Below, piece by piece: positions 1-64,000 of a stretch of 64,000 bases of DNA. The translations under genes were made by a program, and so were the position numbers. Location of the stretch: positions 2,086,532-2,150,531 of the forward strand of contig OZ199840.1 of assembly GCA_964304625.1 (NCBI GenBank), read 5' to 3'. A model generated the notes under the pieces. That model searched no databases, had not been told where the DNA came from, and worked only from the letters and a program-made list of their open reading frames with translations. Within the stretch, counting starts at the first letter, position 1; every line of letters starts with the position of its first letter. Origin of the DNA: Kudoa neothunni. Lineage: Eukaryota > Animalia > Cnidaria.

Positions 1-51
1 TTAAGAATCACATTGATTACATGGAAAAGTATGATAATCACACTCGTATGC

Positions 52-1750
52 TTACCGCCATTCCAAAATCCCGCGATGATCCCTACTAACCATCCACATC
101 AATTTATTCGAAATTATATTTGATTTCTTTTCTGCGTGCTCGTTTTTAAAAATTCTATTTATATTTTTAAAATAGTTTATTAGTTGAGTTTCTAGTTGTT
201 TTTGGAGCCAATAAGTTATTTTTGATGAGTTAAATCGGTAAAAGAAATTCAAAATAATATAGCAGTCTATACTTGTAGATAATCGTAGTTTTCTGAATAA
301 TACATAATTAATAGACTTACGATAGATTTAGGATTCTATTTAAATAATACATGAGACGAAATTCCGCCGAACGTATCTTGTTGACCATGCCATTGCCAAG
401 ATAGGTTGGAATAACATAGAAAAAACAATTTTTCGTAGCAAACTCACGGAATTGCATAAAATAAATATTCTAATGTGTATACTAATTATGCAATTTGGCT
501 GATATTTTAACATAAAATAGTCTTTAATGGCGCTTATAATTTTCGCACACTGCTCTTATTTTTTTCATTTTTTCACTTTGTCATAGGTTTTATTTGTTGT
601 GGAACTGTTCAATGGGTTATCTATTAGAAATTCTATTTCTTGCTCATTGACGCTTTGACATTCTTGCAGGTTTATCCAGTCCTAAATGCGACTGTTCGAA
701 TGATGCTTTAAAACATTTATGAAAGTTTTCCGCATTGTTCGAGGTTCGAGGTCCGAGGTCCGAGGTCCGAGATTAACGATAAATTTTCCATTACTCTTTT
801 CACGAGTTCCACCAAGCCGTTATAGGATACTTACCTAAATATAGGAAACTTTTTTCGAAATAATCTAGAAATGGCGTTAATGATATTTCAGTTATTTTCC
901 TAGATTCTATCTCCAGTTTTTCATATCCTTCTGAATAAAATTCCGCAGGAATGAATATGTTGATGAAGTAAAAAATTTGACTAAAAGTCTAAATTCCACA
1001 TTATTTTTGTAATCCCCTCCAAACACATTACCCTAAATGAAAAGTACAATAGTTGATACTTGAAAATTTCAAAAGATGCATATTCAAAAGCTGTAATTAT
1101 ATTATGTGGAATTTTTATATTAATTTTATTAATTAGTGTGTTCATAAATATATAGCAAGATTCTAGATTTTTTCTTTTCTTTAAAACAAAAACTGGAGGG
1201 TAAAATTTATCGAAGAATCCCTCATTAAGGGTGTAGAGCTGTGAAAACTCTTTACGAACAACATAAAAAGTTCTATCTGCTACCATCACAGTTGAATTAT
1301 TTATTTAAGTGCTCAATGTTCTCCTTTGTTGTAAATATTACAATGCTTTGACTGTCATTCGGCCAGAGTTATATAAGCAGAATTTTTCACCTCTTAACGT
1401 ATTTACCTGGATTGCACAAAGATTTAAAATATGTGATTATGTAATATTCCCCATTTTTCTTTCATTTTATATATTTTTATGGTTTTTTGTAAATAAATTA
1501 ATTAGGTTTTCATTGACTGTAGCCAACGTAAAAATTTACAGGTAGAATATGAATATTGTATCGATTGCGCAATTTCGTTAATTTTGCAATTAGGCTTAAT
1601 ATTTTCAATATCCGTTTCTGACATAACCTAATTATGTAATCCTGACTCTTGTATGAAAGTCACATCATCTGAATTATTTGTTTTTACTCGCTCTTTACAG
1701 GTTCTTACAGTACATCTCCAGAGTTGATTTTTTGACGTTTTATATCGTGT
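52..1750 (-). mobile_element. Degenerate Mutator/MULE transposase relic
   Basis: ORF 981-1289 reads ADRTFYVVRKEFSQLYTL...PPVFVL...IITAFEYA, matching the MULE pattern DGTF..P..F.QLYTI...DFE.A. Broken by stops and frameshifts; boundaries approximate. Confidence 0.6.
740..770 (+). repeat. Short tandem heptamer array (CGAGGTC)n, about 4 copies
   Basis: cgaggtt cgaggtc cgaggtc cgaggtc cga; a related degenerate run occurs at about 2030-2046. Confidence 0.8.
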
Positions 1751-3081
1751 ACATACAAAAATTTGTTATATAACAATTTTGATTTCCCTCTGTTGAATTT
1801 TATGAGCTATCGTATGACAACCAAAAAATATTTATCCTATATTCCATTTGTATTATCATATTCGATATCCATTTGTTTTATTTTATAAACACAAGGTATG
1901 CATGTTTTTTATAACTAAGAATTAAAATAGTCATTTATTTGATGCACGGTAATGGAATAAATTAATTCTCATTATCGATCACAGGGAAAAATTATTTGCT
2001 GTTCGAACACACTTCTAGAAAGGATTATGGTCGAGGTCTGAGGTTGAAACGTATATGTTGTTTATCGCTAGTCCGCAAGATTAAAACGAAATATTCGTTA
2101 TTTATTTGTCGTGATTTAAAGTCGTGTGTTTGATTGCTAGCGCAATTTCAATTCAAAACAAAGGTACGATAGTGTAAGTTCTGTGACGCCCGAAAAAAAT
2201 AACTTTTACGATTGTTTTTTCGCTGGTTTTTAAGGATTCTTGTTAATAAAATAAATTTAATGCTGCAACAATTCAGTACTATGGCATAACTTCTACGTTT
2301 TAACTCAAACTTTACTTCAGGAAAAATCGTTCCCATGTGTAATCTTTCTTTGGTTTATAAAAATTTGCGAATATCATTAATATTCACATATTATAATATA
2401 TTTGTTAACCTAATTATTTAGCCAGCAGGTGAGTTCAAGTGTTGTATTTGTATATAATGATGTTATATTTTACAAACAGAACAAATTAATATATTCGTAC
2501 TTGCAATGAGTGATACGTAAATTTAACAATTAATTATTATGTAGAAATATTATTTTTAGTTTCCAAATAGTTTTTGTACATTTTTATCCGGTAGATAACA
2601 TTTTATGACTGAATTCGTGTGAAAATTATAACACTAAAAATTTTATTATTGTTTGATTGTCAGTTTTGGTATTTAATTTTGTTTAATACTTATGAAAAAA
2701 AAGAACTATTTATTTGTCACCAAATAACAAAGAAAGTATAACAATTCACAAAATATAAAATAGATGATATCAAAGGTCTTATAAATAAAGACATAGTATA
2801 AGTCGTGAATACTTTTTATGAGAAACTATTACATTTGAATAGATGTAAACAATCTATAATGTTAAAAAAAGAATTTACGTTTGATTTTTTTAATGATCTA
2901 ATTTATAAAAATGTAATATTATATCGAAAATGTGAATACGGAGTGATTCAAATGCTACAAATGGACAATATGATAATTTACATTTTTCTCCTATATTTAT
3001 GATATTTATTTTTTTAAAACGTAAATGAAAATAAGTTAAAAAAACTCTGCAAATATCTATTTTATAGGATGATTTTTTTAA

Positions 3082-4065
3082 GCGTCTGAGAATTTCTGGG
3101 GTCAAATTAACAGCAGAACGCATTGTATTAAAGATTTCTACATATAGAAGAATTTAACAATCGTCTTGTTATATTTTCTCCTAACACATATATTAGTTTA
3201 CAATATTCGAATAAAATTTAAAAAGTATAATGAACATCGACATGCAAAAAAACTATACACTTGGCAATTATACGACCAATTTTATCCTAAGTTATTTTAG
3301 GTTTTTATTGAATTTGATCGAATCCTGCTAGTAGAATACTGAGAAAGTAAGGAAAACATGGACACGGATGCATTCGGTTTACCGCGAAATTTACACGAAT
3401 TTACCCCCAACATGTGGGTAGAGATTCAAAGAAAATTTTCGATAAGATTTTTCTTATTGATTATGATAGTAATACTAGCGATATATTTGATGTAACCCAT
3501 TTTAATTTTCGAAAGTCAAGTTCTGGCGGATCTGATGATAATGATTTGAATGTTTCCGACCCGAATTATCTCCCAAGGGCGATATCGAAAAAAGTCATAT
3601 TTTTCATGATCCGTCAAACTGCTTAATAATGATATAATTACTATTTTTACGTACTCTCCCCCGTCTGTGGGAATTACGTGAAAGTAGTTACCAACTGTAG
3701 GAAATTAATTTTTTACTAATGATTACGATTACGGGTTGACTTAATTTAGTAATATTTTTATTAGAAGAAAAATTTTTAATCATTTTTTACGCCTTAAAAA
3801 TAAAGTTATCTCACTAATTCGTTACGATAAAGTCTAATTTGACTAAAGCCAGATCGCGCCAATTAATTCGCATGACTTCGGACTATTTCGTATACACGAA
3901 GCAAAAATCTTGATGAAAATTCGACTGGAATCTGTATATATATTTTTTTTAATTTTATTATGATTACACAATTATTTATTACATTCAAAAATGCACTAAA
4001 AACCTGGGATCAATTATATCCCCAAATCACAAAATATCTAAGCGATTTTGAGGTGCTCAGAAGAT
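3082..4065 (+). mobile_element. Degenerate non-autonomous piggyBac-like element
   Basis: TTAA at 3078 and 4066, decayed TIRs (gcgtctgagaatttc / atcttctgagcacctc), GGGTC-like subterminal motifs at about 3097 and 4006, and acidic ORF 3414-3626 resembling a piggyBac N-terminus. Confidence 0.4.
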
Positions 4066-4611
4066 TTAAATCAAACTATAATAATTAAGTTAAAAAAAAG
4101 ATTTTTTTTTAATGTAGAGTAAATTCTTTTTATATTTAAATGATGAGTCGCTATCATTTTTCAATTAGACATTCCTCAAGATTTGACAATGATATCTTTA
4201 TTATGAGAAGTAATTTGATTATTAGCACCCTTCTATAATATTTATGAGGGAACCATTCTGTACGTACCCTTTTGAGTGGTTGACCTTGTCATGATCCTCA
4301 CTAAGCACACATATATTATTATAGACGGGTCATTCGTCACTGGATATGGTTGACCCTATTCAGATTTCTCTTGATGATGAGCAAAAACTAAGCTGAATTC
4401 GGCTTCTCCGCGTATAAGTACCTTAATTCTTTAACAGTCCTTTTACATATATCACCAAATTTACATTGAACCATTCCAAAAATCCGGGGATCGTCAATCC
4501 TTCCACAATACTTTCCTCTTCTTAGCGCGATATCTATTTGCATTATTTGATAAAACAGTGAACCCATAGAATATTGACGAATAATTCATCCGAAAAATTA
4601 ACTTCTAAAGG

Positions 4612-4746
4612 TGTTATGTACATAATCTCTTCCCAGCCCTGTACACAAACCTGGTAATTAGTTGAGTAATCCATTTTTCATATTCATTGTATTTTTGTGT
4701 CAACGTGTTTTCCCTTGCTAACGTTTTGCTAAACTTGGACACAACA
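4612..4746 (+). repeat. 5' LTR (135 bp)
   Basis: TGTTATG...ACAACA; direct repeat of 8725-8868. Confidence 0.95.
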
Positions 4747-4748
4747 AC

Positions 4749-4760
4749 TGGCGACGAGGA
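4749..4760 (+). promoter_or_regulatory. Primer binding site complementary to the tRNA-Ser(GCU) 3' end
   Basis: TGGCGACGAGGA 2 nt after the 5' LTR; it is the reverse complement of ...UCCUCGUCGCCA. Confidence 0.8.
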
Positions 4761-4797
4761 CTATCTCTCTACAAGCTCAACACCTACATCAACAAAA

Positions 4798-5670
4798 ATG
4801 ACAAGTTCTGCTCCATATGGCACCATTGGCGAATTCGACCCATCAAGCGACGACTGGTCGTACTACCTGGACAAATTCAAAAGCTACATAAAAATCAATA
4901 ATATCGCTGAGGACTTTAAAGTCCCGCTCCTACTAACAGTGATTGGGAAGAACGGACACCGAACGATAACGGATCTCGTTAAACCCGGAAAACCGATGGA
5001 CATTCCATTTGATAAGCTAATTGACATCATCAACAACCACTGGAAGCCCAAAACATTGCTTATTTTGGAGCGCTTCAAGTTTTGGACTATCAATCAGCTA
5101 GATCATGAAACGATCGCTGAATTCACAAATCGTCTGAGAGCGGCTGCCCACACCTGTGACTTTGGTAGTTTCTTGGATCAAGCCCTTCGCGACAAATTCG
5201 TGACAGGAATCAACCCATATCTCAGTGGAATACAAGATACACTGCTCACGGCAGACTACACCTTCGAGAAAGCCCTTACCATTGCTAAAGCCAGAGAGGT
5301 TACCCTGAGAGAAAAGAAAATAATCAGTGAAACAACTACGAACAACACCATAAACCGACTGGCAACACCCAAATCCCAAAACCGCTGCTTCCGCTGCGAC
5401 TCTAGAGATCATCACACGAAAGATTGCACTCATTTGAACACCATCTGCTCCTACTGTGACATCAAAGGACATTTGGCCAGAGCATGTATGCGACGTAAGA
5501 ACGGACGGAAACCACCAACTGGACACAACCATCGCCCACAGCCTGTTAAAATAGTAAATGCGACCACCGCTGATAACAACTTAGATAGTAATGTTGATGA
5601 GTCTGATTATTATTCGCGACCTTTCTTTTGCGCATTCTTTATAATGGCGTCAAGCTGGAAGGTGAGGTAG
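4798..5670 (+). CDS. gag: Gag with two CCHC zinc knuckles
   Basis: First ATG after the PBS is at 4798; knuckles CFRCDSRDHHTKDC and CSYCDIKGHLARAC. Confidence 0.9.
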   Translation: MTSSAPYGTIGEFDPSSDDWSYYLDKFKSYIKINNIAEDFKVPLLLTVIGKNGHRTITDLVKPGKPMDIPFDKLIDIINNHWKPKTLLILERFKFWTINQLDHETIAEFTNRLRAAAHTCDFGSFLDQALRDKFVTGINPYLSGIQDTLLTADYTFEKALTIAKAREVTLREKKIISETTTNNTINRLATPKSQNRCFRCDSRDHHTKDCTHLNTICSYCDIKGHLARACMRRKNGRKPPTGHNHRPQPVKIVNATTADNNLDSNVDESDYYSRPFFCAFFIMASSWKVR

Positions 5671-8600
5671 ACACGGGGGCAGCCGTTTCACTTATCTCCT
5701 TTACAGACTACCGAAAGATTGGAGGAACCTTACTCAAATCAAATCTAGCGTTGACTACATATACAGGTCAACCTATCAACATAAAAGGTCGCCTGGCAGT
5801 GAACGTTAACTCCAACTCGGGGAAACAACATCGACTGCACATGTATGTGGTAGATGGAAACCAACCGACAATCCTTGGAAGAGACTGGCTACCACATGTG
5901 CTCCAAGACTGGCCACCAAAAGTTAAAATAATCGACACTTCCCCAACCTTGGAATCTGTGAAAACTAAATTCAAAGAATGCTTCAACGACGAAATGGGTA
6001 CAATACGAGACTTCAAAGTTCGATTATTCTTGAAAGATGGAGCGCAGCCAAAATTCTACAAACCAAGACCGGCGTCATTGTACAAAAAAAGTAAGATTGT
6101 AGAGGAAATTAACCGCTTATTGGAAAGAGGAATATTAGAACCGGTTTCATTCAGTGATTGGGCAGCTCCGATCGTGGCCCCACTGAAGAAAAATGGGAAA
6201 ATACGCATTTGTTCAGATTTCTCCGTAACAATCAACCCGGTACTTAAAGCGGAACAATACCCAATTCCCAGAATCCACGACCTATTCAACAAACTTGCAG
6301 GTGGCCAAGAGTTCACAGTATTGGATATCAAAGACGCTTACTTACACATGACCGTCGACGAGGAAGATAGAAATTACCTTACCATCAACACCCACATGGG
6401 ACTCTTCCGTTACACTAGACTTCCGTATGGCTTAACCTCAGCCCCAGCAATCTGGCAACGTTTCATGGACACATTACTACAAGATTGCCACATGACCGCC
6501 TGCTATCTAGACGACATTATCATCACTGGTAGAACGAAAGATGAGCATTTGCAAAACCTGTCACAAGTACTACGCAAACTACATGAACAAGGAATCCGCC
6601 TGAACAACGACAAGTGCTCATTCCTGCAAAAACATGTGAAATATTGTGGCCACATCATAAGCAAGGATGGACTTCAAAAAACAATGGACATGGTGTCTGC
6701 AGTTTTGAATGCACCAACCCCTAGAAACCTAACTGAAGTTCGTGCCTTCTGCGGTCTGGCAGGCTACTATAGAGAATATATCCAAAACTTCTCCTCTGTT
6801 CTAAAGCCATTAACAAACCTTACACAGAAGAACGCTAAATGGATGTGGGGACATGAACAAGTAAAGGCTTTCAATACAATTAAAACTCTCATTACACGAG
6901 ATACTATCCTAACACATTACGACCCAACCCAACCCCTCGTATTGGCAACTGACGCATCGTCGATTGGTATAGGAGCTGTTCTATCCCACATAACAGACAA
7001 TAACAAGGAAAAACCAATTGCCTTCGCGTCGAGAGTACTAAAAGATGCCGAGAGGAATTACTCTACAATTGAGAGAGAAGCGTTGGCCGTACGTTGGGCG
7101 ATCGAGAAATACAAACATTATTTAGAAGGACAGCATTTCGACGTGTTTACAGACCACAAACCACTAATCTCACTTCTAGATCAAACAAAGGGAATTCCAA
7201 CCAAAACTTCGCCGAGAATCCAGAAATGGGCCATCTACCTGCAAAATTTTAAATTCAAAGTTTTCTACCGACCCGGATCAAAAAACCAAAACGTAGACTG
7301 TCTTTCTAGACTAATCAATGAAATAGAAGAGAACACTGAGAATGAACAAGATACCATAGCAACCATCCATCACATCGAGCTCATCAAACGAGGAGGAATC
7401 GACAGGGAACGCATAGAGGTCGCTACCAAGGACGACAACCAACTCCAGAGACTCATCAAATTCCTACGACAAAATGAACCAACTAGGAAGCTTCCTATAG
7501 AGTTAGCAAAATACCAAGGAGTCGTTGAAGAGCTGACCACTCAGGGTGGATGTGTTTTTAGAGGTGAAAAGATGATCATCCCAGCGGTACTAAGAAGGGA
7601 GGTGCTAGCAATTCTGCACGAAGGACACTTGGGAATCAACAAAACCAAATCATTAGCTAGAAGTTACTTCTGGTGGCCAACTATGGACAAAGATGTAGAA
7701 GAAACTATTAGATATTGTCATCACTGCGCTCTCCAAAAGCCCATTTCACCACCTAACACGCAAAATTCATACAAAGAAGCGACTCATCCAATGGAAAGAA
7801 TCCATATTGATTTCGCTGGACCCTTTCATGACAAATACTTTCTCATCGTAATTGATGCCTACTCTAGATGGCCTGAAGTGGTAGAAATGGACGATATAAC
7901 CACAACTAGAACAATTGAAGCTCTTCGTAAAATTTTCTGTAATTTTGGCATTCCGCGCGTTATTGTTTCCGACAATGGTACGCAATTTACTTCTCATGAT
8001 TTCCAAGAATTTTGCAACAAACATGGGATTCAACACATGAGAACGGCTCCTTATCACCCACAATCTAATGGAATGGCCGAGCGCTTTGTAAGGACCTTCA
8101 AAAACATCATTGGTAAGGAAGAAAATACTGACTTATCCCAAACTATCCAAGACATGTTGATGGCCTATAGGAACTCACCACATAGTACCACTGGAATCCC
8201 CCCGGTGCAAAGGATGTTGGGAAGACGGATGAGACATAAGCTGGACATTATTACTGAACGAAAGTATCAGATAACAACTAACCATAAACAGCCCACAGGT
8301 TGGAAAATTGGTGAACCAGTCATCTTTGAAATTTTTTATGATAAGTCCACAAGGTGGAAGTCGGGAACGATAAAATCTCTGATTGGCGGTGCAATGTTTG
8401 AAATTGAGGATGACAGAGGGAAAACCCATCGAAGACATCGAAACCAAATAAGGAAGAGTGTTGCGTTATCTAGAAACGTCACAATGAATATCGATGATAT
8501 GGAAAATCCAAACACATGGCAAAGCGTTCTAGAGGAGAGAAACAAAACCATTACCAATGCTACTCAAAATTCCATTTTTGATCAAACAGAAACTTCACAA

Positions 8601-8711
8601 AACATACATGATCCAACTGTACATACTGACCAACAAGGTAATACACCCGTCATTCGTAGAAGTAGCAGAACAAGGAAAACCCCGCAACGTTACGGGGTAT
8701 GGGTGTCCTAA
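5628..8711 (+). CDS. pol: Pol polyprotein (protease, RT, RNase H, integrase), in the -1 frame relative to gag
   Basis: VDTGA protease, YLDD RT, TDAS...TDHKPL RNase H, HHCC zinc finger plus HIDFAGP/SDNG/AERFV integrase core; 1027 codons uninterrupted. Confidence 0.95.
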   Translation: MRILYNGVKLEGEVDTGAAVSLISFTDYRKIGGTLLKSNLALTTYTGQPINIKGRLAVNVNSNSGKQHRLHMYVVDGNQPTILGRDWLPHVLQDWPPKVKIIDTSPTLESVKTKFKECFNDEMGTIRDFKVRLFLKDGAQPKFYKPRPASLYKKSKIVEEINRLLERGILEPVSFSDWAAPIVAPLKKNGKIRICSDFSVTINPVLKAEQYPIPRIHDLFNKLAGGQEFTVLDIKDAYLHMTVDEEDRNYLTINTHMGLFRYTRLPYGLTSAPAIWQRFMDTLLQDCHMTACYLDDIIITGRTKDEHLQNLSQVLRKLHEQGIRLNNDKCSFLQKHVKYCGHIISKDGLQKTMDMVSAVLNAPTPRNLTEVRAFCGLAGYYREYIQNFSSVLKPLTNLTQKNAKWMWGHEQVKAFNTIKTLITRDTILTHYDPTQPLVLATDASSIGIGAVLSHITDNNKEKPIAFASRVLKDAERNYSTIEREALAVRWAIEKYKHYLEGQHFDVFTDHKPLISLLDQTKGIPTKTSPRIQKWAIYLQNFKFKVFYRPGSKNQNVDCLSRLINEIEENTENEQDTIATIHHIELIKRGGIDRERIEVATKDDNQLQRLIKFLRQNEPTRKLPIELAKYQGVVEELTTQGGCVFRGEKMIIPAVLRREVLAILHEGHLGINKTKSLARSYFWWPTMDKDVEETIRYCHHCALQKPISPPNTQNSYKEATHPMERIHIDFAGPFHDKYFLIVIDAYSRWPEVVEMDDITTTRTIEALRKIFCNFGIPRVIVSDNGTQFTSHDFQEFCNKHGIQHMRTAPYHPQSNGMAERFVRTFKNIIGKEENTDLSQTIQDMLMAYRNSPHSTTGIPPVQRMLGRRMRHKLDIITERKYQITTNHKQPTGWKIGEPVIFEIFYDKSTRWKSGTIKSLIGGAMFEIEDDRGKTHRRHRNQIRKSVALSRNVTMNIDDMENPNTWQSVLEERNKTITNATQNSIFDQTETSQNIHDPTVHTDQQGNTPVIRRSSRTRKTPQRYGVWVS

Positions 8712-8724
8712 CTTGGCAAGGGGG

Positions 8725-8868
8725 TGTTATGTCCATAATCTCTTCCCAGCCCTGTACACAGACCTGGTAATTAGTTGAGTAATCCATTTAATCCATTTTT
8801 CATATTCATTGTATTTTTGTGTCAACGTGTTTTCCCTTGCTAACGTTTTGCTAAACTTGGACACAACA
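8725..8868 (+). repeat. 3' LTR (144 bp)
   Basis: Differs from the 5' LTR by 2 substitutions and a 9-bp AATCCATTT duplication. Confidence 0.95.
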
Positions 8869-9709
8869 AAAGGGAAATATTTTCTATTACTTCCGTTGTC
8901 AGCATCTATTAGTTATAAGAGGTTTGTCGTATAAACAACTAGATTAAAGTCTGGCTTTAGTACTTGAGTCTATAAATTATTTATTATGAAGCATCTTCCG
9001 TACCTCTCCTTCTAGATAGCGACCCCGATCAATTTTTCTTGTTCTATAGAAAAGACATTTATGAATTTCTACGATGAAACCTTCCTCACCTAGTTTGTTT
9101 CTGTTCTCGAAGGATGATTTGCAGAATTGTCGAATTTTGTTGAACCACGTCGAAACTGTTAACATACTTAATTTATTTTGTTTGGTGATAGTTTAAATGG
9201 TTTCTTTCATGTACCAACGATTTAATATTTTAATTTTTTTATGTTAAGCTTTGATACAGACCAGGTATTATAGAGTTTAATAAAGATTCCAGGTTGAGTG
9301 AAAGGTTGATATTACACATTTATTGTTTTTTTGTGCATTGACTTGGATAAACTGTTACTTTTCATATATGAAAAAGAAGAATGCACATTATTCTTGTCAT
9401 ACGCAGACAGTTCAGTTATTGGCCTGGTATCATTTGTTTTCCGGTTTTTTAGAATGAAGCAATTGAAATTCCTGCAATTTTTTCAGCTATTTAGAGTTTG
9501 GTTGAGATATCGTTTAGCGAAAAGTGTGTGAAAATTTTTTTTATGATGACTAACGGGAAAAATCTCATTATCCCACTTAAACTTAAAAATTTGATTGCGA
9601 AATAGAACACGGTAAACGAAATATGGCAATAATAAAATCTGTTTATTTCACAATGAACAAAATAGTTCAAATAATTTCAAATAACAAATATGCGGATAAA
9701 GTACAGTAC

Positions 9710-10655
9710 GGTACGGTATAGAGGGTTGGCTTCGTGTATTTGCATCAACAGTCGGATGAAAGGTATTAATTTTGTAAATAACGATAATAATAAATTCTAG
9801 TGTAAATATATTTCGTTAATTGTTTTTATATGCAGGGAAAGTCGATCATCTTGAAAAAAATTTAATTGGTAGGAAGATAAATACGATCTCATCAAGTCTG
9901 ACATCTTATAGATTATGTGGCGAAACTTTCTTTTGCTTGCCTCCCAAATAGCATCGATTTTATTTGTGTCAGTCCACATCATTGATCCACGAGCAATACA
10001 TTGAGTAATTATGGATTCTAATATAGACTGATTTCTTATTTCGGTCAATACTTGAAAAATGTTGTTGTGATTGTCGACAATTCGCCCATTCTGATTCACT
10101 AGCACTTTTCCTCGGTGGTATTTTCTCTTGTATATGTTCGATTCGTCGATCTGAATAATAACATTTTCACCTCCCATAATCACGAGATTTAAAGTAAAAT
10201 ATTCTATGTAGATATCTCTCACATAGTTTTTCCAATTAATCATTGTTTCTGCTGAACCAATTCGTAATTGTCTCGTGAGCATGTTATACGACATTTGAAT
10301 ATCAAAAACAAACATCAAAATATATTAGTATAAATATTCGCCATAACAACAACTTGGAACCTTCAAAAAGAGTTTCTTTGCGAAGGTTTAATCTTTTTCG
10401 ACATCCATTACATCCGAAGCCATATCCATCAATTACTTGATCTTTTTGTAGGCTCACCCGTAAATTCCATTTTTAACAAATCCACACATTTGTAAGCAAT
10501 CCTAAGTTTTGTTAAAATATATTAATTTTTAATGCTCTCTCTACAATAAATATATATCTTCCAGAACCATTGAATCAACGTTGGAGAGGTAAAAATCCAT
10601 TACTGCTAGTGCTATTGCAAAAATACCCGAATCTAACCAGCCATATCCTACTTTA
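9710..10655 (-). mobile_element. Degenerate Merlin/IS1595-type element
   Basis: ORF 9797-10318 MGGENVIIQIDESNIYKRKYHRG...GSMMWTD; imperfect TIRs at about 9710-9750 and 10602-10655. Confidence 0.75.
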
Positions 10656-10719
10656 GCTCAAATATGCTAAAAATTGAGAAGATTAAGGAAATTCGCAGGT
10701 TTTTATAAATAGAAGAGAG

Positions 10720-13184
10720 ACTACGACACTATTCTACTATTCCGGATACAAACATTAAAAGGATTATCTTGTGCACAAATCTTGTACGATAGTTGCGATA
10801 ATGGATTTGGATACGTTGTTTCGAAGAGTTGATACGCGAGAAAACGCAATTAATTTCCTAACATTGAGCGAATATTAAATCCAAATGCGTAATAATTCTC
10901 TCGATGTTCTAGAATCTAGAACAGTGAGTCTGATTAAGGACCGCGACCCATTTACAAATCGATGCAATTTGCATAGAATTAAAAAAACTTTAAATACGGC
11001 TCAATTTTAGAAAATTCGAATATAAATGAGCGTTTTTTATTAAGATGCTATATGCTACCGCCTCGACATAATTGTAACTACTGCCAGTATCATGGCAAAC
11101 GTTTCATCTACTACCGCTGTGTAATGGTACAAATATTTTAGGGACATATGAGCCCATCATCTTATATAGAACCCCCCACCAAATAAGTGGAGTTGGCCAT
11201 GTTGTGAAAATTGATAAATCGCTCATTGCGAAAAGAAAAAACAACGTGGGACATGTTGTAGAAGAAAGGTGAGTATTTGGTGATTTTGATCCTGGAACAA
11301 AACAGGACTTCCTAACATTCGTTCCAGACAGAATAGCTGCCACCCTTTTTGTTTTATATTGAAAAATTCATTCTGATTATTGGTCGGCATACAATGGTAT
11401 AACCAATATGGATGTTGTTCCTCGTTATGTCCATAAATGATTGAATCATAAAAAATATTTTAAGGTCTCAATTTCTGATGTCCATAGAAACCATGTAGAA
11501 TGCCACTGGAAAAATTGTAAGAAAATTTAAACGTATGTTGGGAGTCCATTCTTCAATGGTGGAGTCTTGCCTTGATGAATTTCTCTGAAGAGAAAAATAT
11601 GGGATAACTCCCCAAGAAAGATTCGACGATATCATTCAACATCTTACGGAATGGTATAGATTTTAAATAAAATTTCATTTATTTGTTTTGATGTAATATG
11701 TGCTATTTATTGTTTCCTCTTTAAAGCCATCACGTCTATTCAAATTTTTAAAACTTTTATATTGAAATCTAAATTTAAATGTAGAAGAAACATTCTTATA
11801 ATTTTCTTTGACGTGATTACATAATTATTAAATTTTTGCGTTTTATTGGTTTTAGTATTTATATTTTTTGATGTTTTGATACAATAATTGATCTGTATAG
11901 TTCGAAATATTGTCTTTTAATGTAATGATATTTTAGGATTAAAATAGTTGTACTTATGTTATTATATTGTTTTAAAAACTTGCATATAAGACTTAAAATA
12001 TATTTTATACTTTTGCCTAATAATCCTTTGAGGTTATAGGAAATTAAAATGAAAAAATGCAGAATTTTAAAAATAATAAAGTCATTTATTCAATGAAAAA
12101 TATGTCAAAATTTTCCAATTACGAGAGCATCAACCATTATTTATTTTAAATTAAAAATATTACATAATCTAAGATCCTTTAGAAATTGTCTGTTCGTTTA
12201 ACATAATTTTCCTTTTTGTAAAAATTGAAAGTTGGACATTTATATTATTTGCAATATAGATGTCTCACCATCAAACTTAATGAAATTATAGAGATAGACG
12301 ATCGCAATATGTATTGGCCCAGCCGTATTATTTTTTAAAATTTTCATAAAATTAGTTTATGCATTCAACTTACATATAAAAACTATCGATGAATTATGAA
12401 TTCAGGATCTTAATCGTCTATCAACAAATACCAATTATCTTATATTAACGTATCATTTAAGCACATACATACATACATACATACATATGAAAATAATTCC
12501 AAAATTTCAACATCGTATATTCGTAATGTAAGGGTATTATGTAGCTTTACATTAGCTCTAATAGCCGGAAATATAATTAAAGATTCTAATAATAAAATAA
12601 TAAACATAAACAAACAAACAAACAAAACTTTATTTTTCGGTCGCAATTTTGAGGATAAAATAAAACAAAAACTTTTTCCTTAAGAGAAACTAACTATAAA
12701 CATAGCATTGGTTATACTATTATTTGATTGTTATCACCCAAACCAATATATATTTCAATCAAATAATATATATTCTTAATTTTTTATAATAACAGCTAAT
12801 TCAATTCGGTCCGTGGATTATCTAGCATGTGAAAAACGGAGTAATAATGAAACAAACAAGTATTTTCATGGAGTGGTGATGATTTAGCTCGATGAATGTA
12901 AAATTTAAAAAAAGTTGTTAGTATGCGGGAATATCGTAAACTCCATATATCTCAGCAACAATCATTAATAATGACAATTTGACGTAATTAATGCATAAAA
13001 TCTACATTTAAAAATTAGGATAGCAAATTGATTCAATAAGTTTATTAAACATAACCTTCCTTCACAATTGTTCGAGTAAGTGTATGTTAATGATAGAGAA
13101 TAATTTATTTACATTATCGTCATATACACTATTATTGACAACACTTAATGTTTATGTCCGGAATAGTAGAATAATGTCGAGACT
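10720..13184 (+). mobile_element. Merlin/IS1595-type element with about 35-bp TIRs and pseudogenised transposase (about 10800-11670)
   Basis: TIR cgacactattctactattccggatacaaacattaa (10724) and its inverted copy at about 13145-13179; + strand ISGVGHVVKIDKSLIAKRKNNVGH...FVPDRIA...NHVECHW. Confidence 0.8.
12463..12487 (+). repeat. (CATA)n microsatellite; (AAAC)n nearby at about 12608-12625
   Basis: Direct inspection. Confidence 0.9.
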
Positions 13185-13238
13185 ATTTGTAGGAACGTTT
13201 TTATTCGAAGTTCAAATTTATTAAATTATAGTAATTCT

Positions 13239-14286
13239 GGCCGATCTACAGTATACGTGTACCAACTTTGGGCTCAGTCGAAAACGCTCTCAAAAAATCG
13301 TCAATTTATTTAATTTGTATGTAGTGTCAATAAATATCTACAAAGTATGTTTAATTCTCGTTTGTAGTACTTCCTTCGAAAAACGTAGTCTGATACATAC
13401 ACACGCAAGATTTCGGGGTGTTTGTATCTAAGTGTAAAAACGCCCCAAGTAGATTCCATCCTCAACCCGATTGGTATGAACTCCCTCACTTTAAACGAAC
13501 TGTCGTTTATGGACAACTCTTCCATGAACGAAGCCTAAACTTTCTAGCCTATTGTATCCAGCCCAACCGTCAGTCCATATTGTGGATCCTTCTTCTACGT
13601 TATCAACCATTATGTTCTCAAGAACATTCTGATTTCTTTAGCAGGATATTTTTAAAAAACATTCACCATTTTCGCCTATTCCCCCAATTAACCAGAGCTA
13701 TTGGTTCTTTAAAGTTCTCCCCACGTTGAATTTTCTTTGGAAACAACCGTCTCATTGATTTGAACTACAACGTTTTTGCCTTCAATTTTTGTAAACTCTT
13801 CGTCCAAAATCGAAGCTATCAAATATCGAATTACACTCTTCCATTCTGATATTGTAGAAAAGGATGCGATATCGACATGATGTTGTATTTCTTCATAGGT
13901 GGCTCTGGAATGTTGGACAGTATAGGGGATAAGACAAAACATTTCCACAATGGAAGCTTTGACAATTCGAAAATATTGTATTTTCTAACTGAACATCTCT
14001 TTCGGCAAAATTTGAAATAAAAATGATGACCATTGCCAATGTCCTTTCTCGTCCCCATTTTCATTTTCATTATCGAGCCACAAGAACATTTAAAATAGCT
14101 CCTCAAAAGTCCAGTATTGATCAGAGTTTCGATAGTATAAATTATATCGTCTCGTAAATAACCATAATTAAGTGTTTTCATGGTTTCTATAATTTTCGAT
14201 GTGAAGTTTCTTTTAAACTCGACATGGCTCAAATATTTCCCCAGAAGATACCTCCCGAAGTTGGTACACAATACTATAGTATAGTC
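13239..14286 (-). mobile_element. Merlin/IS1595-type element, frameshifted transposase
   Basis: TIRs GGCCGATCTACAGTATACGTGTACCAACTTTGGG / CCCGAAGTTGGTACACAATACTATAGTATAGTC; ORFs with CxC zinc ribbon, IEGKNVVVQINE and MESTWGVF. Confidence 0.85.
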
Positions 14287-14879
14287 GAAATATTCTTTCT
14301 AAAGACTCAATTTTTTTCTTCTCTTTTTTATTTATTTTAAATGGATCGTAAAGAAATTTGCGAAAAAGATTTTTCATGTACCACAGGCATCATAATTGCC
14401 TGTTCTTCTCTGTCTTTTTGGATGACCATCAAGAGCAGATTTCCGACGAATTCATTAAATTCGATTTCATATATATATCAATCCAAGTATCTTTGAAATG
14501 GAATCTTCCAGACAAATTTGTAGATTCGGTTATTTGTTCTCAATTAAATTTGTGGAAAAATTTAACAGCAATTTAACATGTATTTAAAACGTTAAATACA
14601 ATAGGTAGTAGTATCAGAAGATTTTTTTATAATAATTTCCGGGGGATAAATGGGAATATGCCAGGGAACCTCTCGTCGCGCCTGTAAAATATACAACATG
14701 CATTCTTAATAAAGTGAGAATTCATTACTTGTTAATATATACTTTTAAAGTTTCACGAGTGAATTTTCTTTTGAAAGGATACTCTGATAGGTAAGAACCT
14801 ATCAATTAACATTTCCTGTTGACGATGTGACGATATTTTCGTTTCACAACCCCCCTCAAAATTGCCTTGATGCATTTTT

Positions 14880-15500
14880 ATGAACCCCATTTCTTATTTG
14901 AACTCATCTTTGCGTATCACAACATCGTATTGATAATCATTAAAAGGCAAATTGTTATATCCCTTCCAACCATAAGTCTGTATCATCTAGCCCAATTCAA
15001 CATTGCTCAATATGATATTTTCCGGCATCGGTAATTTGTTGGAAAATATAACCATTTTTTTCTATTCTACCAACCATATGATAAGAATAGTTCATTACAA
15101 TTCTCCCTAGGTGATACTTCCACAAATATTTGACTCGTCAATTTGAACAACCAAGCCAAGAGGGCCAAATTTTTTCATGGTGAGCTTCCAAATACTCTAA
15201 GTAAATTTCTTCGATTTACTGTGTCGATTCAACTACAGTTTACTCAGAACCAATACATAGTTGTTTATATATTGTTCATTTGACATATTTATGTCAAAAT
15301 ACCTCAGAGCAAATATTTGTCATAACTATAAATGTGACCCTTCTAAATATGTTCACTTTTTGACGGGACAATTCTCTTCTCAAATATTGCACAAAATTGT
15401 TGTAAATCAATTCAATTTTTTTGTTTGCTACATACATACCTGATAAGAATTTATCACATTTTAATTTTCGGTAGCATACCTAAGTTCTATAATGGATTAA
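14880..15500 (-). mobile_element. Highly degenerate Merlin/IS1595 transposase fragment
   Basis: Minus strand at about 15105-15175 reads KFGPLGLVVQIDESNICG..KYHLGR; boundaries approximate. Confidence 0.55.
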
Positions 15501-16660
15501 AAGTTTTTTGAAAGTGGGTCTCAAAAAATCCTCGACTTTCTTTAGCGGTTTACTGAAGCTCCATATAAAACCAGTTTAATGGTTGTCGAGTCTAAAATAT
15601 TTTTACGATCCCCCGACTTAATGGATGTTCAAGATAATTCCACATAGTTCTCTTCAAATTCACATCTCTAATATTGAAATTCATCCATCCGTTTCACTCA
15701 TTTTTATGCTAGTAGCGTCAAATTATTTCATCAAAGTAACACAAAACGATCTCGAATAACAATTTAAAATATCACATTCATTATTTCTGAATAGGAGAAT
15801 ATTAATTATTCAATACATTCGTATAAATCTTAAATTTTTCTGAAAACTTAAGGTTTTCAACAACCGTCGTATGGTTGTATATAACGACTATTCTCGATTG
15901 AATCCCGACACTGTACCGAAGTGATTTTAATGGATTAATAACCAGATGATTGGCTCCTTTTCTTATTATTTAGTCCGCAAAAATTGATTATAATAAATTA
16001 TCTGATATATCTATATTTGTCAAGTTAAATCATTAAGTTAAAGTCTGATACCATTCAGATCCAAAATGTCTTTAGAGGATGGCCTTCTCGGCATCTTTAA
16101 ATAGTTAATCATAGAAATTGTTATTTAAAACAAAATTAAATTAACTTATTATATATATATATATATAGATTAGATTATCTTAATGCATCCAACTAATATA
16201 AACATTCGATGCATGTTGCTACCGATACCACAGATCACTATCAGATCACTATCAGAATATTATCGGTTCAAGGTAATGATCGAAATATTTTTTAGAATAC
16301 GATTATAAGATTTTAGAAGAAAATTTCAAATCAGTCAATAAAATAGTTGATAGAACATGGATTAGCATTAATGGTCTAATTAGGGTGAATTTATCGAAAG
16401 GATTAAAATAAATAACTTGATTAAAACGTAAAAGATTGTGCAAAACATGTTTATTATGATGAAAATGAAATAAACGAGAAATGACAGATGAGGTTATGTG
16501 ACAGAAGAGTGATACGCGATTAGAAAATGGATTAGCGCAATACAAAATGAAACACTTTCAACTGAGTTGGAAAATATAATTTTTCGTAAACCAATCATAA
16601 CAATAATATATAATATAATAGTTATTATACAACTATGTCGTTGTAATTTTGAATGGGTTA

Positions 16661-16831
16661 TTATAGCACCACACTAGCCATAACTATCCTTGTGATAGAA
16701 GCCCAGAATAGAATAATGACCAACGCAAGGAGAAGGATGACAAATTTCTCTTGTTTCGAGTAGAAATTCAACGCCGTATACACCGTAAACAAATGATAAT
16801 ATCGATGTAGGATTGATGGTATCAGTCTCAT
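16661..16831 (-). CDS. 56-aa membrane protein resembling the serine palmitoyltransferase small subunit (SPTSSA/B-like)
   Basis: MRLIPSILHRYYHLFTVYTALNFYSKQEKFVILLLALVIILFWASITRIVMASVVL*; YY..TAL-x6-E[KR]xV followed by a TM helix matches the ssSPT pattern YYQYLLVTALYMLEPWERTVF; divergent from UBE2G1. Confidence 0.6.
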   Translation of the reverse strand: MRLIPSILHRYYHLFTVYTALNFYSKQEKFVILLLALVIILFWASITRIVMASVVL

Positions 16832-17037
16832 TCAAAATAATTCGATTAAAATCGTCGTGGAATTAAATAACGCATTTTTATTGCTGAATACACCCAATAA
16901 TACAGTTTAAATGGGGCCAGCACCAAAATTAACCATTTATAATCATGACAACTATTGGGTAATTTTTCTCTGTCTAATCGTTTCAATGACAATAGTTGGA
17001 TGTTCGGTAGCGGTGGAAATCTACCGAAGATTAAATA

Positions 17038-17781
17038 ATGTCCCACGACAGAGCTACATTATTATTAAAAAAGCAATTGGCTGGTAGAATCGACTGGAAT
17101 AATTCCAATGGATTATGTTTTTGTAGAGCTAAAGAAAAAGCCACTTGATGGCTTTTCTGCTGGATTGGCTGATGATCAAAACCTTTTCAAATGGGAAATT
17201 TTAATTATGGGCCCACCAGATACATTCTAGTGTGTTGGTTTGGAGTTGTTGTGTTTGATGTTATTTTGTTATTAGCGAAGGTGGATTTTTTAAGGCTATA
17301 CTCGACTTCCCTCCAGAATATCCCCTAAAACCTCCAGTGATGAAATTTGTTAGTGATATTTTGGCATCCAAATAGTACGTCTATATTTGATTTAAAATTT
17401 ATAGGTGTATTTGTGGTGTTTGTCGAATTAGGATTTAGTTTTTTTTTATTTTAGTCGGCACTGATGGCTATGTGTGTATAAGTATATTACACGATCCAGG
17501 TGAGGATTCATATGGTTACGAATGTGCTAGTGAACGATGGTTACCTGTACACACTGTGGAAACAATTGTTGTAAGTGTTATCTCAATGCTGTCTGATCCT
17601 AACGACAAATCTCCTGCCAATGTTGATGCTGCGGTATTATGCGGTCTCATAACCCACAAATTTAATATATTCTTTGTTATTTCTCCACCTATAGAAACAA
17701 TGGAGGGAAGATTACAATGGTTCATTCAAAAAAAATGTAATACGATGTGTTAGAAATAGTCAAAAGATGTTGGATAGCTAA
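17038..17781 (+). CDS. UBE2G1: Ubiquitin-conjugating enzyme E2 G1 (UBC7 family), 5 exons; one apparent +1 T near 17359-17362
   Basis: Spliced: [29 protein letters not shown]...GPPDTFYEGGFFKA...WHPN...[32 protein letters not shown]...SPANVDAA|KQWRED...*; GT-AG introns. Confidence 0.92.
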
Positions 17782-18498
17782 CATTTTGTTAATTTATCCT
17801 TGTTCATTAGATATTTTTTCGCTTTATAAATGTTGTGTTATTGATTCTATTTTTAAAATAATAATGCGGTTGTATTTCTTGGGAGTATAAAGTATCATGT
17901 GGCGCACCTACACAATCATGTTATGATATGATTGTTGGATCAATTTTATAAATTTGGACTGTTCGTAGTTATTTTTTGGTGTTATTGTAAAAATAATAAA
18001 ACATTAATTAATTAATATTTTATAACATAATTAGTGTTTCTACAATATTTATATTTAATTGAATACTCAAATATTGGAGGTATTTTAAATTGTTAAAAAC
18101 ATTTTTGTATTTGGGGAAATTTGGATACGTTATTATATGAGAAAAATGGGTTTGATTAAATTGTTAGAAAATAGTACTTAGCTTGGGGTTGATTTAAAAG
18201 ACATGTGCGTGCGCGTGTAATTATTTGTGCCCTTTTTTTCTTGAAAATTTAAGGATCTCATAAATTTTTTAATCCCGTAATATATCAAATAATTTAACAT
18301 ATTTTTTTGTTATACAATTTATTCATTGATTCTAGTTAATATAAACCAAAACAAATAATTAACTATAATAGTTTGTTGTTATATTCTGTTGACATTTTTT
18401 GTTTCAAAAAGGTGTGGATTTTAATAAGTTGCCATAATAACATTGTTCATTAGAAAATATGATTATATAATAATTTAGCAAATTATAGAATGTCTTAA

Positions 18499-19360
18499 CC
18501 TTCCGAGCATTTTGTGTTATTAATTTTATATACTTATTTACAATTAGATAAGATTTATATCCGGTGTATTCTCATAAAAGGAACACATGAATATTGTAAT
18601 CGTTTATTTTATAAAAATATTAAAGTTATAAGGGAAATCAATTAACTTTATATACTTTGTGCTCTTTGGGGTCTATTAGACCCAACGTTTTTATTGGCTT
18701 AAACAACTATAAAAATTATTATATGCATCATGTTAAAATTGAAACAGATCCTATCGAATAAATTAAGAGAAAATAACGAAACAAACATCTACGATGATCT
18801 CCGAGGAATGCCGAAGAACAAGATTGTAGATTTGAGTGCATCTGATAATATATAATCTGATGATAATGATATTGAATCCTTTGATGTATACAAAAAAATG
18901 GTGTAATATGGAATACTGAAGTCCCGAAAACATCAAAAGTGTGCAAAGAAAATATTGTAAACAAAGCGCTGGGTGTTACTGCTTATGCACCACATAGAAT
19001 AAAGGGATTTTCTAATTTCTCAGATGTATTTTTTGGTGATGACATTTATGATCCATTATACAGAATACAAATAAATTTGGCTCATATCACTATAGGTGAT
19101 CTTGGAAATAGTTATCCAATGTGGAATTTCGCGCCAACATACGTATGCTGATATATATATATATATGGTAATATTCAAATAAAAATTAGAGTTTGTAAAA
19201 AACACTTTGGAGTAAGGGTAAAGGTAGAGAAATATTTAGAAGTATCATGCCTTTGAGAAGATGTATTGAAATTACAAGAGCACTCCATTTCGGTGATTAT
19301 ACAACCAGAGCCGAAAGAAAACCAACCGGTAAATTTTGTCAAATACGGGGAAATCATATA
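18499..19360 (+). mobile_element. Truncated piggyBac-like element (5' part)
   Basis: TTAA|CCTTCCGAGC end, GGGGTCTATTAGACCC at 18668, transposase remnants KKNGVIWN...ENIVNKALGVTAYA and LWSKGKGREIFRSIMPLRR...LHFGD. Confidence 0.7.
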
Positions 19361-19440
19361 TCTACTATATATGTATAAAGCTGAAGTGTCCGTGTGTGTC
19401 AGCAAGTACGCATGTGCGTCAAAATTATTTCCTTATATAG
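19361..19440 (+). mobile_element. Helitron-like 5' terminus
   Basis: A|TCTACTATATATGTATAAAGCTGAAGTGTCCGTGTGTGTC is typical of Helitron 5' ends; it may pair with the CTAG 3' end at 26772. Confidence 0.45.
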
Positions 19441-22400
19441 CAGGGGTGGGGCAAACTTTTTTTGGTCTGGGGCGTACCTTTAAAAAATAGCTTTTTTGTA
19501 CTGATAAAAGATAGCAAATATTTCAGAACTCATTCTTTATCTATTACATATGTTTTCATCGTTTAAAATAAATTTAGATTTTGCTTTCCTAAATATTTTC
19601 ACTTATTACAATCCTAAATATTATTTACACAGGAGGAAGTTTCCAAATCGTACGAAATTTTAAAATAGGCCTTATTCCGAAAATTTGAAGTAATTCGTCT
19701 TCTTCAAAACAACATAAAATATCCTAATTATAAAATTTTCCATAATAATTTAATTATGAGATTTTTTATTCGCGAGAAAATAAAATAAACGTAATACTAA
19801 GTAAAAAGGACTACTGTGATTTACGGAACTGGCAGTTATCATTAATAATTTTGTCCAAATCAGGTTTTAATGAGCTTGTACTTATTCTCAAAATCGAGTG
19901 CAGATTGGAGTCAGTCATTATCGCTCTATTTTGAGACTTGTTTATTTTCATTACAGAGAATGTTTGCTCACATATATATGTTGATGCGAAAATAAAAAAC
20001 ATTCTTTTGACAAATCTTCTCAAATTAGGCAACTAATAATTGTTGAGAGCAGAGTAAAAACTAATTAAATTGTTTGTTTCGAATATTTTTTTAGGGAAGT
20101 GTCGGCTTGTAGGTCTATTAATTCTAATTGCAGTTCTTCCAGGGATGTTCCAACACCACATATAACAGTCGGACAGAGCAAAGTAAAGTCATTTTCGATC
20201 AACCTAAAATCGGAAAATCTTCTGGCGAACTCTTCTTTTAACCCTATTAACTGGGAACTATAGTTATCACATAATGGTAGAAAATGGACAAAGTTTTTAT
20301 TTTTATGTTGATTGGAAAATAGCAGAAATTTTACATTCAAGTCATTCACCTTTTCCATTATATCTACAGCGAGTGCGAAATCACATAACCATGCATGATT
20401 TTTGATTTTATCAACAAAATCGCAACTAATGTCCGTTATGTTTAAAAAGAGGGAAATTCCGGTTTTCAGGGCTCATACTTAACCATCGTACATTAGTGTA
20501 ATAGAGTACACCGGTAAAATCAGATTCAATTTCCTCTAAAAAGCTCCTAAATTGTCTATGTAGAAGATCTCTTGATCTTATCACATTACCATCAAACGCT
20601 ACAGGATCCAAAACATGCTTAAATTTCAATGAATATTTACACAAGCTTTCTTGGTGTATAATACAATGAAATGACAAAATTTTGTGTGGAGGGAAATCTT
20701 CATTGATCTTATCATTCATCAGTTTTATTAGCCCAGAGTGTTTTCCCACAAGTGAAGGCGCTCCATCAGTAGTGAGTAGTGACACTGGTGAGTTTGTCCA
20801 AGCTTAACCGGAGCTGTTCAAATTATTCATAACATTATCAAAAAATCTTGTCCAATTGTGGTATTCTTCAAAGATTCAAGTGATAAGAGCTCCTCGGTAA
20901 TTTCGAAATTATGGTCAATTCCTCTTACAAAAATGAGTAATTGTGCGATATCGGTAGCATCCGCATTTTCGTCCAAAGCAATACAATAATACTCAAAGTT
21001 GACAACTTTTTCGAACAAAATTTCTTGTACGTTTTGAGAAATATTCTCAATTTGTAGAACAATTGTTCTTCGTGATAGAGGAATAGCTTCAATTTTCGAG
21101 ATGACTTCAGGGCATAAAGCATTAACACCCTAAAACACTCTTTAATAAACTCCTCTTCCGAGAATTCCTTGTTATGTTTTGCTAATGTGTGGGAAAGCAT
21201 ATAGCCCCAGCTATCGTAGCATTTCTTTGTATGGGACGTTGCTTTTCAAAATAAATTTTGTTGGAGTTTTAAATTTTCTACCATATCAGATGCCTTCTTT
21301 TTCAATTCATCCTGTGACAAATTGCAGCCAAAATGAGAATGTTTGGCTTGATAATGGCGTTTCATGTTGTATTCTTTGTACACAGAAATTGTATTACGGC
21401 AAAAAAAACAAACAGCCTTATTGTTGATGATCTTAACAAGGTACTTTCAGTCCACTCGTGATTGAAAATTCGACATTCGTCTTCAATTTTCTTTTTTTAG
21501 ATTGGTTGAAACTAGCCAACTCAACAAACTTTGTATACTACAAAAATTTTGGGCAAAAGTATAAAGGGGTAACCGCTGTTTATAACGTCATCAAAAAGGC
21601 ATATTTTTCATCTTTGTTGAGAGAGGTATGTTTTGTTACTTTACATCATTTAATTATGGTAAAAAAGTTTATCCCTGTGTATATAAAATCCGATATAATT
21701 TGAATAGAAACAGCTCATCGATCAGTAGATCCATGAATACCAGTTAAACGAAGTCAACATTACGATATTAACCCTTCCGGTACCAACTGGGGTATTTAAG
21801 TGACCCCATATTATCTATTTTGTTTCTAAATCCAAAAATCAGCTTCTGATAGTCCTTCAAAATTTCAGAATACCTCAATTACTATTATTTCGATATTTTG
21901 ATGAAAATATTTTTTACAATATAATTAAATCTAATGAATAGATTCAAAAATAATACTAGAGTTAATTTTTAATGCATCGGATTAGTTTTCTAATGTTACA
22001 TATTTGTTTTATAAATATCAAAAATAGCTTTATTCCCCAACAAAAATTTGAAAATATCCATTCTAATATATGAAAAAATGGTGCGCCTTTCTAAATATTA
22101 CCGCCTCGCGGATTAACGAGGATTAATTCGATTACTCCACGCGCTTAACGTTTCTTGTGGATATTTAGGTAGCAATTGTCAAATAACTTTTGTTGAGGCA
22201 TCAGTAGTATTTATTATGAGATTAGACCAAACCATTGATGATGTTGAAAACTTATTGGGATTCTTCTTCGGTAGATAATGATAGTCGCTCAGAATATGAA
22301 ATATGTGAATCAAATGATTGCGGTGAAGACGATTGTGTTATTAGTGATATAGATAATGATTCTATTTTTTCTTCTCCGTCTGGTCTTGAGTGGTCCAAAA

Positions 22401-25400
22401 GAATTTGTTCCAAAACGAAAACTAAATCACACAACATCGTTACTTCACCCACAGGCATTTTAGAAGCCAAAAATATAACGTTCATTTTTTTATGCTTTTG
22501 AGTTGTTTATGTCGAAAGACATAATTGATAAGATGGTAAAATACACCAACAAATATAATGAAGAAACTAACCCAGAGACACACACGACAATAACTAAAAA
22601 TGAAATAAAAGCATTTATAGGCATATTAATTGCTGCTGGGCGTTCAAATGGTAGGGTGCTTGCTCATAGGAATATGTGGGATGGTAGTCCATTATTCAAA
22701 CCATTATTCTTCTCCACAGTGATGTCCAGAAACAGATTCACTTATCTTTATATGAAAATCCGTTTCAACGATAATGCAAATAGAATTTATCGGTTTCAAA
22801 TTACAAACGACAAATTCGAACCTTGCCGCTAAATTTTCAATCTGTTTAATGAAAATGGCCTGAAATATTATTCACCAGGCACGAACATTACAGTGGATGA
22901 AAGGTTAGTAAGGTTTAGGGGTAAATGTCCGTTTCGGGTATACATGAAGAGCAAGCCCGGACGATTCGGGATCAAACCTTGGGTGGCTGCAGACGTAGAA
23001 ACGTCATACCTATTAAACACTCAACCGTATATACTGGGAAGATCGGTGGAACAAGGGAAATAAATCAGGCTGAAAATGTTGTCACAAGACTTGTCTCACC
23101 ATTTTATGGAATTGGCCGAGGAGTGACCGTAGACAACTTTTTTACCTCCGTTTCTTTAGCCACGAAACTCCTCAAAGAGAACCTGATATTGACAGGGAAA
23201 AATTAGGTAGAATAAACGCGATATCCCCAAAGAATTTTTAAAATCGCCACGTCGAGAGGTTTTCTGGTGATCTTTCACTTACTTCCTATGTACCCAAAAA
23301 AAACTATGCGGTCAATATATTGTCTACCGAATTCCATGACTCTTCAACAGAAGACACGTATAGAAAAATACCAACGGTGATTCTTCACTATAACAAAACC
23401 AAAGGTGGTGTTGATAATGGGGACAAAATGACCCAGTCATACTCCTGTTCGCGACCTACCCGTAGATGACCACTGAAGATTTTCATGGAAATCATTGATA
23501 TGACTGCGTTGAACGCATATATTATTTGGATCCAAAAAAATTCTGATTGGAAAAAAATGATCGTAGCAAGCGACAGAAATTTATTCGCGAGCTGGCCATA
23601 GAATTGGCAACACCCAATGTAGCATATTGTCGTGAGAATTCCCATACTCTTCAATCCCACATAAAGTATGGTTTCCAATTTTTTGAAATCATTACCAATA
23701 ATGACGATTTGACGATATCTGAATCAAATTCTACTCAACAATCAAAGAGAAATAGATGCCATTTTTGTCCTCGGAATAAGGATAAAAAATCCAGCCTGAG
23801 ATGTTTCAACTGCTTCAATTTTGTTTGCATAAAACATAGAGTAAAAAGAAATATTATTTATTGTTTGGATTGTACCAATTCTTTGAATAAATCGTGTTAA
23901 CATATTTTTTTTATTCAGCATATGCTTGCAGATTATAAGTTATACACAAATTTTCACTAATAATTGAGTGCGATGTGTAATTCATTTTACGATCTCTAAT
24001 GCATTATCATTTATGACATATACAATTTTGGTTTATTATAATAAATAAATTCTACCTAAGGCTCAACGGATTCACAATTTTTGGATTTGTACACAGTCAT
24101 GCTATTTGGGATAAAAAATATCGGCCTGTTGAAAAAACGAATAAAATTAATCTCGCTACCGAGGAAAGAATAATGTTTTTACAAAATAATTCTCTACTTT
24201 GAGAAATTTTACCAATTATGACTCGTAAAATTAAGATATCTATCTACATAAAAGTAGATATTCTAATTTCTGTTTTCGCTACTATTTTGCGAATTTCAAA
24301 AATAATAAAATAATGACAAGACGAAAGTGATTTTGTCGTACAAATAAATATTAAAAATAATTACTTAAGAATATAACAGATATGTTGAATATTATTTTTT
24401 GATGTCTTAAACAATGATGCTCAAATAATGCAAACTGAAGTCACTGCATCATTTATTGTTTAAAAATATTATCATTTTGTGTATTATTCCATGGATGGTA
24501 GCTATTGACACGGAAAATAATATTTAGAGGTCACTAATTTTGGCTATATTTAATTATTTATATCACATCGCTTCGCTTTTTCCCGTCAGGAATAATTAAA
24601 TAGAGCTGATTCTAAACGATTAAATCTGTACAAAGCTTGTGAGTAAGAGTCGCTGAGATTAAAAATTTATATTGAGTAAGCGTACATCCAGTTTATGACT
24701 AAATTTTATTGTGTCTATAGCATCTGCCTACTAAACTTTAGGAAATAATATAGATCAGCATTGGATAATAGAAGTCTTCGCTCTTATAGCTTAAATTTGA
24801 TCAAATCGGCAATCACATCAATCAATCATTAGCTACGGATTCACCGACTTTACCGAAAAGCGATGAGTATTTAGTTGTTGCGATAGTCATGATTTTTTCT
24901 AATTACTCATAATTTTTTGATCATTAGCCTTCCATATATCCTGTTTCGGTAATAAACTGATAATATTTGCTATTTATGCCACATTTTGATGCATTTGTAT
25001 CATTTTTCGTGCAATGGTTTTCGTCATGAACAAAATGATTTATGTATAGGTCAAATAATAAAAACTAATTTTATTGGGCATGAATTATCATATTTTTGTC
25101 TCTTATTTTTGGTGAAATAGTTTCTAGCAGATTGAACAAATTTAAGGTGTATTTCGGCTGGAATACGTTAGTGACCCCAGTTGGTCACCCACGTTCTGTT
25201 ATCGTAGTTGGTCCAGGAAGGGATAAAGGTTGGTAGAAAATAATTTATAGTGAACTTATTATATCACAATTAATTAGCTCCTGAGGACAAATAAGGGGAG
25301 ATTATTTAATTTTCATGACTGATGTTATCTATTAGATATTTGAGATCATTTTTAATATATAATCCTTTTTTCGATTATCCCTTTATAGCTCACACTTAAA

Positions 25401-25712
25401 AGAGAATATTTGGAAATTACATTATGATATGAAACGATTTTTAATGAAGTTATTGTTTATTTTTTAAACTATATTCTTTCTTACAACTATTGTTTGTAGC
25501 AATATTAGAATTTTAATACTAAATTCACTTAGGCAAGATGTTTGTGATGAATTATTTTAAACCTATTAAATACAATGTATATTAAAGATTTTTGAACTAA
25601 AATAAGCATTTTAATTGTGAGGAGTAGATATATAAATTTAAATTTATTCGAAAAAAAAATTTTCCGCGCATGATGTTGGAGCCTCTCGCGGAGCGTAGTT
25701 TGCCCATCCCTG
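19441..25712 (-). mobile_element. hAT (Buster/SPIN, GTF2IRD2-like) element with pseudogenised transposase (about 19811-21490) and a nested piggyBac
   Basis: TIRs CAGGGGTGGGGCAAAC / GTTTGCCCATCCCTG; 8-bp TSD ttaTAtag / ttacagag; motifs IALDENADATDIAQL, TTDGAPSL, FHCIIHQE, VRWLS, STYICEQTFS. Confidence 0.9.
21772..25222 (+). mobile_element. piggyBac element with frameshifted transposase (about 22235-23900) and C-terminal Cys-rich domain
   Basis: TTAA|CCCTTCCGGTACCAACT ... AGTTGGTCCAGGAAGGG|ATAA; ITVDE, VTVDNFFTS, YNKTKGGVD, RCHFC...CFNC...CIKH. Confidence 0.92.
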
Positions 25713-26309
25713 TTACAGAGAGACATTTATGAAAGTAAAAAAAAATCAGTGTTTCAACAAAATCATTAAGTTATTTTTAAAGCGCCAAATTTCCCAAATG
25801 GTGTTTAAAATATAGTCATTTTGTCGATTCAAGGTTTGTTAAGCGGATTACCTGATTTCAACTGTATGATTAACACCTGCTTATGTCTTAGTAATGGTCG
25901 GTTGAAGTTAATCGTCCCCTTATAATCTTTTCCAAATATCAAATAAATGATGTCATATATTTTTATGTGTAAGATTGTCGTGTCAATTTGAGTGTTTGCA
26001 CAAATGTGTTCCTTATTCTTATTTCTGTAGTTTTAACGTATTTTACATGATAAGCATATTTTGAAAGTTCCATTAACGATTTTAGATATGACACAAAGTC
26101 TATAATTACATTATTAATAGTGAGTTGATACTGCATTTTGTAATCAGATAGATTGATGTATTGTAAAGCAAGTATTGTGTCCGTAGATTTCATTGAAATC
26201 GTCCGGTATGTTGAACTTTCAGTGATTAAATTCAATGCATATGGTTGCAGGTATACTTCATTCGATTAATTAAGTTGGTTGTGTTGATATCGACACGATT
26301 TGCGGATGA

Positions 26310-26772
26310 TTGTGGGAAAACAGTGCATTAAAGTTTATGCCGTACCAAAGGATATTTATTTGAGAAATAAAAATTTGTTTTCTCAAGTTTTCTTCCATCT
26401 CTGTCTTTTTTTATTTATCCTGAAAGGTATGGAAAAAAATTTCTGAGCCGGACCAAAAAATAACGTTTTAAATAGCACTTTGGGAGAGTTTAACTAATTC
26501 GGAATGAAAATCAATATGATACTCACCTTCATTTATTTAGCACTGGTGCTGGGACAAGAAATTGTTAATTAAAATCCAGGATTAATACACTCCTGCACAG
26601 AAATTATCATGATTTAAATTTCGAAATAAAAATCAACAAAGTATGATGATTACAAAAAATTTAGTTTGACTGTTTCTATAAATCAATTTGAAACATAATA
26701 TTTTTTTGAATGATATTAAAAAACATCCCTATGCGAAATCTCCCCAAAAGCAATGCTTGGCAGTTCCGCTAG
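26310..26772 (+). mobile_element. Non-autonomous Helitron-like family, copy A, 3' end
   Basis: Ends ...ccccaaaagcaatgcttggcagttccgCTAG|T (subterminal hairpin plus CTAG); similar to 30459-33000 and 48765-49255 in reverse orientation. Confidence 0.65.
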
Positions 26773-26777
26773 TGTTT

Positions 26778-29700
26778 AATATAATACCTTCTCTATTAAT
26801 TATTAGATGAAGTAACGAATAAATAAAACCTCATATCTAATCCTCTAAAAATTATTACTTGGATGAATGAATTGAAAATTGTATATTATTTTTTATTTAG
26901 CAGTGAGCTTAAAAAACCTTCATGGTGGACGCATAAGAGGTTTAACCATGGATTCACCTTCTATTACAACAGATCGATATCATAGATCTTGTGTATCCCC
27001 CTCCCACGGTGTAATATATAATGTTATTTCTTTGACATTAAGAATTTAAACTTGAGACTTACATTTTTCACTATTTTGCATACCTGATTTGAATTTGGTT
27101 TTCAAGAGATTAATATTTATTCTTATCATAAGCTATAATACAAAATTTATTTGTAAATAAGTGATTGATTAATTTTTTTTGGTATCTTACTTCCAATTTA
27201 TGTGTAAAACTGATTTAGTGATTAGGTTACTTATGAGTTAAGCGTTTCTAATGCTATGAAAGCTCATTATATCTTGATCAGTTAAGAATTGAACTTTCTA
27301 TATATTTGATTAACACAATGATTACAAATACAATAATTATTGCTTTTTTAATAGCCAATACAGGTAATTGAGTTAATCGGTTATTTGATTTAGTTTAAAA
27401 ATTCTAATTTAGTTGATAATGAACATGATTCTATAGCGGTTGAAGTATAATATATAATTTTTCGTTGAAGTCGACGTATTTCATATTGTTTTATTATAGA
27501 TGCGGCGAAATTCTAGATACATTAGGCGGATTGAGAAAACCAGATATGTCCATATTGACGTACATAAGGCTCTAAGCACGGTAAATATTAAATTTACAGG
27601 TTATAAAATGGCAATTTATTCAAGCTCGAACTTGACGATAAAGATCCTACACATTTGGAATCTTTAATAATTAAATCAATGCAAGTACTTGTATTTTTCT
27701 AGGCCCACAACAATTTTATTTTGTTAAGTGTTATTCATGGCACAACATAAAAATAATTATAAAATCGTTCAAACTAAGCAATTTCCAGGAGAAAGAAAAG
27801 AATTTAAACCAAATGATTTTCCAATTTCATAATTTCCTCACTAAATTTTCAATCGATAGGGGATACCATTTAATTTTTGTGTAAGTGATTTTGTTATCAA
27901 TTTGTATTGGTCATTATACGTAAGGTATCAACCGTATATACAAGGTGGTGGTATTATGGGTATAGCACTACCTAATAACATCGGAGTTCCAGCGTTAGGT
28001 GTCGCCATCGTACAGGTATATATTTATTTAAAACAATCTAATGCACTCAATAAATAGATATCTAAGGAAGAAAAACTAGATGTAGAAACAAATCACAGAA
28101 CATTCCAACATGAATTAGGACATATACTTGGGTGTCCTCATGTTCTAAGAGGCGGTAATTCATTATTTGTCACAAAGTTATAATTTATTTTTATGATAAA
28201 GAAAGCCAATGTTTTAATGAAAAATATGGATGTGTCATGATACCAGTTTACCCCGAATGGTACATTGAGGAAATAGTTACATAATAAATTTTTTGCTAGG
28301 CCAGATAGCCTATCGTACCCACCAGCCTTTAGTGTAAAAGGATTCGAATACCTAAAATCACACCTCAGTAAACTTCATACAAATGACTTTTTACTTGTAT
28401 CCAAAAATATTATTAAAATAAAAACATTTTATTTAATGCAATGTAGAATAATGTCAACCACCCTAAATTTCAGTTCTGCGGAAATGGTATGGTAGATCCT
28501 GGGGAAGAATGCGATTGTGGATTCGAAGCTAACTGTATCATCAGTGGTGAAATCAACTGTTGTAATATGACCACCTGCAAATTCAAGCCAAATGCTGAGT
28601 GTTCGAAAGGGGAATGCTGTGAATCTTGCAAAGTATCTGATTTTTCTATTCTCACATTATTATTGGTTCGTGATCTCTACAAAGATAAAAAGTGGTGGTG
28701 TATGTCGACAAGCTGGTGAATGTCACCTGGAAGATACGTGTTCCGGGAAGAGCCCTTTCGTAAGCGATATGGTAATGAGATTTTATTTCTAAAACAGTTT
28801 AGTGCCCCGGAGCGAAAAATAAACCAGACGGAACTCCCTGTCGATCAGGCAGAGTTAAATAAATCAATTTAATATGAGCTATTTAATTAAATATTTCTAT
28901 ACGTAGTCATTTTGTGTCAGTGGAATTTGTCCAGATTCTTATCAACAATGTAGAACAACCCAAAACTCGAGTAAGGAAATGGGTTCAAACTCTGGCGAAA
29001 ATTAAATTTTCGTGCATAGCGAGTGCGAGATACGAACCAAGATGTCAAAAGCTAATCGATAACATGGGAATATATGATTTGACACCACCGGAAGAAAAAT
29101 TCGAGTAATTGTAATATTGATGAGCATTTCAAAATTTTCGTGAGGGGTTCATATTGTGGCGCATTGCCCTGTTTTTCCTCTGATGGAAGAAACATACTTG
29201 GAAAATCATATTACAGTCGAGAATTGGGAGGAAGATGCATGTAATAATTACTTTATCTGGTAGTTTAAACTTATTCAACTCTAGATTGTTGGATAATTAC
29301 ATCAAGGATGATTTTCAAGGACTTATTCCAAACGGTCATAAATGTGGCGAAAATAGAGTGATATATGGTTTTGTTGGTGTTCTGATGTGCAATTTAACGT
29401 AGATGTGCATGAACAATAGATGTATTAATGCCATAGAAAATTTGGAAAAATGTAAAAACATAAGATGTCCTGATGGAATAGTAACGTAGCTAATAATTTC
29501 CGTTTTAATTGAATTAAGATTTGTGTAATGGGCAAATGTGTATCAAAGTACAATGATCTGAGTCCTTGCAAAGATATGGCATGTGGTGCAAATCAAGTAA
29601 ACCATCATATATACGGTTTACTCATTAAAGTTGAAAAAATTTAGTATTGCAATAAAGAAGGAATGTGTGCCTATTATATTACGTAAGGTGCATAATTATA

Positions 29701-30486
29701 TAAAAACTTATATTTGTTTCAGGCCAGAAGACCCTTCATCCGCTCATAAAATTAGTTTTGTTCCTTCAAAATTTTCCAATTCGTAAGATTAATATTCTAA
29801 AGAACAAAAGAGATTTACTTCATTTTTTATAAACATTAAAGTTAAAGTGTATATTTTTAATAGAGTATTACAATGTACTCATTTTAAATATCCTTTTTAA
29901 TCATTATTATTAATTATGTGAATTAATTTTATTTAATATATAAACAATTAACATAAGAGATAATTCATATCCATCGTACTCTAAATATATTTTAGGCCTG
30001 TGTTTTCGGATGAAATTTATATGGGCCATAAATCAAGAAGTAATAATTCTTATAAACAATCACATAATTATTTGTAGATATATTATTTCTGGTTTTACTC
30101 TGCATCTATGGAATTCTCGTTATTGCCATGTAATAACATGATCAACATAAAATTCATTGTGATATCAATATTAATTTAGATTGGTTTACACTTTTGTGTT
30201 TTGGAAGATGAAAGGATACTGAAATAGCGACTAGCTTGAAATGCATAAATATGACTATTCTCTAGATTTTAGATTTATTTTAGTCATTTCGTTAATAAAT
30301 CATTTATTTGTATCATATTCGTAAAATAGCCTTATTTACTCAATTCATAAATAGGGTAGTAAACATGTTTAATTTTAATTAATATATATTATACATGGAT
30401 ACTTAATACAATGATCCATATTAGTTATTGAAATAAAACTTAACAATTATATTATTAACTGGCGTGAATTGCCCAGCGTTGCTTGG
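26778..30486 (+). repeat. 3.7-kb inverted segmental duplication, copy 1 (partner 58868-62589)
   Basis: Reverse-complement identity about 99%; mirrored ORFs such as 28914-29108 vs 60246-60440 (coordinate sum 89354). Confidence 0.97.
26901..29786 (+). CDS. ADAM/reprolysin metalloprotease-disintegrin, copy 1, multi-exon, probably 5'-truncated; no TM segment
   Basis: Prodomain exon ([13 protein letters not shown]), [20 protein letters not shown] (28109-28141), Met-turn [18 protein letters not shown] disintegrin, Cys-rich domain, stop at 29784-29786; introns about 40 nt. Confidence 0.85.
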
Positions 30487-30515
30487 GGAATGATTTCGCA
30501 TAGAGAAGGTTCTTA

Positions 30516-31221
30516 CCGGGTTTTGCATCCAAAGTCGAACTATTTGATAGTCAAAGTCTAAATTTTAATAAACAAATTTAAAGTCATTAAAAAATAGAAA
30601 TTAAAAATATTAGATTTATTGTTAAGGTGTATTACAGCTTAGTTAATGCAATGGAAGAGAGTACGTAACGCAACTAAACAAAAAGTAATAGATAAATTGT
30701 TATTTTACGTTTCAGTTAATTTCTTTCAATATCAAGTAATGCATGACATTTTCCAAGGAAAGTTTCCACATTCTGATAATAATTCTTCAAATTATTGGAA
30801 CTTACAGCATTGGAGGCTTCTTTCATCCTATTGAGGAGATCATCTCTTCCTCTTATAGGGCCGTCGCGCCGAATTTTTGATTTTATCAAGTTGTTCTTCA
30901 CCTCTGAAGTAAGAAAAATGGTTTCTACAACCTCCCTTAGGTGCTTTATGGATTTTTTTCTGAACTTCTATAGTCTTTGATTATTCCACAAAGGGTTAAT
31001 TTGGGAATGTCAAAAGATTCAACAACTTCTCGTTGGCTCTTACCCTTATTTACAATCAAATCTATCACTCTCTCGCGGTTCCTATTCGAATGACTTTGCT
31101 GCTTTGACATTCTAACCAACGTGAGAACAATTCAGTACAACTCGTCCTTAAAAGTTCAATTCGTGACCAAAAAAAGGTCATTTAGAATGTTTAAAGTTCG
31201 ACTTTGGGATGCGAAATCCGG
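30516..31221 (-). mobile_element. Internally deleted Tc1/IS630-like element
   Basis: TA|CCGGGTTTTGCATCCAAAGTCGAACT ... AGTTCGACTTTGGGATGCGAAATCCGG|TA; transposase N- and C-terminal remnants (ORF 30716-30901). Confidence 0.85.
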
Positions 31222-31462
31222 TAATTAGATTCAAAAAATATGTTAATGTTTCGAATTATCCTATAGAAGCTGTCAAACTAATTTTTTTAGAACATAATAC
31301 TTTGTCGATTTTAATTTAGAATTTTAAATCGTGATCACTTCCGTGCAAGAGAGTATCAATCCGGGTTTTTAATTTGCAATTTCCTGCCCCGACACCAAAG
31401 CTAAATAATTTAAGGTTAGTGTAATATTTATTTTCATTCCCAAATTATTTAAACTCTCTTAA

Positions 31463-32344
31463 CCTTCTAAATAGCTGAAACATTTTCACCCTCCAAATAA
31501 AAATGAGGTAGAAATCTACGCCGCCTTTTTATTTGATAGAACTATTTCAAATGAAATTCAGCATTGACTGACAAAATAGGAGTAAAATTCATTGAGTACA
31601 TTTTGAATAATTGGCCAATTATTAAAGTTATATTCTGTGCACGCATGCGCACACATTTATGCTGTTACGTTTCTTTGGAGTATGATTGTTTTTATAGGTG
31701 TATTTCTGAGGTTTTTTAGTTTTAACGTTTAATTCAAGTTTTATAACAGCTGCCAATTAATTTTTCTTATTTTAAACTAAGTAGTGTAATATTGCGTAAA
31801 AAAAACACAAAACGATGGAAAACAGTGCTTATTTCACAACAAGTTATTCCATATGTTTTTAATGCTCTCTACAATACGAAACTAAGAATATTGATCAACA
31901 GTTTCACATATGTTTTAAGATGCTCCCTACAACGTAGAAATAAGCAAACTGGCAAAAAGTCATCGTATTTTGAATAGCTGGTATAAAAATAGTGAGAGAA
32001 TGAGGAGCTATCGTTGTATCCCTGAGAGAACGACATGCTTGTCGACGCTGCGCATGCGGGGGTGACATGGCGTGTATATTGTTTCGTTATTTATTCATTA
32101 TTTACTCAATAGAATTTTCGTAAATTTTTAAAAATCACATGTATCAATATTTTAAATAATTTTAGTCGGAAGGTGTTTCACATTAACTTTTTTGATATAT
32201 GACAAAATTTCAACTCATTTTTCTGAAAGTTTTCATAAAGATAAAAGATTGCAAAAAGTGGAGAGCAGTTATTTTCCATTTATACACTATAATGTTGTTG
32301 GCAAAATTTACTTGTGGTAGAAATCTACCCCCATTTAATTTAAA
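31463..32344. mobile_element. TTAA-inserted MITE (piggyBac-like)
   Basis: Flanked by TTAA (31459 and 32345) at a site uninterrupted in Helitron-like copy C; GGTAGAAATCTAC palindrome near both ends (about 31506 and 32316). Confidence 0.5.
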
Positions 32345-33022
32345 TTAAAGTGCAATCTAATACGTTATTTTTTGGGCGAGGGATTTTTAAAGTCGAATTC
32401 TGGACGGACTCAGAAAATGTGTGCACCGCAAACTTTTCAAGGGATAAAAAATAGAAAAAGTAATCGTGATGAAGAAAACACAAGAAAATTAATTTTTGTT
32501 GCTCAAATGAATATCCTTTGGACCCGCATAAACTTAATGCGCTTTTTTCAACAAACACTGGATTATTTTGTTTCTTTCTTAGTCATTAACACAAAAGTTG
32601 TTTATTGTTACTATTTACGAATTGTTACCACTTATATTTAACAATTTTATATAAACTAACTAAAAATTAACTTTTTACAGATTTCACAAAAATATCTCAT
32701 TTTTTACTATAATAAAAATGCTTTGTGAACATTGAAATGTAGATATTAAAGTAGTAAGATTTATTTTAGTTTATAATTTATTTTATTTAATTTTTTATTA
32801 GAAATTAATAAATTATTAAGGTTTTATTATTAAAATTCAGGAACCTAATTTTTAAACATGATTGTATTAATTTTTTTACCTTGAAATATGTGTAAAACAT
32901 TGAAAAAAAAATTTAACTATATTTTTATTAGTTTATAGGTTTTTTTATACGTCGAATTTCCTAACAAAAAATTCGGAAAAATACACAAAGCGAAAACTCG
33001 CCGGCGCATTTATTTATAATTA

Positions 33023-34388
33023 TAGGGTTTTCCGAGCTTTAATGACAAGGTATTTAAGATAGCTATATAATTAGGTAAAAAATGCGAAAATATTACTTTA
33101 AATTTCGAATGAACAAAAAATAATAATTTGGGGAATTTGAAAAAGATATTCAAGCATTATCGTATAATTTATACTTATTCTAGAATAATTTCTCGTTTCA
33201 AACATTTGCTGATATATCAAAGCATTTTTCGATAATAATTTGAACAGTCGTTGGTGGTAATAACTTTGAAACCATCATCTATTAAATTTAAAAGGTCGCT
33301 TTCATTTCTCGCTTGTCCTCTCACAACATGGTTTTTCCATTTGCTGAAAACATTTTCAATTGGATTCATGAAGGGTGAATACGGAGGTAAATACATCAAC
33401 GTTCGTTGTAACGTTGCTAAAATTTCGCCAAGTCCCCGATAATGATGTATCCCTGCATTATCGAGTATGAAGCATGGATCTTCAATTTCCAAGAAGCGGC
33501 ACAAATCTGCCAACTCAATGAGGAACTCTTTAGAATCTTCGCCATTTGCTGGTCTCCGATTTATTTTATACAGCACCATGCCATACTTATTCATCGTTGC
33601 TGTGACGGATATGTTTCTTGACTTGATGGCTTTTACGTTTACATATGCTGATGCACCAGCAAGCGAACGATTCCGTCTTGTACGTGACGATACAATAAAA
33701 CCAACTTCGACAATAAAAACAAAGTTGTTGCCTTCTGCCTCAAACAATTTTGAATTGAACTCTTGGGTGTACACAAAACGTTTTTTCCGCTGTATCATCA
33801 GAGTTTCTTCGTTCAAGAACAATGATGAGCATTTTTAAAGAATAATGGAATTCTTTAAGGCATCTATTTATTCTGCTAACGCTAACATTCACGCCACATT
33901 CGTCTAATAATTTTTTGACGAAGAGTCTTAAGGGTAATGGTGGGCGTCTTCATCCACCCAACTTCTAATCCTCAACTTTTGATCTTCATTGAGCTTTGAA
34001 GGAAAGTCACCATCCCCTTTTAATGACTTTTCTTTCCCATCGAGAAGGTATGATTTTGCAATTGAAGCAACAGTTTGTCGCCTAATTCCAATATTTTCAG
34101 CGATGACGGCATTGCTGTAACCCAATTCGCATTGATTAGCAATCATTGTCCTATCTTGGTCACTTATTGTTTGTCTCTTAAATTTGGTTTGAGTTGTCAT
34201 GTGAGAATCATCGCTATTATCTGTTTTCAGAGTTCATAAATATTAAACTAACGTGTAATGCTAAATTTTTATCATTCATCTTCTTATTTTTATTCGATTA
34301 ATTTATAATATGAGCTTAATTATAAGCTTAAATTACACAAGTGTCACCATAGCTTGACACGATGTCACTAGAGCTCGGGAAAACCCTA
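33023..34388 (-). mobile_element. Tc1/IS630-like (DD34E) transposon, pseudogenised
   Basis: TA TSDs, TIRs TAGGGTTTTCCGAGCT; HTH ORF 33928-34200; ILDNAGIHH and LPPYSPFMNPIE with 34 residues between D and E; first catalytic D mutated (FIVEVGF). Confidence 0.92.
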
Positions 34389-35187
34389 TAATATTCGTTA
34401 TAATTATGAAACGACAAAAAACTCCGAATATATAATAAATACAACTAAATCAATTTCCAATTGTAAGTTTTTGCTATGCTCTCTAGATAGAATAATCCAT
34501 AATATCGGTGATAATTCGACGTTATTTCCTTCAATTTGGTAAACTTCTTTCTTAAAATTTCCCGCTGAAGAAGGATTGCACATCAGAAAATTAGTCTTGC
34601 TCAATAAGGCTCTGAGTCTCTTAATTTCTCAATGAATATTGGTAATCCAGGATGTGTTTGATCAAAACAGCCGTAAAAATGACGATGAAAATTGTCGGCA
34701 GCATTAGTTGTTAGATCAGTTCCATCCATTAGTCTATCATACGCATTCCATGGTGAATTTTGATACTTTTAATGTTGTCATTAAAATTCGTATAATTATT
34801 TCTGAGGAAGAAATGCTTGCTGTGAACAACCAGCTAGCTATAAGAGAATCAATTAATTATTTAAAAAATCAGAATATAATATATTCGACTAAATGTTTAA
34901 AAATAACCCCACTTGAAAAGTATCTTAAGTATAATAAAGAGGTGTTTAAATATAGCGGAGAAAGCCAAGCCTCTTAATTTTGTGATTCTGTTCAGATAAT
35001 CTGTGATTCGTTCTCCCTATCGAGCAAAGGTGGTAATAATTTGAGAAGTTGTTCTAATTATTAGAATAGGTGGATCGTATATTATCTATTTCAATACTTG
35101 TGTGTACTAACGTAGCTACACGTTGCCAAGATTTTGATTAGTGTTTATTTGGGCGTGATATCGAAAAATTATAAAGTTTGATTGTCG

Positions 35188-36648
35188 ATGGAGATTCAAA
35201 CTAAAGAAAACTCCGATTATTCTATTCCAAAAAGTACCTATATTTTATTTATCATGATAATCGAATATTAGATACTCTGGCTGAACAAAGTGAGGAGGAA
35301 TATACATCTGAGGGTGATAGTGGGAGCTCCCGAAATTGGTGTAATATTATTTCAGTAATTGTGGTAGCAGTTTTGATATTGATTCTCATGAGTGTTGCAA
35401 TATACTTTTTGGTGGTTACTCCGAGAATAGCTAAAGATCTTACTAGTCTACCAACTATTGGATATTTGTTCATTGCTGACCTAAATAAATATCCCACTGA
35501 GAGAACATGTGAAGACATGGATGATGCGGATTTTAACGGCCCTTTCGACAATTTTGTCGACCTGAAAAATAAGGGTGTGCAGACATTCGCGATAATTTGC
35601 CCAGCTATGCTTACATCCAGTGGCCTGATTACTGGCATAAGAAAACCACTGTCAAGATTCCTAAGTAAGGCCAAGAAGAATTTGCCAACAATATTAAGAC
35701 GATGCCATTTATGTCATTCTATATCTATTGTAAGCATCAAACTGAAGTGGACGATGTTGCGATGAAAAAGTTTGGCGACACTATTAACGATAAACTATAC
35801 TACATATTGAAAAGATCTATCAATTTGATTTTAGAAGCAACTTATTTTGGTATAGTTTACGAATTGAAACCATTAATTAATGTGATTGACGGGCTGGTAC
35901 TATCAGTCGATATATTTGATACTGATATTAATCGAAATGATATGTCACACGATTATAGATATCCCAAGTCAATAGAGTTGATATTTATGACCAGTAATCA
36001 AACCCTAAGTCGTTCGACCTGATTGATAGATGTTTAGGAAAATTATCGTTGAATGGCAATGGAATCCAAACAGCACCTCACGGAGATACACACGATAAAA
36101 TGTTATATAACTCAGTTTGCATTTTTTGTCGAATGCTTCCGCATTCATTAATGGAGATTACATTACTCCAGAAGAATCTAGCCTATATGGAAATGAGTTC
36201 GAAGACCTTGATAACGGCGATTTATCATTTTCCATTTACATTCAAGACTATTAAGTTGAAGAGTGAAAATGATATTTGGAAAAGAATTGAGCGTGCATTC
36301 ACACTCGTAAATCGTAGAGACCTTAATAATATAGTATCTTTTGTCTTCAAAATACCCTCCGAAATTTCTTCAGATTTTACTGATCTGTTGCTTATTCAGA
36401 ATCGGGGGATTTCCGGTCCTAGCAACACTGAAACTTTTTCTTTAGAGAGCTTTTATTTTGACGCCGGATTAAAAGCTCAAGTTCTCATTAGTTTCCCTCG
36501 ATTTTATTCTCTGAAAACAAAAACCATCATAACTACAAACGACATTCAATTAATACCTGGTGGTTCAATTGTTCTCGCTCTGTACAAAAGTGATAAGGCC
36601 CAAACACTAAGTAATGTTCATGACTCATGGCCACCTAACCGATCGTAA
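35188..36648 (+). CDS. Type II membrane protein, diverged SLC3A (4F2hc/rBAT)-like GH13-fold heavy chain; two frame breaks
   Basis: ATG 35188, intron 35234-35271, acidic cytosolic tail, one TM, ADFNGPFDNFVDLKNKGVQTFAIICP (like GDLxG..LDYL..LGV..I.L.P), FLSKAKK, IDG, MLP and C-terminal IQLIPGGSIVL (like LKLEPHEGLLL). Confidence 0.55.
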
Positions 36649-36736
36649 TCGCCACGGTGTCCACAGCATAAAACCATACTACAATATATTGTATCGTTTA
36701 CCTGACTATTACATAAATCGTAGTTTTTGTGTTATC

Positions 36737-36739
<3 letters not shown>

Positions 36740-36769
<30 letters not shown>
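36740..36769 (+). repeat. (TA)n microsatellite
   Basis: Direct inspection; adjacent ctagcgcaaaagccctgtttcgc resembles a minus-strand Helitron 3' end. Confidence 0.9.
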
Positions 36770-36770
<1 letters not shown>

Positions 36771-38629
36771 TAGCGCAAAAGCCCTGTTTCGCGAAAGCTT
36801 CCTTGCCCAGCCAAGTAGGGCTTTTACGCAAGTATAATATAAAAATGAAATCTATGCGATTTTTTAATCACAAACTAGCAGTGATATCTTAAGCCTAAGT
36901 TATCTATGGATATGACTTACTTCAACAATCATTATATTGTTTTTTTCCACATCAACACTTTAAGTCACATCGACACAATATTCTTACTATTTAATATTAA
37001 TTTCTAAGAACAACAACAATCTCAAAAAAAGATGAAATACCGACAATTGTCATGGAAGACTACAATAAACTATTTCTCATTGGTACGTTAATTATTTTTG
37101 GTATCCTGTCATAAAACCAAAAATTACGAAATACGGTAAAATCGTAAGTCTAGTAATAATAGTCCAATTTTTAGAATTTAAAAAGTTTCAATTTAATCTA
37201 GCGCAAAAACGATATAATCTCTTATGTATCTAATGTGCGCGCGCCACGTTTTATTTTTAACTATTGTAGCTTAAATATTTCCACTTTCTCCCTCCCATCC
37301 TAATATGTGTATACTATATATTTTTTGAGACTATAAACAAAAGTAGAATCGTCACAAATAAAGTACATAAAAAACCTCCAAATTTTGTCGTTGCTCATGC
37401 GCTTAAAACAACTAGTTTTAACCTAACTTTCATTATACAAATGGGAAATAATTAATAGGTCACAACATTTTCGGATAATCAGGATTCGACTCTATATAAT
37501 AATATAATATTTGGAATCTTTGTTATATAGAAATCATTAATTTCTCATTTTTTTGGTACCTCATACTATTTATTTCATTCATTGGTTACTATATTTACAC
37601 TAATAACTATATTTTTTTTATTTTCATATATAGATAATAACTTTTAGAGAACAACTAGATTTAATCGAATTTATAATAATTCAGTTTATTATAGTGTGAT
37701 TGTAATCTTTAAAAAAACACAAAGCAACCTTGAACTTCGACCATTATCCGTTCTATAGGTGTGTTCGAACCCCGAATAATTTTCCCAATGCAAAATAATG
37801 AAAATTAGTTTAATCCATTGCCGAGTATGAGTATCAAATAAATTACTATTCTGGCTATTCTTAGATGTGAAAAAACATGTATACATTGTGTTTATAAAAT
37901 GTAACAAATAAATATTAAATATAATAATAAAAATGAATTGTATGATAAATATTTTTTGGTTGTCATACGATAGATTATGAGGATTCTCTTTCGATGACGT
38001 TCACACAATTTGATTGAGCGACTCTTCTTCTAGAAATTCTTTTCTTCCCGAATTTTTGTTCCAACTGTATTTGTTCTGAATACTCTTTCTATACGTGTTC
38101 GAATTCAAAAGTGTTTCTGATTCATTAATTTTCGGTCGAACTCCCAGGTTACACTTTACATTCGACTATCATTATATCACTATTAATACATGTCTTGAGA
38201 ATATTACGTTGCTTCTCAGTAAACAATCGAGACGGTATTTCACCAGGGAAATATAATTAAAGAGGTATTTTTGAATATAGATTGGGATCACGACTGTTTT
38301 TTAATTAGGGATAAATTTTATTTTATTAAAATAAAGAGCAAAATAATAATAATAATAAGCAATCATCAAACATTCAAAATTTACTATAACAGTTAAATAG
38401 TTTCGCAGTAAATTAGACTCATCACGACAGTCAAAAAATAACTCAATGATTAAAGTACACGACAATTTTTAAGATTACTCAATATTAATTTAATAGTTGA
38501 TAAAGTAATGGAAAAAAGCCAAGAAATAAATTAAAAACCTATAATGGTATAATTGTAATTCTAACTATAGTCTCTATTCACATTTCGTTAATAGGTGATG
38601 AAAGTATCATTGGGAATCAAGAAGCTTGT

Positions 38630-41600
38630 TGGGATTTTATCGTTTTCCTTTTATGTTTTCTATAGAAAATTGTACAGAGATATTGGACAACGTATTATAG
38701 GCAAATTAGATAGAAAATATAAGCTAACTGCTGAATTACTTTGCAGTGTAAGATTTTGTGGATTCCTTCAAATTTTCCGCGTCAAAACTTACATTAGATG
38801 TGGTTGCATTGATCTCTTCATTTTGGTAGATAATATTAAACAACTAGAAAAACAAGATTGTAAAAAAAAACAAATCAATGAATTATCACCGATAGGATTT
38901 TTTTGATAGTACGATTGAATAGACCCAATAATTGTGTTTTTGGTAGGTTTAGTTCATTCTCGATGATTTCCAAAGATTTATGTTGTAAACCCATGGAAAC
39001 TAATATGGCCTAAACAATCCATAGTGGTTAATTGTATGAAAGTGCGTTAAAAACCAGCTGAATCATAGAGCATTTAATTGACGAACCAAATTTTCCTTCA
39101 AAATACAATTGAGCAACTTGATAAAAATTTCAATATTAATACGATAATCAACAAATCAATTACTCTTCGGCACAAGATCCATGATGGCATGAGTGTCAGT
39201 CTGGTTATCGGAATAACTTTCCAAACGTTTAATGTCATATTTGGTGAAAAAGCAAGACAATTCTTGCTCACTAAGATTTACACCTAAGGAAATGAGAGGA
39301 GATAAAATAATTATTATAACAATTATATTTTAAAAAATAACCAAAAAGTTTTTAGAAGAACTCAGAATATTTGTTATTATTTATTGATATACTTGAAGCA
39401 AGTTTAGTCGAAGCCGGTTGCTCAATGTTCGAATTATCATTAAGTTGAGAGTGCTGAGTGGATGAGGTTTTTAAACTATTTGAATCATTCTGCCTATGCA
39501 AGATAGACAGCGCTAATGAGGAACTAAAATTATTGAAGTTGTATCCCAGCAGTTGTATGAAGCGTCGTTTAAAATCTTGAAAATAAAGATTCACAAAATC
39601 ATCATCTCTCACGTTGGTTCTATTATTAAACTGATGCAACATAATGCATGTATTTTCAGCGGTGATATCATTCTAATGACAATAATTATTGGTCGAATAA
39701 AAATTAGGTCATTATAAAACTCACTTTAGTTTGCCTAATATAAACAGGTAGAAACTGATTCTTCTTCCAGAATCTTAAAGCGAAATAAATAAGAACAATT
39801 AACAAAGCAAGACAAGAATAGCTACTTGAAAAGTTCTGGGGTCATGCCAAAAGAAACACCAATATAATTTAAGGAAAATTCATTTGTTGGAGCCTCATCC
39901 AGCTTGACAAATAATGCGCTGCAAGATTTTGAGGATTTCAGCGTTTCAACGACAGCCTCTTCATCAGTCAGATTTGATGATGAGTTGTTATCCTTGTTTT
40001 CGTTAGAATGCGAAGAAACGTTTTGGAAATGGCTTAACAACGTTTTTAGAGCATGTGTTCCGTATCCAAGCTTAAAATATTTTATATTGAAAAAAATAAA
40101 AGTTCCAATCAATTACATTGACATAACTGGGATGTGTCGCAATCCGAACAATTCTAGCCCCCGTTAACTCACCAAAACTGTTGTCACAAAACTATACAAA
40201 TAAATTATAAATTAAGAGGAAATACTTGACCAACTAACTACTATACCTGCTGAGAAATAACCCAAGGTATCAAATCACCATGCAGGCGTTTGCCTTGCGA
40301 TATAGCTTTGTTCATCGATGACTCGGGAATTTTACCCTCAAAACACACTTGAATCACACATAAAATAGTAGGCAATTCTTCGGATTTAACGCAGTTATCA
40401 ATAGGAGGAATCAAACAGAAGAGATGATGCGCTGGAGCGTCTGCCAAAAGTTGGAGATCATTTGGTGTGTTTTTGTAATGTGCTGACACATAAACTGAAA
40501 CCAAGTCTGAGAGAATTCGTTCCGACAACTTGTGATAGGAGAAAAGAGTATCTCTGTTTATATAATATCTGTGTGATAACAAGAATTAATTTTGGTTAAA
40601 ATTGACAAATTTATCGATATTCTTATAGTTATTTGTTGATAAAAAATGAAATGATAGAAATAAATGTCCTAATTTCATCGTTATTCAAAAACTCAAAGTA
40701 TTAATTATTGAATAATTAAAAAATTTCTTTATAAAGAATAGAAAATTAACTACGATAATTTTAGTTGAATTTTTAATGTCAAATTCGCATAATGTATAAA
40801 CAACTATCGTGATCGAAGAGATTTAGTTTAATGAGATTTAATGGCGTTTAAAGATAAAAAATTTGAGAATAAAATTATTTCAATAAATAAAAAAAGACTT
40901 TTTTCATTTTATATTTTATGCTGTAACATAAATTTAAATAAATAAGTAAATCACATTAAGATTATATTTTCTGATTGATTGCACATAAAGAAAGTTTATA
41001 ATAATCTTAGATATTTCAGATAGGTCAAAAATTAAATAGGATATTTTTAAAAATAATATATACAACGAAAAATAATTATTAGAATTCATATTTTAAGAAA
41101 ATTTCGATATATATATTTATATTCGCATTTCTCCAGAATGTACATCAAAACCTTTAATAACTAAAATAAATAAAAAAATATTTTACGTAGATTACGATCA
41201 TTATTAAAGAAAAATAGAATAACTTGAAGAAATAGGCGTAAAAATACTTACAGCTGGCATTTTTCCGGCGTATAACATCCCAAAGACGAAGTAGACACAG
41301 TCTTATCTCCAAACGCGGTATCGTCAAGGCATAATAACTTATTTAACCAACTTTCTACTGGACAACAATTCGCATATCGAACAGATTCGTCAAGTTTGAG
41401 TTCAGTTAAATTTGCAGAAGGTTGCTCCCTTAGTTGTTTCAACAATTTCAGCGACAACGAACGCCCAGTTCCCTCATAGCCATGTGTGGTTGACGCCATA
41501 TAAATGCTAGCATTGTTATCAAGTATTCGTTTAACAGTATTCAAAGGGATAGCAGCAGCTTCATCGACAACCACCACATCGGCAATACTCAACATCTGTT

Positions 41601-44600
41601 GACTATTCGGTTCCATATACTATTAGATCATCGAAATTATACGCGAAAAAAAATTTAATTAGATTCGATTCGATTACCTGGACACATTGTCGATGTTCTC
41701 TCAAGATATTAATACGAGATATAAGGCTCAAATTATTGGTTGTAGTGGTGGAGATACATTCGTAATCGGTGTGTTCCTGAAAAACAATTCATGTTGAAAA
41801 TAATAAACAAACTGTTGCTGATAAAATTTGATACTTGAAAATCAAGAAGTTTAAAACCCTTAATAACAAACTCAAAAAGGGTCTGAACATTTTCCAAATC
41901 TGGAGAAGTGATGTATATGTTGGACGCTCTAAAAAAAGTAAGTGTTATTAATTAAAAAAGCACAATCACTCTCACCCATATGATACAGCTGCAGCCACCG
42001 CCAACCCCAAACATGCTGATTTACCGCGCCCTCTGCCGGCAGTAAGTGATATAATTTGTCGCGAATTAATTTTTGGAAGCGATTCCACGAATGCGAGCAA
42101 CGCTTTTGCTTGATCTAATGTTTTGCACGCGTTTACCAACATTCCGAATGGAACCACATCCATAAATGATTGTTTTATTCCGGTTAATTCACTTTCATTA
42201 TCTATTGCTTGTTGTTTGTTTTTCTAAATTAATATCCCAATATTAATTATAATAATGTTGATGTTATCGTTATAGCGAAATAATAAACAACTAAATAAAA
42301 CATGTGATAGATATCAACAATTTTCATTCGCTGCTAGCCTTTAAAAAATAATTTCCACAAATATCCTTCCCAAGTGCTAAAGTTTTTCAACAACAAAAAT
42401 TTTTATTTTTTGTAACTTAAATACATAAAAAGGATCCGGATGTTAACATTTAAATCAAACGTGTAGATTACATTTTCAATTTTTAAATAAAGTCGCCAAC
42501 CTATTTTTCACACTTTTTGTAAAGTTACTTAATTATAATTGTAAATATTCCTATTTCTTATACAGTAAGGCCCTCGCAATATCGACGTCTTGTGCGCACA
42601 CACACACAAACCTAATATTAAAAAAATTCGAAATAGCTATTTTAGTTTTATTGTTTTGCATTCTAAACACTTCATATGAACGACCCCTAACAGGATACAG
42701 AGAGAGCATGGCTGAAGGTCTTTATAACTGTGTTTATTGACACTTGGTTGTTTCGTTGAAATTTTTCTTGTTTTTGAAATCAATGTGGCAGTCCTAATTA
42801 CAACCCCAATTTCTTAAGTTTCTTATGCCATAGCTCTCAGATTAATTATTATGAATATTTTCAGCCTCTTCCATATTATCAACATCATGTAAAATAATCG
42901 AAACAACTCCAGTACTGTGAATAATTACATACTTTTCATAATTAGAACCAATTAATTATTTATTATTATAAATACTAAATATTTTTAATCGAACAAAACC
43001 ACCCATTACTAAAATAAAATTTTGTGATTTTAATCATGTTTGCTCAAGAACAGACTTCTCTTTAATTTCATTTTTCAACACTTTTTTCGCTACCCTACTA
43101 ACAATCCAATTACACAACTCACTCTCAATCTGGGTGTATTTTCCATGAGAAATTCGTATTCAGTCATTCGAAATGTTTGCAAAAACCAAATAACTTTTTT
43201 TAATAGAATCACAGAGAGAAGGGAATGACCTATTCTCATTTCTCGACAGCTAAAATCTAAAATCTAGTCAATAAGTCAATATTTGGTAGGTTAAAATGCT
43301 TCAATATCATCATACTGGCACCCGGTATCGTCTTAATCTGGTCGTAATATTGAATTTATGGACGTTTTATTCGTTGATTCTCTGAGATATTCCTAACATT
43401 ATTTGTTAATTGGCAAAATATAGGATTAATCAGATTATTTCATCAAAAAAGCCACCAATCTCCATAATTTTGAATTTTATTGAATAAAAAATTAAATATA
43501 GTGTTTTCCGACTTTCTGGCAGCTAATTGATGTTATTTGTTGAATTATTGATGTTGACAAATACTGAAAAATCACTAATTACGATATATCGGGACCTTAC
43601 TGCATAAACAAATATATTCAACTTTAAGGTGATTATAAAAACCCTCATATACACCCAACAAAATCACGTCCCCATGCTGGGGGTCATTTTGACCTCCAGC
43701 TTTTCTGAGAACACTCTTAGTTTCTTTTACAAATGGCTATCAGATATAATAAAGGTGTATTTATTGTTATAGAAGACTTTAAAATGTTTTGATCAATGCA
43801 AAATAAAATATAGTTATGGCCAATTATAGTCGTAAACGTGGCACAATGGATTCTGAATAAGATCCCCATTTTGAAGAAACTAATTTTGAATTTAGTAATC
43901 GAATAATTGAGAACCCAGCATCGGATTACCATTATTCCTATAATGGAATTGATCTATTCCAGCGAAAAAATTTACGTGGTAACATTTAAGGAGGGAGAAA
44001 ATGGCCTGAATAATCAAAACGCATTCGAACATTTTAAAACAGAAAATCTCCTTCAAAAATAATGCATTAAATAATTGCGATACTTCACTTATAGTGTTCT
44101 CGAATTTTCTGGAATATGAAATTTCAGATTTTATTGTTGAATATATAAATAAATTCATAAAGAATGAGTTGCCGTAGCAAAGTTCAATTACAAAAGATGA
44201 CTGAATGATGTACATTGGTTGTTATTCACTTATAAGAATAATGAAAGGGAAAATATGGATATGCACTATTACATATATTTATAATCTCGGGTTGAGCGAA
44301 TTTATAGGTACATGCACAATTTTTAAAATACATTACCAGACAAGGTGGTAGTCTTCGAATGTGAGCTAAATGTCGACACATCTTATGGTACAACCGTGTA
44401 CCATAAATTATTGCTAAAATCAATCTTATCATGAAAGTCTTGATAATCTGGTTTCGATAGGGAATTCAAAATATTCCTTCATCACACAAATTATGTATTA
44501 TTTAAAATAGTTGTTTAAAAAATTTTCTATTTCCAAAAGAAGCAAATTTTTCGTGTATTCCAATTTACAGTATTACAATATTACAGTCTACGCCATGTGT

Positions 44601-46277
44601 TTAGATAAGAGAGTAATTTCCTCATATTTTTTAAGTATACTTTAATAACATTAGTTTTTCCATCAAGACAAACGCTCGTTTTTAAAATATAACATCAATT
44701 ACATAAATACTATTCGGGGTTATTGAAAAAATGATAGAGGACAAAATGACCCCCACCCACCGTGCATATGAAGGTTAAATAATTGGCGCAAAATATATAG
44801 TTGAAACCAGGTGATTTGTCATTTTGCACACTTTTTCGAAAAATCATTTAATCAATGTATCATTGTTCCCAAAACATTAGAAATATGATCACAAAAAATT
44901 AAAAATATAATAACATAAGAAGAATATTAAATTCGAAAATAATCTGAAAATTTTCCATTGAAAAACTCCAAGGTTGCTACTTTGAAACATTTTAACCTAT
45001 CAAATACAGCAACTCTACAAGGTTTCTCCCAAAAAGAATTAAATTATATCGCTAGCTTAATAAAGTTTAGATCGTTTTCGAATTGGAAATCTCAATATAC
45101 GATATATTGAGTCAAAATATGACAATCCAAAACAATTGATTTTTTTAAAAATTAAAATTAAGTATCATTTGGTATCTTTTCTGCTGTAGAATTTTTATTC
45201 ATTTATATTGTTTAAAAAAAATAAAAAATTATTATGCACTCGCGCGGAATTTGCAAATTTGGTTGAAAATCTATTGCCCCTTGTATAATAAAACTTATAT
45301 GACCCTTATGTTGGTTAAATTGCATTATTATCTTATCTTACCGTAGAGTTAATGCTAGTTGAAGAGGAAGTTGAGGAAATGTGTGGATCACTTAGTGGTA
45401 ATACTTTAAGTTGATCATCCAACACAAGACAATTTCCACATTCGGAAAGAGATAGAAATAGCCTAAAAATGTATTCTAGCTTAGTGGGAAGAGTTGGTAA
45501 TTAATTTTCGAAATTACCGCTCATTAAACCTCGGAGTTATGTTGGCATGGGATTCGGTCCGGTACCTTTTGTGGACATCCTTTCATTATTGTCAATCAAC
45601 TCAAAATATTCCATAGACATAAAATCAGTATTACCATAGTCAATGTGTATATTTGTTTGAGGTTATCCACATTGTTCAACAACACACAGACGCAACCACC
45701 TCCTTCTACGGTTTCGATTGTTCTCGCCAAAATATTTGGGGTCAAGGCTTCAAAATCCTGAAAAACAACAAAATAAAAAGACTAGATTAACACATATTTA
45801 TATACTTGTAGTACAGCCATTCCAAATGTATTTCCAAGGATTTTGTGAGTTTCTTTGTAGTAGGTGAAACGAATTTTGGTTGACATCACAAACACATCAA
45901 AATGATTCTCTTCATTGATATTTTTGATACCACTGTTTAGTTGTTTCTTTAACTTTTTCATTTTTTTTCATTCGATGGCTAGGTTAATCAATCAACAAAT
46001 ATTCACATCATCATATGGATCCGAAACTTACCAACTAAACCCCAACTCATGTTTATAACACCAAAGTACAGAAGGTCTGGCTTTTATCTGTGCTTTCGAA
46101 AGCATATGATGCAATGTAACCACCTACATGAAATTTTATTGCTTTGTGGTTGGTTTTGATTTTCCTAACCTGATCACGAGCTTTTTCGCCAATAAGAAAG
46201 AAAATGCATCTTTGGTTGAACTTCACTGCATCTTCTATTGTGGACATAATCCGCATATCAAGTTTCTTTAGTACCAT
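38630..46277 (-). CDS. NAT10: RNA cytidine acetyltransferase NAT10/KRE33, multi-exon; 3' end approximate
   Basis: MVLKKLDMRI...GEKARDQ, TAGRGRGKSACLG, VVDEAAAIPL, GYEGTGRSLSLKL, SAHYKNTPNDLQLLADAPAH, GARIVRIATHP, GLQHKSLEIIENELNLP. Confidence 0.95.
43642..44774. mobile_element. Degenerate piggyBac-like element inside a NAT10 intron
   Basis: CCCTCATATACAC / GTGCATATGAAGG|TTAA TIRs; GGGGTCATTTTGACC and GGACAAAATGACCCC subterminal motifs. Confidence 0.65.
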
Positions 46278-46430
46278 AGCGCGTCGTTCAATGTGGCCTT
46301 AAAATAACGACTGCGCAATGTCGGTCCACATGCGCGCTTAGAAGTGATAACTTTTTGATAAGTATTCAATGAGAAAAATAAACATTATTATATAATTTAT
46401 TTATTGATGACTTTGAATAGACTGTATTAA

Positions 46431-48483
46431 CCCTCGTACACACATTGGGGGTCAAAGTGGACCCAGCCTCTTTTATCAACGATTTTCCTAGAATCTCTCT
46501 CGCAGAATTTTAAGTAATTGTTCCTAATTTATGTTATTATTTTATTAATTTAAAATATTTATTGAAATAAAAATAAAATGAATTTTAAACGCTATTAAAT
46601 CATTGAAACATTTAAACTTCCGTTCCACACCTTTTATTGGAAAATCTATGATAACTACTCTGTTATTGATATGCATAATACCAAATACAACTATTAAATA
46701 TTCATTTAATTTTATGAATTAGTAAAATAATTTTGAAGAAAAGGTAAATCTATGAGTTTTTAATACGTCACGTGATCATATGGATTCAAAATCAGCTGAA
46801 TTTTGGTCTGTTTTAGTGATGACAAGAGATGAACATGAAATTCTATTGGATTACACTGATTCTGAGTTTATTGACTATTTAATGGACAATCCTACATCCG
46901 ATTATGATGATTCGGATGATGAAAAAGAATTTAGCACTGAGTTGATTGCCATGTTGACTTCAAAAGATGGAGAAAGATGGTCTAAACAATCAACAAGAAA
47001 TCAACGAAGAACTGACGCGGAAAATATTTTTAAGTGCCAACCAGTTTTCAAAACACATGTGCTAAAACGATCGGATACCCCACTCATGGCATATTTAAAC
47101 ATTTTTGACAATGAAAATCCCTGTTTTGATTGTTGAATGCACCAATCATTGTATAAAAAACCATCGAACGAAATTAACTTTGATTATAAAAGATGATCTA
47201 ATGAAATATATTGGTGGCAGCATAATGATTGGTTTGAAGGAAGGGTATAAATATGGATATTCGTGAATTCTGGTCAACCTACAATAAATCGGTCAATCTC
47301 CATTAATTTATTTGAAAAAATATCTTTGTGTATGCGGTTTGATAAAAGAGAATCCAGAATACAATATGACAAATTGACTCCCATAAGAGAAGTTTTTTGA
47401 ATACTTTATTGGAAATTATCCAACAATTTATACACTAAATGAACAAATAACCGTTGATGAGCAACTAGTGACATTTAGAGGGAGATGTGGTTTCAAAATG
47501 TACATTCCAAATAAACCTATCCTGGACGGTATGGTATGGTATGGTGTTAAAATCTGGGCTTTGTGAGACCAAAGGAATGCCTACCTATTCAATGCAAAGG
47601 TATATCTTGGAAATGAAAATAGCAAAGTACAGTTTAATCACGGGAAAAATGTTGTTAAAACATGATGTGAACACCGATTTTTAAATCTTGTCGAACTATC
47701 ACAACAGATCATTTTTTCACTACTCTTTCCCTCTCAAGGTTTCTACTTGGCCAAAAATTGACAATTGTGGGAACTATTCGAGAAAATAAAAAATTTTTAA
47801 TACCAGAATTTCAAATGACGAAAGTAAATGAAGATAATAGTCCGTTCTTGTTCCAAAATAATGTCACATTCGTCAAATACAACCCTAAGAAAAACAGATA
47901 GGTTGTCTTGTTGTCAACACTCCACAGAGATGCGAATATTGATGAAGAAAACCAAAAACCAGAAATTATATCTTACTATAATTCTACAAAAGGTGGTGTT
48001 GATGCTCTTGATCAAGCAGTAAGATATTTTTCGGTAAAAAGAAAAACACGAAGGTGGCCAATGGCTCTTTTCTATAATCTGTTAGACATCGCTGCATGTA
48101 ATGCCTACTTATTGTATTGCCAAAAGTATCCCGCATCCTTGAATAAATATAGAAAGCGATCCAGAAGAGAATTTCTAAAATTACTATATATCATCTAAAA
48201 GTCCCGAAATTGGCATTCTATCTTTAAAAAGGCCTAAAATCTTATGAAACAATGTTAGAGAGTGGTGCCAAATCTATATTCGTTCGAGGAGATTGAGAAC
48301 GTCAGCGCATTGCAAATAATGCAATAAAATGGCCTGCAAACTCCATAATAAAGAAGAAATAATTTGCATTGAATATTTAAACTCAAACAATATCAATTAA
48401 AATTTTTGGGATTTTAAAAACGTTTTCATGCGTTTATTTTTTAGTGGGGGTCAACGTAAGTTTTTTGGTCATATGTACGAAGG
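46431..48483 (+). mobile_element. piggyBac element with pseudogenised transposase
   Basis: TTAA|CCCTCGTACAC ... ATGTACGAAGG|TTAA; ITVDEQL, YNSTKGGVDALDQ...RRWPMALF. Confidence 0.92.
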
Positions 48484-48764
48484 TTAATGTTGACAGTTTT
48501 AGATTTAATCGCTTGAATGTAGCATCGATCATTTTTAAATTATTTTGTGCATATAAAATCACCAAACTGTGAAAAATATACCAGATGTATCAAATAACAG
48601 AATTGAATTAAATCTCTAACAATTTATTGAGAATTGAGGGGATTAACAATCCAAGTTGTAAATGTAAGCATTTTGTTTTTATCTAACTGTATTACAAAGT
48701 GCCAACTTTGTCTAAAAATGGTGTTTGATTTTCTAAGTATTATACTACCTCCATTTAATAAGTA

Positions 48765-49255
48765 TTAGCGGGAATTTCCCAGCGTTGCTTGTGGAAGATA
48801 TCGCATAGATACGTTTCTTATTAATATTTAAAAATATATTGAAGTTTCATATTTACCCATAAATGCGAAATAACTAAAACTTTTTAAGTGACATACTTTC
48901 AATGATTTGGATTAGTGATATTTAAATTATGATCATTTCTGTGAAGGAAAGTATTAGTCCTGACGTTCATTTGAAAATTTCCTGGCCCGGTACCAACGCT
49001 AAATAATTTATTGTCAGTTTCGTATTTTTTTGCATTCCCGAATTATTTATAGTACATTAAAGTGTTATCTAAAACGTTATTTTTTTCTCCGGAGGATTTT
49101 TAAAAGTCGAATTCTGGTCCGGCTCGGTAACTGTGTGTACCACAAACTTGTTAAGAGATACAACAATAGAAAACGTATGAAATTAATTGATATTGCTAAA
49201 ATTAGCATTGCTTGCTTGGGCCGCCGGCTTAAACATTAGTGCATTTTCCACAAAC
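48765..49255 (-). mobile_element. Helitron-like family, copy C
   Basis: Minus-strand end ccacaagcaacgctgggaaattcccgCTAA|T; body similar to copies A and B. Confidence 0.6.
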
Positions 49256-49343
49256 AGACAGCTAAAAATCGCTCCAATATCAACATAAATATAATTTTTA
49301 GAATTAGATGAAGTAAGAGTACAATCATCTGCATTGAATTTAA

Positions 49344-52300
49344 CCCATTAAGGTTTTGGTCAATGAAAATTAACGAAATTTTAGAAACAAACAAATTTAT
49401 TCTATTTTTTATGGAAAATTGATGAACATTTTAAATGTAGTCTTGAGCCACATCCTTCACAATAATGGTAGGTTTTATTGTGGCATACAACACATCTTCT
49501 TTCTTGATCACTGATAAGGGAAATACCTAGACATGAATTCATTAAAGTATTTAAAGCAATCAACGGTCATTTTCTTATATTTTCATTAACACGAGGAGTT
49601 ATTAATTCGGAAACAATTATTCGAGTGTGTTGTAATAATGTAAGTTTTGGATTTGAACTCTTTTGTATCAGTTTCCAAGAGTTAATGACACATACAGATA
49701 AGAAGTTTGTGAATAATTTCTAATACCATTTCTTCCCCTTTATGGATATTCAGTAATTAGCTATTGCATTGTCAGCGAGGTCTACCCCACCTATATTCTT
49801 ATTGTATTCGCTAATAATTGTTGGTTGTGGTATTGAAATATATTTTTTTTCTTTTTGAGAGTACCTCTGTTGAGTATTAACATTATTAATTTGTGTGCTA
49901 TGGGGGGCAAGACCTATTTTTGAATTAAAACACGTGTTTCTCTTGTAATAAAAATATATAACAACTGGTGCTGTAACAGTGAGGAATTTAAAAATGGGCT
50001 ATAAAGAGGATTTAAGCGATCTCATCTGCGAGCTACATGAAGAAAATCTCAAGACGCAAGAGAAACTCATCGAAAAGATGATGATAATGCTAAACAATCA
50101 AAACACCAAGCCACAGTCAGTTCCCTGATTCCCAACGTTTAAACCTGAACTTGAGTCTTGGTACACATACAGTGGTCGCATGCAGCACCACTTCACAGCG
50201 AACAACGTAACGGACTAAAGAAGTACACCCTCTCGCCGCCATGATGGAGTTTAATAAAACTTACAAAAGACCGGAGCAAACGTACACCGAATGGATATCT
50301 GAACTCTGCGGAAAAGCAAAAAAATGCCGCTTTAAATGCGACGATGAGAAATGTGGAGCTGGTTACGCTGATAAAGCCATACGTGACATGATTATTATAC
50401 ATACTCCAGATGATTACATTCGCAACATGGCTCTCAGGATGACAAATCCTACCCTGGAGGAAATCATAAACATTGCGATCAGTTTCGAATCGTCCACATT
50501 GGCAGCGTCTAAGCTGAAATTAGAGGATACCGTGTCACCAAACGAAATACATAAGATGGCACCCACATATGCGAAAACATGCCGACCAAAATCAAAGTTG
50601 TTAGAAAAATTCAAATCTTGCAAATGGTGCACCGTCGATCACGAACGAGCGAGTCGTAAATTTCGCAACGCAACCTGTGCAAAATGCAACAAACCCGGCC
50701 ACTTAGCAGAAGTTTGTTTATCAATGCAAACGAAAAAGGAAATCCGAAGAAGGACAAAAAATGTATACAACATAAATACATTGGATCGGATAAACCAAAA
50801 AAAGATCATGGTACCAGTGCAAATATGCGGCAACACCCTAAGCTTCCAAATTGATACCGGTGCGGAGAAGTCACTGATCACCAAAAGAGCTTTCGACAGC
50901 CTCAAAGGAATCGCGTTAAAACCCACGAAAGCGCGACTACGAGCATATGGTGGTACTGAAATAAAACTTGTGGTAGTAGACGCTCCTCTTGGATGCAACC
51001 TTATCGGTCTGGACAACATTCAAAAATTCAACATACCATTGCCGAATCTTAATTCATCAATTGATAACGCTGATAATAATACCATAAACAAGAATGAAAT
51101 GTCACTCATAAATAATAAAGTAAAGCTGCTAACTGATAAATATTCGGATATATTTGACAACCAGACAGGATGTTGTGATAAATTCCAAGCGTCATTATCG
51201 TTTAAGCATGGATCAAAGCCAGGTTGGTTCCTTACAATGTTCTACCAAAACTCGAGGAGGAACTAAAGCGTCTAGTAAATAAGGAAATACTAACAAGTAT
51301 TTCTAGCAGTGAATGGGCATCTCCGATTGTTGTGGTCAAGAGACAAAATGATAATGTTAGGATCTGTGGAGATTTTAAATCAATAAACTCTCAACTGATA
51401 ATTGACACCTTCCCAATTCCTAAAGTTGAAACTCTGTTTCACCGGATTGGACAATCAAAATACTATTCAATTATTGATCTAAGTGATGCGTATCCACAAA
51501 TTCCACTCTCTGAGGAAGCTTCTAAAGTGTGTGTTATAAATACCCCATTCGGTCTCTTCAAGTATAACAGACTACCCTTCGGGATAGCGTCAGCGCCTAC
51601 ACTGTTTTAACGGCTTGCGGAACAAATGATCAACGGACTCCCTAATGTCGTCACTTATCTGACGACATACTGGTTTCTGGAAATACAATCGAGGAACATC
51701 TAACAAACTTAACCAATGTCTTGGAAAGATTGCGAACCTACAACCTACGTTGTGCACTTGAAAAATGTAAATTCCTAGCAAGCGAAGTAACATATCTTGG
51801 TCATAAACTTTCATCAGATGGAGATATTCCATCTGATGAAAGTTTAAATGTTATAAAAATCCTTAAACGACATGTAAACCAAATTCGTATTTGCAAACGA
51901 TACGACAAAAACAGCGGAATAATCGATGCCGTCCCAATTTCAAACGAATCAATACCTACCTCTCCTGAGTCCACATCAATCTCAACTCCCCAACCTAGGC
52001 GTTCCACGCGAATCGCTCAAAAGTTTCAAAAAATCCTCTATCGTTTTTTTAATGATTTCTTGGTTCAAGTGGACAGTGGCCAGTTCGGTTTGCTCTAACA
52101 GTTCCGATCGCATTAATATTTATGCTCCTCAAATGTGTGAAAAGTTAATGTGATGAAAAAAAGTTGTCGAAATAAACTTCAACATCTAATTTATCATTTA
52201 TTTCGCTTATAAAATTCATAACCACACCTTCTCCTAACCTGGAATATGTTTTTTGTGTTTCCTTACCGCAACAGACTTTGAAACTATAAATATATCCCGC

Positions 52301-53230
52301 TCTATTCGGCATAACCCAAATTTAAAGCCGAAACGAATTGGCTTTCCTTTAATGAACATTTTCTACGAATGCATTCCATAATATGGAACCATATGCTCGT
52401 CGACCGAAATTATTTTATCAAAAAACCCAAAAATCTTGAAATTTTTATTTAATTTTTCGATCAATGGTCGTATTTTGAACAATTTATCATCCTTATCAAT
52501 CATATCATTATTAGCAAAATGTGTATACTTTTTATTTCTTTAAATTGTTTGAAGGTCATGGCCTTCTTCACTAAGCCTACCCCAGAATCCTCTTCGGTTT
52601 CCCAATACATTTTTGGACTCGGAAGTTTATGATAGCCCGAGAGAATTAATATTCCGATGAATGATTTTAGTTCGTTGATCGTTAGGTTGAATGAATGGTC
52701 ATTGTTTTGTCAAAAAATTGTTGGAAAATTTCGTATGATCCTACATATCATTTAAAATATAATTGTATATTGTATACCTTCGTATAAGCCATCAATATTA
52801 ATTTTAGGTTGACTTATATATCCATTGAAGTCTGACATCATTCATTTTAATCCCAACGTGCTTGAAGTGTTTATTGGGTCGTTTTTGACCCAGCAAACAA
52901 ATGTATTTATTATCATTCTAACAACGATAATAGTCAACTCATTAGAACATGAAAACTCTTCCTAATTATTTCCAATATTCCAATAAAATTTAATAATAAA
53001 TATTGTTGATTGAACAGAATTTACATCACTATTATTAATATCGGGTGAATTCATCGCAAATAGAATAATAATTAATAACCGAATCATTCTTAAAATATCA
53101 CACTTATACTTTTAAAATGTTGAAACGTTAAAAATTCATTTCTCGTAAATAAAGAGATATACACATTTTAGCTTTGTAAATAAAAGGGGATTACTGGTGG
53201 GTCGTTTTCAACCCAACAAACCTTAATGGG
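49344..53230 (-). mobile_element. piggyBac (PGBD3-like) element interrupted by a gypsy relic
   Basis: Perfect 13-bp TIR CCCATTAAGGTTT with TTAA on both sides; minus-strand VYFDNFFSS...GTVRANR and RYSQKEKKYISIPQP...YNKNIGGVD. Confidence 0.9.
49892..52021 (+). mobile_element. Deleted Mag-like gypsy relic (gag, PR, RT, IN tail; no RNase H, IN core or 3' LTR)
   Basis: ...TAACA-AC-TGGTGCTGTAAC LTR/PBS junction at 49963; CAKCNKPGHLAEVC, IDTGA, WASPIVVVK..RICGDF, PRRSTR tail. Confidence 0.88.
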
Positions 53231-53881
53231 TTAATATCGATAGAATAGCCTATCTAACTGTTATATTTTTCAGAAATATTTTTTATCATTGGATTACATT
53301 CAAGCAATTATTAATCGATCGATTTTTATCCAAATCTTAAGGTAAGTCGGCATTAGCAGTAATAATTAAATATAATCAAAACTACTGACACCGTAGGTAT
53401 TAGATGTATTTGTGAAAATAGCCACCTTCTTTAAACATTTAGATTCAACAGATGATAGATGGAATAAACTACTCTAAAGTCTTTAAGTGTCCCCAAATTA
53501 AACGTTGTTATCAAACGTCACACCCATAATTTTAAAAATACGTGGATCTGATGCAATATAGGCCCCTAATCCGCCATATGCATTTATCGGATTATCATAT
53601 AAAAAAGGATTACGGTACATGACACCAGTTGCTCGTGCTTGAAAGAGTCATATCCTTTTATTTTACAATAAATAATAAAATATAAAAATATTCCAGAGAT
53701 TTGCATGATTCTTGCGCCTCCATTGGAATTCAAATAAAAACTCATCTATGACACTTTGTACAATTTCTTTGCTATCATTGGTAGATGATGTTCGGTTTCT
53801 TTGAGAAATTTTATATTTTATTGCAGCATCTCCAGGATAGAAAATATTTTATAATTTCTTTACAGGAGAAATAATTTTTTA

Positions 53882-54891
53882 CCCTTACGGGACGGTGCTC
53901 CCAAAATTGACGTACGTTCCGGTGCGGGTTCAAAAATGACCCCACCGATATTTCGTAATATAAGTTCGGAATTCCAATAAAAAATTATTCAGAATTTTTA
54001 ATATGTTATAAATATTTAATATAAAAGATTAAATAGTTTAAATTATTTCTCCATCATTGGGAAAAATGGGTTAAACCGTAGGAGTTTGTTGGTTCACATG
54101 AACTGACCCACACAACCAGCTAACCTCGTTCATTCACTACCGGCCAATGATTTTGCATTGGAATAATGTGACTTGAGATCAAAAAATTCAATACAACTAA
54201 TTTTTGCTATATATATTTTAAGAACAGGGAAACCGCTGCGGCGGCAGATATCCGAAGATTTTCTGTTAATCTTCATGTTGTAAGAATAGGATTATATTTG
54301 TAACGTGAGTTTTTTCGCTCTCATGAGTCATCGAAGAGCAATCAAAATCTTCATCTATTGACGAATCCATCATTTCTACATGATCTTCACAATATGAAAT
54401 ATCTGAAGACCCTTCAAATTCAACATCACTGTCTACGTCCTTGTTTTCGACAGAATCATTTAACAGATCTTCGTATAGTTTTCTTGACATAACCTTAAAA
54501 GAGTTTTTTCAGTCAAAAATAAAAATAAACTTATTGTTACTACTAATATAACTGTAAACAAATCGCGTGCGTTTAAACTAAATTTGTTAATCCTCAGCTA
54601 ATCCACATAATATCGTTATTTATCGGTAAACAGTCAAAAGTTATTTGTTCTGATTATACTTTTAATTATTTAACTCTCATATTGATTTTTTAGATTTTTT
54701 ATCTATAATTATTGTAAATTAAGGAGAAAAATATTGATGTTTAGGATGAATTTGTGAAACATGTGTTAAAATGAAGCCGTAATTTTATAGAATTTTTGTA
54801 TAAATATTTATTTTTTGAAGATAATATCAGCAGGAAAACACTAAAATACGAAAATTGGGGTCGAGATTGACCCCACACCGTCCAGCAAGGG
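53882..54891 (-). mobile_element. Internally deleted piggyBac element
   Basis: CCCTTACGGGACGGTG / CACCGTCCAGCAAGGG|TTAA; acidic N-terminal ORF 54266-54490; GGGTC..GACCC motifs near both ends. Confidence 0.85.
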
Positions 54892-55006
54892 TTAATAGGA
54901 AAGACGGGAAGCCGCACGTATGGGATTAGGGCACCTATATGCAAGGTCAGCCAAATCGCTGATCCCAAATTTTCCGGATAACCGAGGTTCGATTGTGTAT
55001 AGAAAA

Positions 55007-58000
55007 TAGGGGTTAAGATCGGTTTCGGTTTTAAAATCTATTTTTTAATTGTTATAATTTAGCTTCTATTATCAGTTGATGCTGAATTTTAAACAAAGAA
55101 TCACTAAAATAAGTAATCAATCACATTTTTTTACATATTTTTAGTAATAGTAAAGTATGCGGAACCTAAAAAATATCTCCTTATACATATTCTTTCGCAT
55201 TTCTTTTTTCACGATTCTTGATAATAAAATAAAATAATATGAAATGCAAAAATTTAGCTGAAAATAATAACTTCAAAATTTTGAGAATTATTCATCCGAA
55301 TGTGGTGGTCGGATACACGTGTAATCTCTATCTTTTTTTCAACAAACATTGAATTTTTATGTTTCTATCTTAGTTGTTAACTCAAAAGTTATTTATTATT
55401 ACTATTTAGATTTTTTGCTTTTGATAGCTAACAATTTTATAAACTAACTTGGAGAATAAACTATTTGCAAATTTCACAAAAATATTTCATTTTTCGCTAA
55501 GATAATACTTTATGAACTTTCAAATATCGATGTCAATGTAGTAAGATTTGTTTTAGTTTATAATTTTTTAGATTAAATTTTTTTAAAGAAATTAAGAATT
55601 TATTCAATTTTTATTACTAAAATTCAGAAACCTAAACTTTAAAAATGATGATACTAACTTGGTTTACCCTGCAGTGTTTGTATAATATTGGAAAAAAATT
55701 ACTAAGCGATATTTTTATTGTTTTTTAATTTTTTTTATATGTCAAAGTTTGGTAACAAATAATTCTCAAAAATATGCGATTGGAGAATATTACGAGATAT
55801 AAAAATATATTTATAGAAAATATCAATTCTTTGAAAGGCATAATAACAACATTTTTACGTTTGTAGAATGGTAGACTAAACACACACGTAAAATTTCCTC
55901 TAATAAAGTAATAACATCATATAATCGACCTCAAGATATTTACCTTTTAAAATTAAATGCTTATCTTTAATATAGTGTTGATTTATTTGAAAAAAATTTA
56001 TCAGTTCTGTTGGAGATTATAACTAATAAATAAATTAACGGTGGCTTTCATCGCCTTGTTAAGTAAGCTCTATATTGTTTTACTGCCGGACCTGAACGAG
56101 CCGCGTGTGTGTTTATTCTAAGTCTGAGTGAGCCTGAAAGAAAACACAACAAATTATAAGAAAATGCATTTTGAGAGCACGTGGTTAAGTTCTTGTTTAA
56201 AACCATTCATATTTAAAAGCCAATAAAAACATGTATAGATAAATTCAACATCGTAAAAATTTTCTTTTATACGATAAAAAATACGAGATGAAACCAATTT
56301 ATGAATGATTTCCAAAACGAGTCAGAGAATAATTCAATGTTTGTTGAAAGAAGGTGGAGGTTACACGTGTATCCGATTGCGTTCGGATGAAAAATTCTTA
56401 TAATTTTAAAGTTATTATTTTCAGCTGAATTTTTTACCTCCGTATTCTTTCATCTTATTATCAAGAATCGTGAAAAATGTGCGCAAGAGGTCGTTTTTTA
56501 GGTGCCGCATACTTTACTATTACTAAAAATATGTAAAAATGTGATTGATGCAGTACTTATGTGCAAAAAAAGTTCGACCAGTACGTTGCATGCACACTCT
56601 AAATTACATGGGATTGATTCGAAAAATAAGTTGTTGCAATCGCTGACATTTTTCTATTGAAATTTAGAAACATACACATAAAACCCGTTATTGAAAGTTT
56701 TGCGAGAAAAAGTCTTCGGGATTTTAACCTAGATAGTGATATTGCCAAAATTGCAAAAAGTACCACCATAAGACGATTGTTGAAAAAAGTTCATAATAAA
56801 GAAATCCCAGTATCCTATGATGAAATTTTCGATTCTTGCGTAAGAGTAGAAGCATCTATAGTGAGCAAGATAAAAAAAAATTTTCCAGTGCCAATTCAAG
56901 ACCTGCGCTCTGTTTTGATGAGTGGACTTCAAGGTCTAAAAACGATTTCTTAATATCCAAGCATATTTCGAAGACAACAACATTTCGCTCGGGGTTATTA
57001 GAGTCACCGAAAGATGTACAGGCATAGAATTGGCGTCTTTAATCAAAAACTAACTATCGAAATTTGGCGTTACGTCCTTATTTATGTATACCGATGGAGC
57101 GTCAAACAGGGCAAAATGCACTTTTGAATTGGGTTTTCAGCAGATAAAGTGCATGCTACACGGAATAAACTTAGGTAATTAAATTATTAATTGACAACCT
57201 ACATTAACGTATAGCCAGCAGCCAACAAATATCGAAACTATAACTGACGAGCCGGAGTTTGATGAATAAGAATTTGTCCTTGTGCCAAGTTTCTTAGATA
57301 TTTTATTTCGGGTTGGGTCAGTTGTCAGTTACTTTTCAAGATCTAGATCTGGATTGACCTCCGACGCATTGAGAAAATCATGTGAACGAAAAGACATTAA
57401 ATACCTATCACTGAATATCGATTGAATGACACGATGGTCAAGTTGTTACGATATATTAGTTAAATTTATGAAATGTTTGAGGTTATCGAAGGCGCTTACA
57501 TGATTTTGGAAAGGATTTACTGACCAATAAAGATGAAATTATTTTAGTCAATGTAATTATCTATAAAGATATTGTAAAAATGACTGAATGTTAAGGAATT
57601 AACATCATGTCTGGAAATTGTGCATCGCGCCGTTCTCAAACTTTCAGAGTCACAAATAAATCTTGCACAATGTGACTTCAAACTAACCAACACAGTTGAG
57701 TATCTCTCACTTATTGACGGAACAATTTCAGAAAATTTAAAAATGAAATTTATCGAACGCTGCTTTGAACGACGCACCATTTGGTCTGACATATTTATGT
57801 TTTTGAGCTTCGATTCAAACATTTGTGAAAAGAGTTTATTCTACAGAAGACCGTCAAATTTTGAGCTACAAGAAGCGATTGACTTCATTGAACCGAATGA
57901 TCAAATCCACAACTATGAACCTTCGGAAGCTGAAACAGATTTAGACGATTTGATAAATTACGCGGCCAGACCGAAAAAGTTAAAATATTGTTCGGATTCC

Positions 58001-58552
58001 AACGAAATTACCAATTTTATTAATCACGGTGTGATGTCAGATCGTTTAGAGAGGGTTCGTAAAACTCTCTCTAATATATAAGGCCTACAAGTATTGACTC
58101 AGAAAGATGTTTTTCCCTATGAAACATGAAACCGTGTTATTTCCCCCTTGAGAACAAAACTGAGTGATTCGAAACTTGAGACAATTGTTTTTATTTATGA
58201 AAATAGAAATAACTAAATTGAAATTTGAATTATAGAATTTTTTATAGTGCGTTTGAAAAAATTTTAGCTTAAAATATATATAGTCGTTTTTAAGGTAATT
58301 ACAAAAAACGTTAAATAATAAAATTAATTATAACAGTAAAAGTTTACATAAAAATTAATTCTATTCTAAAATAATCCAAAATTTAGATTGAAAGAGTATG
58401 TTTAAACAAAGAGTGACTAAAATAAGATTTCATTCTATCACATATTTAAATTTTTTTGCTTGAACACAAATTTACAATGATAATTGAACAAATTATTTAC
58501 AAAACCGAAAACCGTTTTAGAAATAATCGAAACCGAACCGTCTTAACTCCTA
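55007..58552 (+). mobile_element. hAT (Ac/ZBED-like) element with pseudogenised transposase (about 56570-58216)
   Basis: TIRs TAGGGGTTAAGA.CGGTT / AACCGTCTTAACTCCTA, subterminal AAACCG repeats, decayed 8-bp TSD atagaaaa / ttacaaaa; FDEWTS, TDGASN, CMLH, TRWSS. Confidence 0.85.
55110..56560. mobile_element. Nested element with about 200-bp imperfect inverted repeats (55110-55330 / 56356-56560) enclosing a Helitron-like family fragment
   Basis: tcaatcacatt...gtaaagtatgcgg...cacgattcttgataataa...ggatacacgtgtaa is mirrored on the other side. Confidence 0.7.
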
Positions 58553-58867
58553 TTACAAAATACAAACTTTGGAATTGCCCAAGATTGTGTGTTCCAAGAA
58601 ACGATGAAATTTCAAAAAAGTTATGGAATTGTTAAAAGTCTAATCTATTAGGAATAGTAGGATTTGTGTCTGAATAGAGATGATTTAAATTTCAAAATAA
58701 TAGAACAATTTTTAGTTGTATTTTTTTAGCGTTTTAAGTTTTCATCGAAATCAACCATCGGGTGACCGAGAGGATTAGCGCCACCTGGTGCGAAGGTTAT
58801 GGGCGATAAATCTGTATATAGATGTTATATTGAAAAATTTTTTCCTTAATTAAATATTTCCAACACT

Positions 58868-61800
58868 CCAAGCAACGCTGGGCAATTCACGCCAGTTAAT
58901 AATATAATTGTTAAGTTTTATTTCAATAACTAATATGGATCATTGTATTAAGTATCCATGTATAATATATATTAATTAAAATTAAACATGTTTACTACCC
59001 TATTTATGAATTGAGTAAATAAGGCTATTTTACGAATATGATACAAATAAATGATTTATTAACGAAATGACTAAAATAAATCTAAAATCTAGAGAATAGT
59101 CATATTTATGCATTTCAAGCTAGTCGCTATTTCAGTATCCTTTCATCTTCCAAAACACAAAAGTGTAAACCAATCTAAATTAATATTGATATCACAATGA
59201 ATTTTATGTTGATCATGTTATTACATGGCAATAACGAGAATTCCATAGATGCAGAGTAAAACCAGAAATAATATATCTACAAATAATTATGTGATTGTTT
59301 ATAAGAATTATTACTTCTTGATTTATGGCCCATATAAATTTCATCCGAAAACACAGGCCTAAAATATATTTAGAGTACGATGGATATGAATTATCTCTTA
59401 TGTTAATTGTTTATATATTAAATAAAATTAATTCACATAATTAATAATAATGATTAAAAAGGATATTTAAAATGAGTACATTGTAATACTCTATTAAAAA
59501 TATACACTTTAACTTTAATGTTTATAAAAAATGAAGTAAATCTCTTTTGTTCTTTAGAATATTAATCTTACGAATTGGAAAATTTTGAAGGAACAAAACT
59601 AATTTTATGAGCGGATGAAGGGTCTTCTGGCCTGAAACAAATATAAGTTTTTATATAATTATGCACCTTACGTAATATAATAGGCACACATTCCTTCTTT
59701 ATTGCAATACTAAATTTTTTCAACTTTAATGAGTAAACCGTATATATGATGGTTTACTTGATTTGCACCACATGCCATATCTTTGCAAGGACTCAGATCA
59801 TTGTACTTTGATACACATTTGCCCATTACACAAATCTTAATTCAATTAAAACGGAAATTATTAGCTACGTTACTATTCCATCAGGACATCTTATGTTTTT
59901 ACATTTTTCCAAATTTTCTATGGCATTAATACATCTATTGTTCATGCACATCTACGTTAAATTGCACATCAGAACACCAACAAAACCATATATCACTCTA
60001 TTTTCGCCACATTTATGACCGTTTGGAATAAGTCCTTGAAAATCATCCTTGATGTAATTATCCAACAATCTAGAGTTGAATAAGTTTAAACTACCAGATA
60101 AAGTAATTATTACATGCATCTTCCTCCCAATTCTCGACTGTAATATGATTTTCCAATTATGTTTTTTCCGTCAGAGGAAAAACAGGGCAATGCGCCACAA
60201 TATGAACCCCTCACGAAAATTTTGAAATGCTCATCAATATTATAATTACTCGAATTTTTCTTCCGGTGGTGTCAAATCATATATTCCCATGTTATCGATT
60301 AGCTTTTGACATCTTGGTTCGTATCTCGCACTCGCTATGCACGAAAATTTAATTTTCGCCAGAGTTTGAACCCATTTCCTTACTCGAGTTTTGGGTTGTT
60401 CTACATTGTTGATAAGAATCTGGACAAATTCCACTGACACAAAATGACTACGTATAGAAATATTTAATTAAATAGCTCATATTAAATTGATTTATTTAAC
60501 TCTGCCTGATCGACAGGGAGTTCCGTCTGGTTTATTTTTCGCTCCGGGGCACTAAACTGTTTTAGAAATAAAATCTCATTACCATATCGCTTACGAAAGG
60601 GCTCTTCCCGGAACACGTATCTTCCAGGTGACATTCACCAGCTTGTCGACATACACCACCACTTTTTATCTTTGTAGAGATCACGAACCAATAATAATGT
60701 GAGAATAGAAAAATCAGATACTTTGCAAGATTCACAGCATTCCCCTTTCGAACACTCAGCATTTGGCTTGAATTTGCAGGTGGTCATATTACAACAGTTG
60801 ATTTCACCACTGATGATACAGTTAGCTTCGAATCCACAATCGCATTCTTCCCCAGGATCTACCATACCATTTCCGCAGAACTGAAATTGAGGGTGGTTGA
60901 CATTATTCTACATTGCATTAAATAAAATGTTTTTATTTTAATAATATTTTTGGATACAAGTAAAAAGTCATTTGTATGAAGTTTACTGAGGTGTGATTTT
61001 AGGTATTCGAATCCTTTTACACTAAAGGCTGGTGGGTACGATAGGCTATCTGGCCTAGCAAAAAATTTATTATGTAACTATTTCCTCAATGTACCATTCG
61101 GCGCAAACTGGTATCATGACACATCCATATTTTTCATTAAAACATTGGCTTTCTTTATCATAAAAATAAATTATAACTTTGTGACAAATAATGAATTACC
61201 GCCTCCTAGAACATGAGGACACCCAAGCATATGTCCTAATTCATGTTGGAATGTTCTGTGATTTGTTTCTACATCTATTTTTTCTTCCTTAGATATCTAT
61301 TTATTGAGTGCATTAGATTGTTTTAAATAAATATATACCTGTACGATGGCGACACCTAACGCTGGAACTCCGATGTTATTAGGTAGTGCTATACCCATAA
61401 TACCACCACCTTGTATATACGGTTGATACCTTACGTATAATGACCAATACAAATTGATAACAAAATCACTTACACAAAAATTAAATGGTATCCCCTATCG
61501 ATTGAAAATTTAGTGAGGAAATTATGAAATTGGAAAATCATTTGGTTTAAATTCTTTTCTTTCTCCTGGAAATTGCTTAGTTTGAACGATTTTATAATTA
61601 TTTTTATGTTGTGCCATGAATAACACTTAACAAAATAAAATTGTTGTGGGCCTAGAAAAATACAAGTACTTGCATTGATTTAATTATTAAAGATTCCAAA
61701 TGTGTAGGATCTCTATCGTCAAGTTCGAGCTTGAATAAATTGCCATTTTATAACCTGTAAATTTAATATTTACCGTGCTTAGAGCCTTATGTACGTCAAT

Positions 61801-62589
61801 ATGGACATATCTGGTTTTCTCAATCCGCCTAATGTATCTAGAATTTCGCCGCATCTATAATAAAACAATATGAAATACGTCGACTTCAACGAAAAATTAT
61901 ATATTATACTTCAACCGCTATAGAATCATGTTCATTATCAACTAAATTAGAATTTTTAAACTAAATCAAATAACCGATTAACTCAATTACCTGTATTGGC
62001 TATTAAAAAAGCAATAATTATTGTATTTGTAATCATTGCGTCAATCAAATATATATATATATATATATAGAAAGTTCAATTCTTAACTGATAAAGATATA
62101 ATGAGCTTTCATAGCATTAGAAACGCTTAACTCAGAGTAATCTAATCACTAAATCAGTTTTACACATAAATTGGAAGTAAGATACCAAAAAAAATTAATC
62201 AATCACTTATTTACAAATAAATTTTGTATTATAGTTTATGATAAGAATAAATATTAATCTCTTGAAAACCAAATTCAAATCAGATATGTAAAATAGTGAA
62301 AAATGTAAGTCTCAAGTTTAAATTCTTAATGTCAAAGAAATAACATTATATATTACACCGTGGGAGGGGGATACACAAGATCTATGATATCGATCTGTTG
62401 TAATAGAAGGTGAATCCATGGTTAAACCTCTTATGCGTCCACCATGAAGGTTTATTAAGCTCACTGCTAAATAAAAAATAATATACAATTTTCAACTCAT
62501 TCATCCAAGTAATAATTTTTAGAGGATTAGATATGAGGTTTTATTTATTCGTTACTTCATCTAATAATTAATAGAGAAGGTATTATATT
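58868..62589 (-). repeat. 3.7-kb inverted segmental duplication, copy 2
   Basis: Reverse complement of 26778-30486 with a few substitutions and an expanded (TA)n at about 62050-62069. Confidence 0.97.
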
Positions 62590-62880
62590 CAACATTAGAT
62601 CAATTTTTTATATAATAATCTCTAAAAAATGCCCTAAGAGATTCTTTGATTTTAATTATTGTGAATGTAAGAGAGAGACACCACAAAGCAACAATAACAA
62701 CAACAATAATAATTGCGCCCCCTCAGCTAATGATTTGTTAATCTCCTGTACTAATCTACCAACATAACAGTAATTACAGGAGAATTTGATTTAATAAGTT
62801 ATTAATTAAAATGCACATTTTGTCTATGTGTCGTTCCTGTCTCAAGATTGCGTGATTTTATCTTCAATGTGTTGAGCACT
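59568..62880 (-). CDS. ADAM/reprolysin metalloprotease-disintegrin, copy 2, with additional upstream prodomain sequence; 5' end not resolved
   Basis: [11 protein letters not shown] at 61213-61245; same exons as copy 1 plus [20 protein letters not shown] (about 62725-62787), resembling the ADAM prodomain CYYxGxV...S motif. Confidence 0.85.
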
Positions 62881-63007
62881 CAGTGTGATGTTATTAAGAT
62901 ATTAGAATTATTGCATAGTACATAAATTTAATTAAAACATTACAAAATGTCAAAAAATAATCATTGTAAAACATAAACGTAGTGTTATAGTTTTTTTATT
63001 CTATATA

Positions 63008-64000
63008 CAGTCGGACCTGGATATAGCGAGATTTTGATTGCAACGTTTATTTTAAGACATAGGGAATAGTTTGAATTCTTTTTCTGTATTAAGCGGTATT
63101 CATAATTTAAACTAAAGAATTTGGTTGAATAAATTTTTTTCTAGCTATGCAATATCTCGTTATAGCAAGCTTCCTTCATATAGCGAAGTTTCTAGATAAT
63201 TCGAAAGCATTTATGGTTTAAAAACCCATTATTATAGAATTTTCATGATCAAATAAGGGAATTAGAGGAATAGAGGCCGAAACAATAAATAATTTCATCT
63301 ACATGATAATTGCGTCAGTTTTAAAATTCGTGTGAGAATTTTTAGATCGATCATCGTTGGGCACAACACCCCTGTAAAATGAGCACAATATTATTAATTC
63401 CGATATTTCTTAAAATAGAAAAAGATTGTCATCTGGAAAATTTATGCTGCCTCTCGCCAATATAATTTTTATTTTTCCCAAAAGATACCATTAGCTGTAT
63501 GCAGCTAATGGATGTTGGAATAATACACCACTTAGAATTCCGTTATCAAAGTACCCCTTGTCGAGACATTCCACCATATGAAGAGAGCTGCGGACCAAAA
63601 TTTACATTATTAGACCATATCAGAACCCCTGAAAAATCTGTGGATAAAGTTTCTTCCTCAACCATCATTAATTGTTTAATTAAGTCAAAAATATTTAACA
63701 AGGATATTCATGCTATTTAAATTTTCCTTAAAATCATTTAGAACAAAAACCCCATTTCGAAAATGTTGCACACGACGAAGGTAACATTCAAGGAATATTT
63801 TATATTTACTTTAAAATTTAGTTGAAAACGACATCTTTAAGATAAATATACTCGAACATTACATTTTAATGTGATGAAGAAGAATGTTTAGCATTGCCTA
63901 AAAAAGTGTATTAAGGAATGAGGAAGAAGTAACTAAAGCACTGACTATTAATGATATTGAGATGAAACTTATGCGCGGAGAATAGGATTTATGCAAAGCG
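63008..64000 (+). mobile_element. Degenerate pogo/Tigger-like element
   Basis: TA|CAGTCGGACCTGGATATAGCGA terminus; LFFPKDTISCMQLMDVGII (like FLPPNTTS.LQPMDQGII). Confidence 0.6.

Follow-up and report, generated by a model that had tools for sequence, protein, structure and literature searches.

An inverted duplication of an ADAM-like gene bounded by Helitron-like 3′ ends in Kudoa neothunni, with possible inversion of the intervening 28 kb

Drosophila inversions that carry inverted duplications of unique sequence at their ends have been explained by a staggered-break model, the largest of the duplications being about 1.9 kb (Ranz et al. 2007, PMC1885836). In Drosophila buzzatii, inversions are attributed to ectopic recombination between inverted copies of the transposon Galileo (summarised in PMC4168063). 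Replicative template switching (FoSTeS/MMBIR) and transposon-associated gap filling are a further source of rearrangement, with TIR elements capturing filler DNA (PMC8277862), and alternative transposition of Ac/Ds in maize yields both inversions and duplications (PMC8225341). For Helitrons, end bypass and 3′ transduction have been documented (PMC4778049, PMC4224331).

The sequence analysed here (the window) is a 64,000 nt stretch of contig OZ199840.1 of the Kudoa neothunni assembly GCA_964304625.1. It carries a young inverted segmental duplication with a 3.7 kb unit, diverged by about 0.6% (Table 1). The two copies, X and X′, lie head to head around a 28 kb segment, M, so that together with the outer flanks the layout is L-X-M-X′-R. 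Alignment of 26769–30486 with the reverse complement of 58868–62598 gives 23 substitutions and two indels (one of 1 nt, and one of 14 nt in a (TA)n run), an identity of 99.4% without gaps. Among the positions at which the copies differ, X has A at 26871, A at 27641 and C at 29197. Firm identity begins at 26778, with mismatches at 26772 and 26777. The initial annotation, made from the sequence alone, had placed inverted repeats of about 99% identity at 26778–30486 and 58868–62589 and had described the arrangement as L-X-M(inverted)-X(inverted)-R; the repeat and the L-X-M-X′-R layout are borne out by the alignment. The differences are unevenly distributed along the arms, with 10 of them in the outermost 530 bp, whereas the innermost 1289 bp (29198–30486) are free of differences. 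Under a uniform rate, an empty stretch of this length has P = 5.6e-5.

Table 1. Positions of the repeat copies, genes, Helitron-like elements and junction features in the window.
Feature	Position	Strand	Remarks
H1, family B Helitron-like element, 5′-truncated	25713–26772	+	3′ end ...GCAGTTCCGCTAG stops at 26772, the L/X junction
AGTGTT at L/X	26771–26776	+	Inverted partner AACACT at 58862–58867
X, left copy	26773–30486	+	X-core 26773–30458 plus 28 bp of the H2 terminus
ADAM-like gene, copy 1	27318–29786	+	Signal-like start, zinc motif, disintegrin exon; wholly inside X
H2, family B	30459–31700	-	3′ terminus 30459–30486; body spans X/M; interrupted by a TIR element at ~30506–31225
M, middle segment, 28,381 bp	30487–58867		Mostly transposons, plus the whole NAT10 gene
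NAT10 gene, whole, in M	39355–46298	-	
H3, family D Helitron-like body, ~313 bp, at least 20 copies	58554–58867	+	Ends at M/X′
Chimeric terminus	58868–58895	+	H2 28-mer (B type, ending CCAG) on family D body; homologous position
X′, right copy	58868–62594	-	Reverse complement of X
ADAM-like gene, copy 2	59568–62036	-	Open exon pieces same as copy 1
R, right outer flank	62599–64000		54 unique bp, MITE 62653–62774, 227 unique bp, multicopy element from 63002

Near-identical inverted repeats are a classic pattern of misassembly. Two haplotypes, or a fold-back chimeric read, merged into a false inverted repeat would produce that typical pattern, and the supporting reads all derive from a single sample, which is probably that used for the assembly. 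This evidence takes the form of Logan de Bruijn contigs of two runs (X1 and X2). In both runs, contigs cross L/X, extending from 26683 to 27077 or 27275, and an X-covering contig goes 61 nt beyond 30486 into the reverse-complemented end of M, which is the M/X′ junction. The two junctions whose lack of spanning reads had been put forward as the mark of misassembly (26772/26778 and 58867/58868) are therefore bridged independently in the k-mer assemblies of two runs; they are the two of the four junctions seen among the contig matches listed. Word depth is 13.5–15.5 over X and 3.9–6 in the unique flanks, so that the depth check proposed for the repeat comes out at two to three times the flank level (contigs of the one sample), and the allele sets of both X and X′ are present in the reads. 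The flanks of the two copies are wholly different on both sides, and breakpoints at Helitron ends follow a biological logic that would not be expected of an artefact. A false repeat is, on this evidence, highly unlikely, and we treat the duplication as real. Because M sits between 3.7 kb inverted repeats, the junction words fit either orientation of M.

The duplicated sequence is ancestrally unique and not a dispersed repeat: X and X′ are the sole near-identical copies in the 40 Mb assembly, and the sequence that comes closest after them is a 70% paralogue on a different chromosome (C1). When the 23 substitutions between X and X′ were polarised with this paralogue, X agreed with it at 8 sites and X′ at 4. 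With changes in X and X′ alike, the comparison gives no hint that either was made by error-prone synthesis, and it does not single out a new, error-rich copy.

The unit comprises what is predicted to be a complete gene for a secreted ADAM-like metalloprotease, together with ~545 bp of upstream and 670 bp of downstream sequence. The predicted exons, searched one by one, give a Disintegrin match above the cut-off (E = 3.8e-10) and weak Reprolysin hits, and a zinc motif of the HExxHxxGxxH type lies at 28058–28180. The combination of zinc motif and disintegrin domain is that of an ADAM (reprolysin-disintegrin) protein, as judged from the single exons. The gene begins at a conserved ATG (27318) which, like the promoter block, is common to the C1 paralogue, and homology to that paralogue is limited to 27215–29805, entirely within the repeat. 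The two copies of the gene differ mostly by non-synonymous changes. Look-ups of the exact products of one ADAM exon and one NAT10 exon gave no recorded match, and scans of the window for Rfam families, tRNAs and tandem repeats were also negative.

It had been reported earlier that the outer flank of copy 2 contains further ADAM prodomain sequence. Examination of this flank (62599–64000) does not agree with that report: ten ORF pieces gave no Pfam hit and no ADAM sequence is present. As the repeat contains the entire gene and R lacks a prodomain, the main argument of the initial annotation for the polarity of the rearrangement is lost. No feature spans X′/R, with the gene inside the repeat on one side and transposons making up R on the other. 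A block in R does match the upstream region of the C1 paralogue, in the right order, and synteny with the paralogue was considered as evidence that X′ and R were already adjacent in the ancestor; it was rejected once the block turned out to be a transposon present in at least 148 candidate copies. A search for an outgroup via the neighbouring E2 gene (17.4 kb, plus strand) gave a best match of 85% over the conserved core, with no close relative in the protein set, and the assembly holds a single haplotype. On the other side, an LCAT-like gene lies on the minus strand at 70.2–71.6 kb, beyond the window.

The elements flanking the junctions (H1, H2 and H3) are Helitron-like. Their termini and those of related elements end in CTAG, CTAA or CCAG, and in 14 of 15 elements the next base is T, which is the arrangement of a CTRR end before a host T. 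Genome-wide there are 63 B-type and 20 D-type termini, with none in reversed-pattern controls, and at least 46 Helitron_like_N matches. The 5′ start of family D is T(T/A)ACAAAATAC, and at two loci a Rep domain lies ~4 kb upstream of a D-type terminus on the same strand. Hairpins predicted at the termini are no better than those of shuffled sequence (z between −0.9 and +0.6), leaving the idea of hairpin stalling without support. Tail-to-tail pairs of termini were not found elsewhere in the genome.

Every readable breakpoint sits at a Helitron-like 3′ end, and it is this coincidence that is new here. L stops at the CTAG of H1, and the repeat takes in 28 bp of the 3′ terminus of H2 before reaching its inner boundary. 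The X/M junction (30486/30487) is native, since other family B copies are contiguous across the equivalent point, in line with the earlier remark that the Helitron-like body carries on past 30486. The M/X′ junction is chimeric, the H2 28-mer being grafted onto the body of a different Helitron family. The exact 28-mer was found only at X and X′ in the whole genome, and in at least 10 other family D copies a D-type terminus directly follows the same body end. Compared across M/X′, the C2 copy of family D is 89% identical in the body but only about 61–68% identical over the last 28 nt. The terminus proper to H3 is absent from −10 to +74 kb, even with 7 mismatches allowed.

The inverted 6-mer AGTGTT/AACACT, noted initially at the other two junctions, is indeed present (chance about 6e-4 per fixed register). 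It extends to a longer similarity, in which the reverse-complemented end of M matches the outer end of X′ at 11 of 15 positions (P about 6e-4 per register). Microhomology is seen as CC at M/X′ and as TGTT(G)/AGTGTT at L/X, with one unexplained base (26777) beside the latter. A similarity of 6–11 nt at L/X, and a position at M/X′ that is homologous between two Helitron termini, differ from the end joining of unrelated sequences. The placement of M/X′ argues for a mechanism other than random staggered breaks followed by end joining, and the junctions as a whole suggest that template switching, or joining guided by homology, took place at Helitron ends.

If the duplication arose in this way, then M may have been inverted in the same event, by template switching or joining at Helitron ends. 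This is the explanation we favour, with confidence that stands at about the midpoint. The ancestor, carrying a single ADAM gene, would have had the order L(H1) - [H3 terminus] - M reversed - H2 terminus - X′-core - R. Where the Helitron tails face each other, a fork would have stalled or the DNA broken, and (micro)homology would have guided its repair by template switching or joining. During this repair the nascent strand would have entered the far end of X′-core in inverted orientation, via the AGTGTT/TGTTG similarity, copied back through M, and then left the H3 body for the homologous terminus of H2, so that M became inverted and the gene duplicated in inverse orientation. Gene conversion may later have rendered the inner 1.3 kb of the arms identical. 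The ancestral junction predicted in the initial annotation, ...CCAACACT/AGCGGAAC..., probably lacks the 27 nt terminus found on all other family D copies.

Several weak, indirect observations favour this polarity. R opens with A, where a native Helitron flank should have T, and the 11 of 15 match ties the end of M to the outer end of X′. The present L/X differs at 3 of 25 bases from the ancestral junction that the initial annotation had predicted. The failure of arm identity at 26772 and 26777 is expected if 26771–26776 derives from L and M and not from X′. Against the polarity, the ancestral status of X′/R has no independent support, and the H3 terminus, which the ancestor requires, is not within 10 kb. 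Nor does the explanation draw support from the search for tail-to-tail termini elsewhere, from the polarised substitutions or from the folding of the termini. From the ancestral allele proposed at the outset (one ADAM gene and M reversed), the repeat, the layout and the native X/M junction are retained here; the prodomain polarity is given up, and the staggered-break mechanism calls for revision. A search of the assembly for the ancestral junction of that proposal returned, within 3 mismatches, nothing other than the present L/X itself.

A rather unlikely alternative is that M has always been in its present orientation and that the gene region was simply copied. The left X would then be the original, with the tails of H1 and H2 facing each other across it. 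A strand copying H3 would switch at −28 to the homologous H2 terminus, copy the gene region backwards as far as the palindromic CTAG of H1, and return to the end of H3 to continue into R, so that the 27 nt terminus of H3 is replaced by 3.7 kb. Helitron terminus coordinates (−28 and 0) then define the piece at both ends, accounting for the graft at a homologous position as well as for the stop of X′ at the H1 CTAG. X-core begins with T, as the native flank of H1 should, and a single event suffices, with inversion unnecessary. Such copying does not account for the A at the start of R, however, given the T after 14 of 15 termini, and it leaves the 11 of 15 similarity between the M end and the X′ outer end as pure coincidence. 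Nor, at a local divergence of 2%, would copied arms be likely to carry two mismatches (26772 and 26777) within their first 9 nt. The initial annotation had taken the layout as the signature of staggered-break or template-switch inversions; in its model as written, two staggered break pairs, one offset by 6 nt and the other by 3.7 kb, fall at arbitrary sites and are filled in and then sealed by non-homologous end joining, with an ancestral junction ...TTTCCAACACT/AGCGGAACTGCC in which Helitron ends play no part. The layout stands and, with the inverted 6-mer, matches the scheme of PMC1885836, and the predicted ancestral junction has T after the H1 CTAG. Random staggered breaks fit poorly with M/X′ at homologous Helitron termini, since H3 would need to have been truncated beforehand at −28 and H2 broken independently at −28, a coincidence of roughly 1 in thousands. 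With the duplication about twice the size of the largest in that study, and the prodomain argument for polarity failing, we regard this model as improbable.

The uneven distribution of differences bears on another sequence of events, in which the inverted duplicate formed first and recombination between the arms then inverted M, once or repeatedly, making its orientation interconvertible or unresolved. Arms of 3.7 kb at 99.4% identity are an ample substrate, and the identical inner 1289 bp indicates that the arms exchange sequence. All junction words are common to both orientations of M and the contigs are unable to separate them; a second orientation was not seen in these contigs, which could not have shown it, and we give repeated or later inversion little weight. 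Transposition is less probable still. In a Helitron whose terminus had mutated to CCAG, read-through into the ADAM gene could have carried it to a new site, and the shared terminus does end in CCAG and not CTAG. The copies have only 28 nt of Helitron sequence in common, though, with family B and family D bodies, there are only two of them in the genome, and the outer end has no terminus-like sequence and is followed by A. Neither the same Helitron body upstream of the cargo nor insertion between A and T, as in Helitron capture or 3′ transduction, was found. With the body unshared, no amplification and no canonical insertion junction, the duplication is not a product of transposition, and end bypass is the least probable of the explanations weighed. 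Ectopic recombination between inverted transposon copies was rejected, there being only one chimera, with the H2 terminus kept and 3.7 kb of unique DNA duplicated.

On the favoured explanation, one event gave a second intact gene for a secreted protease and probably flipped 28 kb containing the essential gene NAT10. The junctions are still legible, with the short conserved ends of two Helitron families as the joining points, and they link Helitron load to whole-gene duplication by a route other than capture and transposition. Taken by itself, the locus is real and fairly ordinary, one more case of a known class of rearrangement. A wider reading, which we consider doubtful, is that in this genome Helitron 3′ ends are preferred points of breakage or switching, possibly cut by the Rep/helicase, and that the ends of different copies are used together, duplicating host genes and inverting the DNA between them. 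If the same signature occurred at other duplication junctions of the genome, it would suggest a general route of gene family expansion there. Alternative transposition is known for Ac/Ds and P elements, and to our knowledge has not been described for Helitrons.

Among the systems outlined above, Ac/Ds (PMC8225341) resembles the locus in the joint use of ends from different element copies and in inversion with changes at the flanks. It is a cut-and-paste hAT mechanism with target-site duplications, whereas there is no sign here of transposase involvement. With end bypass, 3′ transduction and composite structures of Helitrons (PMC4778049, PMC4224331) the locus shares a gene immediately behind a Helitron 3′ end with a degenerate CTAG (here CCAG), and a neighbouring Helitron end at the far boundary. 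In the present case the body differs between the copies, the unit has not been amplified, and there is no canonical insertion junction. With Galileo (PMC4168063), the locus shares a chimeric transposon at a breakpoint and exchange at homologous positions. The reciprocal chimera is absent here because H2 retains the same terminus, and the homology is only about 28 nt at about 61% identity; simple ectopic exchange of the kind described there does not duplicate flanking unique DNA, whereas 3.7 kb are duplicated here.

Template switching and gap filling (PMC8277862) offer an inverted copy nearby in cis, microhomology at the junctions, breakpoints near transposon ends and, in base 26777, an unexplained nucleotide of the same kind. 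The ends are Helitron-like here and not those of TIR elements, and the outcome is an inverted duplication of a whole gene, probably with an inversion. The Drosophila inversions (PMC1885836) share the L-X-M-X′-R layout, a duplicated piece that is ancestrally unique and gene-bearing, and copies of which one end runs into the old neighbour (here the native X/M). In Kudoa neothunni, by comparison, the piece is 3.7 kb long and holds a complete gene, the ancestral state is inferred, and one junction lies at homologous positions of transposon ends, pointing to homology-guided joining.

At this locus a complete ADAM-like gene has undergone a genuine and young inverted duplication, with junctions guided by Helitron ends, and a 28.4-kb inversion was probably made together with the duplication. 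The window (C3:2086532-2150531, in a searched assembly of four contigs and 40.26 Mb) is AT-rich eukaryotic DNA, about 30% G+C. Self-comparison finds one long inverted repeat in it, 26769-30486 against 58868-62598, the arms of which (X, 26773-30486; X', 58868-62594) enclose a middle segment M (30487-58867) and are bordered by a left (L) and a right (R) outer flank. Base-by-base alignment likewise bears out the repeat described in the initial annotation, including the start of solid identity at 26778; the arms are mismatched at 26772 and 26777, and differ by 23 substitutions and by two indels, one of 1 nt and the other a (TA)n stretch of 14 nt. These are the only near-identical copies genome-wide, the next match being a 70% paralogue on contig C1. 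The outer 530 bp carry 10 substitutions (P=7e-4), about 2% divergence, whereas the inner 1289 bp (29198-30486 / 58868-60156) carry none (P=5.6e-5 if the rate is uniform). Exchange between the arms (gene conversion) is presumably behind this contrast, and recombination between arms this long could likewise flip M.

The stretch occurs in only four runs, all of one sample and available as Logan contigs; two of these runs were compared with 25700-31600. The L–X junction is crossed by a contig in both sets (26683 to 27077 or 27275), with the L-side bases at 26772 and 26777. A contig covering X reaches 30486 and continues for 61 nt (AGTGTTGGAAATATTTAATTAAGG), which is the reverse complement of the end of M, so that M–X' is also bridged. 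Word depth is 13.5-15.5 in X compared with 3.9-6 in the unique flanks, and the allele sets of both arms are present (26871 is A in one run's contig and G in the other's). The bridging of these two junctions out of four, the depth and the allele sets together show that two copies in two distinct contexts are real. The orientation of M lies beyond short-word evidence, since the 3.7-kb inverted arms give both orientations every junction word, and is resolvable only with reads longer than about 1.3-3.7 kb. Two 2026 runs under the same organism label (X8 and X9, 50-Gb Illumina) gave 0 reads on 5.9 kb out of 13 million per run, so that samples without this genome evidently also go under the label.

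The + strand of X carries short exons with a zinc motif at 28058-28180 and a disintegrin domain at 28447-28716 (Pfam E=3.8e-10), domains being searched one exon at a time. In alignment with the C1 paralogue, homology is confined to 27215-29805, a conserved ATG at 27318 starts a signal-like peptide, and a conserved block lies about 100 bp upstream. The last open piece stops at 29786. These limits indicate that the ADAM-like gene is complete within the repeat, in both copies. Exon-level ORF lengths are equal in X and X', and the differences are mostly non-synonymous, such as I versus M inside the zinc motif HELGH(I/M)LG at 28126 (copy 2: 61228) and a Cys/Tyr difference at 29111 (copy 2: 60243), within the Cys-rich part.

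Neighbouring features are listed in the table. NAT10 is uncut by any breakpoint, and its exons include GNAT_acetyltr_2 (E=8e-37), NAT10_TcmA_helicase (E=8e-32) and an N-terminal piece at 46056-46298. The best match of the E2 enzyme among 5.8 billion proteins reaches 85% over the conserved core only (molluscs and a mite are among the named matches), so that protein set holds no close relative of the organism. Besides a gag-like ORF, the Gypsy-type element has an open pol of 1027 aa (protease, RT, RNase H, integrase). To the right, no conserved host gene lies nearer than the LCAT/phospholipase-like gene, which would be suitable as a synteny marker.

Features in and beside the inverted duplication (window numbering)
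Feature	Position	Strand	Description
Gypsy-type LTR retrotransposon	4610-8869		LTRs 4610-4747 / 8723-8869, 92.5% identical
UBE2G-like E2 enzyme exon	17439-17750	+	
H1	25713-26772		Last 1.07 kb of L; copy of abundant repeat, family B
H2			Family B, opposite orientation to H1; starts inside inner end of X, continues into M
TIR element	about 30506-31225		Interrupts H2
NAT10 (RNA cytidine acetyltransferase)	39355-46298	minus	Whole gene, inside M, spread over ~7 kb
H3 body	58554-58867		Final 314 bp of M; short family D, at least 20 copies
R, unique stretch	first 54 bp of 62599-64000		
R, MITE	62653-62774		Many copies at about 90%
R, unique stretch after MITE			227 bp
R, multicopy element	from 63002		
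LCAT/phospholipase-like gene exons	70254-71561	minus	…SHSMG…

Aligned family-B copies end in the 3' consensus CCAAGCAACGCTGGGCAGTTC(G/C)CGCTAG; the next base is T for 14 of 15 elements, and the canonical Helitron 3' junction is CTAG then T (PMC4778049). Four B-type termini occur in the window (0 expected) and 63 genome-wide within three mismatches. The D-type terminus is related; two loci have a Rep domain on the same strand about 4 kb upstream of such a terminus, and Helitron_like_N (Rep) matches number at least 46 genome-wide. The name Helitron-like is used because hairpin folding of the termini is no better than in shuffled sequence and the 5' ends are undefined. A further Helitron-like element (25225-25713) ends ...GGAGCGTAGTTTGCCCATCCCTG at the exact start of H1, a second case in the window of a junction at a Helitron 3' end; H1 is missing the 5' part present in other family-B copies. 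The 14 nt that border the H2 terminus on its outer side (30445-30458, TTAATAATATAATT) also lie beside a B-type terminus at C1:14040827-14040868, either because the subfamily ends further out than CTAG or because flank was carried along.

Breakpoints lie at Helitron-like 3' ends, with L–X, X–M and M–X' as the three informative junctions. At L–X, the CTAG end of H1 is at 26772 and the X-core (X without the 28-bp H2 terminus) begins at 26773. The X–M boundary (30486/30487) falls 28 nt inside the H2 terminus and is native, since other family-B copies are contiguous over the same point, in agreement with the Helitron-like body noted earlier as running past 30486. A family-D copy on C2 aligns through M–X', but while its body is 89% identical, its last 28 nt reach only about 61-68%. 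In at least 10 copies of family D the same body end is immediately followed by the family's own terminus (CCGAGCGTAGCCGGGTATTACGGCTAG), none of them has the B-type 28-mer there, and the exact 28-mer CCAAGCAACGCTGGGCAATTCACGCCAG occurs genome-wide in X and X' only. M–X' is therefore an H2 terminus grafted onto an H3 body at the exactly homologous position, which homology-guided exchange or a template switch between two inverted termini explains directly. Random staggered breaks with end joining would arrive there only by coincidence, roughly one in thousands.

The flank beyond copy 2 does not hold the ADAM prodomain sequence once assigned to it: 62599-64000 consists of a MITE, a multicopy element and unique bits, and Pfam searches of ten ORF pieces from it gave no match. 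Synteny with the paralogue was considered as support for R, because a colinear match to the region upstream of the paralogue lies in a block 4-5 kb further right; the argument was dropped, that block being a transposon of which the genome has at least 148 candidate copies. Substitutions polarised by the paralogue fall on both copies and hence do not help in telling which is older.

Two histories can be written for these junctions. The one we hold reasonably probable, taking all its versions together, is an inversion with duplication, in which the original copy is X' beside R and L once adjoined M at its opposite end. It is favoured by the similarity of the outer end of X' to the reverse-complemented M end (AGTGTTGGAAATATT; 11/15, P about 6e-4 per register), and by the present L–X differing from the ancestral junction predicted in the initial annotation at only 3 of 25 bases. 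The mismatches at 26772 and 26777 interrupt arm identity within the first 9 nt, which an origin of 26771-26776 from L and M would predict, and R begins with A and not the T expected of a native Helitron flank, both of which also favour inversion. An unlikely alternative is copy-paste, where the original is X beside H1, M never moved, and a copy of the piece from H2 position -28 to the H1 CTAG replaced the terminus that belonged to H3; a single event would suffice, both ends of the piece fall on terminus coordinates, and the X-core starts with T. Within the inversion history, the graft at -28 suggests that H3 had not yet lost its terminus at the time, and the 11/15 similarity that the M end served as template beside L. 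Serial template-switch repair from a tail-to-tail H1/H3 pair would fit both points; no such pair of termini was found elsewhere in the present genome. The inverted repeat of the initial annotation thus stands, and its reconstruction in part only.

The class of event is already known; only the involvement of 3' ends from two Helitron families is unusual. In Drosophila, 17 of 29 inversions come with inverted duplications of unique sequence, the longest about 1.9 kb (PMC1885836), and the layout here is the same. Helitron end bypass or composite Helitrons (PMC4778049, PMC4224331) were ruled out as the origin, as the upstream element bodies differ and only 28 nt of Helitron sequence are common to both copies. 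Ectopic recombination between inverted transposons shares with this locus a chimeric transposon at the breakpoint, but here there is no reciprocal chimera and unique DNA is duplicated. In its microhomology, and in having its breakpoints at the ends of transposons, the locus agrees with template-switch models (PMC8277862).
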